Source: Candidatus Altiarchaeota archaeon
Lineage (GTDB): Archaea > Altiarchaeota > Altiarchaeia > IMC4 > QMZM01
Assembly (NCBI GenBank): GCA_016931955.1
Contig: JAFGDV010000006.1
Location: 1 to 30,241, forward strand
Reading direction: 5' to 3'
DNA: 30,241 nucleotides
In this document: one piece after another, positions 1-30,241 of the stretch
Layout of the letters: every line of letters starts with the position of its first letter
Position numbering within the stretch: the first letter of the stretch is position 1
The notes under the pieces: model-generated
What the model was told of the DNA's origin: nothing
What the model saw: only the letters and a program-made list of their open reading frames with translations
Database searches by the model: none
Translations under genes and position numbers: made by a program

Positions 1-129
1 GACCCAGGACATGCCCCATGCCCCGGCCCAATATACGACGGATGCGTAAGAAACAGCGGCACAGGCTACCTAAACTGGGCATGCTGCCACAACATAATAT
101 GCAAAATACAAAAAGAAGTGCACATATGA
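1..129 (+). CDS. C-terminal fragment of a Cys-rich protein (runs off window start)
   Basis: Frame 1 is open from base 1: DPGHAPCPGPIYDGCVRNSGTGYLNWACCHNIICKIQKEVHI, stop TGA at 127-129, 4 nt before the next ATG. Cys-rich like neighbouring genes. Confidence 0.6.
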   Translation, partial: DPGHAPCPGPIYDGCVRNSGTGYLNWACCHNIICKIQKEVHI

Positions 130-133
130 TAGA

Positions 134-436
134 ATGAAAAAAGAGTCCCTCCTGTTCTTGGTGATTGCGTTCTCGCAGTTAGTTGCTGGAGCGGACATAA
201 TACCCTTCGGGTTGAAGGAGGCCTCGATAGAGGAATGGATCAACCTCTTCTATGCGATGACTGTCGCAGTCGCAGTATTGATGATGATATTCCACGGCAT
301 CAAATGGATCACAGCAGACAACGACGAAGACAGAAAACAGGCGAAGGCTGGAATCAAAAACGTCTTCTTGGGCTTGGTTTTTATACTTTTAGCTGCTGCA
401 TTGGTTGACATGGCATATACCAAGCCAAGCTACTAG
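134..436 (+). CDS. VirB2/TrbC-like (T4SS-type) pilin
   Basis: Signal peptide, then two hydrophobic helices joined by the loop GIKWITADNDEDRKQAKAGIKNVFLGLVFILLA, the pattern of TrbC/VirB2-type pilins. Confidence 0.8.
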   Translation: MKKESLLFLVIAFSQLVAGADIIPFGLKEASIEEWINLFYAMTVAVAVLMMIFHGIKWITADNDEDRKQAKAGIKNVFLGLVFILLAAALVDMAYTKPSY

Positions 437-987
437 ATGGGGCAGGAAACCTCTCCAACGTAGAGATAATTCACGAGAGCGAAGGAGATGATTACAAGAG
501 CCAAACCTACTAAGACATAATATACTCCCTTCTTTGCGTCATCCCGTCCCTGAAAGTCATCAGCAGTCATCCACTTGAGTCCGTTCACCATCAAGGAGAG
601 AACCGCCAACCCAGCCGCGATGGACTCAAGAATCAGGATGATCTCACAAAACTCCTTATTTGCGGCACAGTTTCCAGCGCAGGATTTTACACAGGCATCG
701 AACTCGTCTGAGCCAGATGTATACTTGCTGCATGTGCCAGCTGAGCAGCAGCTTTCACAGTCGCCTACGATGCAACCTGTCATGGAGCCGCATTCTGCCG
801 CGCATATTACTGGACAGTTGCCTCCAGAAGCTGTGTTGCACATGACCGTGGGCTCGCTTCCATCCTTGCAATTGTTGCCGTCACCTGCAGTGCATTTATA
901 TGATTCAAAGGTGGAATCAGCGTATCCAATCAATGTGATAGCTATTAGGATAATGAATGCTTTTCTTGCATTGGGTTTCATTTTCAC
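433..987 (-). CDS. Secreted Cys-rich domain fused to C-terminal VirB2/TrbC-like pilin hairpin
   Basis: Signal peptide; Cys-rich middle; hairpin GLKWMTADDFQGRDDAKKGVYYVLVGLALVII. Alternative ATG start at 981. Confidence 0.75.
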   Translation of the reverse strand: MKMKPNARKAFIILIAITLIGYADSTFESYKCTAGDGNNCKDGSEPTVMCNTASGGNCPVICAAECGSMTGCIVGDCESCCSAGTCSKYTSGSDEFDACVKSCAGNCAANKEFCEIILILESIAAGLAVLSLMVNGLKWMTADDFQGRDDAKKGVYYVLVGLALVIISFALVNYLYVGEVSCPI

Positions 988-1017
988 TTAATTAATTTGT
1001 TTTGTTTGACTTAATAA

Positions 1018-2214
1018 TCAGCATGTGAACGACCCTGTAAAGAAGTAATTAGCTAATGATGCCGCTGTTATGATCAGTATCAAACCGACGAAGACGTATG
1101 CTATGCCCCTTTTCGCATCCTGTCGGCCCTCTATGTCATCAGACAGCATCCACTTCATGCCATGAAACATGATAAGCAAGATGGAAATGCCGGCAGCCAC
1201 TCCGTAGATGATGTAGAGGACGTTGCATAATTCCTCGTTGGCTCTGCAGACTCCCATGCAGTTTTCCATGCATACTTTTTTTTCTTCATTCCCGTAGGCG
1301 TACATTGAGACCTTATTACACCACAAGGGGCTATTGCAGCAGTTCTCACAGTCTGTACTGCATGTTGCCTCCCTGCCGCACTTAGAAGCGCATTGATACT
1401 TGCAGTCTACTGTGTTGCTGCATTTGACCTCAGGCTCCGCCCCATTTGAGCACTTGTAGTGCAACCCCATGCAGATGAAGTCGTCGTAAACGCAGGCTGC
1501 TGGAGGCCCCGCGTCGCATTTCATGGCGCATGCCTCCACAAGTGTGCACGAGCACTCTGCAGCTGATTCATCGTATTTGCATTCAACCAGGCAGGGCACG
1601 TTAGGATTGACTTGGATGCTGTCATCACACGTTAGACCCCCGTATGTCTGCCCGTACTCTAAACACGCTATGCCCTCGTATTCGCCGCAGCATCCTGGCG
1701 GAGTCACGAATAGGTGGGGATCGATACCTCCAAAGGGGCAAACATTTGTTGAATCTAGTGGGTCGTTAGAAAATCCAAGCTCGCATTCAAGGGATTCCAT
1801 TAGGGGGTTAGGGTTAGGTAAGGCGCCGATGATCGTGACTTTCGCCTCCCCTTTACCTGGGGGAGGGGGATTCTCGAGGCTGCACGCATCCCAGAGGCTC
1901 GGGACACTCGACAGCTTTATGGTTCCAGACTCGCCTGACTCAAGCCTCAACCAAAAGTCATTCGGCGAACGCTCCAATTCAAAATTATCCGCGTCGAATA
2001 GTACGGCTCTGTAGCAGCATTTCTCGGAACCTTCATTCGTAAACTTTACTGAGAATCTTATCTCATCCCCCCAATAGATTTCATGGGTTATCTCGACTTT
2101 GGTTTGGTCGATCTGGCATTTAGTTGGATCACAGCCTGCGTATGCGCTCTCAGCCAGAAAGATCGCCAAGAGGAGTACTGTAACCGCCTTGCTCAGGGAT
2201 TCCATCTTTAACAT
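1018..2214 (-). CDS. Signal peptide + Ig/CARDB-like segment + Cys-rich domain + VirB2/TrbC-like pilin hairpin
   Basis: Signal ends AESAYA; beta-rich GDEIRFSVKFTNEG...LESGESGTIKL; hairpin GMKWMLSDDIEGRQDAKRGIAYVFVGLILII. Confidence 0.75.
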   Translation of the reverse strand: MLKMESLSKAVTVLLLAIFLAESAYAGCDPTKCQIDQTKVEITHEIYWGDEIRFSVKFTNEGSEKCCYRAVLFDADNFELERSPNDFWLRLESGESGTIKLSSVPSLWDACSLENPPPPGKGEAKVTIIGALPNPNPLMESLECELGFSNDPLDSTNVCPFGGIDPHLFVTPPGCCGEYEGIACLEYGQTYGGLTCDDSIQVNPNVPCLVECKYDESAAECSCTLVEACAMKCDAGPPAACVYDDFICMGLHYKCSNGAEPEVKCSNTVDCKYQCASKCGREATCSTDCENCCNSPLWCNKVSMYAYGNEEKKVCMENCMGVCRANEELCNVLYIIYGVAAGISILLIMFHGMKWMLSDDIEGRQDAKRGIAYVFVGLILIITAASLANYFFTGSFTC

Positions 2215-2906
2215 ATTATGGTGTGGAGGAATATTAGTTCTACCAGCGTTGACGCAACGACTATGAGGATAAAGCCAGCAAGCACGTATTCCACTCCCTT
2301 TCTCGCATCCCTCCTCGCCTCAAGGTCTTCGCTGGTGATCCACCTGAATCCATGCAGTATCAGCATTATTATGCCTGCGAACATTGCCCCGTAACGCAGT
2401 AAATCGATGACGTTGCAAAACTGCCTGTTTGACTCGCAGACGCCGTAACAGGTGTGATAACACGCCTCCTCCGTCTTACTGCCTGCAGCATATATGCTGC
2501 ATACATCGGTTGCAGTGCACTGCTCGCAGTTATCTGTTAGCAGCGTCTTCCGGCCGCAGGCTGCTGCACACTCAAGCATGCAATCAGAGGAATCCGGTTC
2601 ACTCACCAACTTGGCAACGGAACACCTCACAGACGGTGTGCTGCCGTCCTTGCACATGTAGCTGCCGAAAGTCGCATAGGTTGTGCACATAAAGGGCCCA
2701 AAAGTGCAGTAGGCCCCGCCTGTTGGTCCGGGATATATCTCGCATCCGACCGCACAGTATTCTAGTATGGTAGTATCTGTGTCATCGACGACACATGCAT
2801 TGCTGGGGCTGCCGAAACACGGATCGCGACATTTCGTAGCAGAGACTGCTGAGTTCATGGATATGAAGAGGATGAAAGCCGCTAATATCCATGATTTATC
2901 ATTCAT
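2208..2906 (-). CDS. Secreted Cys-rich domain fused to VirB2/TrbC-like pilin hairpin
   Basis: Signal ends SAVSA; Cys-rich; hairpin GFRWITSEDLEARRDARKGVEYVLAGFILIVVA. Stop overlaps the next gene's start region. Confidence 0.75.
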   Translation of the reverse strand: MNDKSWILAAFILFISMNSAVSATKCRDPCFGSPSNACVVDDTDTTILEYCAVGCEIYPGPTGGAYCTFGPFMCTTYATFGSYMCKDGSTPSVRCSVAKLVSEPDSSDCMLECAAACGRKTLLTDNCEQCTATDVCSIYAAGSKTEEACYHTCYGVCESNRQFCNVIDLLRYGAMFAGIIMLILHGFRWITSEDLEARRDARKGVEYVLAGFILIVVASTLVELIFLHTIIC

Positions 2907-2988
2907 TTTATTAGAATTAGACTAAAGGGATATATAACCACAAAACTATATTTATTGTAGGCAGACCATTCTTTAAACGTGACAGAAT
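2907..2988. promoter_or_regulatory. Divergent archaeal-type promoter region
   Basis: 82-bp AT-rich gap. Minus-strand TTATATAT at about 2930-2937 lies about 25-30 nt upstream of ATG 2906. Further TATA-like runs on the plus strand at about 2947-2956 and 2972-2977. Confidence 0.5.
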
Positions 2989-5900
2989 ATGGTGAAAAAA
3001 TCCAGAGACCATAGGTTTATTCTCCTCATCTCTGTCATCCTCATACTGACAGTGCAAGCCAACTCCCAAAGCCCCCCCAGCTGTACTATGACATTGTCGG
3101 TAAGATTCGATCCTATTGATCCAGGCGAAGACAACGAGTTTAGTGTGCAATTAAATCCAGTCCCTGTATGCCGGGATAAGCCTGTGAGATTAGAGGTCAT
3201 CGATCCCAACGGGGTCAGACATCAATACTATGGAATCACCGACATTAGCGCCCGCATACCGCCGGCTGGTTACCTGAGTTACCTGAAGCAATTCGATAAC
3301 ATGCCTAACACGGATGTGAGCGGCAGATACTATGTGATCGCGACCCTATACACGGGTGACTGGGTTCAAGACGACTTCGCCGTTAACGTAATCTGCGATG
3401 AACAAGCGAAGGACGGTGGGGGCACATTGATAGCTGAACGCCAGATCACCATAGGCAGCATCCCAGAGACCGTGGCCTCAGATATCGTCGCATGCACCGA
3501 CCTGAATGCTAACTGTGGCTACCTTGACCTGGTCTTGGATAAGGACTGCGCTCAAACCGGCGGCAGCTTTCCAGGCGCAGATCTTAACGTAGGAACTACC
3601 GAGCCAAGCTCAACAGACCACATAACTATCTGCACTAAACCGCTCCCCTCCTCCGAGCTGGAGTACACCTCAATAGACGGCAACAAGTACACGCTCATCG
3701 GCATGGCTGCTGAAGACTCTGACTCGACCCATTACTGGATGGCTAAGACCGGAGACGATGAATGCATAATGGGGGACGTCACAAGATGCGAGTTGCTCAC
3801 TAAGAGGCTTTTCATAGACGAACCACTTTACAGGGACTACATAAGAGACACAGTAAACGGCTTGGCATATGTTAACCCCCCCTGTTCGGGCTTCTATGAG
3901 GCCGCAGTGGGCTGGCTGTATGACATCGACACCCCAAGGTACCACGACATCTTCGGGGATTTGACTGATTTCCTCTACTGCCATCAGTCCCCCTTGCCGT
4001 CATTTAAACTCATAAAAGAGTCGCAGTGGTGTCATCTGATAAACCTGGGATGGTATTCCGTCGTCAACCTGACCAACAAGGAGGGTGTCACAAACATCGT
4101 CAACGACAGCATAACAGCTGAGAACCGATGGAATAATCTCTCAGGCTACATCGTCTTAGGGCATGCATGCCCCATCTGGCGGGATGTTGATAATTTACCC
4201 GCAGGCCTCCAAACCTTTGACGCTACCGCTGGGGGTTACAATGTTCCATGCCAGCTTCCTGACAGCGAACCTTTTACGCCCCCGTGTTCGGCATCAATCC
4301 CCAACCAATGCATCTACGTGTGGACGTCCTCTTATGCGTGGGATGGATTGTTTGGGTACGAGAAAAGCTTTGATTACACGTTGACTAATGCGGCTGAGGT
4401 GGAGGTATTGATGGCTGACAGCAACACAGACACCCAGATCCCCGCCTTTGATGTGATAAAGGAGGAGGTGGAGTCTATAAGGTCGCGGGTGACGGTGACG
4501 CCTAATATGGTCGCATCAGACTGTGGCGCTGTAGCCCCCATAACTGATGTCTTTTATTATGATAATCCGCTCCTCCCAGGATACCGTTCCTGCGATGACC
4601 ACAAACTAGGTTACTATAGATTGTTCGACCAGGATACTGTGTGGACTAAGATCTTCGCCGTGACGCCGATGCTCGAAGACGAGCACTGGGCGTGGGACTG
4701 GGATTGGAGCAAGGCAAGCGGACCAGATGTTGACTCCACCATCTCAATATACATTGGAGGAGGCTGCAAGAGGACCAGCGCATTCTACTTCAACTATCCT
4801 GGAGCAAAATCTAAGTACTTCGACTCAGCCAGCGGCACCAATACGCCTATCGTAGACTACGTGGATGTCACAGTAGACGACGGAGTTAATCCACCAAAAA
4901 TCTACAGTCATGTACCTGGGAGGAATCTGCTGCCTTTCCCGCCTGCGGATGCTGTAGAAGATGAAATCACCGGGCTTCCCATACCGGCACGCACCCACCC
5001 ATATGAGGGCATAAGGTATTCCTTCTTCAAAATAGACCATGTTCTGCCGGAGGATGCCGCCTACCTCAAGATAGACGTGGAATACACGTGCGAGACTAAA
5101 CTGGAGCGGACTCAATCACCAGTCTGCGGAGGAGGCACTGAGACAATAGAGGACGAAAGCATCGTCTCAGACAGCTACACCATAAAGTTCCTCGACCACG
5201 ATAATCCAAGAGAGAACTGCAGATGGAACAATCCCCTGGAGTGGATGGTGATTGAAGGTACTTGGCAGGGAAGTTTAACACCTGAGCATCCCGGGAGGTT
5301 CTGGGACGCCGACCTCGAGAAGAACATATTCCACCTAGAGGAGGATTCTACTCAAAACAGGCGGATGGTCTCAGTGGAAGAGGTAGAGGAAGAAGGCAAG
5401 ATAATAGAGGCGTTGGTCAGGGGCGAGGCTTCAGGTGATCAAGCTGATATGATGGTTGGATTCTACAGCGACGCTGCCGCAAATAACTATTGGTACGTTG
5501 ACATAGCCCGAGACGGCGGTGTAGGCGGTCAGAGCATAGTAATAGGCAGATATGAAGCGCCGTCGAGCTGGCAAGATAAGGAGTATGAAATTTCCCCTGT
5601 TCAGCCCCCGGATGAGGAGAAATGGTATTGGGTCAAGGTCTTCCTTGACGGGGATGACATATATGCGAAGGCTTGGCTCTGCGATCCCCCGGATCCCTGG
5701 GAGTGCAGTAAAGATGAGCCAGCAGGCTGGATGATACAATACGAGATGCAGGCAGGTGACACTAAGTATGGCCACCACTGGGTTATCGGTACCGACATAG
5801 GGGATACTGGCGATGAGGAATTCTGGTTTGACACCGAACCCATGTGCGGGATAGACATCAGCGGCTACTTTACGCCACATGATACACCCTTAGGTTACGC

Positions 5901-7164
5901 AGTCATCACCGACGGATTCATAGACATAAATATTAAGCCGGACACCCTCAGCGGATTCAACGTCAGCTTTAGAAACACAAGCATCATATACGAGCAGACC
6001 GCGTATCCCGCTAAACACATACTGTACAAGAAGGGAAAACCAGAAATACCTCCTGAATATCCTGACATCTTTGAGTTCTACTACGAAGACAAATACGGCT
6101 ATGAGTCGGAAATATATGGTTTCAATGAATTATGCAATCTGCCTCCCTGCCCAGCGAATTGCCACTGTGAGGAGAACGACATATTCAAACCGGAATGCGA
6201 TAACGTCGACCGAACAAAGGGTTCATGGCATTACTACCCCGACGGCTGCATATGCGCCCCCAGCGAATGCTATCCTGACCCGTGCAGCTCCGACAGGACA
6301 TACCACGAATTTGAGGGCTTATACTATGACTTCGTTGACTTCAATGCAATGCGTCTTTCAAAGGAGGAGGAATACCTTCAGACGGTGATGGACGCCGACG
6401 TGGCGGATGGTGAGACCGCCTTTTGGATAGAGGGGAGAGATCTGAAGGCTGAACTGGATGTTGGAAAGATAAACTCCGCTGAGGGCAGATATCGGCTCTA
6501 TTTCTCTGGCACAAACGTCAAAGTAACGGACTTTAAAGACGACGCTCAGATCATAGTATCCACGCACTTCAGGAACTACACATACAAGCTCAAGGATGTT
6601 TTAAGGCCGAGGGGCAAGGCAGTCATCGCCTATACAGTGACTCCTCCTAAGGAGTTCATAAAAACAGGTGACATCGTCACCATAGATCTGGACCTAATAT
6701 GCGGCGCAACAACCATAAGCAACGCAGAAGTCGAAGTAATCATCCCAAACTATGAGGGCGAGCTTTTCGGCGTTAGATGGGAGAAGCCCAGGATCGAGTT
6801 AGAGGATATTGAGTTGGATTTCTGGGCTGGACCTGTTTTCATGCCCACCATTAAACCCGACTTCAGGGTTACAGGGGATAGATCCTATGTGACGACCGAC
6901 GGTACGGGACACGCAAGCTTCGGCCTTATGATGAAGCAGAAGGCTGCACATGTAATACTCTACTACGAAGGCGGTGATTTATGCAGTGAAGCCGAGGCCA
7001 GCTTCATCTTAGGGAGAGAGGACTTGTCATCCATAATAACGAGTGTTGACTTCATCCTATTGCTGATCATATTCATCCTCCTCATATTCTCGTACAGGTG
7101 GTTTAAGAGGGGCAGACTGGACTTCTATGAGATGTGGCAGGAGTTCAGAGGGGAGAAGGACTAG
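2989..7164 (+). CDS. Large exported, C-terminally membrane-anchored surface protein (1391 aa)
   Basis: Signal peptide (FILLISVILILTVQA); acidic, Cys/aromatic-rich beta-type sequence; possible ConA-like/lectin sandwich at about 5240-5840; C-terminal TM FILLLIIFILLIFSY followed by basic RWFKRGR. Confidence 0.75.
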   Translation: MVKKSRDHRFILLISVILILTVQANSQSPPSCTMTLSVRFDPIDPGEDNEFSVQLNPVPVCRDKPVRLEVIDPNGVRHQYYGITDISARIPPAGYLSYLKQFDNMPNTDVSGRYYVIATLYTGDWVQDDFAVNVICDEQAKDGGGTLIAERQITIGSIPETVASDIVACTDLNANCGYLDLVLDKDCAQTGGSFPGADLNVGTTEPSSTDHITICTKPLPSSELEYTSIDGNKYTLIGMAAEDSDSTHYWMAKTGDDECIMGDVTRCELLTKRLFIDEPLYRDYIRDTVNGLAYVNPPCSGFYEAAVGWLYDIDTPRYHDIFGDLTDFLYCHQSPLPSFKLIKESQWCHLINLGWYSVVNLTNKEGVTNIVNDSITAENRWNNLSGYIVLGHACPIWRDVDNLPAGLQTFDATAGGYNVPCQLPDSEPFTPPCSASIPNQCIYVWTSSYAWDGLFGYEKSFDYTLTNAAEVEVLMADSNTDTQIPAFDVIKEEVESIRSRVTVTPNMVASDCGAVAPITDVFYYDNPLLPGYRSCDDHKLGYYRLFDQDTVWTKIFAVTPMLEDEHWAWDWDWSKASGPDVDSTISIYIGGGCKRTSAFYFNYPGAKSKYFDSASGTNTPIVDYVDVTVDDGVNPPKIYSHVPGRNLLPFPPADAVEDEITGLPIPARTHPYEGIRYSFFKIDHVLPEDAAYLKIDVEYTCETKLERTQSPVCGGGTETIEDESIVSDSYTIKFLDHDNPRENCRWNNPLEWMVIEGTWQGSLTPEHPGRFWDADLEKNIFHLEEDSTQNRRMVSVEEVEEEGKIIEALVRGEASGDQADMMVGFYSDAAANNYWYVDIARDGGVGGQSIVIGRYEAPSSWQDKEYEISPVQPPDEEKWYWVKVFLDGDDIYAKAWLCDPPDPWECSKDEPAGWMIQYEMQAGDTKYGHHWVIGTDIGDTGDEEFWFDTEPMCGIDISGYFTPHDTPLGYAVITDGFIDINIKPDTLSGFNVSFRNTSIIYEQTAYPAKHILYKKGKPEIPPEYPDIFEFYYEDKYGYESEIYGFNELCNLPPCPANCHCEENDIFKPECDNVDRTKGSWHYYPDGCICAPSECYPDPCSSDRTYHEFEGLYYDFVDFNAMRLSKEEEYLQTVMDADVADGETAFWIEGRDLKAELDVGKINSAEGRYRLYFSGTNVKVTDFKDDAQIIVSTHFRNYTYKLKDVLRPRGKAVIAYTVTPPKEFIKTGDIVTIDLDLICGATTISNAEVEVIIPNYEGELFGVRWEKPRIELEDIELDFWAGPVFMPTIKPDFRVTGDRSYVTTDGTGHASFGLMMKQKAAHVILYYEGGDLCSEAEASFILGREDLSSIITSVDFILLLIIFILLIFSYRWFKRGRLDFYEMWQEFRGEKD

Positions 7165-8189
7165 ATCTTAAGTAGAATCCTTATGAACGTGATTAAATCG
7201 CCTTGGCAGAGATAGGTCAACAGAACCCCGAAGAAGAGGAATGGGGCGAACGGCAGCGTCTGCTGTATTCTCACGTGATCGGATTCTAGTTTTTTTTCTT
7301 TGTATAGTCTATTGATTAGATCGATTTCTTTTTGCGTTACACCCCTCCCAAGATTTATGATAACCTTATTTTCTGACTTTATGTCTTCTGCCAACATCAT
7401 GCAGGGCTTCAGCTCATCTATTCGTATGGATGTCGTCGTTTTGATCAATCTGCTTAGGCTTATGAGAAACATAACGACCATGAAAACAAAAATCAGGGAG
7501 GCAAAGAACCTCAGAAAATCCATGGTGAGAACCGTATCATAGTCAAATAAAAGCCTCAGCACAGAAAACAGTATGGATGCCTGCGTCAAGGTGATGAATT
7601 TTGTCTTCCTGAATGCCTCAGGTATGGCCATGAACAGGAGCAGGTATGTTAAGAATGTTAGCTGCATTCCCATAAACGAGAACAGTCCGTCGAAGAACCA
7701 TAGGAATCCGAAAAGGAACAGTATCCTACCAGCTAACGTCTTCAGATCGAATACCTTCCTAGGCTGAATCTTTTCTTTGATGGAGAACGGGAGGGTTAGG
7801 AGTAATAAAAAGAAGAGTGGGATGAATGTGTTGCCGAGGATTGTGAATGATGGGAAGTATTCTACGTAGCCTAACCGGTATGTAGTTAATGGGATTAATG
7901 CCGCATATGCTGAGAATAGTTTCGCATCCCCTGCAGTCCACATTTTGAACGTCCACAATGAGTAACTGACTAGAAACGCTATAATCACGTTGATCAATAA
8001 CGCAGGGTAGTAGTCTTGGCTTAGACTATGGTTTTCGATGAAACCAGAGAACATCAGGGAATTCATAAGGACGGCGAAGATAAACGCTAAAAGGATGTAT
8101 TTGTTCCTTATCTTCCCGCAGCGGATGTCTTCGTAGGATGTTATAGAACCAAAGACCAAGATGAATGGAAAAAATATGTTTGAGACCAT
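7161..8189 (-). CDS. A24-family prepilin peptidase (FlaK/PibD/EppA-like aspartic membrane protease)
   Basis: First Asp motif TSYEDIRCGKIRN, second WTAGDAKLF, C-terminal LPFAPFLFFG. Multiple TM helices; the 342-aa length fits the longer EppA-like type. Confidence 0.85.
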   Translation of the reverse strand: MVSNIFFPFILVFGSITSYEDIRCGKIRNKYILLAFIFAVLMNSLMFSGFIENHSLSQDYYPALLINVIIAFLVSYSLWTFKMWTAGDAKLFSAYAALIPLTTYRLGYVEYFPSFTILGNTFIPLFFLLLLTLPFSIKEKIQPRKVFDLKTLAGRILFLFGFLWFFDGLFSFMGMQLTFLTYLLLFMAIPEAFRKTKFITLTQASILFSVLRLLFDYDTVLTMDFLRFFASLIFVFMVVMFLISLSRLIKTTTSIRIDELKPCMMLAEDIKSENKVIINLGRGVTQKEIDLINRLYKEKKLESDHVRIQQTLPFAPFLFFGVLLTYLCQGDLITFIRILLKI

Positions 8190-8253
8190 CTTTATAACTT
8201 ACTATTTAGAGGTAAAATCTTTTTTTGGATTGAAAACAATAGTTTAATACAGG

Positions 8254-8688
8254 ATGTCGAAGAAAAGGCTTAAATCTGCTGTAGACAATATGGAGGTTTT
8301 TGACGCTGAAAACTATCTCATCTTATCCGTCAACCCAAGGATCTATAGCCTTGATGTCGTCTATTATGCCGCCTACGTCTTATTGGATAGGGCGTATGTC
8401 ATACTTGGAGGAGACCCGAAGAAAAAGATCCTGGTAGAATTGAGACCGAAGGATAACACAGACCTGAAAAGCTTGGGCAGGGAATTCAACAACGAGTTGT
8501 TGAATTACGCAGTGTACCTGAAACAATCAGCGAAAAATCAAAAGCTGAAGGAGGCTATCCTACAGAGGGTTTTGATGACCAATCTCGCTCCTGTGGAAGG
8601 CTGTGAACCGAATGAACTACTAGGGGATCCTGGAGGAATCACCAAACCCTGGGGGAGAGAGCATGGCAGGAAAAAGAAAAAAGGTTAG
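8254..8688 (+). CDS. hxsD: His-Xaa-Ser system protein HxsD-like
   Basis: VNPRIYSLDVVYYAAYVLLDRAYVIL...GREFNNELLNY resembles HxsD; directly upstream of an HxsB-like rSAM. Confidence 0.75.
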   Translation: MSKKRLKSAVDNMEVFDAENYLILSVNPRIYSLDVVYYAAYVLLDRAYVILGGDPKKKILVELRPKDNTDLKSLGREFNNELLNYAVYLKQSAKNQKLKEAILQRVLMTNLAPVEGCEPNELLGDPGGITKPWGREHGRKKKKG

Positions 8689-8926
8689 TGTGGATGAGAG
8701 AAAAAATCGAGTAGTGGCTGTTTTCGATACCCGATTTTATACCCCCGAAAGCATAAAATCGTCTGCTGAAGACTTCGAGGACTGTTGTCGTCTTCAAATT
8801 AGGTCCTGGAAAGATGATATAACTGTGGTATTGTCTCCTAAGAGCAGAGACATCAACTTAGACTTCCTCGGATATGAGTTCTATAATTATGTCCTTGCCA
8901 GGATGAGATCAAAAATGCCTGGTTAA
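8663..8926 (+). CDS. Second, shorter HxsD-like protein
   Basis: FDTRFYTPESIKSSAEDF...GYEFYNYVL parallels the Y-S/T...G-x-EF-x-N pattern of the preceding gene and overlaps it. Confidence 0.6.
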   Translation: MAGKRKKVSVDERKNRVVAVFDTRFYTPESIKSSAEDFEDCCRLQIRSWKDDITVVLSPKSRDINLDFLGYEFYNYVLARMRSKMPG

Positions 8927-8932
8927 TTTAAG

Positions 8933-10357
8933 ATGACTTTCAGCTACTTGGACACAGAAAAGTGTGTTGACTACACAGAAAACCAATACTTCGTGGAGAG
9001 CTTAGGGCAAGACACTTTTTTGATAACTACGGAACATGGTGCCTGGGTTGTTTTAAATAGGGAGCAATACAAACTGCTTAGATTGAACCGATTACATGAG
9101 GATTCAGGCCTTTTCCAGGAATTAGAGAGAAAGGGGGTGATCGTCACCAAAAGGAATGTAGACAATATAATAAACCTTTACAGGCTAAGAAGAGACTTCC
9201 TCTTTATGGGAGTGAATCTGCACATAATAGCTGTGACGTCAAAATGCAATCATAGATGTATTTATTGTTTCACTGGGTCACGGAAAAACAGAGGGGATAT
9301 GGATGGAGACACTGCAAAGGATGTGGTGGATTTCATATTCCAGAGCCCAAACCCTGCAATAAATATAGAGATCTCGGGAGGTGAGCCGTTGATGAATTTC
9401 GACGTTGTTAGATTTATCATAGAATATTCTGAAAAATTGAATAAAAAGTGCGGAAAGAATCTGAGCTTCTCTGTCGCCACAAACCTGAGCCGGATGGATG
9501 AGGACATCTTAGAGTATTTGATGGATAAAAAAGTGTCTATATCCACTTCCTTGGATGGACCAAAGAGAGTGCATGACAAAAACAGGAAGTATCTAGGAGG
9601 TAGCAGTAGCTACGAAGAAACGGTTTATTGGATTGACGTCATCAAAAGGGATCACCAGTATCCTCTCATAGGCGCACTGCCTGTGATCACAAGATATTCA
9701 TTAGCCCATGGGGGGGAGATAGTCGACGAATACGTCAAACATGACCTTGGTTGTTTAAGGCTTAAATACATCTGTCCTACAGGTGACGCACAGAAGAGGT
9801 GGGACAGGATAGGATACACATCTGAGGAGTACCTTGTTCTATGGAAGAATGTTTTGGAGTACATCCTTGAGCTGAATTTTAGCGGCATAGAATTCAACGA
9901 AGGATTGACGACTCTTGCATTGAAAAAGATTTTATGGACGCGGGATCCGAACTATGTTGACCTGAGTATGCCCTGTGGTGCTGGAATAAGACAGATCGCA
10001 TACGACGAGGGGGGTAACATATACACCTGTGATGAAGCAAGACCTTATGACATATTTAGGCTGGGCAATGTGGGTAGAGACGGATACATGGAAACAACAA
10101 CTTCGAGGATCGTTGCCAGTATTGTCGGCATATCCTCTGGCTACCCCCTCATCTGTGATTTCTGTGTTTGGAAACCATACTGTGGAGTCTGCTGTGTCAT
10201 ATCATACGCGCAACAAGGGAATATAATACCAAAGCTGCCTCTTGATTTCAGATGCAGGATACATAAGGGGATATTCGAGTATGTATTCAAAAAGCTGCTT
10301 TCATCGCCTGAGTGGAGAAAGATTTTTATGAAGTGGGTTAATATACCAATGTTCTAG
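8933..10357 (+). CDS. hxsB: Radical SAM/SPASM peptide maturase, HxsB-like
   Basis: CNHRCIYC rSAM motif, GGEPL, SLDGP; SPASM region YVDLSMPCGAG...YTCDEAR...CDFCVWKPYCGVC...C; N-terminal LITTEHGAWVVL; hxsD context. Confidence 0.8.
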   Translation: MTFSYLDTEKCVDYTENQYFVESLGQDTFLITTEHGAWVVLNREQYKLLRLNRLHEDSGLFQELERKGVIVTKRNVDNIINLYRLRRDFLFMGVNLHIIAVTSKCNHRCIYCFTGSRKNRGDMDGDTAKDVVDFIFQSPNPAINIEISGGEPLMNFDVVRFIIEYSEKLNKKCGKNLSFSVATNLSRMDEDILEYLMDKKVSISTSLDGPKRVHDKNRKYLGGSSSYEETVYWIDVIKRDHQYPLIGALPVITRYSLAHGGEIVDEYVKHDLGCLRLKYICPTGDAQKRWDRIGYTSEEYLVLWKNVLEYILELNFSGIEFNEGLTTLALKKILWTRDPNYVDLSMPCGAGIRQIAYDEGGNIYTCDEARPYDIFRLGNVGRDGYMETTTSRIVASIVGISSGYPLICDFCVWKPYCGVCCVISYAQQGNIIPKLPLDFRCRIHKGIFEYVFKKLLSSPEWRKIFMKWVNIPMF

Positions 10358-10396
10358 ATTTACATATATGTTTTTATGTCAGTAACCCAATAACTT
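10358..10396 (+). promoter_or_regulatory. Probable dedicated TATA promoter for the precursor gene
   Basis: TTTACATATATGTTTTTATG lies about 20-38 nt upstream of ATG 10397. Confidence 0.4.
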
Positions 10397-10762
10397 ATGA
10401 GTATGAAAAAGAGACTTCCAAGGATAAGGAAGGAATTATGTTCGTTTCTGTCTGAAGAAGACGGCAGGATACCGAAGAAGTCGATGCTTGCAATCGGTTC
10501 TACTATGGGTGGCATAGCTTTGGCCGGATTATTCTCTGATGTGATACCGTCTGCTGAGGCAACATGCCCCTCAGAAACAGTATTCACTTGTTGGCATAAT
10601 AATACCATTAACGCAGCCTATGATTCAACAATGTGTGCAATAACAGCCACCCACAATCTCCACGCGAATTTCAGCGTGGGTCCTGGGGAACATGGAACCA
10701 GCGGTTGCCGGCACGACAACAGTTGCCCACCGCCAAATGATGGATTGGATCCCTGCCTATGA
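10397..10762 (+). CDS. Candidate RiPP precursor (HxsA-positional analogue) with H-x-N motifs and export signal
   Basis: 121 aa, immediately after hxsB. Basic leader, FLSEEDG, hydrophobic stretch, AEA, then a core with 5 His (HNN, HNL, HAN, HGT, HDN) and 6 Cys. Confidence 0.6.
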   Translation: MSMKKRLPRIRKELCSFLSEEDGRIPKKSMLAIGSTMGGIALAGLFSDVIPSAEATCPSETVFTCWHNNTINAAYDSTMCAITATHNLHANFSVGPGEHGTSGCRHDNSCPPPNDGLDPCL

Positions 10763-10767
10763 TTAAT

Positions 10768-10791
10768 CTAACGCTCACCAACGAGCGATAG
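10768..10791 (+). other. Stem-loop just after the precursor stop
   Basis: cta-a-cgctc accaac gagcg-a-tag: 5-bp GC-rich stem plus 3 bp across one mismatch; no adjacent U-tract. Confidence 0.35.
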
Positions 10792-10810
10792 CATCGTATT
10801 TCAGGATAAA

Positions 10811-11662
10811 ATGATTGGAATCATCCCCATTAGCAGATATATCTCAATCTGTTCATTTTTACTTTTTGCTGCCATGCCTTTGATGACTATGGTAACCGCC
10901 TCATCAGCGCAAGATAGGGGACCTGAGGGATATTGTCTGGCCGCCTTATCATACATCTCTGACACGGAACGATCGATGAAGCTGCCGTTCAAGGATTTTG
11001 AAGAATTCGCTAATAACAGCCTTAGAGTGGACGCTAAATACGATCCGTTGATGCTTATCAGATTTGTTCCGGATGATGGGAATGATCGCTTTTATAGCCT
11101 GATTATGTTCGATCTATACAAAGAAATGGATATTGCCTTCTATTACAGCGTGGATAACGAGACCCAGAAAAGCGATTTCATCGGTTGTTCCCTATCTTCC
11201 GATGAATACCCGATAAATCTCGGCTGGTCTGATATCGTGTTAGTTCATAATGAACAAAGAATTCAGAGGGTATTGGTGGACAATGTTACATTCTATCGTA
11301 TAGATGACATGGCCAACCTTTCAACACCGGATGGTTCTCTCAGATGGAACATACATAAAACGCTTCTGCTATACGGAGGGGACTCCTCTGTCATGGAGGG
11401 GTGGGGTGCGTTCAAGAACTGGATAGGTAAGAATTTCTATTTTGAAAGAGATGTGGGTATGTACATCTTGGAGGATAGGACTACTAGAATAGAGACTCCA
11501 GATATTTTTATGAAGCGACAAACAGAATTGAGAGAACGACAAACAGAATTGAGGGGACTTATTCATGCAACACAGGTAATTATTGGTTTTTTGGTCATTT
11601 TGTTGATCATTTATCTCATAGTAGAGAAGAGGAAAGAACTCGGTAGGTGGATGGAATCATGA
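10811..11662 (+). CDS. Exported protein with C-terminal membrane anchor, unknown function
   Basis: Hydrophobic N-terminus ending ASSA; C-terminal VIIGFLVILLIIYLIV followed by EKRK. Confidence 0.65.
   Translation: MIGIIPISRYISICSFLLFAAMPLMTMVTASSAQDRGPEGYCLAALSYISDTERSMKLPFKDFEEFANNSLRVDAKYDPLMLIRFVPDDGNDRFYSLIMFDLYKEMDIAFYYSVDNETQKSDFIGCSLSSDEYPINLGWSDIVLVHNEQRIQRVLVDNVTFYRIDDMANLSTPDGSLRWNIHKTLLLYGGDSSVMEGWGAFKNWIGKNFYFERDVGMYILEDRTTRIETPDIFMKRQTELRERQTELRGLIHATQVIIGFLVILLIIYLIVEKRKELGRWMES
11516..11553 (+). repeat. In-frame tandem duplication (21-bp period)
   Basis: cgacaaacagaattgag at 11516-11532 and 11537-11553, encoding RQTELRE-RQTELR. Confidence 0.85.
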
Positions 11663-12765
11663 TGGCGAGAAAAAAGGTCGTAATAGCACTTATAGTAATG
11701 GGTATCGCCTACGTTGGGGTGACTGGTATATTTGATCTGACACCCATTATAATGCCTGATGTCCGGCTCATAGACTATAATGTCACAGGGCCTGTTTTTT
11801 TGGGTGTTGAGCTTAATAGGGTAACGGATTACCACATCTACATGTATGACATATCGAATGGGAAAATTTCGACCCTCGTATCGAACAAGGAGGGCTTATT
11901 CAGCCCAGCGATAGACGGGGACAACGTCGCTTATATCAGCTACAGTGGCGGTAATCCTGACATCCACGTAATCAATATACCCACGAAGGAGATTAAACAT
12001 CTGACATCAGACCCATATCAACAGGATTACCCCCATATCCATGAAAACAGGGTCGTATGGGAGGATGAAAGAAGCAAATACGCTGAAGGAAGCAGGGTAA
12101 CAAACACTCTGGACGTGTATATGTATGACTTGAACACCGATGAAGAGAAACCGATCATAACAACACAGGGTAAAGAGAGGTTCCCTTCGATCTATGGAGA
12201 CATAGTGGTCTGTGAGGTCTACAGTGACCTTGCATGCGAAAAGATTTATTTCTATGACCTATCAACAGGAGAACTGACGGAGATAGCCTCAAATTCACTG
12301 GTAATGGGTCCACCACACGTATACAAGAACACCGTAGTGTGGGCTTCTTTGGTTGAGGGGGACGAAATCTTAACCTATGATATAACTACAGGTAAGACAC
12401 GACAGATCACAAGTTCGGCAGAGAATGAGATGGATACGGACATCTACGAGGACAAGGTGGTCTATGCTAAAGGATTTCTGGCCAGTGACTTAGATATATA
12501 TATCTACGACATAGAATCTGGTCTCGAGGACAGAATCACTAACACACCAAATAACTTGGAGAGGCTGCCCAGGGTCTATCAAGACAAAATTGTCTATATC
12601 AGATGGGTGGGGGATTATACATATGTCTACCTCTACGACCTGAAAACTGGGGAGGAGAGCATGATAGAATCTCCGTCGAAATTCAATTATTTGGTGGATA
12701 TCTGGGAAAACAGGATAGTTTGGATGGGCTTCGATGTTTCTGAAGAAAAAGAGGATTCACTGTGA
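11659..12765 (+). CDS. Membrane-tethered TolB-like/archaeal beta-propeller repeat protein
   Basis: N-terminal TM; repeated blades such as IYMYDISNG, PAIDGDNVAY, VYMYDLNTDEE, PSIYGDIVV, IYIYDIESG. Start moved to ATG 11659 (ATGA overlap with upstream stop, AGGTGG RBS). Confidence 0.75.
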   Translation: MMARKKVVIALIVMGIAYVGVTGIFDLTPIIMPDVRLIDYNVTGPVFLGVELNRVTDYHIYMYDISNGKISTLVSNKEGLFSPAIDGDNVAYISYSGGNPDIHVINIPTKEIKHLTSDPYQQDYPHIHENRVVWEDERSKYAEGSRVTNTLDVYMYDLNTDEEKPIITTQGKERFPSIYGDIVVCEVYSDLACEKIYFYDLSTGELTEIASNSLVMGPPHVYKNTVVWASLVEGDEILTYDITTGKTRQITSSAENEMDTDIYEDKVVYAKGFLASDLDIYIYDIESGLEDRITNTPNNLERLPRVYQDKIVYIRWVGDYTYVYLYDLKTGEESMIESPSKFNYLVDIWENRIVWMGFDVSEEKEDSL

Positions 12766-12791
12766 AATAGTTTTTCCCTTTTGTATAAAGG

Positions 12792-13682
12792 ATGAAAGAT
12801 AAAAAGGGGTTTTTTGATGAATTAAAAAGTCTGCGTTTAGGTTGTGATGCGATTAAGGATATTGTTCTAGTATATGATGGGGTTAAACCCTCGACAAGAT
12901 TAATGTTACCACAATACTCACTTAAATCACTTCAGGAGTTTTTGGTAAGATATGGGCTCTGCATTATAAGATCAGACTATAAAGTTGTAACGAAGAAGGA
13001 TAGAAGCAAGGGCGGTTGGGGAAATAAAATTCTGAGGATAGTCGACGCAAACTCCGATGAAGGAGAACCCTCTTATTATATCGCAAAATCAGATGAGATT
13101 GCAAAAGAGGCAAAGACTGCGGATTTTGTAGATCCCGACGAATTCGGTCAAACCTTGGGTTATCCTATATGCTGTCAGGAATTCTTCAAGAAGTATTTTC
13201 CGTTAGCAAACGAAAAACAGTGCGACTTCGTCCTCTATACATTAAAGGAAACAAAAGAAGACTACCCATATGACCTCTACAACAATAATGCTTCCAGGTA
13301 CTTTGGTTATTCTCTTTTAAGTCACTTTCCATGTTCCTTCAACTGCAAGGAGTCGTCGAAGCTTGCAAGGAGTTACTACAAAGTGTTCGAAAGATACTCA
13401 CCAAGTTGGGCGAATAACTTCATCTATTGTCAACAGTCAGCGATCATCTACACTGAATATGGTGGTATTTTTTTAATCAAAAATTTCGAGCTTAATGGGG
13501 ATATCCTACGGTATGGCAAATCAAGCCGATTGTATTCGACTATAACAAACAAGAACCTGGAATTGCTTAGTAGGGGAAACAATATATTGATCAAATCCAA
13601 GAACAACTTTTCAATCCGCCAGGGAGATAGGCTTCTAAAAACATTTAAGGGCGAGAATGTTGGGTTGCTTGTTTTTGGATAG
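12792..13682 (+). CDS. DUF483-like protein
   Basis: Motifs GVKP, FGQTLGYPICCQEFF and HFPCSFNCKES, as recalled for DUF483. Confidence 0.65.
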   Translation: MKDKKGFFDELKSLRLGCDAIKDIVLVYDGVKPSTRLMLPQYSLKSLQEFLVRYGLCIIRSDYKVVTKKDRSKGGWGNKILRIVDANSDEGEPSYYIAKSDEIAKEAKTADFVDPDEFGQTLGYPICCQEFFKKYFPLANEKQCDFVLYTLKETKEDYPYDLYNNNASRYFGYSLLSHFPCSFNCKESSKLARSYYKVFERYSPSWANNFIYCQQSAIIYTEYGGIFLIKNFELNGDILRYGKSSRLYSTITNKNLELLSRGNNILIKSKNNFSIRQGDRLLKTFKGENVGLLVFG

Positions 13683-13687
13683 GCTAC

Positions 13688-14956
13688 CTAGGTCGTTTTT
13701 TGGATACACAGATCCATCAGACAGAGTGTGTGATTGTCTCCGCATCTTATGCAGTATCTCTCCAAAACCAGAAAGGCCTTGAATTTTTTTAGGTCTATAT
13801 TGCTCAATAAATCCGCGTGAAGTTCAAGACGATTCTTTTTCCTGCAGAAGTATATCTTTTCGGGGGGAAGACCTTTCTTTTTGAGTATCCTTATCAACTC
13901 CTTGATCTTTTCGAGTGATTCTGTGACCACTATCTTTTTTATGCATCCGTTTTCTGTGACTTCTTCATGAGGCTTTCTTATGATTTCGGTCATATTTTTG
14001 ATGATCATAGCTCCTTGAACATGTTTTTTATAGTAACTTGGGCAAAAATTGATTGGTAACTCTATGTTCTTCTCTATTGTAGAATCTATTATCCTCAAAG
14101 CGGCCAGTTCGCTGCCATAAACTGGCATTATGTCGCTCATGAAATCATTTTCTGAGGAACCAATTAGAACCTTATAGCCTCTACTGCTCATGTCCCTCAG
14201 ATTATTCTTGCTAAACGTCAACTCGTGAAGATTCAGGTATTTTACACCGATTTTTTTCAACTCTGGCAGCAGTTTTTTTACTTTTTCTTCATCTTCGGGG
14301 ATTGCTGGTATCTCCACTGACACAACATCAACGCTTTTCACGGCATTTTTTAGCGGCTTTGTGTCGTATTCTCTTGCTGCTAGATCAAACCTGAGCTCAT
14401 CTAAGCCGCTATCCCTGAGTGCATTCAGCGTTTTTTTAGAGGCCAAGTCGCCGTTGGTGTAAAGCCAGATGTAGAAATCCTCAGACATATTATCCTTCAT
14501 TGCTGAGATGAAATCAAGAGCTCTGTCGAGTACACATAAGGGTTCACCGCCGGATATTCCAACACCCTCTATATTCCATCTCTTCAGGAAAGAGATCAGT
14601 TGACTTGGATTATGAAAGATGCTGTAATCGCATTTCACGTAATCTTTTTCTGGTTTGTTCCTTGGTTGGGGACAATAGAAGCAATGCCTTGTGCATTTTT
14701 CTGTTATGAAGATGCAAATCCATTTACCTCTTTTACATAATCTGCAGCCCTTGGATAGGTCGCCGTAGAATAGACTGTTTCCTTCTTGGGTTGCCTTGAG
14801 TCCTCTGGAGATCAAGCCATCTATAAGCTGCCGTCTTTCAGAGCGATACACATCGATCTCTGCCTTTGAGGGCCTCCCTATTCGTCGGTAAAGCTTCTTG
14901 TTCTCATTCTTTATCTCACGTATTTTTTCGGGATTTGGATAATACCATCCTTGCAT
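13688..14956 (-). CDS. Radical SAM protein, uncharacterised archaeal-type (COG2108/MJ1632-like)
   Basis: GDLSKGCRLCKRGKWICIFITEKCTRHCFYCP, ISGGEPL, WLYTNG, GLDELRFD, VEIPAIP, LNLHEL. No SPASM domain. Confidence 0.75.
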   Translation of the reverse strand: MQGWYYPNPEKIREIKNENKKLYRRIGRPSKAEIDVYRSERRQLIDGLISRGLKATQEGNSLFYGDLSKGCRLCKRGKWICIFITEKCTRHCFYCPQPRNKPEKDYVKCDYSIFHNPSQLISFLKRWNIEGVGISGGEPLCVLDRALDFISAMKDNMSEDFYIWLYTNGDLASKKTLNALRDSGLDELRFDLAAREYDTKPLKNAVKSVDVVSVEIPAIPEDEEKVKKLLPELKKIGVKYLNLHELTFSKNNLRDMSSRGYKVLIGSSENDFMSDIMPVYGSELAALRIIDSTIEKNIELPINFCPSYYKKHVQGAMIIKNMTEIIRKPHEEVTENGCIKKIVVTESLEKIKELIRILKKKGLPPEKIYFCRKKNRLELHADLLSNIDLKKFKAFLVLERYCIRCGDNHTLCLMDLCIQKTT

Positions 14957-15017
14957 TTTTAGATGTATTTAATAATTCAGCACTAATAAGTTAATAGTAT
15001 CCTAGAGGTGATTGATT

Positions 15018-16040
15018 ATGGTGTATGTCAAGAGATTGTTGATTTTATTATTGTTGTTCTCTCTTTTGATGCCTGCCTGCATCGACTCAGGTGGGAAATC
15101 CGATGAAGTTGTTGTCTATGTCGCACATGATCAGGATTATTCTGAGCCCATACTCAGGGCTTTTGAAGAGGAAACTGGCATCAGGGTGAAAACTCTCTAC
15201 GATACTGAAGCTACTAAGACCACGGGCCTGGTGAACAAGCTGATAGCGGAAAAGAACCGTCCTCAGGCTGACGTCTTCTGGAACAACGAAGTCAGCAGGA
15301 CTATTGTCTTGAAGAATAACGGTATCCTGGAAACCTATTGTTCGCCTAACGCAGCCGATGTGCCAGCTATATACAAGGACCCTGAATGTTACTGGACTGG
15401 TTTCGGAGCTAGGGCGCGGATCATACTCTACAACTTGGATCTTGTAAGCAGAGAGGATGCACCCGATTCCTTGATGGATTTAACAGATCCCAAATGGGAG
15501 GGCAAGACGTGTATTGCAAACCCTCTTTTCGGTTCTACTGCATCGCATGTGGCTTCTCTATTCGCCTACTGGGGTGACGACGAAGCCATCCAATACTTCA
15601 CTGGCCTTAAGGAGAATAACATCATGATTGTGGAAAGCAACGGCATGGTCAGGGATCTTGTTGTTTCCGGTGAATGCTACATCGGCTTGACTGACACTGA
15701 TGACGCAAACGATGCCTTGGTCGAGAATAAACCTGTTGCGATGGTGTTCCCAGATCAGGACGGCATGGGTACTCTGGTTTTCCCCAATTCAGTGATGTTG
15801 ATCAAGAATGGGCCGAATCCAGAGAACGGTAAAAAACTCGTCGATTACCTGTTGAGCAGGGATGTCGAGAGAGAGCTTGCTTATACGAAGGCGATGCAGA
15901 TACCCCTTAAACCTGGAGTGGAGCGTCCGGAGAATGTTCCTGACGTGGATGAATTGAAGAATATTCCTGTGACGCCGGAGGAGCTCTATAATAAACTTAA
16001 CGTCTCTCAGGTTTTTGTTCAGGAGCTTTTTATCAGATAA
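15018..16040 (+). CDS. ABC transporter substrate-binding protein, Fe3+ (AfuA/FutA)-like
   Basis: Lipoprotein-like signal (LLMPAC), FEEETGIRV, AEKNRPQADVFW, DLTDPKWEG, AMVFPDQ. GAGGTGA RBS at 15005-15011 supports ATG 15018. Confidence 0.8.
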   Translation: MVYVKRLLILLLLFSLLMPACIDSGGKSDEVVVYVAHDQDYSEPILRAFEEETGIRVKTLYDTEATKTTGLVNKLIAEKNRPQADVFWNNEVSRTIVLKNNGILETYCSPNAADVPAIYKDPECYWTGFGARARIILYNLDLVSREDAPDSLMDLTDPKWEGKTCIANPLFGSTASHVASLFAYWGDDEAIQYFTGLKENNIMIVESNGMVRDLVVSGECYIGLTDTDDANDALVENKPVAMVFPDQDGMGTLVFPNSVMLIKNGPNPENGKKLVDYLLSRDVERELAYTKAMQIPLKPGVERPENVPDVDELKNIPVTPEELYNKLNVSQVFVQELFIR

Positions 16041-16058
16041 TCCCAATTCTTATGGAAG

Positions 16059-17606
16059 ATGTCTTTGAGGTTTCATGCAGATTTAAGGCTATTATTAAAA
16101 ATCTTAACGCTTTTTCTATTCATCGTAGTTGCCATAGTTCCACTACTTTGCATCCTCTCATCGGATTTCTCATTGGAGCTTATTCCCACGTTTCTTGATG
16201 AGAGGTTGCTGTTTATCTTCCTCAGAACAATCCTCTTAGGTGTCAGTACAGTAGCTATGAGTCTTCTGATAGGAGTACCACTCGCATTTCTCTTGGAGTA
16301 TACAGTGCTACCATTCAGATCCTTCCTGGAAAAGGTCTACATACTGCCTCTATTGATACCCCCGTATATAAGCGCGATAGCTTGGTTGGAATTCCTGGGA
16401 AAGAAGGGGGATATCACGAATCTGAATCTTCCATTGGACATATACAATCTACCCTCAGCCATAGTTATTTTATCTCTTTCATTCTTTCCGATCGTGACTT
16501 TGTTGACGTCATTCGCACTCAAGAACATTGATTCCAGACTGGAGGATGCTGCAAGGCTCTTGTATCCTCAAAAGGAGGTCATAAGGAGGATAACCCTTCC
16601 ATTGATTATGCCTCACATCATCATCAGCTCAGTCTTCGTTTTCGTTTTTTCCATCTCCGAGCTCGGCGTTCCCGCATTATTGATGGTTAATGTTTTCACC
16701 CCCGAGATATTCGCACAGTTCAGCGCCTTTTTTGATACCAGCAAGGCTGTTACACTCTCCCTGCCTCTCATCATCTTGATATTCATTATCATCCTACTGA
16801 ACAGATCATTCCTTGGAGGGAAGTCCTTCATAACCATCTCCTCCTTTTCTAAGAGAAAGAAATCGATTGAATTATCAAGGACCCAGAGTTTGGTTGCTTT
16901 GTCCTTCGCATCTCTCATCCTGGTACTATCCGTTGGGATACCGATCTCGGTTCTACTTATAGAATCCAGATTGCAGTTCTCAATAGCTCTCTCTGAAGCC
17001 TACACACCTCTCCTAAACACCATAAAAATGGCTTCGATGGGCGCTACCTTGATGGTCGCCATAGGCTTCTTTCTCGCGTATTTTTACAGAAGCCGATTTG
17101 ATCCAATAATCCTATTCCCCATAGCAATCCCGAGCATGATGGCGGGCATCGGGCTCATCAAATTCTTCAACATCGAATTTCTTTCTTTTATCTACAACAG
17201 CTTTCTCATAGTCATAGTAGGGTACGCAACAAGATTCCTCCCATTCGTCACGAAAACACTCCATCCCTTCTTTGAGCAGATACATCCCTCGATCGAGGAA
17301 TCGGCGCTCCTATCAGGCGCCTCCTTCTGGAGGATTCTCCATCGGATCCTGTTCCCTTTGATGAAGCCTGGAATCATTTCGGCGTGGATTGTCGGCTTTA
17401 TACTGTCGGTACATGAACTTTCTACGACGATACTGGTTTCCCCTGCAGGGCTCCAGACCCTGCCAATCAGGATATACTCTCTGATGCACTATGGAGCTCC
17501 CGAGATGGTCTCATCCCTCTCATTGATATTGATTGCTGTGATAATTGCCCCCGTGATACTATTCCTCCTAATCAAGAAGTCATTATTCAGGGCGGTGACG
17601 GCATGA
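16059..17606 (+). CDS. ABC transporter permease (FbpB/ThiP-type, duplicated)
   Basis: Many TM helices with two EAA-type loops: LEDAARLL...RITLPLI and IEESALLSGA...RILFPLMKPG. Confidence 0.85.
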   Translation: MSLRFHADLRLLLKILTLFLFIVVAIVPLLCILSSDFSLELIPTFLDERLLFIFLRTILLGVSTVAMSLLIGVPLAFLLEYTVLPFRSFLEKVYILPLLIPPYISAIAWLEFLGKKGDITNLNLPLDIYNLPSAIVILSLSFFPIVTLLTSFALKNIDSRLEDAARLLYPQKEVIRRITLPLIMPHIIISSVFVFVFSISELGVPALLMVNVFTPEIFAQFSAFFDTSKAVTLSLPLIILIFIIILLNRSFLGGKSFITISSFSKRKKSIELSRTQSLVALSFASLILVLSVGIPISVLLIESRLQFSIALSEAYTPLLNTIKMASMGATLMVAIGFFLAYFYRSRFDPIILFPIAIPSMMAGIGLIKFFNIEFLSFIYNSFLIVIVGYATRFLPFVTKTLHPFFEQIHPSIEESALLSGASFWRILHRILFPLMKPGIISAWIVGFILSVHELSTTILVSPAGLQTLPIRIYSLMHYGAPEMVSSLSLILIAVIIAPVILFLLIKKSLFRAVTA

Positions 17607-18316
17607 CTTTCCTCAGAATAAGAAACGTTGAGAAATCATTCGGCAGAAAGAAGGCGATATCAGAGCTCTCATTGGAGGTAGAGCAAAATGAGATCATCGG
17701 AGTACTCGGACCCTCAGGCTGCGGGAAGACGACTCTTCTCAGGATTATCGCAGGCCTTGAAGTACCCGACAGAGGAGAGATAATCATCAACGGAAGCACA
17801 GTTTACTCCAAGCGTACATTCATAACGCCTGAGAAGAGGAATGTTGGCATGGTGTTCCAGGATTTTGCGTTGTGGCCGCATATGACTGTGAGAGAGCATA
17901 TAGGCTTTGTGTTAGAGTCGCGAAAGATTAAAAAAGATGAAAAAATCAGTGAAATACTGAGGTTATTGTATCTTGGATCACTGGCTGGGTCTTATCCTGA
18001 ACAGCTTTCTGGTGGAGAGAAGCAGAGGGTCGCGATAGCGAGGGTTCTGGCTCAGGAGCCCAGGATCCTGTTATTGGATGAACCTGCGTCTAACCTTGAC
18101 CAGATCCTCAAGAGAGAGTTCAAGGATGAGCTGCTTAGGCTGAGGGAAGTTCTTAAGGTGACAGTAGTCTATGTCACCCACAACTACCTTGAACTGCTTG
18201 GTCTAGCTGACAAGATCACTGTAATGAAAGACGGCAGAATAATCCAAGAGGGTAAAACAGACGAAGTCTACGAAAATCCTGGAAATGGGTTCGTAGCCAG
18301 CCTCTTCAATAAATAG
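17603..18316 (+). CDS. ABC transporter ATP-binding protein
   Basis: Walker A GPSGCGKT, Q-loop VFQDFAL, LSGGE signature, Walker B LLLDEP, H-loop VTH. Confidence 0.95.
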   Translation: MTFLRIRNVEKSFGRKKAISELSLEVEQNEIIGVLGPSGCGKTTLLRIIAGLEVPDRGEIIINGSTVYSKRTFITPEKRNVGMVFQDFALWPHMTVREHIGFVLESRKIKKDEKISEILRLLYLGSLAGSYPEQLSGGEKQRVAIARVLAQEPRILLLDEPASNLDQILKREFKDELLRLREVLKVTVVYVTHNYLELLGLADKITVMKDGRIIQEGKTDEVYENPGNGFVASLFNK

Positions 18317-18321
18317 TATCC

Positions 18322-18342
18322 AAAAAAAAACGAACTTATTAA
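18322..18342 (+). promoter_or_regulatory. Putative BRE/TATA promoter
   Basis: A-run and CGAAC, then TTATTAA at 18336-18342, about 27 nt upstream of ATG 18369 (consistent with a leaderless mRNA). Confidence 0.45.
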
Positions 18343-18368
18343 CCAAAAAGATTTAATCTATAAAGAAT

Positions 18369-21300
18369 ATGAAAAAAACTCTGTTACTCTTAAGTTCATT
18401 TTTATTGATTCTTCTAGTTCTAAATACGGTTAACGCAGCAGATACTGATGGAGATGGAGTTCCTGACGCCTCAGATAATTGCCCCAGTGATCCAAACCCT
18501 GGACAGGACGACCTCGATGAAGACGACGTTGGGGATGTATGCGACTGCGATGCTGACGGTGACGGAGTTGACGCTGATGAGCCTATCAAAGGCTGTTTCG
18601 GTACAGACTGTAACGATTTTAATAAAGATGTTGTTTCAAAGATAACCTGTTATGTGGACTGCGACGACGACAACTTCGGAGACCCAGCAGTATCAACGAC
18701 TCAATGTAAACAATGGTGCACGCAGATTATACTGCCAATAATATGCCTTAATAACGACTGGGTGCCTAATGACGATGACTGCGATGATGATCCTTTAGCA
18801 TGCGGCGCATACTGCTACCCAGGAGGTACAGAGGATACGTGTAACGACTGGGATGAGAACTGTAACGGGATGGCTGATGACGACCCCCCAGACGGCGACG
18901 GAGACGGGCATACAATCTGCGATGGAGACTGCAATGACGGCGACGGCACTGTCTGGGATACGATAGACTGTTACCCGGACTGTGACGGAGACCATCAAGG
19001 AAATCAATTTAGTCCAGCAACGACCGCATGTGTGCTAAAATGCTCTGATCTACCACTTACATGCAACGGATTTGTTTACGTAGACAATAAACTGGACTGC
19101 GACGACTCCAACGGAAACACCTTCTTCAACGCGCCGGAGTCATGTGACGGCATAGACAACAACTGCCCAAATGATGGGGGATATGGGCTATGCGATGAAG
19201 GCTGCGACGATGACGACGATGACTACTGCGACTGGACAACGACTTTTGTCGCCCACGCTCTGAACGCCTGTGGACTAGGCACCTGTCCTGGGGGAAATGA
19301 TAACCTTTGCCGATGCAACAAAGCAGGCGACTGCAAAGATAATGATAATAAGGTATTCCCCCAGGCCATAGCCTCTGAAGGCGATACAGCCTACTGCGGA
19401 GTTGATAGTGACGGCGACGGCATTCTCGACTGCTGTGATGGAATAGACAACGACTGCGACGGTAGAACCGATGAAGGCTGCCCCATGCCGTATCCAAGCC
19501 TCCAGGTCAACAATAGTCTAAATGTTGTGATTATTCCTTATCAGGCAATGCAGTGGTGTGATCTGAGCTACTGGAGTGGTTCGGCGATGGTTACAAAATG
19601 TTACTACCATATTGGAGGAGACGCCGACTTCAAGGACGCAGGCGACTACAAGGTAGCGATAGACTGGGATGTTGAGCCTGTTTATAAAACAGGGAGCTTT
19701 ATTGTCACAATAAACCATGACACACAACAACAATCCTGCGATTGCTTTTATCCCGACGACTGCATGGGACTGTCGTGCTGGCTTCCCGGTTCTGCTCTCA
19801 ACCCTGACTGGAACATGCCAGGCCTGGAAAAATTCTGCTGCGGCGACGACGAAAACGAAATCTATGTTGGAGGCACGGACGGAACATTCGCCTGCTGCGA
19901 CAACAAGAAGGAAGATGGGATAACAAGTCTCGGCGGAGAAGAGTGCGTGATTCATGGAGAATGCCAGAATCGGTTGGTCGGCCCCAACGAGGACGGCAGC
20001 CCCGGACTCTGCAACACTGTAGACGACGACTGCGATGGGATAGTGGACGAAAACTGCATGTGTGATTCCTCCAAGACCAACTGCGACCAAGACCTCGACT
20101 GCCCAACCTACCTGTGCAACGACACCTACGGCAACACTAAATCCTGCTGGAAGGTCGGCGGAGACGCCGACCCAGTGGGGGCGAATGCGTGCTGCGGGAG
20201 TATGACTTCTTCACCTGGATTTCCAAATACGCCGGGAGAGTACTATATCTGGAATCCATGCGATGGAAGCGACGCCTGCTGCGATCAAGCGGGAGAGTGC
20301 GTCCTCGGAGGCGTCTGCATGGGCTTCGTAAAGGTTCCCGGCCCCGAGCCCGCATGCGACTTCATAGACAACGACTGCGACTGCTTGGTGGATGAAGACT
20401 TCGACGTAGACGGGGACGGTTTCCCCTCATGCGCCGGAGACTGCGATGACTTTGATATTCATAGATTCCCCGGCAACCCAGAGATATGCGGCGACGGCAT
20501 AGACCAGGACTGCGATGGAATAGACCCAATATGCGGCAGCCCCGATGAGATAACCCTCGGAAACCTGTGCAGGCTCGTCTACGACACAAGCTACCTACTT
20601 GTCTATATCGCCGCCGCGATAACGGTGCTGTTGCTGGTCATCGGAGGCTTAACGCTCATCGGCTCAGAGGACGTTGAAGCCGCCGCCAAGGCGAAGAGCA
20701 ACATAAAGAACACCGTAATCGGCTTAATCATCGTCTTCGCTTTGCTTGGAGCAGGACACATGCTGGAGCCAGAATGCGTCTACCTGCCGGGGACAGGCTA
20801 CCAGCCGCCCTTCTATTACGGCGAACCCCCGCCTCTGTCGGTGGTTATCTCAACACCAACGGATATGCAATTCTTCGCTCCATCTGAGCTCGTAACATAC
20901 AACGCCGTCATATCCGGTGGCTCGCCCCCCTACGTGTACGTCTGGGACTTCGGAGACGAATCACCGACTGTGTGGGGCAGCATCACCACCTCGGGACCGT
21001 GCGGCGGGGAAACATACAAATACGACGTCAAAGGCAAGGGGAGATACACTGTAAGGATTACAGTCACGGACAGCGCGGGCAGAAAAGCCTGGGATGAGGT
21101 GGACGTCTTAATCGACATGGTGCTTGCTGAAATAGATAAGCCGCCTAACGGATTCATCGGAATCGTGGATGAACCAGTTGACTTCGAGGCGTCAATCTAC
21201 GGAGGAGAACTGCCGTATGCCGCTTGGTCATATGGTTGGTATACCGACGCCGGTGCTTTCCCTGGTGGCACCCTTGAGGACCTGCCTGGTTGGAGCGGTT

Positions 21301-21890
21301 TTCCAGTAAATACCGTAGGCGACTACGTGGTCACTTTTGCTGTCACGGATGCTGGGGGACGGACTTCCTCGGACAGCATCCTGATGAAGATAGTAAGCAA
21401 CGTCCCGAAGATAAAAACTGATTACGCCGATGCTAATTTCGGCTATGACACCATCGCTAGCTGCTGGAAGGCGCTTTGGCTGGCTGAGGACGAGACCATA
21501 ATAAAGTTCAAGGTAGAACCAGTCAACAACCCTTTCAATAATCTGAAAGTCGACGCGAAGGTCGTGGAGACAGGAGACTGTAAGTGGCTCAAGTGCTGTA
21601 AAGCATTTGACAACGAGTTCTACACTTCAACCTTAGGTCCTGTGCCACTTGGTAGTGACAAAGAATTCATTTTTAATAACTTCTGCGTTAGGGTCAAGAA
21701 GCTGGAGATACTGATTGACGGCGACTATTCAGTTGGCGGGGATGAGTGGACGTTCTGCGCCTGCTGCGACGCCGAGAATCCCTCTGATAGATGCCCCGGC
21801 AACTACGACGATGTGCCACCACATGATTTCCATGAATGCAAGGTAGTGCTTGGACGTTGCTCTAACACGGACTGTAGTGCGATACCATAA
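18369..21890 (+). CDS. Asp/Cys-rich surface adhesin: TSP3-like and metal-binding repeats, internal VirB2-like hairpin, PKD-like domains
   Basis: Signal ends VNA; DTDGDGVPDASDNCP..PNPGQ (thrombospondin type 3-like); multiple DC[ND]D...P...E-x-C-x-GID-x-DCDG repeats; hairpin at about 20568-20777; SGGSPPYVYVWDFGD and GRYTVRITVTDSAG (PKD-like). Confidence 0.8.
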   Translation: MKKTLLLLSSFLLILLVLNTVNAADTDGDGVPDASDNCPSDPNPGQDDLDEDDVGDVCDCDADGDGVDADEPIKGCFGTDCNDFNKDVVSKITCYVDCDDDNFGDPAVSTTQCKQWCTQIILPIICLNNDWVPNDDDCDDDPLACGAYCYPGGTEDTCNDWDENCNGMADDDPPDGDGDGHTICDGDCNDGDGTVWDTIDCYPDCDGDHQGNQFSPATTACVLKCSDLPLTCNGFVYVDNKLDCDDSNGNTFFNAPESCDGIDNNCPNDGGYGLCDEGCDDDDDDYCDWTTTFVAHALNACGLGTCPGGNDNLCRCNKAGDCKDNDNKVFPQAIASEGDTAYCGVDSDGDGILDCCDGIDNDCDGRTDEGCPMPYPSLQVNNSLNVVIIPYQAMQWCDLSYWSGSAMVTKCYYHIGGDADFKDAGDYKVAIDWDVEPVYKTGSFIVTINHDTQQQSCDCFYPDDCMGLSCWLPGSALNPDWNMPGLEKFCCGDDENEIYVGGTDGTFACCDNKKEDGITSLGGEECVIHGECQNRLVGPNEDGSPGLCNTVDDDCDGIVDENCMCDSSKTNCDQDLDCPTYLCNDTYGNTKSCWKVGGDADPVGANACCGSMTSSPGFPNTPGEYYIWNPCDGSDACCDQAGECVLGGVCMGFVKVPGPEPACDFIDNDCDCLVDEDFDVDGDGFPSCAGDCDDFDIHRFPGNPEICGDGIDQDCDGIDPICGSPDEITLGNLCRLVYDTSYLLVYIAAAITVLLLVIGGLTLIGSEDVEAAAKAKSNIKNTVIGLIIVFALLGAGHMLEPECVYLPGTGYQPPFYYGEPPPLSVVISTPTDMQFFAPSELVTYNAVISGGSPPYVYVWDFGDESPTVWGSITTSGPCGGETYKYDVKGKGRYTVRITVTDSAGRKAWDEVDVLIDMVLAEIDKPPNGFIGIVDEPVDFEASIYGGELPYAAWSYGWYTDAGAFPGGTLEDLPGWSGFPVNTVGDYVVTFAVTDAGGRTSSDSILMKIVSNVPKIKTDYADANFGYDTIASCWKALWLAEDETIIKFKVEPVNNPFNNLKVDAKVVETGDCKWLKCCKAFDNEFYTSTLGPVPLGSDKEFIFNNFCVRVKKLEILIDGDYSVGGDEWTFCACCDAENPSDRCPGNYDDVPPHDFHECKVVLGRCSNTDCSAIP

Positions 21891-21985
21891 TTCAAGGGTG
21901 CCTGCACGTGCTCTAATGGGGACTTTTCTGATCTAAGAATCCATGTATTTATTCGAAGACTCCATATATTACTTTTATAGAGGAG

Positions 21986-23029
21986 ATGGAATCCAGTAAA
22001 ACAAAGATTGCAGCGATAGCGTTGATTGTTTTTTTGCTTAGCTGTATTGCTCTCCCACAGGAGGAAGACCCCGGCTCAAGCGGCTTGATACTAAGCAAAC
22101 TATTGCAGATACCTGAGCATTTCTTTCTCTATGTGGTGGAGGAGATACTCAAGGCTACCATGAATGCCGTGGTGGATCTCTTGAAGACGATGATCCTCTG
22201 GAATCCTAACCCAGACGATATTAAACCCATGGTAGATGACTTCATAGAGATTCTCATCCCAGTTTATGTGATAATAATCATCGTCTTGGGGATCTACATA
22301 ATCTTTGTATCGATTTCGCCTTCGGGGAGGGCTAAGGCTAAGAGCATGTTCTGGAAGACACTATTGAGTATGATGTTGGTCTCCATATCGCTGGAGATAT
22401 TCAAGATACTCTTAGCCATCTCCGACGCCCTAAGTAACAGGATGCTTGCAGGGGTCGTGACGACGAGGCTCCCCCAGTTTATGATGACGATGGCTATGAA
22501 TCCACACAATCTCTTCTTCCTCTACTTGAATCTCGTCTTCTTCCTCCTGTCGGCGCTTATTGTCATAGCGCTCAGATACATCCTTGTTTTGACGCTCTGC
22601 GCCCTGTTCCCTTTCACGCTGTTCCTGTATTTCTTCGAGTTCACGAAAGAGATAGGCTCCAAACTCCTCAGGTATACATTGATGGCCATATACACTCAGG
22701 TAGTTCAGGCGCTGATGCTGGCTATAACAGTGATATCGATGAATTCATTGAGGACGGGCAGCACCGGCGGAGAGAATATCGTCTACGCGTTCCTCTTCAT
22801 TGCAGGCTCTCTCATGATAGTCTTAGCTCCCTTGATGATGATGGGGATCATGAAGTGGATCGGAGGGGCATTGGCGGGAGCTGGCATGGTCGTCTCGTTC
22901 ATAAACCCCGCACTCGGCGGCATAATGGTGGCTGCTGGCGGGATAGCTGCCGGCATGGGTCCAGGAGCCTTGATCGCTGGTGGAACAGCTACCGGGCTTG
23001 GCTGGGCCTATAGGAAAGGCGGAACATAA
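21986..23029 (+). CDS. VirB6/TrbL-like polytopic membrane protein, paralogue 1
   Basis: GAGGAG RBS; WNP motif; hairpin SPSGRAKAKSMFWK; core RYILVLTLCALFPFTLFLYFF...YTQVVQA; Gly-rich tail. Confidence 0.6.
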   Translation: MESSKTKIAAIALIVFLLSCIALPQEEDPGSSGLILSKLLQIPEHFFLYVVEEILKATMNAVVDLLKTMILWNPNPDDIKPMVDDFIEILIPVYVIIIIVLGIYIIFVSISPSGRAKAKSMFWKTLLSMMLVSISLEIFKILLAISDALSNRMLAGVVTTRLPQFMMTMAMNPHNLFFLYLNLVFFLLSALIVIALRYILVLTLCALFPFTLFLYFFEFTKEIGSKLLRYTLMAIYTQVVQALMLAITVISMNSLRTGSTGGENIVYAFLFIAGSLMIVLAPLMMMGIMKWIGGALAGAGMVVSFINPALGGIMVAAGGIAAGMGPGALIAGGTATGLGWAYRKGGT

Positions 23030-23105
23030 GGAGCATTATCCAAGATCACATCGATGTAGATAACTCACTGGATTGAAAAAAATGCGGAAGCTTGGAGTAT
23101 TTGAT

Positions 23106-26100
23106 ATGAGAGTTCTCGCTGTCGCAATCCTCTTATTGATTATCAGCGGTACCACAGTAGGAGTTCAAGTATGCTCATACGGCAGCGAGACACATGGATG
23201 CACATGGAATCCACTCACGTGGCCGGGCTGCTGGGTTCAGATACTGATGGACATGGGCAACTGCGTCATGATGTTCTTCATCTCCAAGATGGGTGACTTC
23301 ATCTTGATGAACCCTGAGATAAGCGTGTTCGATCCTTTTATCAAAGACATCATCTCCCTTCTGTTCCCAATATACGTGATAGCCATAGCCGTTACCGGAG
23401 TATATGTGATCTTTCTGTCCACTGAACCAGAGCATAGGGCGCGGGCGAAATTGATGCTGATTAGGTTGATAATGGGCATGGCCATGGTAACGGTTTCAAT
23501 GAGCATCTATCAGTTGCTCCTCAACCTCGCTCATGCAATAGCCCAACAAATCCTCGCCAGCCAGGGAGTGACAGCCGGCGGAGGAGGCGGTCTCGCCATA
23601 CTGAGCATCCTGATAGTTGTGAGCGTTGTATTCTTTTACATATCCGCCTGGCTTCTTCCAGTGCTTGCCATAATAGCCCTCATATCCATCGTATTCAGGT
23701 ACTTCATGGTATCCCTTATGGCTGTCCTCTTCCCTTTAACGCTTTTTTTCTACTTCTTCGAGTTCACGAAGGGTATTGGTAGGAACCTGATGAAGTACAC
23801 GATGATGGCTGTCTTCACGCAACCGGTTCAGGCCCTGATGATGGCCATAATGTTGGTCGGCCTCCATAATGTGGAAGCCAGCGGCGGCGGTATTATGGCG
23901 CTCCTTATCGGTTTGGGTGGATTGATCATGATCATCGCCGCCCCATTGTTTATGCTGGGTTTGATGAAGTGGATCGCTGGAACAGTAGCTGGTGCCGGCA
24001 TGATGTTGGCCTTCAAGAGACCTCTTTTTGGCGCTGCACTGGTTATTACTGGCGGAATGGGCACAGGCATGGGCCCAGAAGCCTTCGTAGCGGGTGGCTC
24101 GGCTTGGATCCTAGGTCACCAATACCAGAAACATGGACCAGACAGGGAACACGGAGTATATAATCGCAGAAAGAGTCGCATCAAAAGGGCGACTAAATGG
24201 ATCGCGGGGAGAAAAACCGTCCAGAGGGGTATTAAAGCGTTCAAGAGGACTAGAGCTGGTATGAAGGTAACATCCGGTATGAAGACTCTCAGGTCTAATG
24301 TGGACGCCGCCGGCGACAGCCTCTACAAGTTCAAGACAAAGGTCAAGGCTGGCTGGGTGAGGCATAAGAGAGCGATCGGCTGTTCGATATTCATTCCAGG
24401 CTACTGGATCTACGCTGCCGGCAAAAGCAGGATGGGTGCTTCCATAAAAGCGACCTTAGCGAATAAGAGGTATGCTGCAACCATCACAGCCGTCAAAAAC
24501 GCCACTACTTCAGCGGATGTGATGAACAACGTGCGCGATTTTGGCGGTAAAGACTCCGCAAGGGAACTGGAGAGCACACTCCCCAACAAGGATAAATTAG
24601 TCAAAGACATCGCAGACGCTATTGAAGCCACCGTACAGGCTCGGGGGGGTAGAGCGCCACGCTCATACTATGAGGCCCAAGCGAGGGGTATCGTTAATGG
24701 ATACATGGATACCCTCGACGCCAGGATTATTAGGGATGAGCTTAGGGCGGTGGGCGTGGACAGGAACACTATAGGCTCGATCTTTAAGGGTAACCGTCCA
24801 GTGAACCTGAATCAATTCAAGAGGGATGCTGAGTGGGTCACAGGGAGGGATAAGGCTGTGAAATACGACATCAAGGCGGCGAAGACCTTCAAGGAACTTG
24901 AAGAGATAAATGAAAAATACGGTATCTGGAAGGATAAAGAGTTAGAAGAGATAAGAGAAAAAGCAGCTAAAGGACAGAAAAAGTTGGACTCTGAGGAGAC
25001 AGTCAAGGAAAGAAGAGAAAAAGCAGCTAAAGGAAAGAGAAAGTTGGACTTTAAGGAGACAGTCGAGGAAAGCAGGGAATATGCATTAGAGCATGTGGAA
25101 GAAGAAGTTAGAAGGCAAGTAGAGGATAAGTTCTGCATGTCGGAGAAGGAATTAGACAAAAAAGCTGAGAAGTTGATGAAGGATCACGGAATCACCAAGG
25201 ATGAGGCAAAGGCACATGTAATGAATGAGTTCAATGAAACAGTTGAAAAGAACGTTGAGGAACTGATGAAAAAACCCGAGATGAGGGAGAGGGTGGAGGA
25301 GGAATTCCTGAAATGCATGAAGAAATTGCCGGAGTATCAGGAAGTGGAGAGGTATGTGGAACGTGAGTTGCGCAGGAGCCGGAGGCTGCCTCCTAATGCG
25401 TCCGAAGCAGACGTGAGGAAGGCCGTGGACGCCGAGATGACGAAGATGCTGGATAAGGAGTTGGATGTGATAAAACAAGAAAAAACAGTCGCCGCACAGA
25501 GGGGTATGAGTGGGGGTGATGCTGAGAAGTTCAGACTAAGGGACAAACACGGTGAACTTCGTAAGGCCTTTGACGGCTCCATCGAGGATCTGCCGCTAAG
25601 CATAGACAACCGAAGGGAGGTGATTATGACCTCCAAAGCGAACATGGCTAAGAAGGCTATTGAAACCGCCGGAACAGCTGACGAGATCAATGCTGTTTTG
25701 AAGAGGAACCGTATTCTGCAAAGTGAGTTGGAGGAATCATGCATGAAGGCCTACGGTGTTTCCAGGGCAGACGCACAGGACCAGATGAGACAGTTCTTAG
25801 ACACCCATAAGAGGAGCGCTGAGTTGGCTTTGGAAAACAGAAGGGATAGTCTACTGAAGCGGGAGGGAGCGATTGATGGGATACGTCGGGGAGTTAAGTT
25901 GATCGGTCTGTCGCTCACACCTGCTGGTTGGATCATAACAGCGAAGATCATCGCCGAGGGCAGGAAACCCTTCGCCAGAGGCCTTCAGCGGACTGGCTTA
26001 GCCGTTAGAACCCGGATGGAAGAATCATACAGGGGGAGGCGGATGCTGTCTAGGTGGGATGCAGGCAAACGCCGTGCCGGGGCGAAGTTGGCAGGGGCGA

Positions 26101-29100
26101 AGATAAAATCCACGAAGATGATGAAGGCGATAAGAACGCGCAGGCTGGAGAAGGGATTATACAAGGAGTTTATGTCTCTGGGAGCTAATAACACGTCAAG
26201 TGCTTGGTTATCGACGCGCTTAACTGATACGTATCGAAGAACAAATGATCTAAGCGGAATTAAAACATCCCTGGAGGGTTGGTATAGGAACAAGTACCCA
26301 AATATGCCAATTGACGAAGTGAACAGGAAAGTATCCGACTTCATCAACAGGTATGACCCGGACCGGGCGAGAGGTTCGGTACTCTCTAAAATGGATACCT
26401 ACTTCTATGAGATAGGTGGTAAGGAGTTGCAAACAGCTCTAGCAAATAGGTTTGAGGTCTTGGATGTTTCTTCCGACCCGAAGAACGCAGCAAGAAACGT
26501 GGTTAAAAAATATCGTGAAACCGGGAATGTGAGCGAAATTGAAGGGGAACTGAGAAAAGCTTACATTAGTAAATACCCGAATATGCCAATTGATGAAGTG
26601 AACAGGAACGTATCCGACTTCATTAAGAGCATTAGCGTAAAGGATACGTATAAGCCCGAGCTTAAGAAGGTGAGTCTCCTCACCGGTGAAAGGGAGGACA
26701 TAAGGAGGACCCGTGCTTGGAAGGCCGCATACCACAGTGGGTTGTCGCTTATAGTACCTTTCTATCCTATCGCTCTGGCTCATGCGGCTATTACAGGAGG
26801 GGAACTACGATCGATAGCGCTTTATTCAGCCGAATGGATGGCGGCGTCGAAGGCATGGAAGAAGTCAAAGGAAGCAAAAGAGAAAACATTTGAATTCTTC
26901 AAGCAAAGCAGGCCGGGTATAGCGATAGGGGAAGCGGCTGAGATATATGCTGAAATAGGCAGGGACGTAGCTGATGCTGGCAGGAGGGGGGTTGCTGCAG
27001 TGGGGAGAGTGCCCAAGGCCGTGAGTACTGGTGTCAGGGAAACGACAACTGAGCGTTTGAAGGAGATGCGCACACGCAGGCTGGAGAAGGAATTAGCCAA
27101 AGAGTTCAAAGGAATGACCAGAGTTAATCCAGATAGATTAGCACACAACTTAGTTGAAGAGTATCGCAGAACAAATGATCTAACAAAAGCTAAAAAAGAG
27201 TTGGGTAGCTGGTATCGGCGATCACACTGGATCCAACATGGAACTCCGATATCGATCTATGAAGCCGATATTAAAGCCGCCAGATTCCTTGGGGTGCATG
27301 ACCCTGAGATAAGGGAGCCTCTTAGGGCCAAATGGAAGGAGGGTCTGGTAAGGAGAGACCTGAACCTTATGGAGAAGGAACTGGCGTCGGAGTTCACGAA
27401 TCGAGGCGTTCCTGATGCAGACAAGATGGCAGGAGAGTTAGTCAAAGACTACGGTAAATCCAACGACCTGTGGCAGATCACCCAGGCATTGAAGAGCCAC
27501 GGCGCCAAAAACAGGATAAGCTACTTCAAGGAGAGATACAGTCCAGAGAAGCTCGGAGAACCATTACATAAGAGGCCGGGCAGCTCATTCAAGCGTACGG
27601 CAGAGAGGATCGCATCAAGGGAGGAAGAAGCCCTAAAGAGCAGGAGGCTTAGTTCGATGAATAGTGGACTGGATGATGAGTTCAATAGATTACAAGTTCC
27701 TGCAACAGACAACTCTGTACAGGAGATCAAAAAATTGGTCGATAACTACGGAACTGATACAACAGACACAAATTTCACCAAGGTCAGAGACAGACTGGTT
27801 GAATTTTACAGGAACAGGGGGAGTTCTTTCGATGATGCTGGGGCGAAGTCTTATGAAATACTCAGAGGCTATAGTCCTGATGATCTCAGTAAGCCTGGTT
27901 TTGTGGATCTCAGGGGTCGGGCTCAGTGGGTCAGAGAGCATCGAAGACAAATTGGGGTCTCGCTTGTTGCGGCACCGGTTTACGCCCCCTATCTAGCCAG
28001 TCGCGGTGTGTATGCTGGACTGAGCCGTGCAAAAACAATGTCGACGCTGAGGGATATAGACAACATAAAGGTCACTGAAGCCTATAGATACAAGAAACTC
28101 CGGGATGCTATGGTGGGCTCTGGTGTCCCCGAGGCGGAAGCCAGGGTGCTTATCGACGACCACATGCATAATAAGAATGAGGAGATCAGGGCCACTCCCC
28201 CGGGCACGCCACGTAAGAGTGACTTAGAGTACCACGATAGCCTCCAGAGGGAGGCGAAGGCTCTTGTGGTGGCTGATAGGACCATGGGTAGCAGATACCG
28301 TAAGCTGACAAAAGAATTCTTTAAGCCCTTCCAGCACAATAAAACACTGGATGAAGTCATTGCAAGGGGGGGATTGTACAGTGAACAAGGTATGGAAGAT
28401 CCTAAACTGATCGATATACGAGACCGTGCTGTAGCCGACATAAACCGCGGAGCAGACCATGAGCAGATTATCTTAAGGGCGAATAGAGAAGTCGATGACC
28501 ACCTAATCGAGTCCGGCAGCTTTAACAAGTATCTGAAGGACAACATCAGGAGAAAATACGGCATACTCGGCAGCGAAATAGACAAAATCAACAGCCACCT
28601 AATGGACAGCAGGAGGGACAAGATCACAGAAGTTAGGAGACAGAGGAGCACGATTGCTGAGCCTCCAGTACACGCGAGGGATAAGGTAAACGCCCAAGTC
28701 CTCGTGGACGCTCACCGATCAGTTCAGGAGATCGCGTCAGTTGAAGCCGTTAATACGATGAAACCCTCAGTGCAAGTACAATGCATCGAATTCTTCGGAG
28801 GGGGAGACAAGGAAGTGAGAGGAGTGCGCCTGCTAACGGAGGCGGAGAAGAGAGACATCATTTTCGGGCTTGACTTGGGCAGCAACCTTCACGCGAGGAT
28901 GCTCCTCGAGGACTACATGGGCATCGGACCCAGACCAAGTGAGTTCTATCACGGAATAGGACCAGAGACCAAAGAGGAGAGAGAGAAGGAAAGGGAGAGA
29001 GAAGAGGGGTCACCCCTATATGCTGCCGCTACAGTGAAGACCGCTGAACTCTTCGGCCAGATATCCGGTGGCATTGAAGAGCTTAAGAAGCCCTCCAAAA

Positions 29101-29120
29101 AAGGAGGGGAGGAAAAATGA
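23106..29120 (+). CDS. Extended VirB6/TrbL-like protein with very long charged, repeat-containing tail, paralogue 2
   Basis: First roughly 340 aa align by eye with the flanking paralogues (MNP, HRARAK, RYFMVSLMAVLFPLTLFFYFF, FTQPVQA, MKWI..GMGP). GGAG at 23094-23097 favours ATG 23106 over TTG 23073. Confidence 0.6.
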   Translation: MRVLAVAILLLIISGTTVGVQVCSYGSETHGCTWNPLTWPGCWVQILMDMGNCVMMFFISKMGDFILMNPEISVFDPFIKDIISLLFPIYVIAIAVTGVYVIFLSTEPEHRARAKLMLIRLIMGMAMVTVSMSIYQLLLNLAHAIAQQILASQGVTAGGGGGLAILSILIVVSVVFFYISAWLLPVLAIIALISIVFRYFMVSLMAVLFPLTLFFYFFEFTKGIGRNLMKYTMMAVFTQPVQALMMAIMLVGLHNVEASGGGIMALLIGLGGLIMIIAAPLFMLGLMKWIAGTVAGAGMMLAFKRPLFGAALVITGGMGTGMGPEAFVAGGSAWILGHQYQKHGPDREHGVYNRRKSRIKRATKWIAGRKTVQRGIKAFKRTRAGMKVTSGMKTLRSNVDAAGDSLYKFKTKVKAGWVRHKRAIGCSIFIPGYWIYAAGKSRMGASIKATLANKRYAATITAVKNATTSADVMNNVRDFGGKDSARELESTLPNKDKLVKDIADAIEATVQARGGRAPRSYYEAQARGIVNGYMDTLDARIIRDELRAVGVDRNTIGSIFKGNRPVNLNQFKRDAEWVTGRDKAVKYDIKAAKTFKELEEINEKYGIWKDKELEEIREKAAKGQKKLDSEETVKERREKAAKGKRKLDFKETVEESREYALEHVEEEVRRQVEDKFCMSEKELDKKAEKLMKDHGITKDEAKAHVMNEFNETVEKNVEELMKKPEMRERVEEEFLKCMKKLPEYQEVERYVERELRRSRRLPPNASEADVRKAVDAEMTKMLDKELDVIKQEKTVAAQRGMSGGDAEKFRLRDKHGELRKAFDGSIEDLPLSIDNRREVIMTSKANMAKKAIETAGTADEINAVLKRNRILQSELEESCMKAYGVSRADAQDQMRQFLDTHKRSAELALENRRDSLLKREGAIDGIRRGVKLIGLSLTPAGWIITAKIIAEGRKPFARGLQRTGLAVRTRMEESYRGRRMLSRWDAGKRRAGAKLAGAKIKSTKMMKAIRTRRLEKGLYKEFMSLGANNTSSAWLSTRLTDTYRRTNDLSGIKTSLEGWYRNKYPNMPIDEVNRKVSDFINRYDPDRARGSVLSKMDTYFYEIGGKELQTALANRFEVLDVSSDPKNAARNVVKKYRETGNVSEIEGELRKAYISKYPNMPIDEVNRNVSDFIKSISVKDTYKPELKKVSLLTGEREDIRRTRAWKAAYHSGLSLIVPFYPIALAHAAITGGELRSIALYSAEWMAASKAWKKSKEAKEKTFEFFKQSRPGIAIGEAAEIYAEIGRDVADAGRRGVAAVGRVPKAVSTGVRETTTERLKEMRTRRLEKELAKEFKGMTRVNPDRLAHNLVEEYRRTNDLTKAKKELGSWYRRSHWIQHGTPISIYEADIKAARFLGVHDPEIREPLRAKWKEGLVRRDLNLMEKELASEFTNRGVPDADKMAGELVKDYGKSNDLWQITQALKSHGAKNRISYFKERYSPEKLGEPLHKRPGSSFKRTAERIASREEEALKSRRLSSMNSGLDDEFNRLQVPATDNSVQEIKKLVDNYGTDTTDTNFTKVRDRLVEFYRNRGSSFDDAGAKSYEILRGYSPDDLSKPGFVDLRGRAQWVREHRRQIGVSLVAAPVYAPYLASRGVYAGLSRAKTMSTLRDIDNIKVTEAYRYKKLRDAMVGSGVPEAEARVLIDDHMHNKNEEIRATPPGTPRKSDLEYHDSLQREAKALVVADRTMGSRYRKLTKEFFKPFQHNKTLDEVIARGGLYSEQGMEDPKLIDIRDRAVADINRGADHEQIILRANREVDDHLIESGSFNKYLKDNIRRKYGILGSEIDKINSHLMDSRRDKITEVRRQRSTIAEPPVHARDKVNAQVLVDAHRSVQEIASVEAVNTMKPSVQVQCIEFFGGGDKEVRGVRLLTEAEKRDIIFGLDLGSNLHARMLLEDYMGIGPRPSEFYHGIGPETKEEREKEREREEGSPLYAAATVKTAELFGQISGGIEELKKPSKKGGEEK
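24953..25072 (+). repeat. 60-bp in-frame tandem duplication
   Basis: REKAAKGQKKLDSEETVKER / REKAAKGKRKLDFKETVEES; nucleotide copies are nearly identical. Confidence 0.9.
26292..26623 (+). repeat. 53-bp near-identical direct repeat, 279-bp period
   Basis: 26292-26344 and 26571-26623, both encoding KYPNMPIDEVNR[KN]VSDFI. Confidence 0.9.
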
Positions 29121-30151
29121 ATAGAAGGCTTAAAGTAATCGCAGCGACTGCATTGATGGTCCTGTTAGGTGCTGGAGAGGCGCTGGCTATCTGCAGATGG
29201 TATCACTGGTTCATTCCAGGCATATGGAACATCTGCATAATAGAAGCAATCATCAAGTGGTTTTTAAGTGGTCTAACTGGATTCGCCAATAACCTTAAAA
29301 AACAGATACTCTGGAATCCGGATCCAACAGCCGTTAACTCCTTTGTCCAAGCCTACCTTGACCTGATGCAGCCGATATTCACTCTATCAATAATTATAGT
29401 TGGCTTCTATCTGGTCTTCATGTCCGGCTCACCTGGGGGCAGGTCGAGGGCTAAGAGCATATTCTGGAAACTTATTCTGGCCATGATACTGACCTCTCTG
29501 TCAACGGAGATCTATGTAACATTGCTCAACATATCTGAGGGGATAAGCTCGAGGGCGATTGCCGGAGTCACTGACGGCTCAATCCATTTCAGTTTTCTAG
29601 AGAATCTTACTTTTGTCGCTGTGAAGATATTACTCAATTTCGTTTTCATACTGACAATGATATCCATTGGCATGAGACACGTGCTGGTGCTGGTAACTGC
29701 CGCATTGTTCCCGCTAACGATATTCCTCTACCTATTCGACCTGCCTTTGATCGGCGCCATGGGCAGGGAAACAGGTGCTAAACTGTTCAGGTGGACCATC
29801 GGCGTGATATTCGCCCAGACAATCCAAGCAATCATGCTCGCTATAACGGTTGTGTCATTCGGCAATGCACAGGAAGCAACTGGTTTAGGTACACTAGCAG
29901 CCGTCTTCGTTGGCATGGCCGGCCTTCTGATGATAGCCTGCGCTCCGTTGATCGCGATGGGGGTCCTGAAGTGGATAGGCGGCGCAATGATGACCCTCGG
30001 CATGGCGTTTTCTCTCACCGGTCATCCCTATTTAGGCTTCGCTGTAACAGCCATGGGCGGATTAATGATGGGTCAAGGCCCTGGCTCGGCCTTGATGGCT
30101 GCAGGGGGGGTTGCTTCGATGACTAAGGCTTTGAGCCTGTTTAAAACATAG
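29117..30151 (+). CDS. VirB6/TrbL-like polytopic membrane protein, paralogue 3
   Basis: ATGA overlap with upstream gene; ILWNP, SPGGRSRAKSIFWK, RHVLVLVTAALFPLTIFLYLF, FAQTIQA, LKWIGG..GQGP. Confidence 0.6.
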   Translation: MNRRLKVIAATALMVLLGAGEALAICRWYHWFIPGIWNICIIEAIIKWFLSGLTGFANNLKKQILWNPDPTAVNSFVQAYLDLMQPIFTLSIIIVGFYLVFMSGSPGGRSRAKSIFWKLILAMILTSLSTEIYVTLLNISEGISSRAIAGVTDGSIHFSFLENLTFVAVKILLNFVFILTMISIGMRHVLVLVTAALFPLTIFLYLFDLPLIGAMGRETGAKLFRWTIGVIFAQTIQAIMLAITVVSFGNAQEATGLGTLAAVFVGMAGLLMIACAPLIAMGVLKWIGGAMMTLGMAFSLTGHPYLGFAVTAMGGLMMGQGPGSALMAAGGVASMTKALSLFKT

Positions 30152-30164
30152 AGACCAAGATAAA

Positions 30165-30241
30165 ATCAACAACCACACCCTAAAGGGTGTGGTATGAACT
30201 TACAAACACACTAAAATGTCAAAAACAAAGGAGGTGCAAGC
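30165..30241 (+). mobile_element. Probable IS200/IS605-family end hairpin (element continues beyond window)
   Basis: atcaacaACCACACCC-taaa-GGGTGTGGTatg: perfect 9-bp stem (30172-30193) preceded by TCAA, resembling the GTCAAC..CC-CTAAAG-GG..CTTG ends of IS200/IS605 (TnpB/IscB) elements. GGAGGTG RBS at 30230-30236. Confidence 0.55.

Follow-up and report, generated by a model that had tools for sequence, protein, structure and literature searches.

The two ends of a 30,241-nucleotide contig from an uncultured archaeon, and not its middle, probably encode parts of an apparatus descended from a type IV secretion system (T4SS), known from its genes alone. The genes belong to a chromosomal system that is conserved across the order Altiarchaeales and is without description in print. 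In relatives, its core consists of a PrgI/VirB3-like protein, a VirB4 ATPase, many VirB2-type hairpin proteins and many VirB6/TrbL-like polytopic proteins. We read it as a derivative either of the Ced/Ted type or of the monoderm (MPF-FATA) T4SS.

The window analyzed here is the entire contig (Candidatus Altiarchaeota archaeon, GCA_016931955.1, JAFGDV010000006.1, 1-30,241), from a 92% complete assembly of an Altiarchaeales genome. An earlier sequence-only reading had treated positions 134-30151 as a single system. This did not hold: in profile scans, 7161-18316 carries a prepilin peptidase, a His-Xaa-Ser radical-SAM cluster, a beta-propeller protein and an ABC transporter, and about 10 kb of this mid-span is unrelated to the apparatus.

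Hairpin proteins

The Pfam family T4SS_pilin (PF18895) matched five window proteins in hmmscan (E 6.5e-14 to 1.5e-5), the same five in which a VirB2/TrbC-like hairpin had been noticed from the sequence alone (at 134, 433, 1018, 2208 and inside 18369). Four exceed the family cut-off of 26.6 bits, and the product of 433-987 falls slightly below it (25.4 bits). In a six-frame search of the genome all five pass, as does a sixth hairpin on contig C9; the same search found a match in one of 14 control genomes. Hydropathy scans give every window hairpin protein a signal-like N-terminal helix and, in agreement with the alignments, two hydrophobic helices about 20 residues apart with a charged loop between them.

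The first gene (134..436, plus strand) encodes a plain VirB2-type pilin of 100 aa without cysteine (PF18895 52.2 bits, E 6.5e-14), with a signal peptide, two transmembrane (TM) helices and a DNDEDRKQAK loop. Its homologues, at 58-93% identity, bear both PF18895 and the TrbC family PF04956. The other four hairpin proteins are fused to cysteine-rich ectodomains. Three of these decorated pilins lie together on the minus strand. The 184-aa product of 433..987 (27.8 bits in the six-frame search) has a Cys-rich module of about 90 aa ahead of the VirB2 hairpin, a C-terminal Cys and 16 Cys in total; its structure model contains a helical hairpin (94-141 and 145-176) at an overall pLDDT of only 58.9. 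The product of 1018..2214 (398 aa, 34 Cys, hairpin at residues 331-391, PF18895 42.3 bits) also passes TrbC in hmmscan (28.8 bits, cut-off 27.9). Its gene overlaps by 7 nt the adjoining 2208..2906, which encodes 232 aa with 20 Cys and a hairpin at residues 173-225 (29.8 bits).

The fifth hairpin is internal to a 1173-aa surface protein with 88 Cys at the other end of the window (18369..21890, plus strand; PF18895 34.6 bits at residues 738-791). From the N-terminus, this protein has Asp-rich Ca-binding-like repeats with MopE-type motifs, the VirB2 hairpin, PKD domains and a Cys-rich tail (hmmscan: Cu-binding_MopE E 1.2e-8, PKD E 6.3e-7). Both sides of the hairpin are predicted to be outside the membrane. 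A VKOR or DsbA-type disulfide-forming enzyme serving the Cys-rich domains was looked for and not found.

Divergent from the pilin operon, 2989..7164 (plus strand) encodes a secreted protein of 1391 aa with 36 Cys, a signal-like N-terminus and a C-terminal TM anchor (1349-1367 by hydropathy scan). It has no Pfam or NCBIfam match and no known domain, and the ESM Atlas gave only weak Ig-like leads (score 0.84). The protein is a candidate surface or adhesin partner, counted in the system on the sole basis of conserved adjacency.

VirB6-like proteins

Three tandem plus-strand genes at the right end, proposed from the sequence as VirB6-like, are clear paralogues. Paralogue a (21986..23029) has 347 aa; paralogue b (23073/23082..29120) combines a membrane domain of about 330 aa with a tail of about 1,680 aa and is identical, from the ATG at 23082, to the database protein P0023; paralogue c (29117..30151) has 344 aa and overlaps b by 4 nt. 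Our family model A1 matches b and c with E-values of 2.7e-124 and 1.3e-126. Paralogues a and c are 36% identical, the window copies and 19 homologues have 21 invariant columns in common, and each window copy has at least six predicted TM helices (hydropathy scan). The tail of b has no Pfam or Atlas match and aligns to the tails of relatives' proteins at 25-37% identity. It is rich in charged residues (35% K/R/D/E) and poor in Cys (0.3%), a composition that suggests a location probably in the cytoplasm.

The assignment to VirB6 is based on fold, on family-level profile matches and on gene context in relatives. With the AlphaFold model of paralogue a (pLDDT 82.3) as query, VIA-align ranked R388 TrwI/VirB6 (7o3v_F) first among 48,161 solved chains, with 221/261 residues aligned at 5.5 A rmsd; its Z of 9.3 is modest for an all-helical protein, and fold matches of helical bundles are error-prone. 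DotA came second (Z 8.0). Foldseek also placed 7o3v_F on top (E 0.033, prob 0.89), with VirB6 in five of the six top rows. Among 65 members of the VirB6-like family, the TrbL profile (PF04610) matches nine and the T4SS_pilin profile 16 at E<=0.01; the 18 other families with matches are mostly TPR or TPR-like repeats and single weak matches. TrbL has 13 matches in 12 of 41 relatives, at least nine of them in frames of the VirB6-like family, and one copy in a relative exceeds the cut-off (26.2 against 25.9 bits). In hhalign, the first hairpin of the family and the pilin profile can be aligned at E 3.6e-4 with a probability of 37%.

Profile searches had been suggested for pilins and VirB6 alike. 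They succeeded for the pilins, with PF18895 in five proteins and PF04956 in one, and not for the window's VirB6-like paralogues, which have no Pfam match at E<=10. The window genome has no TrbL match, and the family profile does not match the sequences of solved VirB6 structures. Because no window copy matches PF04610 above its cut-off, we file paralogues a, b and c as divergent VirB6/TrbL relatives and not as members of PF04610.

Conservation and gene order

Of 49 genomes from the order Altiarchaeales, 47 have the VirB6-like family, at 1-18 copies per matching genome; it is missing from all 12 genomes searched elsewhere in the class. PF18895 hairpins occur in 40 of 41 relatives, with 2-30 copies each. 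The expansion of VirB2 and VirB6 paralogues recognized in the window is order-wide.

Gene order in relatives, which the sequence-only reading had named as a check, is conserved at both ends of the window. Positions 134-8189 match 10493-18371 of locus G011:C6 gene for gene at 48-70% identity: 70, 50 and 59% for the decorated pilins at 433, 1018 and 2208, and 48% for the 1391-aa protein. At the right end, G001:C5 and G011:C1 keep the order of ABC transporter, Cys-rich hairpin protein and VirB6-like array; the orthologues of the 1173-aa protein that precede these arrays have 1029 and 1168 aa. This order is kept across genera, amid housekeeping and transport genes.

As the sequence-only reading had noted, no relaxase, VirB4 or coupling protein is found in the window: hmmscan of its 21 ORFs detected none of these and no integrase or replication gene. 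Likewise, no relaxase or other DNA-processing gene was seen among 20 scanned ORFs of relatives' loci. A VirD4-type coupling protein was not found in 41 genomes. The PF02534 matches listed, in 38 of these, cover only the N-terminal end of the profile (positions 7-106, the P-loop stretch) and lie nearly all in HerA-like frames of about 500-600 aa; the window genome's copy is a HerA-type ATPase on contig C2. That none was found in these genomes argues against a conjugative plasmid. The locus is chromosomal, as the earlier reading had proposed, syntenic between genera and conserved order-wide.

VirB4 and PrgI

In 36 of 41 relatives, VirB4 frames of about 760-800 aa score above the cut-off of AAA_10. 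Compared with solved structures, one relative's VirB4 matches 4ag5 at E 2.4e-38 and TrwK at 3.5e-5. The gene directly upstream of VirB4 matches the PrgI family in all three relatives' loci scanned, in two of them above the cut-off. Among the matches listed, which make these counts lower bounds, at least 14 of the 36 VirB4-bearing genomes have a VirB6-like copy no more than about 11 kb from VirB4 and at least 20 have a PF18895 gene within 5 kb. VirB6-like genes are encoded with VirB2-type genes in the window, and with VirB4 in relatives only. Hairpin and VirB6-like copies far exceed VirB4 in number, and many are distant from it. G026, a genome assembled into one contig, has VirB4 at 468 kb and VirB6-like arrays at 87-91 kb and 1,247-1,249 kb.

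No VirB4 was found in the window genome's assembly using four families, tblastn and a protein search, nor in the 73% complete genome of the same-genus relative G001. On the cognate ATPase and its linkage, by which the sequence-only reading had meant to be judged, the outcome is divided: relatives have a linked PrgI-VirB4 pair, and this assembly lacks VirB4. In G011, PrgI and VirB4 lie 7-10 kb upstream of the block syntenic to the window's left end, so the window genome's VirB4 is expected 7-10 kb to the left of base 1, in unassembled sequence. The G011 PrgI, VirB4 and their 218- and 141-aa neighbors have no match in the window assembly at E<=1e-5.

The contig start itself falls within a repeated gene. 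Positions 1..126 (plus strand) hold the 3' end of a Cys-rich ORF truncated by the contig start, with frame 0 open until a stop at about 126; in G011:C6, the small pilin follows a Cys-rich ORF of 283 aa whose end is 67% identical to the encoded sequence. Bases 1-114 and the end of contig C41 share 96.5% identity, and repeats flank the contig.

Comparison with known systems

The systems closest by part list are Ced (Sulfolobales, Aeropyrum) and Ted (Thermoproteales), DNA importers that combine a CedA1/TedC pilin, a VirB6-like CedA/TedA and a VirB4-like CedB/TedB (PMC9905601). Like them, the altiarchaeal system is a chromosomal, lineage-wide, 'domesticated' T4SS derivative with a VirB2-like hairpin pilin, a VirB6-like polytopic protein, VirB4 (in relatives) and no coupling protein found. 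The same paper describes a Sec-type signal peptide on TedC, as on the altiarchaeal pilin, and a first hairpin of CedA that resembles the CedA1 pilin, the relationship seen here with hhalign. Ced and Ted have one or two pilins and a single VirB6-like protein, whereas a genome of the Altiarchaeales can have up to 30 hairpin genes and 18 VirB6-like ones. The Altiarchaeales also differ in the ectodomains (Cys-rich, MopE-type and PKD, 80 to >700 residues long) that their hairpins carry, in tails on VirB6-like proteins that reach about 2,000 residues, and in a PrgI/VirB3-like partner. A further difference is the double membrane reported for the host (PMC4460559).

The T4SS of Patescibacteria (CPR) and the monoderm MPF-FATA conjugation systems comprise PrgI/VirB3, VirB4, PrgH/VirB6 and PF18895/PF04956 pilins (PMC12102498). 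They share with the altiarchaeal system the identical Pfam pilin family, a PrgI-family gene directly upstream of VirB4 (in relatives) and a chromosomal location with wide occurrence inside a lineage, and the relatives' VirB4 is far nearer to the monoderm-type 4ag5 than to TrwK. The differences are the archaeal host, the massive paralogue expansion, the ectodomain fusions, VirB6-like proteins too divergent for the Pfam TrbL model and a coupling protein not found in the 41 altiarchaeal genomes.

R388 TrwI/VirB6, solved with TrwL/VirB2 (PDB 7o3v, 8rt9, 8rtd), is the best fold match of paralogue a but is only 12-18% identical to it, with no sequence-level match. VirB5, VirB7-10 and an outer-membrane core were not seen here. 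Rickettsiales rvh and Bartonella Trw have duplicated VirB6 or VirB2 genes within complete diderm T4SSs of host-associated bacteria. The tandem VirB6 paralogues, some long-extended, and multiplied pilin genes of those systems resemble the altiarchaeal ones, a likeness that we would regard as an analogy of gene amplification.

Alternative explanations

The genus may have lost VirB4 and kept the remaining parts for motor-independent use, with the hairpin as a two-helix anchor for surface proteins, VirB6-like proteins as standalone scaffolds or channels, and no pilus. VirB4 is missing from both genomes of the genus, and the order-wide surplus of hairpin and VirB6-like genes remote from VirB4 fits this, as does the sixth hairpin gene, which adjoins MoxR, DUF58 and DUF7502 genes and has no T4SS neighbors. 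A 207-aa ORF on contig C46, between an S10 gene and tRNA-Glu, looks like a relic of PrgI and the VirB4 N-domain, making motor loss possible: its N-terminus is PrgI-like, and residues 113-190 resemble VirB4 residues 120-197. However, that weak match amounts to 31-33% identity over 78 residues and is off the syntenic position, and the contig breaks in a repeated Cys-rich gene, at the very place where the upstream PrgI-VirB4 block is predicted from synteny. G001 lacks the entire left block, pilins included, which fits missing assembly better than specific loss of VirB4. We consider motor-independent use possible but doubtful. It is unlikely that the apparatus is chiefly a Ced/Ted-like importer of DNA from neighboring cells, for repair or exchange, with the decorated hairpins as accessory recognition pilins. 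The shared part list (PMC9905601), the Ced-like chromosomal, lineage-wide distribution and the charged pilin loop would suit import, but the copy numbers and large ectodomains point towards surface display or adhesion, and DNA-processing genes are absent from the ORFs scanned.

We give very little credence to the genes being mobile cargo, a fragment of an integrated conjugative element or plasmid and not host machinery. Conjugative elements typically have VirB2, VirB6 and VirB4, locus G002:C38 contains a MazE-PIN pair, and there are the repeats at the contig flanks; against these stand near-universal presence in the order, gene order conserved across genera, coupling-protein profile matches confined to the HerA-like P-loop, and the lack of integrase, relaxase and replication genes in the 21 window and 20 relatives' ORFs. 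Hardly credible at all is that the hairpins match through hydrophobic composition alone and that the polytopic proteins are membrane proteins of some other, unrelated kind. The profile used for the pilins is short and hydrophobic, seven other families (six being membrane-protein families) have weak hmmscan matches to the 100-aa pilin, and helical-bundle comparisons can mislead. Against this, the best pilin E-value is 6.5e-14 and the charged loop is conserved, the controls are nearly free of matches (one of 14), relatives have the genes next to genuine VirB4 and PrgI genes, and two independent aligners rank VirB6 first, with DotA second.

Proposed mechanism and role

In the T4SS-descended apparatus that we favor, hairpin proteins would enter the membrane through Sec, with cleavable signal peptides. 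VirB6-like platforms, acting with VirB4, would then pull them out of the membrane and assemble them into a pilus or stalk that carries lipid. Any domain fused ahead of the first or behind the second helix would come to lie outside the filament or membrane, so that the Cys-rich, MopE-type and PKD ectodomains would be exposed at the cell surface. The long VirB6-like paralogue may use its charged tail, probably in the cytoplasm, as a docking arm. For the Altiarchaeales, the likely role of the apparatus would be cell-cell or cell-surface contact, possibly with DNA exchange of the Ced/Ted kind.

Source genome and overall result

The source genome assembly is 1.55 Mb in 46 contigs and 92% complete, and the window is one entire contig (C36). 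We called 21 long ORFs in the window and compared their products with the Pfam and NCBIfam libraries. The nearest homologues of the window proteins are annotated solely as 'Candidatus Altiarchaeales archaeon' hypothetical proteins. The sequence-only reading had described an archaeal T4SS-like surface system with expanded, decorated VirB2-type pilins and three VirB6-like paralogues. The feature is real and that reading was largely right; the function is putative.

Pilin hairpin proteins

Five window proteins carry the VirB2-type two-helix hairpin (PF18895), as first claimed. A 100-aa pilin is encoded at 134-436 (52.2 bits, E 6.5e-14), followed by three minus-strand genes for decorated pilins: 433-987 (184 aa; 25.4 bits, cut-off 26.6), 1018-2214 (398 aa; 42.3 bits, and 28.8 bits to TrbC PF04956, over its 27.9-bit cut-off) and 2208-2906 (232 aa; 29.8 bits). 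The fifth is a 1173-aa protein at 18369-21890, with the match at residues 738-791 (34.6 bits). A six-frame search of the genome placed all five over the PF18895 cut-off, together with a sixth protein on contig C9; the same search gave matches in only 1 of 14 control genomes. The sixth gene (G000:C9:26575-27123, minus strand, 182 aa, 40.1 bits) is flanked by genes for a MoxR-type AAA_3 ATPase and for DUF58/vWA and DUF7502 proteins, with no T4SS genes among its neighbours.

All five window proteins begin with a signal-like helix, followed by two hydrophobic helices separated by a short charged loop (e.g. DNDEDRKQAK). Their signal peptides, read from the sequences, are Sec/SPase I-type with AxA-like sites. 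We considered the archaeal A24 prepilin peptidase at 7161-8189 (minus strand, Peptidase_A24 32.7 bits) as the pilin-processing enzyme and found this unsupported: since the signal peptides are Sec-type and not class III, it is probably not the enzyme that processes them.

Four of the five are decorated, with the hairpin fused to a cysteine-rich ectodomain. The three minus-strand pilins have in common a cysteine-rich module of ~90 residues immediately N-terminal of the first helix and an invariant cysteine beyond the second. In the 1173-aa protein the hairpin is central, with Asp-rich and MopE-type motifs on its N-terminal side and PKD domains on its C-terminal side. Cysteine counts are even in all five cysteine-rich secreted proteins encoded at 433-7164 and 18369-21890 (16, 34, 20, 36 and 88), which would fit full pairing. 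VKOR and DsbA-type oxidoreductases were sought in the genome and none was found, which counts against pairing. Other searches with these proteins gave little: the AlphaFold model of the 184-aa pilin (pLDDT 58.9) was too low for a fold search, for the 1391-aa protein ESM Atlas returned nothing better than weak Ig-like leads (score 0.84), and a search of metagenome contigs for related loci with the 398-aa pilin gave 25 pattern matches, none of them confirmed.

VirB6-like paralogues

The three tandem genes claimed to be VirB6-like, at 21986-23029 (paralogue a), 23082-29120 (b) and 29117-30151 (c), hold up as such. They share 36% identity, have 21 invariant columns in common with 19 database homologues and are each predicted to have at least six transmembrane helices; in paralogue b the membrane part is the first ~330 residues. 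Pfam and NCBIfam scans of the three gave no match, and searching the family profile against PDB sequences gave noise only, with no solved structure matched. The AlphaFold model of paralogue a (pLDDT 82.3) was compared with 48,161 representative chains. R388 TrwI/VirB6 ranked first (7o3v_F, Z 9.3, rmsd 5.5 Å over 221 residues) and Legionella DotA second (Z 8.0), scores that are moderate for helical proteins by the aligner's own caution. Foldseek independently placed VirB6 chains in five of the six top rows (best E 0.033).

Family-level searches agree. Nine of 65 family members match TrbL (best E 3.1e-6) and 16 match T4SS_pilin (E<=0.01); apart from single weak matches, the 18 other families matched are mainly TPR or TPR-like repeats. 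The TrbL profile matched 12 of 41 related genomes, and at least 9 of the 13 matches, one of which is over cut-off, fall within frames of the VirB6-like family. The family's first hairpin aligns to the pilin profile (hhalign E 3.6e-4, probability 37%); passages of Beltran et al. (PMC9905601) report the same hairpin-pilin relationship for CedA-CedA1. On the fold ranks, the TrbL and pilin matches within the family and among relatives, and this alignment, the three paralogues are divergent VirB6-like proteins and not members of PF04610. A complex predicted between paralogue a and the 100-aa pilin in its mature form scored 0.00, which speaks neither for nor against binding.

A database protein identical to paralogue b starts at the same ATG, 23082. 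Its tail of ~1,680 residues is 35% charged and contains 0.3% cysteine, compared with 7-9% in the ectodomains, a composition that suggests a cytoplasmic location. Tails in relatives are 25-37% identical to it. The Pfam scan found no known domain in the tail and ESM Atlas no usable match, and self-BLAST detected no internal repeats at E<=1e-3.

Genes outside the system and the right flank

A single system spanning 134-30151, as originally drawn, is too wide, because the genes at 7161-18316 lie outside the pilin/VirB6-like system. By Pfam and NCBIfam this stretch encodes the prepilin peptidase, Hxs radical-SAM genes, a beta-propeller protein and a PhnS-type ABC transporter. The Hxs peptide-maturation cluster (8254-10762 and 13688-14956) matches HxsD (47.3 bits) and HxsB (394.9 bits, above the HxsB cut-off); its other members are an HxsD-like protein, a cysteine-rich, HxsA3-like peptide of 121 aa and another radical-SAM enzyme, whose match to HxsC is weak. 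On G011:C1, a contig of a related genome, synteny covers the cluster's forward-strand genes. G011 also keeps the A24 peptidase (66% identity) in its position beyond the 1391-aa anchored protein.

Synteny in related genomes, a check proposed with the first reading, is borne out by three contigs (G011:C6, G001:C5 and G011:C1) that keep parts of the gene order. G011:C1 and G001:C5, the latter from a genome of the same genus, conserve the succession of ABC transporter, cysteine-rich hairpin protein and VirB6-like array, and both keep the transporter ATPase (17603-18316 in the window) 5' of the array. Next in both comes another VirB6-like gene, with C-terminal TPR repeats. On G001:C5, from 17016 to beyond 40000, a 191-aa ORF comes after the array, and beyond it one frame stays open for at least 7,661 aa; its product has TPR repeats in the N-terminal part and a transglutaminase-like domain (DUF553). 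The TPR-ended gene, the 191-aa ORF and the giant frame have no counterpart in the source assembly. The last ~80 nt of the window (30162-30241) are a dispersed repeat with a GTGTGG/CCACAC hairpin; contigs C37, C39, C25, C21 and C18 carry terminal copies of it that are 98-100% identical, and pieces of 33-46 nt occur in 11 more contigs, mostly close to contig ends. This repeat appears to break the assembly.

Distribution in relatives

The VirB6-like family occurs in 47 of 49 genomes of the order and in none of 12 from the other two families of the class; an exhaustive profile search found 660 cluster representatives at E<=0.001. Matching genomes have 1-18 copies, most of them arranged in tandem and many lengthened considerably at the C-terminus (open frames of up to 2,432 aa). 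PF18895 is found in 40 of 41 relatives, with 2-30 copies in frames of ~80 to more than 1,100 aa. Given these copy numbers, paralogue expansion and decoration are traits of the order and not specific to the window.

Of the VirB4/HerA-like ATPase that the first reading proposed to seek in flanking sequence, the VirB4 form is present in relatives and was not found in the source assembly. A frame of ~760-800 aa over the AAA_10 cut-off occurs in 36 of 41 relatives, and the VirB4 N-domain is also seen in 17. The 799-aa VirB4-type protein of G011:C6 matches Thermoanaerobacter VirB4 (4ag5, E 2.4e-38) and TrwK (3.5e-5). The gene immediately 5' of VirB4 matches the PrgI (VirB3-like) family in all three relatives' loci scanned, over cut-off in two. 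Among the matches listed, at least 14 of the 36 genomes have a VirB6-like copy within ~11 kb of VirB4, and at least 20 have a PF18895 gene within 5 kb. One 20-kb locus of another relative (G002:C38) unites four VirB6-like genes with genes for a cysteine-rich protein, a decorated pilin, PrgI and VirB4; at 14067-14797, between the array and the pilin, it encodes a MazE-like antitoxin and a PIN-domain protein. No VirD4-type coupling protein was found among the 41 genomes, since PF02534 (38 of 41) covers only the P-loop stretch of HerA-like frames.

The missing motor

In the source genome the CagE_TrbE_VirB profile has no match, and AAA_10, DUF87 and P-loop_TraG match only three HerA-type ATPases of ~470-525 aa. 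We rejected these as motors on their neighbours, which are genes of DNA repair and housekeeping (Hef-type helicase/chorismate mutase, endonuclease V/SpoU and endonuclease dU/Phe-tRNA synthetase). Another candidate, the ATPase of the ABC transporter (17603-18316), was likewise rejected, being an ordinary transporter subunit.

Gene order in G011 points to where the motor should be. G011:C6 10493-18371 corresponds to window 134-8189 at 48-70% identity, from the small pilin through the three decorated pilins and the large anchored protein to the A24 peptidase. Upstream of this block G011 has, moving outward, a 283-aa cysteine-rich ORF, to the end of which the truncated ORF at window 1-126 corresponds; then two more cysteine-rich proteins, of which one carries a pilin hairpin; and, after two small ORFs, VirB4 and finally PrgI. 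By this order the motor should lie 7-10 kb to the left of base 1. The window contig breaks within the cysteine-rich gene, and contig C41 ends in a 96.5% identical copy of bases 1-114, a pattern characteristic of assemblies broken by a repeat. The C41 copy (G000:C41:8516-8629) is in reverse orientation and has housekeeping genes after it, and the ORF closest to this end of C41 is 171 aa long; either the gene exists in two paralogous copies or the assembly graph forks here.

True loss of the motor in this genus would also explain its absence, and we consider this unlikely. The G011 upstream genes have no match anywhere in the source assembly at E<=1e-5, which speaks against a simple gap, and VirB4 is likewise not found in G001 (73% complete); however, G001 is also without the entire pilin block. 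Loss could further have left a relic: a 207-aa ORF on contig C46 (G000:C46:395-1018, minus strand), located 3' of the genes for EF-2, EF-1alpha and S10, with tRNA-Glu coming after it, may derive from a PrgI-VirB4 pair. Its N-terminus resembles PrgI/VirB3 (21.6 bits, under cut-off), and residues 113-190 resemble residues 120-197 of the VirB4 N-domain of relatives (31-33% identity). We favour a motor that is encoded beyond the contig break.

Discussion

The homologies, the paralogue expansion, its conservation and the linkage are established; the mechanism that follows is proposed. The hairpin proteins would insert via Sec. VirB6-like platforms with VirB4 would then extract and stack the hairpins, as in conjugative and Ced/Ted pili, and the domains fused to the hairpins would face outward. 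The putative role is contact or adhesion, perhaps with DNA exchange. Among sequencing runs, one DNA run listed as containing the sequence may come from the source sample, and no RNA run was listed. A broader scheme, which we put forward as a long shot, has the order converting the conjugation-pilus module into general machinery for building the surface. The hairpin would be a portable handle on dozens of ectodomain proteins, and VirB6-like platforms, some with giant cytoplasmic arms, would sort or polymerise the proteins into mixed, decorated filaments or carry them through the periplasm between the two membranes; the products could include the bases of the unusual appendages, and in this genus the system may run without VirB4.

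The nearest systems, going by passages of the two sources, are Ced/Ted (PMC9905601) and the MPF-FATA T4SS of Patescibacteria and monoderms (PMC12102498). The Altiarchaeales system differs from them in its archaeal host, reported to be double-membraned, in its larger paralogue expansion, in the ectodomain-hairpin fusions and giant VirB6-like tails, and in a VirB6-like family too divergent for Pfam. Our literature search found no paper joining Altiarchaeales with VirB6 (supplementary annotations could differ), and passages from some of the papers that mention both Altiarchaeales and type IV secretion do not connect the two. The apparatus is new as a variant; the VirB2/VirB6 machinery itself is known.

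The Altiarchaeales, which are uncultivated, abound in the subsurface; a double membrane and unique appendages have been reported for these archaea (PMC4460559). In the order-wide, T4SS-derived apparatus, VirB2 and VirB6 form the largest paralogue sets met in this analysis, and the pilin hairpin has been put to new use as the handle to which large ectodomains are fused. The apparatus offers candidate genes for two questions: how these cells build and decorate their surface, and how they contact or exchange with neighbouring cells. It would make a third 'domesticated' archaeal T4SS lineage alongside Ced and Ted.

Follow-up and report, generated by a model that had tools for sequence, protein, structure and literature searches.

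What are the three tandem genes at the start of this stretch of archaeal DNA, each of which encodes a cysteine-rich module directly before a pilin-like hairpin, and what would such proteins do at the cell surface? We addressed this question using the window, by which we mean the whole stretch of 30,241 nt from a Candidatus Altiarchaeota archaeon, together with genomes of the same order and of other order(s) of the phylum.

A cysteine-rich module shared by three tandem genes

The three genes, A184, B398 and C232 (Table 1), are arranged with a 7-nt overlap between the C232 and B398 open reading frames, and with a gap of 30 nt between B398 and A184. A sequence-only reading of this locus had described a module common to all three, and our alignment confirms it, with the motifs C-x-[DN]G-x2-P-x-V-x-C and C-x3-C-x-G-x-C-x2-N-x3-C present in 3 of 3 proteins. 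The module is approximately 80 residues long, contains 24 invariant columns in the three-way alignment, and starts one cysteine earlier ([FY]-x-C) than first described. A conserved cysteine located after the hairpin ends all three proteins.

Table 1. Features of the window, with position 1 being its first letter
Feature	Position	Strand	Length or basis
Cys-rich gene, 3′ end, inside the two-copy repeat where the assembly breaks	1..129	+	sequence
Plain PF18895 pilin of 100 aa, lacking both the module and the staple cysteines, oriented convergently to A184	134..436	+	52.2 bits
A184: practically tipless, with the Cys module right after the signal peptide, then a pilin-like hairpin that has Cys114 and Cys182	433..987	-	184 aa
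A184 two-helix VirB2-like hairpin: charged loop DDxxGRxDAKKG, flanking putative staple cysteines	436..666	-	profile and sequence
A184 Cys module (Cys32-Cys107): predicted beta-hairpin and three helices, the last joining membrane helix 1	667..894	-	AlphaFold
B398: signal peptide, passenger of ~220 aa, Cys module, PF18895 hairpin with Cys398 at its end	1018..2214	-	398 aa
B398 Cys module (Cys248-Cys323)	1246..1473	-	motif and three-way alignment
B398 passenger: likely beta-sandwich, then Cys-rich segments; no Pfam family	1474..2136	-	weak profile match
C232: signal peptide, Cys-rich N-terminal region of ~50 aa, Cys module, PF18895 hairpin with Cys232 at its end	2208..2906	-	232 aa
C232 Cys module (Cys74-Cys157), without the equivalent of the Cys72/Cys81 pair	2436..2687	-	sequence
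A24 peptidase gene	7161-8189		
Protein of 1173 aa: MopE-type Cys repeats, internal PF18895 hairpin flanked by cysteines, PKD domains	18369..21890	+	profile
Three polytopic membrane proteins (347, 2015 and 344 aa)	21986..30151	+	family co-distributed with pilins and VirB4

Our search of 1.84 billion proteins using a profile of the module only retrieved 19 proteins, of which 17 are true full-length modules and two (P0018 and P0019) were rejected as chance repeat matches; in 16 of the 17 true matches, the module is followed by the hairpin. Among the loci that we fetched, the hairpin follows the module in 40 of 46 module rows, with the remaining six either cut by the end of the sequence (four rows) or containing a frame stop in or just after the module (two rows), i.e., every intact gene has a hairpin directly after its module, as expected from the proposal that the module is preferentially tied to pilin hairpins. 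The module occurs in 21 of the 22 genomes of the source organism's family, and the 39 genomes outside this family yielded one marginal match, in genome G039, which we rejected as a stop-ridden frame of 48 aa. A metagenome scan identified 2 loci only, and no relative of the module was found among 33 pattern matches in viral contigs.

The A184 module matched 0 Pfam families (best E among 34 module members, 0.12), only the hairpin was matched in NCBIfam, and the best match to PDB sequences had an E of 0.63. Comparison of the module fold with 48161 chains using VIA-align gave a best Z of 4.9, with none reaching 5; Foldseek gave no match at E ≤ 0.001, fold and PDB-sequence searches with the whole protein gave no match, and the ESM Atlas gave no usable match for the module of the homologue P0028. 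The best VIA-align row was the anaphylatoxin fold (C3a/C5a; Z 4.9, rmsd 3.9, 60 aligned), which is likewise a small disulfide-rich helical bundle, but this score is within background and has no sequence support, i.e., it is a resemblance only. The module therefore remains as unrecognized as when it was first noticed, with no match in the Pfam, NCBIfam and PDB-sequence libraries searched and no clear fold match. Our literature search returned nothing on Altiarchae together with VirB4, or on cysteine-rich proteins in connection with pilins or type IV secretion systems (T4SS) in DPANN, CPR bacteria or Patescibacteria, and PMC6744442 contains no passage on cysteine or VirB. At the level of sequence, we define the cysteine module as an unnamed, tightly delimited new domain that appears limited to one archaeal family.

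The hairpin that follows the module scores 42.3 bits with PF18895 in B398 and 29.8 in C232 (cut-off, 26.6), with A184 just below the cut-off at 25.4 bits (E = 1.5e-5), and 30 of 31 family members match PF18895 at E ≤ 0.01. Hydropathy, AlphaFold and the loop sequences all indicate two hydrophobic helices and a short charged loop located after the signal peptide, and the loop motif W-x4-D-x3-R-x2-A-K-x-G is retained in all subtypes. The small mature size of a pilin (~70-100 aa) is not seen in these proteins of 184, 232 and 398 aa, or in relatives of up to 1049 aa, some of which contain up to 11 tandem hairpins. Fold searches with the hairpin found generic helical hairpins only (Z ≤ 8.8), PDB sequences gave no match, and no solved pilin was matched specifically by sequence or fold. 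A type IV pilin with a class III signal was also considered and rejected, since the conserved hydrophobic segment forms a hairpin at the C-terminus and matches to type IV pilin families were absent, even though the window contains an A24 peptidase gene (Table 1).

Predicted collar, disulfides and passengers

The AlphaFold model of A184 (pLDDT, 88) contains an unbroken helix at residues 94-141 and a second helix at 145-177, and predicts that the module folds compactly as a three-helix collar that runs on into the first membrane helix. An elongated form of the stalk proposed in the sequence-only reading is thus not supported, but the disulfide bonding proposed with it is, because 28 of 31 proteins have an even number of cysteines and losses occur in pairs: all 6 of the 34 modules without Cys72 also lack one of Cys80/81, and 0 of the 28 modules with Cys72 show such a loss. 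Based on these patterns, the cysteines of the module are likely to form disulfides. Examination of the cysteines flanking 128 hairpins showed both to be present in 65, neither in 28, and a single one in 12 and 23, a co-occurrence with a Fisher p of 5e-6 among kin that are not independent; in A184, Cys114 and the terminal Cys182 are predicted to staple the hairpin across its ends. DsbB/VKOR was found in 0 of 5 genomes searched and a DsbA-like protein in 2 of these 5, which counts against the putative disulfides.

The N-terminal regions had been described as completely different in length and sequence, and as carrying tips. They do differ in length, with ~5 residues before the module in A184, ~50 in C232 and ~220 in B398, and it follows that A184 has no tip. 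In a profile search, the B398 passenger weakly matches the C-terminal portion of a beta-glucosidase (E = 0.043), and a cysteine subdomain shared by B398 and C232 is weakly indicated (33 of 1000 shuffles, and 2 of 200 in a second test). A comparison of N-terminal and core divergence had been suggested as a check among strains; we made this comparison using a relative from another genus (G011) that contains the A, B and C genes in conserved order. N-termini diverge faster, with 44% and 52% identity (51% for a neighboring surface protein of 1391 aa) versus 60-75% for the cores.

Across the family, passengers reach 813 aa before the module and 542 aa after the hairpin, and in relatives they include a BD-FAE esterase, an apiosidase-like (glycosidase-like) domain, and Big_2 (Ig), PKD and InlB-B repeats. 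The variety of passengers is real only over long evolutionary distances; passengers, some of them enzymes, are located both before and after the hairpin.

We find it very unlikely that the three genes act as a cassette in which adhesin tips are exchanged rapidly, with recombination producing variants that serve host range or escape from viruses. The faster divergence of the N-termini would fit such a cassette, as would one protein (P0011) in which a B-type N-terminus precedes a pre-module region of another kind, and the 5 label changes, against a minimum of 3, on a core tree that the N-terminal type otherwise largely follows. However, the same three genes, in the same order and with orthologous N-termini, are present in another genus, the paralogues share no long DNA repeat and only 33-45% identity in their cores, and A184 has no tip to exchange. 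The proposal of interchangeable adhesin tips is not supported in its original form, given this gene order, the orthologous N-termini, tipless A184 and the core tree, and we infer that the A, B and C paralogues are an old, stable set and not a fast-switching cassette.

A type IV secretion-like gene set across the order

Our survey demonstrated PF18895 pilin hairpins in 48 of the 49 genomes of the order (2-30 matches per genome), VirB4 in 45 of 49, and the family of polytopic proteins in 47 of 49, with all three absent from one genome (G022) and from 12 genomes of other order(s) of the phylum. These counts, and this joint absence elsewhere, show that hairpins, VirB4 and the polytopic family co-occur. 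In at least 13 of the 21 genomes that contain the module, a module gene is located no more than 10 kb from virB4 or from a gene of the polytopic family, and in at least 12 of 21 the genes with a collar adjoin the polytopic-partner cluster, whereas only 2 of the 20 module-bearing genomes with VirB4 have both on one contig within 10 kb. In G026, a genome consisting of a single contig, the pilin genes are dispersed among many loci. In G011, VirB4 is encoded ~8 kb from the orthologous A, B and C genes, and scores 319 bits with the CD1110-type VirB4 (NF045971) versus 61 bits with CedB (cut-off, 700).

The polytopic proteins, examined against VirB6, had no Pfam, NCBIfam or PDB match, and PF19590 (TrbL_3) matched nothing anywhere, controls included; we suggest that they have a VirB6-like role. 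A search of 61 genomes for the coupling protein PF10412 (E ≤ 1e-8) found none, with the control positive in 3 of 14.

Neither VirB4 nor the PrgI-like gene was found in the genome of the window or in G001, the second genome of the same genus, which also lacks the neighboring 1391-aa gene. The contig breaks at a two-copy repeat of ~1.1 kb where these genes would lie: in G011, the region beyond this point encodes VirB4 and a PrgI/VirB3-like protein, along with a pilin fusion of 898 aa and additional Cys-rich proteins. A search of two DNA runs with the G011 virB4 region, at 80% likeness, recovered short, low-depth pieces only (56% of run X1 was read), and two RNA runs gave no match to the locus. 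Loss of virB4 in this genus is possible, the alternative being the break at the repeat. The 100-aa plain pilin beside A184 is kept in G011 at 65% identity, and is a candidate for the major subunit.

Proposed pilin-like display subunits and known systems

Our preferred reading, to which we give a probability of approximately 50%, is that the three proteins are minor pilin-like subunits that display passengers and belong to a type IV secretion-like apparatus, chromosomally encoded and powered by VirB4, with the cysteine collar holding the passengers outside the cell. In sequence, each protein is laid out as signal peptide, passenger (5-220 aa), collar and hairpin. Sec export would place passenger and collar outside, and the hairpin would insert in the membrane such that its two ends face outward and its short charged loop faces inward. 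The collar would fold as a beta-hairpin and three disulfide-locked helices, the last running unbroken into membrane helix 1 as a rigid pedestal, and the staple of Cys114 and Cys182 would be a functional analogue of the head-to-tail cyclization of some conjugative pilins. VirB4, the PrgI/VirB3-like protein and the polytopic partners would then bring these hairpins, along with plain pilins (for example, the 100-aa neighbor), into a pilus or surface complex with termini facing outward, where the displayed domains could bind or degrade surfaces, particles or partner cells. Display of the passengers on a filament would be plausible from the genomic context, but a passenger measuring 400-800 aa, or a protein with as many as 11 hairpins in tandem, is possibly too bulky for extraction into a filament.

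This bulk bears on an alternative that we consider possible, although doubtful, in which the hairpin descends from a VirB2-like pilin but is now a two-pass membrane anchor only; collar and passengers would then be ordinary surface proteins that stay out of any filament and perhaps function without VirB4. The huge passengers on both sides of the hairpin, the use of whole enzymes as passengers, the poly-hairpin proteins, the scattered pilin genes of G026 and the lack of VirB4 in both assemblies of the genus are all consistent with an anchor; however, hairpin genes are missing from every group of genomes without a VirB4 system, the loop motif is conserved beyond the need of an anchor, and the collar genes adjoin the polytopic-partner cluster. 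A DNA import or exchange system like Ced or Ted, in which collar pilins would provide partner recognition, is unlikely: the archaeal Ced and Ted systems, encoded on the chromosome, combine VirB2-like pilins with an ATPase like VirB4 (PMC9905601, PMC12102498), and the lack of PF10412 in the 61 genomes would fit import, but the G011 VirB4 is far closer to the CD1110 type than to CedB, and esterase and glycosidase-like passengers are unexpected for DNA uptake. It is quite unlikely that the cysteines bind metals (Zn or Fe-S) in a surface metal or redox domain. The CxxC(C) and Cx3Cx3C spacings, the anoxic settings in which these organisms live (PMC4975002) and the lack of DsbB/VKOR in the five genomes would suit metal binding, but the module is exported after a signal peptide, its cysteines are lost in pairs, cysteine totals are mostly even, it has no invariant histidine or acidic ligand, and it matches no metal-binding family.

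Comparison of the preferred reading, of pilin-like display subunits, with known systems shows likenesses to the T4SS pilin arrays of Patescibacteria (PF18895; PMC12102498, PMC10633639, bioRxiv 10.1101/258137), which, in the parts of these sources available, are also chromosomal, lineage-wide, multi-gene arrays of PF18895 hairpins with no recognizable coupling protein and with a CD1110/MPF-FATA-like VirB4 that has a PrgI-like neighbor. Essential VirB2-like arrays accompany a relaxase-less T4SS there, and the available text describes small pilins with no mention of such domains (PMC10633639, PMC12102498). The archaeal set, in contrast, has folded passengers on either side of many of its hairpins, a family-specific cysteine collar, a predicted staple and poly-hairpin proteins. 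The Ced/Ted pili (CedA1, TedC; PMC9905601) are also archaeal and chromosomal, with helical-hairpin pilins and a predicted cleavable signal peptide in TedC, but have single small pilins without passengers, belong to a different phylum, and have a CedB that the VirB4 studied here matches weakly. In the cyclic pilins TrhA (R27) and TrbC (RP4), the hairpin ends are joined, as the cysteine pair is predicted to do here, and face the pilus surface, as observed for TrhA (PMC13031515); their peptide bond leaves no free terminus, whereas a disulfide staple would permit large N- and C-terminal domains. This likeness is suggested by cysteine co-occurrence only. In the summary given by PMC12857230, Bartonella Trw is likewise a T4SS without a coupling protein, with several variant VirB2 copies proposed in adhesion, but these are short sequence variants in a diderm pathogen, unlike the added and evolutionarily stable domains described here.

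Our findings suggest that VirB2-like hairpins can become a modular surface-display scaffold. More broadly, T4SS-like genes are nearly universal in one order of Altiarchaeota, where the number of pilins is greatly increased, and the other 12 genomes that we searched in the phylum have none of this set. Tentatively, we also entertain a bolder version, in which a vertically inherited T4SS without a coupling protein builds its filament from up to 30 pilin-like subunits, with staples that replace cyclization and so allow whole adhesins, enzymes and 11-hairpin poly-pilins to be displayed; the cysteine collar would be the adaptor that this family uses for such display. If true, archaea would have a contact apparatus like that of Patescibacteria, which would suggest an unrecognized host- or particle-attached lifestyle. 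A published comparison of Altiarchaeales (PMC4975002) describes the Alti-2 clade, which is poor in hami, as free-living, with no mention of secretion, pili or conjugation in the main text. If, as we suppose, the order studied here is the Alti-2 clade, this gene set would be a concrete, testable candidate for surface or cell contact, in parallel with the essential T4SS of Patescibacteria.

Elsewhere in the window, the stretch conserved in the G011 contig ends at the peptidase gene; the radical-SAM genes at 8254-10762 are outside this stretch and are part of a His-Xaa-Ser system, and we rejected a link to the module genes. The 1173-aa protein lacks the module but appears to follow the same display principle as the module genes.

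A cysteine-rich module in front of VirB2-like hairpins

The assembly under study (G000) is 92% complete in 46 contigs, of which the window is all of contig C36, and close homologues carry the label Candidatus Altiarchaeales archaeon. The neighbouring proteins C232, B398 and A184 each contain a hydrophobic, signal-like N-terminal segment and two hydrophobic C-terminal helices scoring 29.8, 42.3 and 25.4 bits, respectively, against the VirB2-like family PF18895 (cut-off 26.6), with 20, 34 and 16 cysteines in total. Each carries a cysteine where this hairpin begins and another at or adjoining the C-terminus, and the cysteine motifs listed by the sequence-only reading are found in every one of them. 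These are the only three module copies in the genome. A fourth passenger pilin, on contig C9, shares the hairpin-flanking cysteines, while its Cys-rich N-terminus is unrelated.

Features of the window and of related loci
Feature	Position	Strand	Remarks
Plain 100-aa pilin gene	134-436		convergent with three-gene row
C232, B398, A184 genes	433-2906	-	head to tail; ORFs of 232, 398, 184 aa
1391-aa exported protein	2989-7164		C-terminal membrane anchor; no Pfam family
A24 prepilin-peptidase-like gene	7161-8189		convergent with 1391-aa gene; kept there in G011
His-Xaa-Ser system	8254-10762		HxsD, HxsD-like, radical SAM HxsB, HxsA3-like 121-aa precursor
Polytopic family	21986-30151	+	347, 2015, 344 aa
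2015-aa polytopic member	23073-29120		long basic helical extension, cytoplasmic-looking, like extended VirB6 proteins
Fourth passenger pilin	C9:26578-27126	-	same genome
Pilin by virB4	L057:14443-15951		G026, other family
Poly-pilin ORFs	L063:7814-11320	-	G014
	L053:6059-9244	+	G021
	L048:7959-15368	+	G007
Small plain pilins	L065:8846-12714		G031; array with 11 or more members, most with hairpin-flanking cysteine pair

Using a profile built from the three modules alone against 1.84 billion representatives, we obtained 19 matches, i.e., 17 full modules and two chance repeats; a hairpin with a terminal cysteine directly follows 16 of the 17, and the remaining protein (P0001) has an aberrant C-terminus. 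A broadened profile gave 51 matches in 21 of the 22 genomes of the window's family, with G001 (73% complete) the sole genome in which the module was not found, and a single marginal, stop-ridden match among the 39 genomes outside it. Genome searches also turned up a shorter subtype without Cys50 and Cys114 (A184 numbering). Within the fetched loci, 40 of 46 module rows run directly into a hairpin, four are cut by the sequence end (one a truncated duplicate), in two the reading frame ends within the module or directly behind it, and none has another domain following the module. Since these loci were partly picked through pilin searches, the module-only and broadened-profile searches are the unbiased tests of the tie to pilin hairpins that had been proposed, and which is supported here. 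Module genes at L102/L117 (G016:C13) and L114 (G013:C18) have frames ending in the module or early hairpin, apparently through frameshifts or assembly errors.

No Pfam family matched 34 modules better than E 0.12, NCBIfam matched the hairpin and not the module, and the best PDB sequence match had an E of 0.63. The module, which the sequence-only reading did not recognise, is a real, undescribed, family-specific domain. AlphaFold2 predicts A184 (31 sequences; pLDDT 88) with a single helix, residues 94-141, shared by the module and the first membrane segment, and the module alone (pLDDT 88.5, pTM 0.80) as two short strands and three helices, i.e., a predicted compact collar. None of 48,161 chains reached Z 5 against it (best 4.9, complement C5a), Foldseek returned no match, and a fold search with the hairpin retrieved generic helical hairpins only. 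In another family, pilins by virB4 (L057, L039, L056) carry a shorter, different Cys-rich segment before the hairpin, which ends in C-x2-C-x3-C, is missed by the module profile and is perhaps a reduced collar.

Passengers, hairpin arrangements and cysteines

The N-terminal regions had been described as wholly different in length and sequence. Family-wide, 18-813 residues stand before the module and up to 542 after the hairpin; A184 has essentially no tip, with only ~5 residues between its signal peptide and the module. The proposed interchangeability is not supported over short times: in G011, which belongs to a different genus, the genes keep the C-B-A order beside a plain pilin, a 1325-aa neighbour and the A24 peptidase, and their N-termini are orthologous, at 44% (B) and 52% (C) identity. 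Between these orthologues, modules are 60-73%, hairpins 68-75% and the large neighbour 51% identical; cores of paralogues are 33-45% identical. In a tree built from 30 cores, leaving out P0001 (strong support for only 3 of 27 branches), N-terminal type needs five changes, against a minimum of three and 13.8 when shuffled, which shows that the types cluster and still allows some ancient exchanges, e.g., P0011.

Named passengers occur in five of 27 long proteins scanned, i.e., BD-FAE esterase (two), apiosidase-like with InlB-B repeats, Big_2 and PKD; the others have no Pfam family besides the hairpin, except one sub-threshold match. The B398 passenger gave no Pfam match and a weak hint of a beta-sandwich. 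BD-FAE esterase and apiosidase-like glycoside hydrolase domains lie N-terminal to collar and hairpin in L035, L107 (G013, G020) and L113 (G017). The poly-pilin ORFs of relatives (547-1169 aa), whose genes stand in tandem arrays, each hold 4 to 11 tandem PF18895-like hairpins, nearly every one flanked by cysteines, the first where helix 1 begins and the second after helix 2.

Leaving out cysteines of the first 24 residues and of membrane segments, the count is even in 28 of 31 proteins. Six of 34 modules lack Cys72, and each also lacks exactly one of Cys80/Cys81, a loss seen in none of the 28 with Cys72; a second, overlapping alignment showed the same paired loss in 5 of 31. In the 128 hairpins left after removal of 16 of 144 rows (truncated, masked, unanchored or duplicate), cysteines ahead of helix 1 and behind helix 2 tend to occur together (65 with both, 28 with neither, 12 and 23 with only one; p 5e-6, with windows that we set and with kin and tandem repeats that are not independent). 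These sequence patterns suggest, indirectly, that module and hairpin cysteines form disulfides; counting against this, neither DsbB nor VKOR was found in five genomes searched, of which two have a DsbA-like protein and two, including G000, a DsbD/CcdA-type protein. Genome-wide, G000 encodes many more exported Cys-rich ORFs unrelated to pilins, yet no DsbB/VKOR was found.

A T4SS-like gene set and a proposed role of the collar proteins

Our search of 61 phylum genomes identified VirB4 in 45, PF18895 in 48 (2-30 matches each) and the polytopic family in 47 of the 49 genomes of the window's order, none of the three in G022 or in the 12 genomes of other order(s), and a TrwB-type coupling protein in none of the 61. 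Most genomes of the order thus carry the machinery, also where it does not adjoin the pilin fusions. Several family-f7 genomes have a further VirB4 that is more divergent. About 8 kb from the three collar genes of G011 lie VirB4, which scores 319 bits on NF045971 against a cut-off of 325, and a PrgI/VirB3-like gene, so named for its form and for weak TrsD/Mbov_0397 matches. Of the 21 genomes with a module, at least 13, among the matches listed and in fragmented assemblies, place a module gene no more than 10 kb from virB4 (2) or from a gene of the polytopic family (12); in G000 the distance is 19 kb. The polytopic proteins include a pilin-like hairpin and match no VirB6 profile; a VirB6-like role is proposed for them. 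The extension of the 2015-aa member ends in a conserved motif, also present in G001 and G003.

We put at about 0.5 the probability that collar proteins serve a chromosomal T4SS-like apparatus as VirB2-like minor subunits that display passengers; their assembly into a filament, and their biological role, we infer. The main rival, that the hairpin is a pure membrane anchor, seems to us less likely. The nearest known system is the T4SS of Patescibacteria, for which the accessible text describes 441 VirB2-like arrays of 2-11 genes each (PMC12102498) and a system, essential in Southlakia, that lacks both coupling protein and relaxase (PMC10633639; PMC12857230; bioRxiv 10.1101/258137). Structural precedents, as far as the available sections go, are archaeal Ced/Ted pili (PMC9905601) and cyclic TrhA, with joined termini toward the pilus surface (PMC13031515); VirB4-like domains within nanohaloarchaeal giant proteins (PMC10266531, in part) are a different DPANN case. 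Neither the module nor an Altiarchaeota T4SS was described in the literature, covered incompletely, and gene tables in the supplements of PMC12102498 and PMC4975002 could bear on this point.

VirB4 was found neither in G000 nor in G001. The end of contig C41 repeats the first 117 window bases (96%); the likely source run places them on a 1,104-base contig whose depth is 85.5, its two branches having depths of 43.8 and 42.1. Orthologues of the upstream Cys-rich genes of G011 were also not found in G000, and the 1391-aa neighbour is missing from G001 as well. Because of the end repeat, the double depth and these further missing genes, an assembly gap at the virB4 locus is likely; loss of virB4 in the genus of G000 is the less probable alternative. 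The window's order may correspond to Alti-2. The sections available of one study call Alti-2 free-living (PMC4975002).

Beside the pilin genes, the 1391-aa protein has a conserved tail, FY/FF-R-x-F-x2-G-x-[LV]-D, and adjoins pilin genes in G011 and G004 too. The window pilins lack class III signals despite the A24 prepilin-peptidase-like gene. In the His-Xaa-Ser system, the HxsB match reaches 394.9 bits, above cut-off, and the HxsA3-like precursor contains HNS/HAN/HGT/HDNS-type motifs.

Follow-up and report, generated by a model that had tools for sequence, protein, structure and literature searches.

An archaeal variant of the bacterial Hxs system with a probable membrane leader peptidase of its own, a lost second enzyme and an altered target peptide

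The closest described relatives of the locus presented here are the bacterial His-Xaa-Ser (HXS) systems, of the arrangement HxsD-HxsB-HxsC-HxsA, for which a role in anti-phage defence has been shown in E. coli (Li et al., 2026, Nat Commun; PMC13128918); the underlying families TIGR03976-03979 are credited to Haft and Basu (PMC9062424). In E. coli, HxsB, HxsC and HxsD are each needed for HxsA processing, HxsD is pulled down with HxsC and not with HxsB, and 99.7% of HXS systems lie in Pseudomonadota (PMC13128918). A second variant, the HxsA3 type (NF038309 HxsA3, NF038315 HxsD_rel, NF038332 HxsC4), is exemplified by loci of clade II in our HxsB tree, in which two HxsD-like genes and a peptidase of family A24 are held inside a cassette of order D-D-A24-C-B-A. 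Our literature search found no paper describing a link between A24 peptidases and Hxs.

The window, by which we mean the whole stretch of 30,241 nt analysed from contig JAFGDV010000006.1 (GCA_016931955.1; Candidatus Altiarchaeota archaeon, genome 92.4% complete), contains a cluster at 7161-14956 in which all genes named by an earlier note on this DNA were found and nine of nine open reading frames are intact. Its genes were scored with Pfam and NCBIfam profiles against each model's own cut-off. The operon hxsD1-hxsD2-hxsB-hxsA' spans 8254-10762. HxsD1 (8254-8688, forward strand, 144 aa; conserved in 11 aligned homologues) scores 47.3 bits with TIGR03976, just below the cut-off of 50, and its gene shares a 26-nt overlap with that of HxsD2 (8663-8926, forward, 87 aa; alignment of 11 sequences), which matches HxsD_rel (NF038315) with 47.9 bits (cut-off 41). 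HxsB (8933-10357, forward, 474 aa) is a bona fide radical SAM/SPASM maturase (TIGR03978, 394.9 bits, cut-off 370); all seven sequences compared retain the CxxxCxxC cysteines C105, C109 and C112 together with seven more cysteines towards the C-terminus. The reading of these three genes as HxsB-like and HxsD-like is confirmed. The nearest solved relatives of HxsB by sequence are 5wgg (E 2.5e-41), which we take to be CteB, and the anaerobic sulfatase-maturating enzyme, and among NCBIfam families PapB (149.7 bits) ranks second for it; this kinship to leader-recognizing maturases of the PapB-type ranthipeptide class fits a candidate role for HxsB in modifying a peptide whose core contains Cys.

With the bacterial system the locus shares the HxsB enzyme, small HxsD-family proteins with an L-L-N-Y-type motif, and a small precursor beside the enzymes that starts with a segment of export type, ends in a His-rich part and would be expected to undergo N-terminal processing before or during export. 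It differs in its archaeal host, in having two HxsD paralogues rather than one, in lacking HxsC, in its gene order (D-D-B-A with a divergent peptidase), and in possessing a dedicated A24 GxGD peptidase, whereas no protease that cuts HxsA has been named for E. coli (PMC13128918).

That peptidase (7161-8189, reverse strand, 342 aa; PF01478, 32.7 bits, cut-off 26.5) is FlaK-like and stands head-to-head with hxsD1, the two start codons being separated, as previously described, by a 64-bp AT-rich intergenic region (8190-8253). It spans the membrane several times and carries a small beta domain on the cytoplasmic side at about residues 250-312. Both catalytic aspartates (D21 and D88) are present, and no substitution of D21, N29, D88, K90 or P100 is seen among the 14 Hxs-linked homologues aligned. 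The AF2 model (pLDDT 79.4) has FlaK as its best solved match (3s0x_A, Z 13.6, with 154 residues aligned at rmsd 4.1; the entry after it reaches Z 6.9), with a Foldseek E-value of only 0.47. FlaK/PibD-type archaeal prepilin (class III signal) peptidases share with it the pair of aspartates, of which the second belongs to a G-D motif, the fold, and an expected substrate in which a charged N-terminal leader precedes a hydrophobic segment, and differ in lacking the extra beta domain.

The usual substrates of A24 enzymes are pilins and archaellins, and the window is rich in surface proteins, with a T4SS_pilin-type domain in five neighbours; the A24 gene moreover overlaps at its 3' end with the 3' end of the gene for a 1391-aa exported protein. 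The peptidase might then serve these proteins and sit beside the Hxs operon by chance, a reading that we regard as very improbable given how the gene is distributed. Recurrent linkage to HxsB homologues, proposed in the earlier note as a check, is what our neighbourhood analysis found. A24 adjoins HxsD and HxsB in the window, in two genomes (G014 and G042) and in the metagenome locus L045, and lies at most 6 kb away in two more (G006 and G007); it is divergent in the window and L045 and co-directional in G014 and G042. It is present at nine of the 11 metagenome loci with the HxsB most like that of the window, the two misses having at most 2.5 kb of upstream sequence, though one clade I locus (L090) is without it despite 8.8 kb available upstream. 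Across the HxsB tree, A24 accompanies 14 of 20 rows in clade I, 22 of 28 in clade II and none of 27 in clade III, the canonical bacterial clade, and no label shuffle among 500 was as clustered as the observed pattern. In two of the three clades, then, the A24 peptidase keeps company with HxsD and HxsB, and it does so over three gene orders and in unrelated backgrounds that include gut-metagenome and IMG/VR contigs. The cluster arrangement likewise recurs in relatives and metagenomes, which excludes chance as its source. The Hxs-linked enzyme is also the third A24 paralogue of its genome; the other two score better and are available for housekeeping substrates, and this third one would be dedicated to the radical SAM cassette, a further difference from typical FlaK/PibD enzymes.

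The precursor, which is HxsA3-like and which the earlier note did not recognize, is encoded right after hxsB (10397-10762, forward, 121 aa). It scores 27 bits with HxsA3 (NF038309, cut-off 65), on the leader only (residues 7-47), and comprises a conserved leader (residues 5-26), a moderately hydrophobic segment (about 30-48; Kyte-Doolittle maximum 1.64 in a 15-residue and 1.47 in a 19-residue window), an A-x-A-like motif and a 66-residue core with 5 His, 6 Cys and 7 Asn. Conserved leader, hydrophobic segment and His-rich tail are found in nine of nine aligned precursors, with P8, K12, F17, L18, G23 and H86 invariant. Leader and hydrophobic segment follow the design of the HxsA3-type variant, to which the G014 precursor provides a match along its whole length (34.6 bits) and that of L061, an A24-linked clade II locus from a gut metagenome, a bona fide one (114.2 bits, cut-off 65). 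L061, the single clade II locus that we scored with the curated NCBIfam models, has a long His-x-Ser array and an adjoining bona fide HxsC (279 bits, cut-off 267.9); the window has neither, and its HxsB falls in a separate clade from clade II. The window precursor also differs from bacterial HxsA in carrying no peptidoglycan-binding domain or His-x-Ser repeat, having instead H-x-N/T/L motifs and six cysteines.

That the cluster has no recognizable HxsC, as first seen from the sequence, holds genome-wide: an NCBIfam profile search of the 92.4%-complete genome gave no HxsC over the cut-off, and a profile of archaeal HxsC-like proteins gave no full-length match. Nor did the same genome yield an hxsC or another Hxs precursor away from the cluster, the alternative that the earlier note had raised against its own reading. 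The vacant site can be located. After an ABC importer (15012-18316) the interval 18317-18368 is empty where collinear relatives carry a gene: L045 has, between the ABC ATPase and a homologue of a 1173-aa protein, a 316-aa HxsC-like gene (NF038332, 144.7 bits; TIGR03977, 101.1 bits; both under the cut-off), and the closest genome with the cluster, G025, has at the same site a broken HxsC remnant in two fragments, one with a TAG. The absence of HxsC is thus a secondary, recent loss and not an ancestral design.

Because HxsA processing in E. coli needs HxsB, HxsC and HxsD, a cassette without HxsC might be inactive, and this requirement speaks against the explanation that we favour. It is conceivable that the cassette is a decaying, non-functional remnant in which loss of HxsC was followed by loss of the His-x-Ser repeats of the precursor and drift of the other genes: His-x-Ser motifs number 0 in the window and in G025 and 1 in L045, versus 3-18 in most other precursors, HxsC is absent here and broken in G025, and HxsB is missing from the sister species G021, whose genome, however, is only 73% complete. 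We nevertheless hold this to be quite improbable, as all nine reading frames are intact, HxsB and A24 have kept their catalytic residues, and five core cysteines and an H-x-N...Y-D...H motif are kept between the window and G025, two lineages both without an intact HxsC. Rough dN/dS values of 0.07-0.25, dS being saturated, for A24, HxsD1, HxsD2, HxsB and the precursor (against G025 or L045) suggest that these five genes are held under constraint, and G042 too keeps all five with no convincing HxsC-like gene (best match 63.6 bits, partial).

Could another enzyme have taken the place of HxsC? Within the cluster of this HxsC-less genome lies a gene (13688-14956, reverse) for a 422-aa radical SAM protein that matches PF04055 and PF13353 only and whose homologues bear the name 'pyruvate formate-lyase activating enzyme-like uncharacterized protein'. 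Its insertion point is precisely where the DUF483-like gene and the ABC importer directly adjoin one another in L045 and G025, and its best NCBIfam match is HxsC, albeit at 45 bits versus a cut-off of 267.9 and confined to the generic radical SAM core (residues 81-177). A 75%-identical homologue (P0021) and a 69%-identical homologue of the DUF483-like protein (P0004) have the same length, 70,244 bp, recorded for their longest contig and may be neighbours in another relative. Non-orthologous displacement of HxsC by this protein nonetheless seems unlikely to us: the gene is transcribed towards the operon, the collinear loci L045 and L027 lack it at this position, and no counterpart adjoins HxsB at 86 other loci or at 8 viral-contig Hxs loci. 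Of 61 genomes of the class, 25 encode homologues (30-37% identity) whether or not they have HxsB, two of the five other HxsB-bearing genomes have the family away from HxsB (on another contig in G042, about 19 kb off in G007), and bacterial members are named only as PFL-activase-like. The second radical SAM gene of the earlier note is real, but it is not a conserved part of the system; it was inserted at this locus and is probably a bystander.

The DUF483-like gene (12792-13682, forward, 296 aa) is present with a sub-cut-off score (PF04467, 19.7 bits, cut-off 25) and stands near HxsB at 5 of 86 other loci; the protein is only an occasional Hxs companion. PF04467 is carried by three of its 17 non-self database homologues. 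This cytoplasmic protein has conserved G-Y-P-x-C-C and H-F-P-C-x3-C motifs, with G119, P125, C127, C128, N165 and C185 invariant and H178, C181 and S188 nearly so, and its AF2 model (pLDDT 94.3) has no clear solved fold, with no Foldseek match and best VIA matches to 2guk_B (Z 7.7) and NleE (Z 5.5) on residues 2-140. The claim of exported proteins is borne out by the two genes following the precursor. A 283-aa protein with a C-terminal membrane anchor (10811-11662, forward; hydrophobic segments 1-31 and 247-275) has no Pfam or NCBIfam match, and a 372-aa beta-propeller protein (11647-12765, forward; TIGR04275, 133.9 bits, cut-off 85) is anchored N-terminally (hydrophobic segment 3-35). Both have homologues only in L027 and L045, and both are lineage-specific accessories rather than conserved parts of the system.

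A four-chain model of the precursor leader on HxsD1, HxsD2 and HxsB gave ipSAE values of 0.67, 0.68 and 0.70 (median 0.68), against 0.01 for the best control; in the tool's calibration, whose set-up differs from our job with four chains and custom alignments, 58 of 80 solved complexes attained its mark, as did 2 of 110 mismatched pairs. Contact agreement between runs was at least 54%, and partner pLDDT was at least 38; the partner's own fold is uncertain. The modelled interface is exactly the conserved leader (precursor residues 5-8, 10-19 and 22-26), contacted by HxsD1 residues 34-45 and 88-107 and HxsD2 residues 37-41 and 61-85, and swapping out HxsB abolished the score. By sequence, HxsD is related to no protein of solved structure, which makes it unlikely that the model reproduced a known one. 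Leader binding would thus differ from that of other SPASM maturases in being split with two separate HxsD proteins, rather than residing in an in-chain recognition domain alone.

We consider it likely that the locus is an HxsC-less member of an A24-peptidase-linked Hxs variant in an Altiarchaeales-type archaeon, working as follows. In the cytoplasm, the conserved leader (residues 5-26) would be bound jointly by HxsD1, HxsD2 and the SPASM region of HxsB, and the His/Cys/Asn-rich core would then be modified by HxsB. The hydrophobic segment (about 30-48) would insert the precursor into the membrane with its N-terminus inside, allowing the A24 peptidase to cut off the leader at the cytoplasmic face in prepilin style. 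The modified core would then lie outside the membrane, either anchored or, if the A-x-A-like site is also cut, freed. The leader, of about 29 residues and in the model serving also as the enzyme-recognition sequence, differs from that of FlaK/PibD substrates; the precursor lacks their basic-residue-plus-Gly/Ala cleavage motif directly before the hydrophobic segment, and alignments revealed no canonical prepilin cleavage motif conserved across the precursor family. The weaker points of the scheme are the weak hydrophobic segment, the HxsA3 score far under its cut-off, the lack of any His-x-Ser motif in the precursor and, in the complex model, the loss of score on replacing HxsB and the uncertain fold of the partner. 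The A-x-A-like motif past the hydrophobic segment would also suit an ordinary signal peptidase.

As to what the product does, a His- and Cys-rich core might bind metal and work with the adjacent importer instead of being an antiviral effector. The SBP/permease/ATPase genes follow the cluster in the window, G025 and L045 (in L045 between the DUF483-like and HxsC-like genes), and at the G006 locus a DUF364/DUF4213 'putative heavy-metal chelation' protein is encoded between the HxsC-like and DUF483-like genes. This seems quite unlikely to us, as the importer is linked only within the window's subclade and its best family matches, all below cut-off, are to aminoethylphosphonate- and thiamine-type binding proteins, while one clade II locus has as its neighbour a methylase of type I restriction-modification (hsdM; E 3.8e-52, under the cut-off), full Hxs cassettes occur at 8 of 75 HxsB-related loci in IMG/VR, and anti-phage defence is the only function known from experiment for any Hxs system (PMC13128918).

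The earlier proposal of a distinct, HxsC-less Hxs-type pathway that should yield a radical-SAM-modified peptide destined to or through the membrane is, with A24 linkage as part of it, supported, less its DUF483 and second radical SAM genes as conserved components. What emerges is an archaeal variant of the bacterial Hxs system with a probable membrane leader peptidase of its own, in which the second enzyme has been lost and the target peptide is altered. The cassette described here is one member of a widespread A24-linked variant that is also found in gut-metagenome and IMG/VR contigs. By homology with the E. coli system, its product probably acts in the cell envelope, and, purely by analogy, it may possibly be directed against the entry of virus genomes.

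The cluster spans positions 7161-14956 and holds nine genes, each with an intact open reading frame. A FlaK-like GxGD peptidase of the A24 family (7161-8189, minus strand; PF01478, 32.7 bits against a gathering score of 26.5, and 34 bits in the genome search) is transcribed divergently from hxsD1 (8254-8688, plus), with 64 bp between the two start codons; the HxsD1 product scores just below the TIGR03976 cut-off (47.3 versus 50 bits). The second HxsD-like gene (8663-8926, plus) can be counted as an HxsD on its NF038315 score of 47.9 bits, above the cut-off of 41, and is followed by hxsB (8933-10357, plus; TIGR03978, 394.9 versus 370 bits, profile positions 6-466 of 466), the sole gene of the genome to exceed that cut-off in a profile search. 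Further along the plus strand lie a 121-aa ORF (10397-10762), a 283-aa protein of no family with a hydrophobic N-terminus and a C-terminal anchor (10811-11662), an N-terminally anchored beta-propeller (11647-12765; TIGR04275, 133.9 bits) and a DUF483-like gene (12792-13682), and the cluster ends with a 422-aa radical SAM protein on the minus strand (13688-14956). The coordinates and family scores agree with the earlier note, and its observation is therefore correct throughout: the HxsB-like gene, two HxsD-like genes, A24 peptidase, exported proteins, DUF483-like gene, extra radical SAM gene and 64-bp gap are all borne out, and its gene list overlooked only the 121-aa ORF, which is the precursor.

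The nearest named relative of the HxsB protein is that of Candidatus Altiarchaeales archaeon B52_G2 (72% identity), whose contig belongs to another HxsB-bearing genome, G025. A metagenome locus, L045, is collinear with the window over ~19 kb; its HxsB is 62% identical, and the shared order comprises the genes upstream of a 1391-aa protein, A24, HxsD1, HxsD2, HxsB, the precursor, the 283-aa protein, the propeller, the DUF483-like gene and an ABC importer (15012-18316). Relative to G025 or L045, dN/dS is 0.07-0.25 for A24, both HxsD genes, HxsB, the precursor, the 283-aa protein and the propeller, values that are only rough because dS is saturated or undefined. Among sequencing runs, a look for RNA runs containing the stretch found none; one DNA run contains it and may be its source, and two marsh runs contain small shares of it. 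The cassette is real and conserved, and what distinguishes it is a documented loss of HxsC, a repeat-less precursor rich in Cys and His-x-Asn, a duplicated HxsD and a dedicated GxGD peptidase.

The precursor is HxsA3-like, sharing its leader and overall design with bona fide HxsA3 proteins. Among the HxsA precursor models (TIGR03979, NF038309 and NF038313), NF038309 (HxsA3) matches it at 27 bits against a cut-off of 65, over residues 7-47 in the leader alone, and no repeat-bearing HxsA exceeds its cut-off; TIGR03979 (HxsA) has no match in the whole genome, and a word-based homologue search with the 121-aa protein as query returned only itself. The precursor of a further HxsB-bearing genome, G014, matches HxsA3 end to end (34.6 bits), and one from a gut metagenome is a bona fide HxsA3 (114.2 bits). 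Nine aligned precursors have in common a leader with invariant P8, K12, F17, L18 and G23, a hydrophobic segment and a His-rich tail, and a V/A-x-A motif is often present. The core of the window's precursor packs 5 His, 6 Cys and 7 Asn into 66 residues, and its histidines stand in H-N-N, H-N-L, H-A-N, H-G-T and H-D-N, so that it is devoid of His-x-Ser (a motif count of 0). The G025 precursor likewise has 0 such motifs, that of L045 has 1, and most others have 3-18; the motif H-x-N-x-I...Y-D...H is conserved, and five cysteines are common to the window and G025.

The earlier note had also reported no recognisable HxsC, and this extends to the genome, which comprises 1.55 Mb on 46 contigs at 92.4% completeness: with TIGR03977 (cut-off 267.9) no HxsC, a gene that usually adjoins hxsB, was found in it, the top match being the generic radical SAM core of the 422-aa protein at 45.5 bits, also that protein's best NCBIfam match. 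A profile derived from seven HxsC-like proteins of archaea gave no full-length match in the genome either, its best being a partial one of 71.9 bits on an unrelated 535-aa radical SAM protein. Gene order in relatives shows that HxsC was lost: the slot that in the window is a 52-bp spacer (18317-18368) is occupied by an HxsC-like gene in L045 and by fragments of one in G025. The L045 gene encodes 316 aa, scores below the cut-off with both NF038332 (144.7 bits) and TIGR03977 (101.1 bits), and lies after the ABC importer and before a homologue of the window's 1173-aa protein. The G025 remnant (L027; G025:C1 8795-9052) is broken into two pieces covering profile positions 30-80, with a TAG inside, and 276-312. 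Elsewhere, genomes G006 and G007 carry HxsC-like genes beside or near hxsB (TIGR03977, 118.5 and 96.6 bits), G014 has one on a separate contig (160 bits with the archaeal profile), and profile search found no convincing HxsC-like gene in G042. In the G006 locus (L028; G006:C183, 862-7202), five HxsC-like radical SAM paralogues of 307-327 aa surround two hxsB genes; after this array come genes for a DUF364/DUF4213 protein ('putative heavy-metal chelation'), for DUF483-like and HxsD-like proteins and for an A24 peptidase. In the subclade where HxsC is being lost, the repeat array has gone too, and the link is not strict, since L045 retains an HxsC-like gene yet only one His-x-Ser; a clean coupling of the two losses was rejected on this ground.

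Two other A24 paralogues are encoded in the window's genome (G000:C22:12935-13318 and G000:C2:26947-27246), with PF01478 scores of 52.1 and 39.3 bits, above that of the Hxs-linked copy, which is thus an extra, dedicated one. Its model aligns to FlaK (3s0x_A) with a Z score of 13.6 and an rmsd of 4.1 over 154 residues, the next entry being at Z 6.9; FlaK is also the top Foldseek match, at a weak E of 0.47. All 14 aligned sequences share D21 and D88, the second of them within A-G-D, and G87 is nearly invariant; by analogy with FlaK we take the two aspartates to be catalytic. Class III signal peptides have a short basic leader, with a basic residue and Gly, Ala or Ser directly before the hydrophobic helix. 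The precursor leader is ~29 residues long, its sole invariant glycine, G23, lies 7 residues upstream of the junction with the hydrophobic segment, and that segment is preceded by K-K-S in the window and G025 and by Q-A or E-S in other family members.

Whether A24 genes recur beside HxsB homologues was a check proposed in the earlier note, and the wider survey indicates that they do in two of three HxsB clades. We annotated 87 loci with profiles of the archaeal genes (the window, six genome loci and 80 metagenome loci) and placed 81 HxsB sequences in a quick IQ-TREE tree with SH-aLRT support. In clade I, which includes the window (support 97), the typical order is A24, D, D, B and A24 is present in 14 of 20 rows; in clade II (support 98), typically ordered D, D, A24, C, B, precursor, it is present in 22 of 28; in clade III, the canonical bacterial one (support 99; typical order D, B, C), it is found in none of 27. 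Eleven of the twelve rows of clades I and II that lack A24 have less than 2.6 kb of upstream sequence or sit on a contig beginning with hxsD1; the exception, metagenome locus L090, lacks A24 with 8.8 kb of sequence upstream. The gene is divergent in the window and L045 and co-directional in G014 and G042, and that adjacency is kept despite changed orientation argues, at the level of gene arrangement, for a functional tie of A24 to the Hxs genes. Eight predicted viral contigs from IMG/VR (L122-L129) bear full Hxs cassettes, five of the D-A24-C-B-precursor type and three canonical, which suggests that prophages or other mobile elements carry them. In one clade II locus (L053, 549-3194) only a few kb separate the cassette from a methylase of type I restriction-modification (hsdM; E 3.8e-52, 177.7 bits, under the cut-off of 242.75), which is adjoined by ORFs that look by eye like specificity subunits.

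A predicted complex offers a view of how the leader might be recognized. In a four-chain model of HxsB, HxsD1, HxsD2 and the precursor, the last being the scored partner, ipSAE was 0.67, 0.68 and 0.70, and three controls, two with an unrelated partner protein and one with HxsB replaced, gave 0.01 or less; the tool's mark is attained by 58 of 80 solved complexes as against 2 of 110 mismatched pairs, a calibration from which a four-chain job differs. Contact agreement among runs was at least 54% and partner pLDDT at least 38. The confident precursor contacts, at residues 5-8, 10-19 and 22-26, coincide exactly with the conserved leader, which would touch HxsD2 at 37-41 and 61-85, HxsD1 at 34-45 and 88-107 (including invariant Y37, A39 and Y88) and HxsB at 373-375, 392-400, 405 and 430-432. 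By eye, these HxsD1 contacts fall in the counterparts of the LYW and LLNDYxLRE motifs that the E. coli study (PMC13128918) names. The model thus supports leader binding by HxsD1, HxsD2 and HxsB; a sequence comparison of HxsD with solved structures gave only chance matches (E 0.17).

Of the other two neighbours whose recurrence the earlier note suggested checking, neither is a regular partner of HxsB in the annotated loci. A DUF483-like gene is near hxsB in only 5 of 86 other loci (L027, L028, L045, L049 and L090), of which L028, L045 and L049 have a strong HxsC-like gene, L090 has a weak match (53.5 bits) and L027 has the broken remnant alone. The DUF483-like protein scores 19.7 bits with PF04467 against a gathering score of 25; its remote homologues P0017-P0019 carry that domain, as do 13-34% of the members of the nearest Atlas clusters. 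G-Y-P-x-C-C and C-x3-C motifs are invariant in it. Its model is confident (pLDDT 94.3), Foldseek found nothing in the PDB at E <= 0.001, and a wide VIA search gave only middling matches over residues 2-140 (2guk_B, Z 7.7; NleE, Z 5.5), with no clear solved relative; a literature search for DUF483/PF04467 yielded nothing but papers about DUF483x-numbered families. Among the 87 annotated loci, the 283-aa protein and the propeller are confined to the window, G025 and L045.

The 422-aa radical SAM protein is without counterpart at all 86 other loci and at the eight Hxs loci on viral contigs, and the matching slot in L045 and G025 lacks it. It belongs to a large family labelled at source only as 'pyruvate formate-lyase activating enzyme-like uncharacterized protein'; of the 61 genomes of the class, 25 encode relatives at 30-37% identity, irrespective of HxsB, and a search of the phylum, covering the same 61 genomes, found no close orthologues at E <= 1e-50. 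By sequence its only match among solved structures is BtrN (E 3e-4), and PADLOC 2023, which has no Hxs model, gave only generic viperin-type matches for both radical SAM proteins. A 75%-identical homologue of it (P0021) and a 69%-identical homologue of the DUF483-like protein (P0004) list the same length, 70,244 bp, for their longest contig, which may be a hint against its being unconnected with Hxs. The window's genome also encodes a 472-aa paralogue (G000:C27:13379-14302; 32% identity), probably an ordinary family copy common to other genomes of the class.

The flanks look like a cell-surface protein island. Five flanking proteins (134-436, plus; 433-987, 1018-2214 and 2208-2906, minus; 18369-21890, plus) bear a TrbC/VirB2-like T4SS_pilin domain (PF18895), mostly C-terminal, and the 1173-aa member also contains a PKD domain and a metal-binding motif of the MopE type. 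The giant ORFs at 2989-7164 (plus; 1391 aa) and 23073-29120 (plus; 2015 aa) fall in no Pfam family; a 523-aa relative of the former, 27% identical, adjoins HxsD-HxsB of G007 (L025, 11670-13241). Over 7001-15000, which takes in the Hxs cluster with the 422-aa gene, GC content falls to 0.39-0.44, compared with 0.47-0.57 in the flanks.

The E. coli study (Li et al., PMC13128918) reports that HxsD-B-C-A blocks phage DNA entry, that HxsC binds HxsD, that HxsA undergoes a non-canonical N-terminal cleavage for which HxsB, HxsC and HxsD are needed, and that the last His-x-Ser repeat of HxsA becomes 8 Da heavier. There, 99.7% of HxsA-defined systems are placed in Pseudomonadota, anti-phage activity by a block to DNA entry is described for E. 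coli only, and the discussion leaves two points open, the protease responsible for trimming HxsA and the organisation of the maturation complex. Our literature search, which covered main texts, found no paper that connects Hxs with archaea or with an A24 peptidase; supplementary files may list variant architectures. As far as families go, curators already know the variant, since NCBIfam has models for variant components (HxsA3, HxsA4, HxsC4 and HxsD_rel). Homology is the only guide to the role of the cassette, which may be anti-viral or metal-related. It is tempting, if rather a long shot, to suppose that A24-linked cassettes reveal the missing Hxs protease together with a one-enzyme Altiarchaeales pathway, in which HxsB, guided by an HxsD1/HxsD2 heterodimer, would put a new modification on the Cys/His-x-Asn-rich core, the GxGD peptidase would trim the leader, and display at the envelope would form an archaeal barrier to virus entry.

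The GxGD aspartyl peptidase encoded by two large Hxs clades is a concrete and testable candidate for the Hxs processing step, and the predicted complex shows in a form open to testing how the HxsD proteins and HxsB might together recognize the leader. The window is a natural experiment in what persists after the loss of HxsC and of the His-x-Ser array, and its HxsC-less state could help to allot the chemistry between HxsB and HxsC. If function is conserved, an envelope-level antiviral strategy would reach the archaea.

Follow-up and report, generated by a model that had tools for sequence, protein, structure and literature searches.

A precursor peptide with conserved His-x-Asn motifs as a possible target of HxsB in an Altiarchaeota archaeon

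In the bacterial HXS anti-phage system (HxsD-HxsB-HxsC-HxsA, TIGR03976-03979; Li et al. 2026, PMC13128918), a His-motif substrate with a processed N-terminus is exported, according to the accessible text of that paper. A contig of a Candidatus Altiarchaeota archaeon (JAFGDV010000006.1 of assembly GCA_016931955.1), analysed over a stretch of 30,241 nucleotides called the window below, holds an hxsB gene and, directly after it, a gene for a small peptide for which export and processing are also predicted. This peptide carries H-x-N motifs and no H-x-S. The question raised by the locus is what HxsB may do to such a peptide. An earlier note, made from the letters of the window, had offered His-Asn crosslinks or a Cys/His metal-binding peptide as possibilities. 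The genes of the locus are as follows.

7161..8189, minus strand: A24 (prepilin-type) membrane peptidase, divergent, a candidate leader protease (PF01478, 32.7 bits, cut-off 26.5)
8254..8688, plus strand: hxsD-like gene with the LLNY form of the LLNDYxLRE motif (TIGR03976, 47.3 bits, just under the cut-off of 50)
8663..8926, plus strand: second, short HxsD-related gene (NF038315, 47.9 bits, cut-off 41)
8933..10357, plus strand: hxsB, radical SAM/SPASM maturase (TIGR03978, 394.9 bits, cut-off 370), with CxxxCxxC and seven SPASM Cys intact
10397..10762, plus strand: precursor gene, HxsA3/A4-like, an ORF of 121 aa, or 119 aa from the second ATG at 10403 (database form P0001)
10811..11662, plus strand: orfX, predicted surface protein with a signal, a beta-rich domain, and a C-terminal membrane helix (AlphaFold2, AF2, pLDDT 65.5; 7 homologues)
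11647..12765, plus strand: beta-propeller protein with an N-terminal hydrophobic segment (TIGR04275, 133.9 bits, cut-off 85)
12792..13682, plus strand: DUF483-like gene (PF04467, 19.7 bits, below the cut-off of 25)

No stops were found in the locus genes of the window, and A24-like ORFs were also seen by eye in related loci. For orfX, no Pfam or NCBIfam match was obtained, and a VIA search with its model, which barely probed the beta domain, gave a best Z of 7.6 with long-helix matches only. ORFs of the size and look of the DUF483-like gene were noticed by eye in other archaeal Hxs loci (L015:8201-8998, L022:254-1090, and L024:1161-2201), and this recurrence suggests an accessory gene. A radical SAM gene of 422 aa (13688-14956, minus strand), 33% like a gene on the C27 contig, lies between the DUF483-like gene and an ABC transporter, and is absent there in the related loci L001 and L018. 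Elsewhere in the window, four proteins encoded at 433-2906 (minus strand) and 18369-21890 (plus strand) end in a TrbC/VirB2-like T4SS-pilin domain (PF18895), one of them carrying PKD and Cu-binding MopE-type repeats, and large orphan ORFs occupy 2989-7164 and 23073-29120.

Within the precursor, the following parts were distinguished, all on the plus strand.

10397..10465: N-terminal leader tag, aa 1-23, LPxI(K/R)K...FLxxExG, drawn from conserved columns, with a putative role in enzyme recognition
10466..10561: predicted export signal, aa 24-55, with a basic stretch, a hydrophobic helix, and an A-x-A site (AF2 helix 27-46; -3/-1 columns)
10562..10762: predicted mature core of 66 aa following AEA, net acidic by composition count (1 K/R, 6 D/E)
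10580..10675: predicted beta-hairpin, strands aa 62-76 and 81-93 (AF2), with Tyr75 and the clade-conserved Cys80 at the turn
10589..10603: motif 1, C65-W-H67-N-N69, the family-wide H-x-N, whose Cys at -2 is invariant in the close clade alone
10652..10669: motif 2, H86-N-L-H89-A-N91, a derived form of the family H-x-H-H-x-S/N
10706..10726: motif 3, C104-R-H106-D-N108-S-C110, clade-specific, in place of an H-x-S tail

The composition given in the earlier note for the core after AEA was confirmed by count, namely the triplets HNN, HNL, HAN, HGT, and HDN, three H-x-N, zero H-x-S, and six Cys; the core also contains five His, seven Asn, and five Ser. At least three H-x-N arose in 0.64% of 200,000 composition-keeping shuffles of the core. 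The leader was matched by the HxsA3 model NF038309 over aa 7-47 only (27 bits, cut-off 65, E 2.9e-6). In the alignment of the listed sequences, P8 was conserved in 186, K12 in 179, E21 in 188, and G23 in 189 of 189, and at the cleavage site V or A stood at -3 in 84 and 69, and A at -1 in 158, of the 189. The AF2 model, computed with 130 sequences, had the helix at 27-46 and the hairpin at 62-76/81-93, with motif 1 on the first strand and a pLDDT of 76-87 over aa 61-90; the last 30 residues were unreliable, motif 3 having a pLDDT of 49-62. Foldseek returned no match to this model at E<=0.001, and the nearest clusters in a protein atlas, which serve as leads only, were unnamed hypothetical proteins at 0.85-0.86.

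A search with the single precursor sequence retrieved itself alone, and a profile of four precursors was required. With this profile, 57 proteins and the best 150 of 366 cluster representatives were collected, giving 196 distinct sequences including that of the window; as the profile already contained H-x-N, the family counts of this motif carry this bias. The alignment comprised the 189 sequences of up to 180 aa, 130 of which were used for AF2, and a stricter leader pattern dropped 15 of the 196 and left 181 cores. H-x-N was present in 168 of the 196 listed cores, compared with a mean of 78 and a maximum of 97 in 200 shuffles, so that its conservation among homologous precursors, on which the earlier note had let its idea stand or fall, was borne out. 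In total, these listed cores held 319 H-x-N against 102 after shuffling, and 693 H-x-S against 272. Among the 181 listed cores, H-x-N occurred in 158 and H-x-S in 157, and 24 were without H-x-S; H-x-N is the family norm and not a peculiarity of this peptide.

Judged by the alignment columns (His67 in 173, Asn69 in 152, and His86 in 183 of 189 listed sequences), the first H-x-N ranks with the best-conserved motifs that the family has in its core, and motif 1 is the standard first motif. For motif 2, the 130 listed sequences had H86 in 129, H in 97 and L in 5 at position 88, H89 in 108, and S in 62 and N in 37 at position 91; HNLHAN corresponds to the family H-x-H-H-x-S/N, position 88 being Leu and position 91 Asn. 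The HxsA3 model was matched by 129 and the HxsA4 model (NF038313) by 57 of the 130 listed members at E<=0.01. The leader type is thus shared with these precursors, whereas the H-x-N hairpin of the present core is not what the HxsA3 model names. Seven non-seed precursors lie beside hxsB (L017, L018, L020, L022, L026, L051, and L060), and by eye six of them have H-x-N, three at the hairpin start. Many bacterial precursors adjoining hxsB appeared by eye to carry H-x-S only, and H-x-N is therefore not required by the enzyme family.

Several members of the family differ in build. The L017 precursor (3546-4052, plus strand) has an 11-residue repeat alternating C-x-H-x-S and H-x-N. In L025, a precursor (241-885, plus strand) whose leader is HxsA3-like and whose core contains numerous C-W-D-N / W-S-N repeats lies beside HxsD (731-1270) and an HxsB-like protein (1276-2697; 289.6 bits, cut-off 370). 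Two precursors of the L025 leader subtype with W-x-D, W-G-D, and H-A-W repeats lie in L119 (G006:C65) at 312-623 and 742-1014, both on the minus strand. P0111, P0119, P0126, P0142, P0145, P0188, and P0195 are family members of 170-280 aa; the C-terminal domain of P0126 and P0195, starting CCF(P/V)AGT, presumably resembles a Hint domain, and that of P0188 is taken by us to resemble an intramolecular chaperone.

The closest homologues form a clade of four, namely this precursor (P0001), P0003, P0006, and P0007, which are 53-60% identical. Clade-wide features are C-x-H-x-N, Y-D-x-x-x-C, and T-H-N-[LF], after which come a single isolated His, G-C-x-H-x-N-[NS]-C, and a final Cys, together giving five Cys. 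Two C-x-H-x-N motifs are present in all four members, with zero or one H-x-S, and the middle motif reads HAN in two of them, the present peptide included, HTS in P0006, and HYN, displaced by three residues, in P0003. More distant neighbours have F-T-N (P0008) or Q-V-N (L018) at motif 1. The overlapping W-x-N pointed out in the earlier note does exist, W-H-N overlapping the first H-x-N, but it was rejected as a target: W66 is Asn in P0003, P0006, and P0007, and in a 151-nt contig of depth 3.4 from another study, probably from a close strain, W66 is Val and N68 is Ser, which is weak evidence against W-x-N. The same contig retains C65, H67, N69, Y75, D76, and C80 (9 of its 17 differences being listed). 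Similarly, the six Cys are present, but were rejected as a family feature; five are fixed in the clade, the sixth (core position 2) is private to this protein, and 69 of the 196 listed cores lack Cys.

Of the 61 genomes of the phylum, 6 carry both hxsB and the precursor gene, and the two were found in no others; they are non-adjacent in G007 and G006. In G007, the precursor (L117, C1 ~948,400-948,800) is surrounded by small genes resembling toxin-antitoxin genes, and its hxsB is ~290 kb away. The nearest named relative of the window is the Altiarchaeales contig L001, whose HxsB is 72% identical. In a tree of 81 HxsB-like sequences, from 88 loci supplied, the two enzymes grouped with a support of 0.995, and both cores are H-x-N-only. 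These two enzymes also have a 3-residue deletion after CxxxCxxC in common, and the five HxsBs of the clade deviate from most others at the conserved positions 113, 147-148, 251, 278, 346, and 371. On viral contigs, 79 loci had an HxsB-like match, the best being 32-36% identical to the HxsB of the window, and PADLOC gave only weak viperin matches, to rSAM domains.

For HxsC, the other enzyme of the bacterial system, four queries (TIGR03977, NF038332, an archaeal HxsC-like protein, and a custom profile) were run against this genome (G000, 92% complete), and no HxsC-like gene was found; the absence counts rest on this completeness and on 83% for G025. The best HxsC-like match in the genome (C38) was rejected as the tetraether synthase Tes (639.7 bits, cut-off 450). 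The radical SAM gene at 13688-14956 was likewise rejected as HxsC, with 45 of 267.9 bits, no family at E<=1e-15, and its absence from that place in L001 and L018. In L018, an HxsC4-like gene follows the ABC ATPase (115 aa seen). The HxsC-like gene of L001 is broken: a 73-bp loss between two 13-bp repeats removes CxxxCxxC, and a frameshift and a second internal deletion are also present. HxsC4-like genes accompany H-x-S-bearing precursors in L017, L020, L022, L051, L060, G014, and G007. That the loss of H-x-S may be tied to the loss of HxsC should be taken as a lead only. The association looks loose, since the L018 precursor contains a single strict H-x-S, G042 combines one H-x-S with the lack of an HxsC4-like match, and the genomes compared are related and small in number. 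In G006, two HxsB and six or more HxsC4-like genes were counted.

The comparison of L001 with L018 showed how enzyme and peptide travel together. Both are near-identical relatives (~98% DNA) that differ in an exchanged 4.1-kb block containing the catalytic part of HxsB, the precursor, orfX, and the propeller, with its right end in the DUF483-like gene. DNA identity per 100 nt was 93-100% outside L001 901-5000 and 23-79% inside, except for one bin of 98% (1301-1400). HxsD, the HxsD-like protein, and three ABC proteins were 98-99% identical, compared with 72% for HxsB, 39% for the precursor, 30% for orfX, 51% for the propeller, and 73% for the DUF483-like protein. The left junction lies at approximately residue 76 of HxsB, near-identical before and divergent after. 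In these sequences, the N-terminal domain of HxsB, the putative leader binder, is fixed, while its catalytic and SPASM domains are exchanged together with the core. The exchange may be a product of chimeric assembly, but both alleles recur in other assemblies (P0209 and P0198).

Before a mechanism is considered, the locus should be set beside known systems. HxsB over its cut-off, HxsD-like proteins, and the predicted exported substrate resemble the HXS system as described in PMC13128918. Unlike that system, this locus has no H-x-S repeats, no HxsC found, and no peptidoglycan-binding domain seen; its core of 66 aa is acidic and predicted to form a hairpin, and it differs further in having two HxsD-like genes, an A24 peptidase, and an archaeal host. 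Thus, judged by sequence, the locus works like the HXS system in the described parts, yet it is a variant in which neither H-x-S repeats nor HxsC were found, and for lack of both it was not filed as an HXS member. The main text of PMC13128918 does not contain 'archaea', 'Asn', or 'HxN'. Triceptides (XncB, OscB, MscB, HaaB, YhhB, and HtkB; accessible parts of PMC11002830 and PMC11499958) share an aromatic-X-X motif, here a conserved H-x-N, and HtkB also takes Phe or Trp in place of His; however, HxsB lies far below the cut-offs of the 3-CyFE families (YhhB 68.6 of 445, GrrM 64.5 of 310, XyeB 50.1 of 450, and FxsB 49.8 of 370 bits), the present substrate has a predicted export signal, and a His-Asn ring is not among the links described in the accessible parts of those papers. 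With ranthipeptides (PapB, CX3D, PMC9413430; archaeal CrpC, PMC13692751; accessible parts of both), the locus shares a SPASM enzyme with an N-terminal extra domain and the C-X3-N spacing of the clade, whereas Cys is not family-conserved here, the acceptor would be Asn, and the PapB model reached 149.7 of 340 bits. By maturase score, the locus falls outside the known triceptide and ranthipeptide families. The literature searched, which covered neither most subscription journals nor the supplements of PMC13128918, gave no account of H-x-N or of an archaeal Hxs variant, and PMC9062424, in its accessible part, treats HxsB as uncharacterised.

Since H-x-N is conserved and the gene is paired with hxsB, the possible His-Asn crosslinks of the earlier note became the leading hypothesis, the chemistry itself being deduced by analogy. 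We propose, tentatively and with a little under half our confidence, that HxsB, with no need of HxsC, forms a crosslink between the His and the Asn (i and i+2) of each motif, and that the HxsA3/A4-like peptide undergoes its predicted export afterwards. The N-terminal domain of HxsB and the two HxsD proteins would bind the conserved leader. By analogy with triceptide synthases, the 5'-deoxyadenosyl radical would then take the C-beta hydrogen of Asn, and the resulting radical would add to the His ring, with -2 Da per motif and up to -6 Da; the i/i+2 side chains would lie on one face of the predicted beta-strand. Subsequently, the A24 peptidase may remove the leader tag and signal peptidase may cut after AEA, and outside the cell the Cys of the clade would form disulfides or bind metal, rather than being a radical SAM target. 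In the least certain step, the product, orfX, and the propeller would form an allele-specific set that acts on the cell surface, with defence against viruses as the probable purpose. This role is the weakest part of the proposal; the patchy presence and the block exchange would fit a defence function as in E. coli. As the core is acidic, the basic-repeat DNA-binding model of E. coli HxsA does not carry over.

Motif conservation, gene pairing, joint exchange, and the broken HxsC-like gene in L001 were observed directly. In favour of the His-Asn reading, the alternation of S and N at +2 (position 91) was counted, as were the aromatic-x-Asn cases, namely F-T-N in P0008 and the HxsB-like enzyme beside the W-x-N repeat precursor in L025. 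As reported in the accessible parts of PMC11002830 and PMC11499958, links of the C-beta of Asn to Trp or Phe, and of His-C2 to the C-beta of Ala, Arg, or Lys, are known. Counted against the reading were the higher scores of thioether-forming than of cyclophane-forming profiles on HxsB, Q-V-N at motif 1 in L018, and the displacement of motif 2 by three residues in P0003. The only measured product, as given in the accessible text of PMC13128918, comes from E. coli, where SHRSS carries a change of +8 Da (+C, -4H); this is not a plain -2 Da ring. According to the same text, this product needs HxsB, HxsC, and HxsD and was docked to HxsC, and the roles of HxsB and HxsC in E. coli could not be told apart because loss of either abolished recoverable product.

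This product bears on the most probable of the other explanations, though we consider it unlikely: HxsB would act on H-x-N but form another bond, for instance an N-C linkage at the imidazole, or a modification that includes one carbon, as the +8 Da change does. The +C/-4H change on SHRSS argues for it, and so does the profile of DynA, whose chemistry is an N-C link to His (PMC11002830, accessible part), with 98.4 bits on HxsB, above the triceptide synthases. Moreover, the five clade HxsBs have F/Y where 71 of 76 others have Q/H and S where 73 of 76 have Q, two positions that are active-site-proximal as defined in the accessible part of PMC10288494. However, these residues also occur in the H-x-S-rich allele L012 and thus do not track H-x-N, and the +8 Da change needed both enzymes, whereas HxsC was not found in this genome. 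In a further explanation, which is less probable still, HxsB is of the ranthipeptide type and joins Cys to the C-beta of Asn in the two C-x-H-x-N motifs. Their C-X3-N spacing, found twice in all four clade members, matches the CX3D spacing of PapB (PMC9413430), and archaeal ranthionine formation exists (PMC13692751), as the accessible parts of these papers report. Among the non-Hxs profiles, PapB scored best on HxsB; the QhpD-type, also a thioether former, reached 122 bits and SCIFF 108.5 bits (cut-off 425). NxxcB makes a Cys-Asn beta-thioether. Against this stand the family cores: Cys is at -2 in 18 of the 319 H-x-N of the listed cores (1.6 times background), the 69 listed cores without Cys are joined by the G042 precursor, which lacks Cys beside an HxsB of the same clade, and the conservation of His would be needless.

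The metal-binding peptide of the earlier note remains a weaker reading than the His-Asn crosslink, and as the main function it appears clearly improbable, slightly less so than Cys-Asn joining. Here, the hairpin would bring His67/Asn69 opposite His86/His88, Cys would supply additional ligands, and HxsB would modify elsewhere or tune the site. The predicted hairpin, the H67-H86 spacing, which is odd in 87 of 121 listed members as one face demands, and the five Cys fixed in the clade are consistent with it, as is an ABC transporter with a periplasmic-type binding protein that follows in the window, L001, and L018. However, the exchanged block does not include this transporter, neither L012 nor L013 was seen to have it, and a system carried by 6 of 61 genomes and exchanged as a block between near-identical genomes is unlike housekeeping uptake. 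The ligands also vary: in two of the ten nearest precursors, His67 is replaced by Phe or Gln although Asn69 is retained, position 88 is Leu or Phe within the clade, and the number of Cys ranges from 0 to 10 or more across the listed cores. Metal binding and a His-Asn crosslink are compatible and not exclusive. Finally, the locus could be a decaying remnant that has shed its H-x-S repeats and HxsC and whose peptide has ceased to be modified; the broken HxsC-like gene of L001, the lack of an HxsC find in this genome, the need for all four hxs genes in E. coli (PMC13128918, accessible text), and an hxsD just below its cut-off point that way. This was considered very improbable, as four homologues at 53-60% identity retain both C-x-H-x-N and five Cys, HxsB is full length with all cluster Cys, and the locus genes are free of stops.

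Returning to the His-Asn reading, a wider and rather doubtful form of it is a one-enzyme branch in Altiarchaeota. In this form, HxsB alone would make His-Asn cyclophanes on an exported hairpin peptide, HxsC would serve only H-x-S repeats and have been discarded with them, and enzyme, peptide, and two cognate surface proteins would be swapped as a cassette under virus pressure. H-x-N itself is the family norm, but the HxsB-only, allele-swapped form makes the reaction of HxsB testable. In this naturally occurring HxsB-only arrangement, the substrate is short and its motifs are three and well defined, and since L001 and L018 supply two matched enzyme-substrate alleles in one background, both chemistry and specificity are directly testable. 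The swap of a catalytic domain and its peptide, with the leader-binding end fixed, illustrates modular RiPP evolution in a clear, naturally occurring example and gives a hint of selection driven by conflict. If the one-enzyme branch is true, it would mean a cross-linked anti-viral surface peptide in archaea without peptidoglycan.
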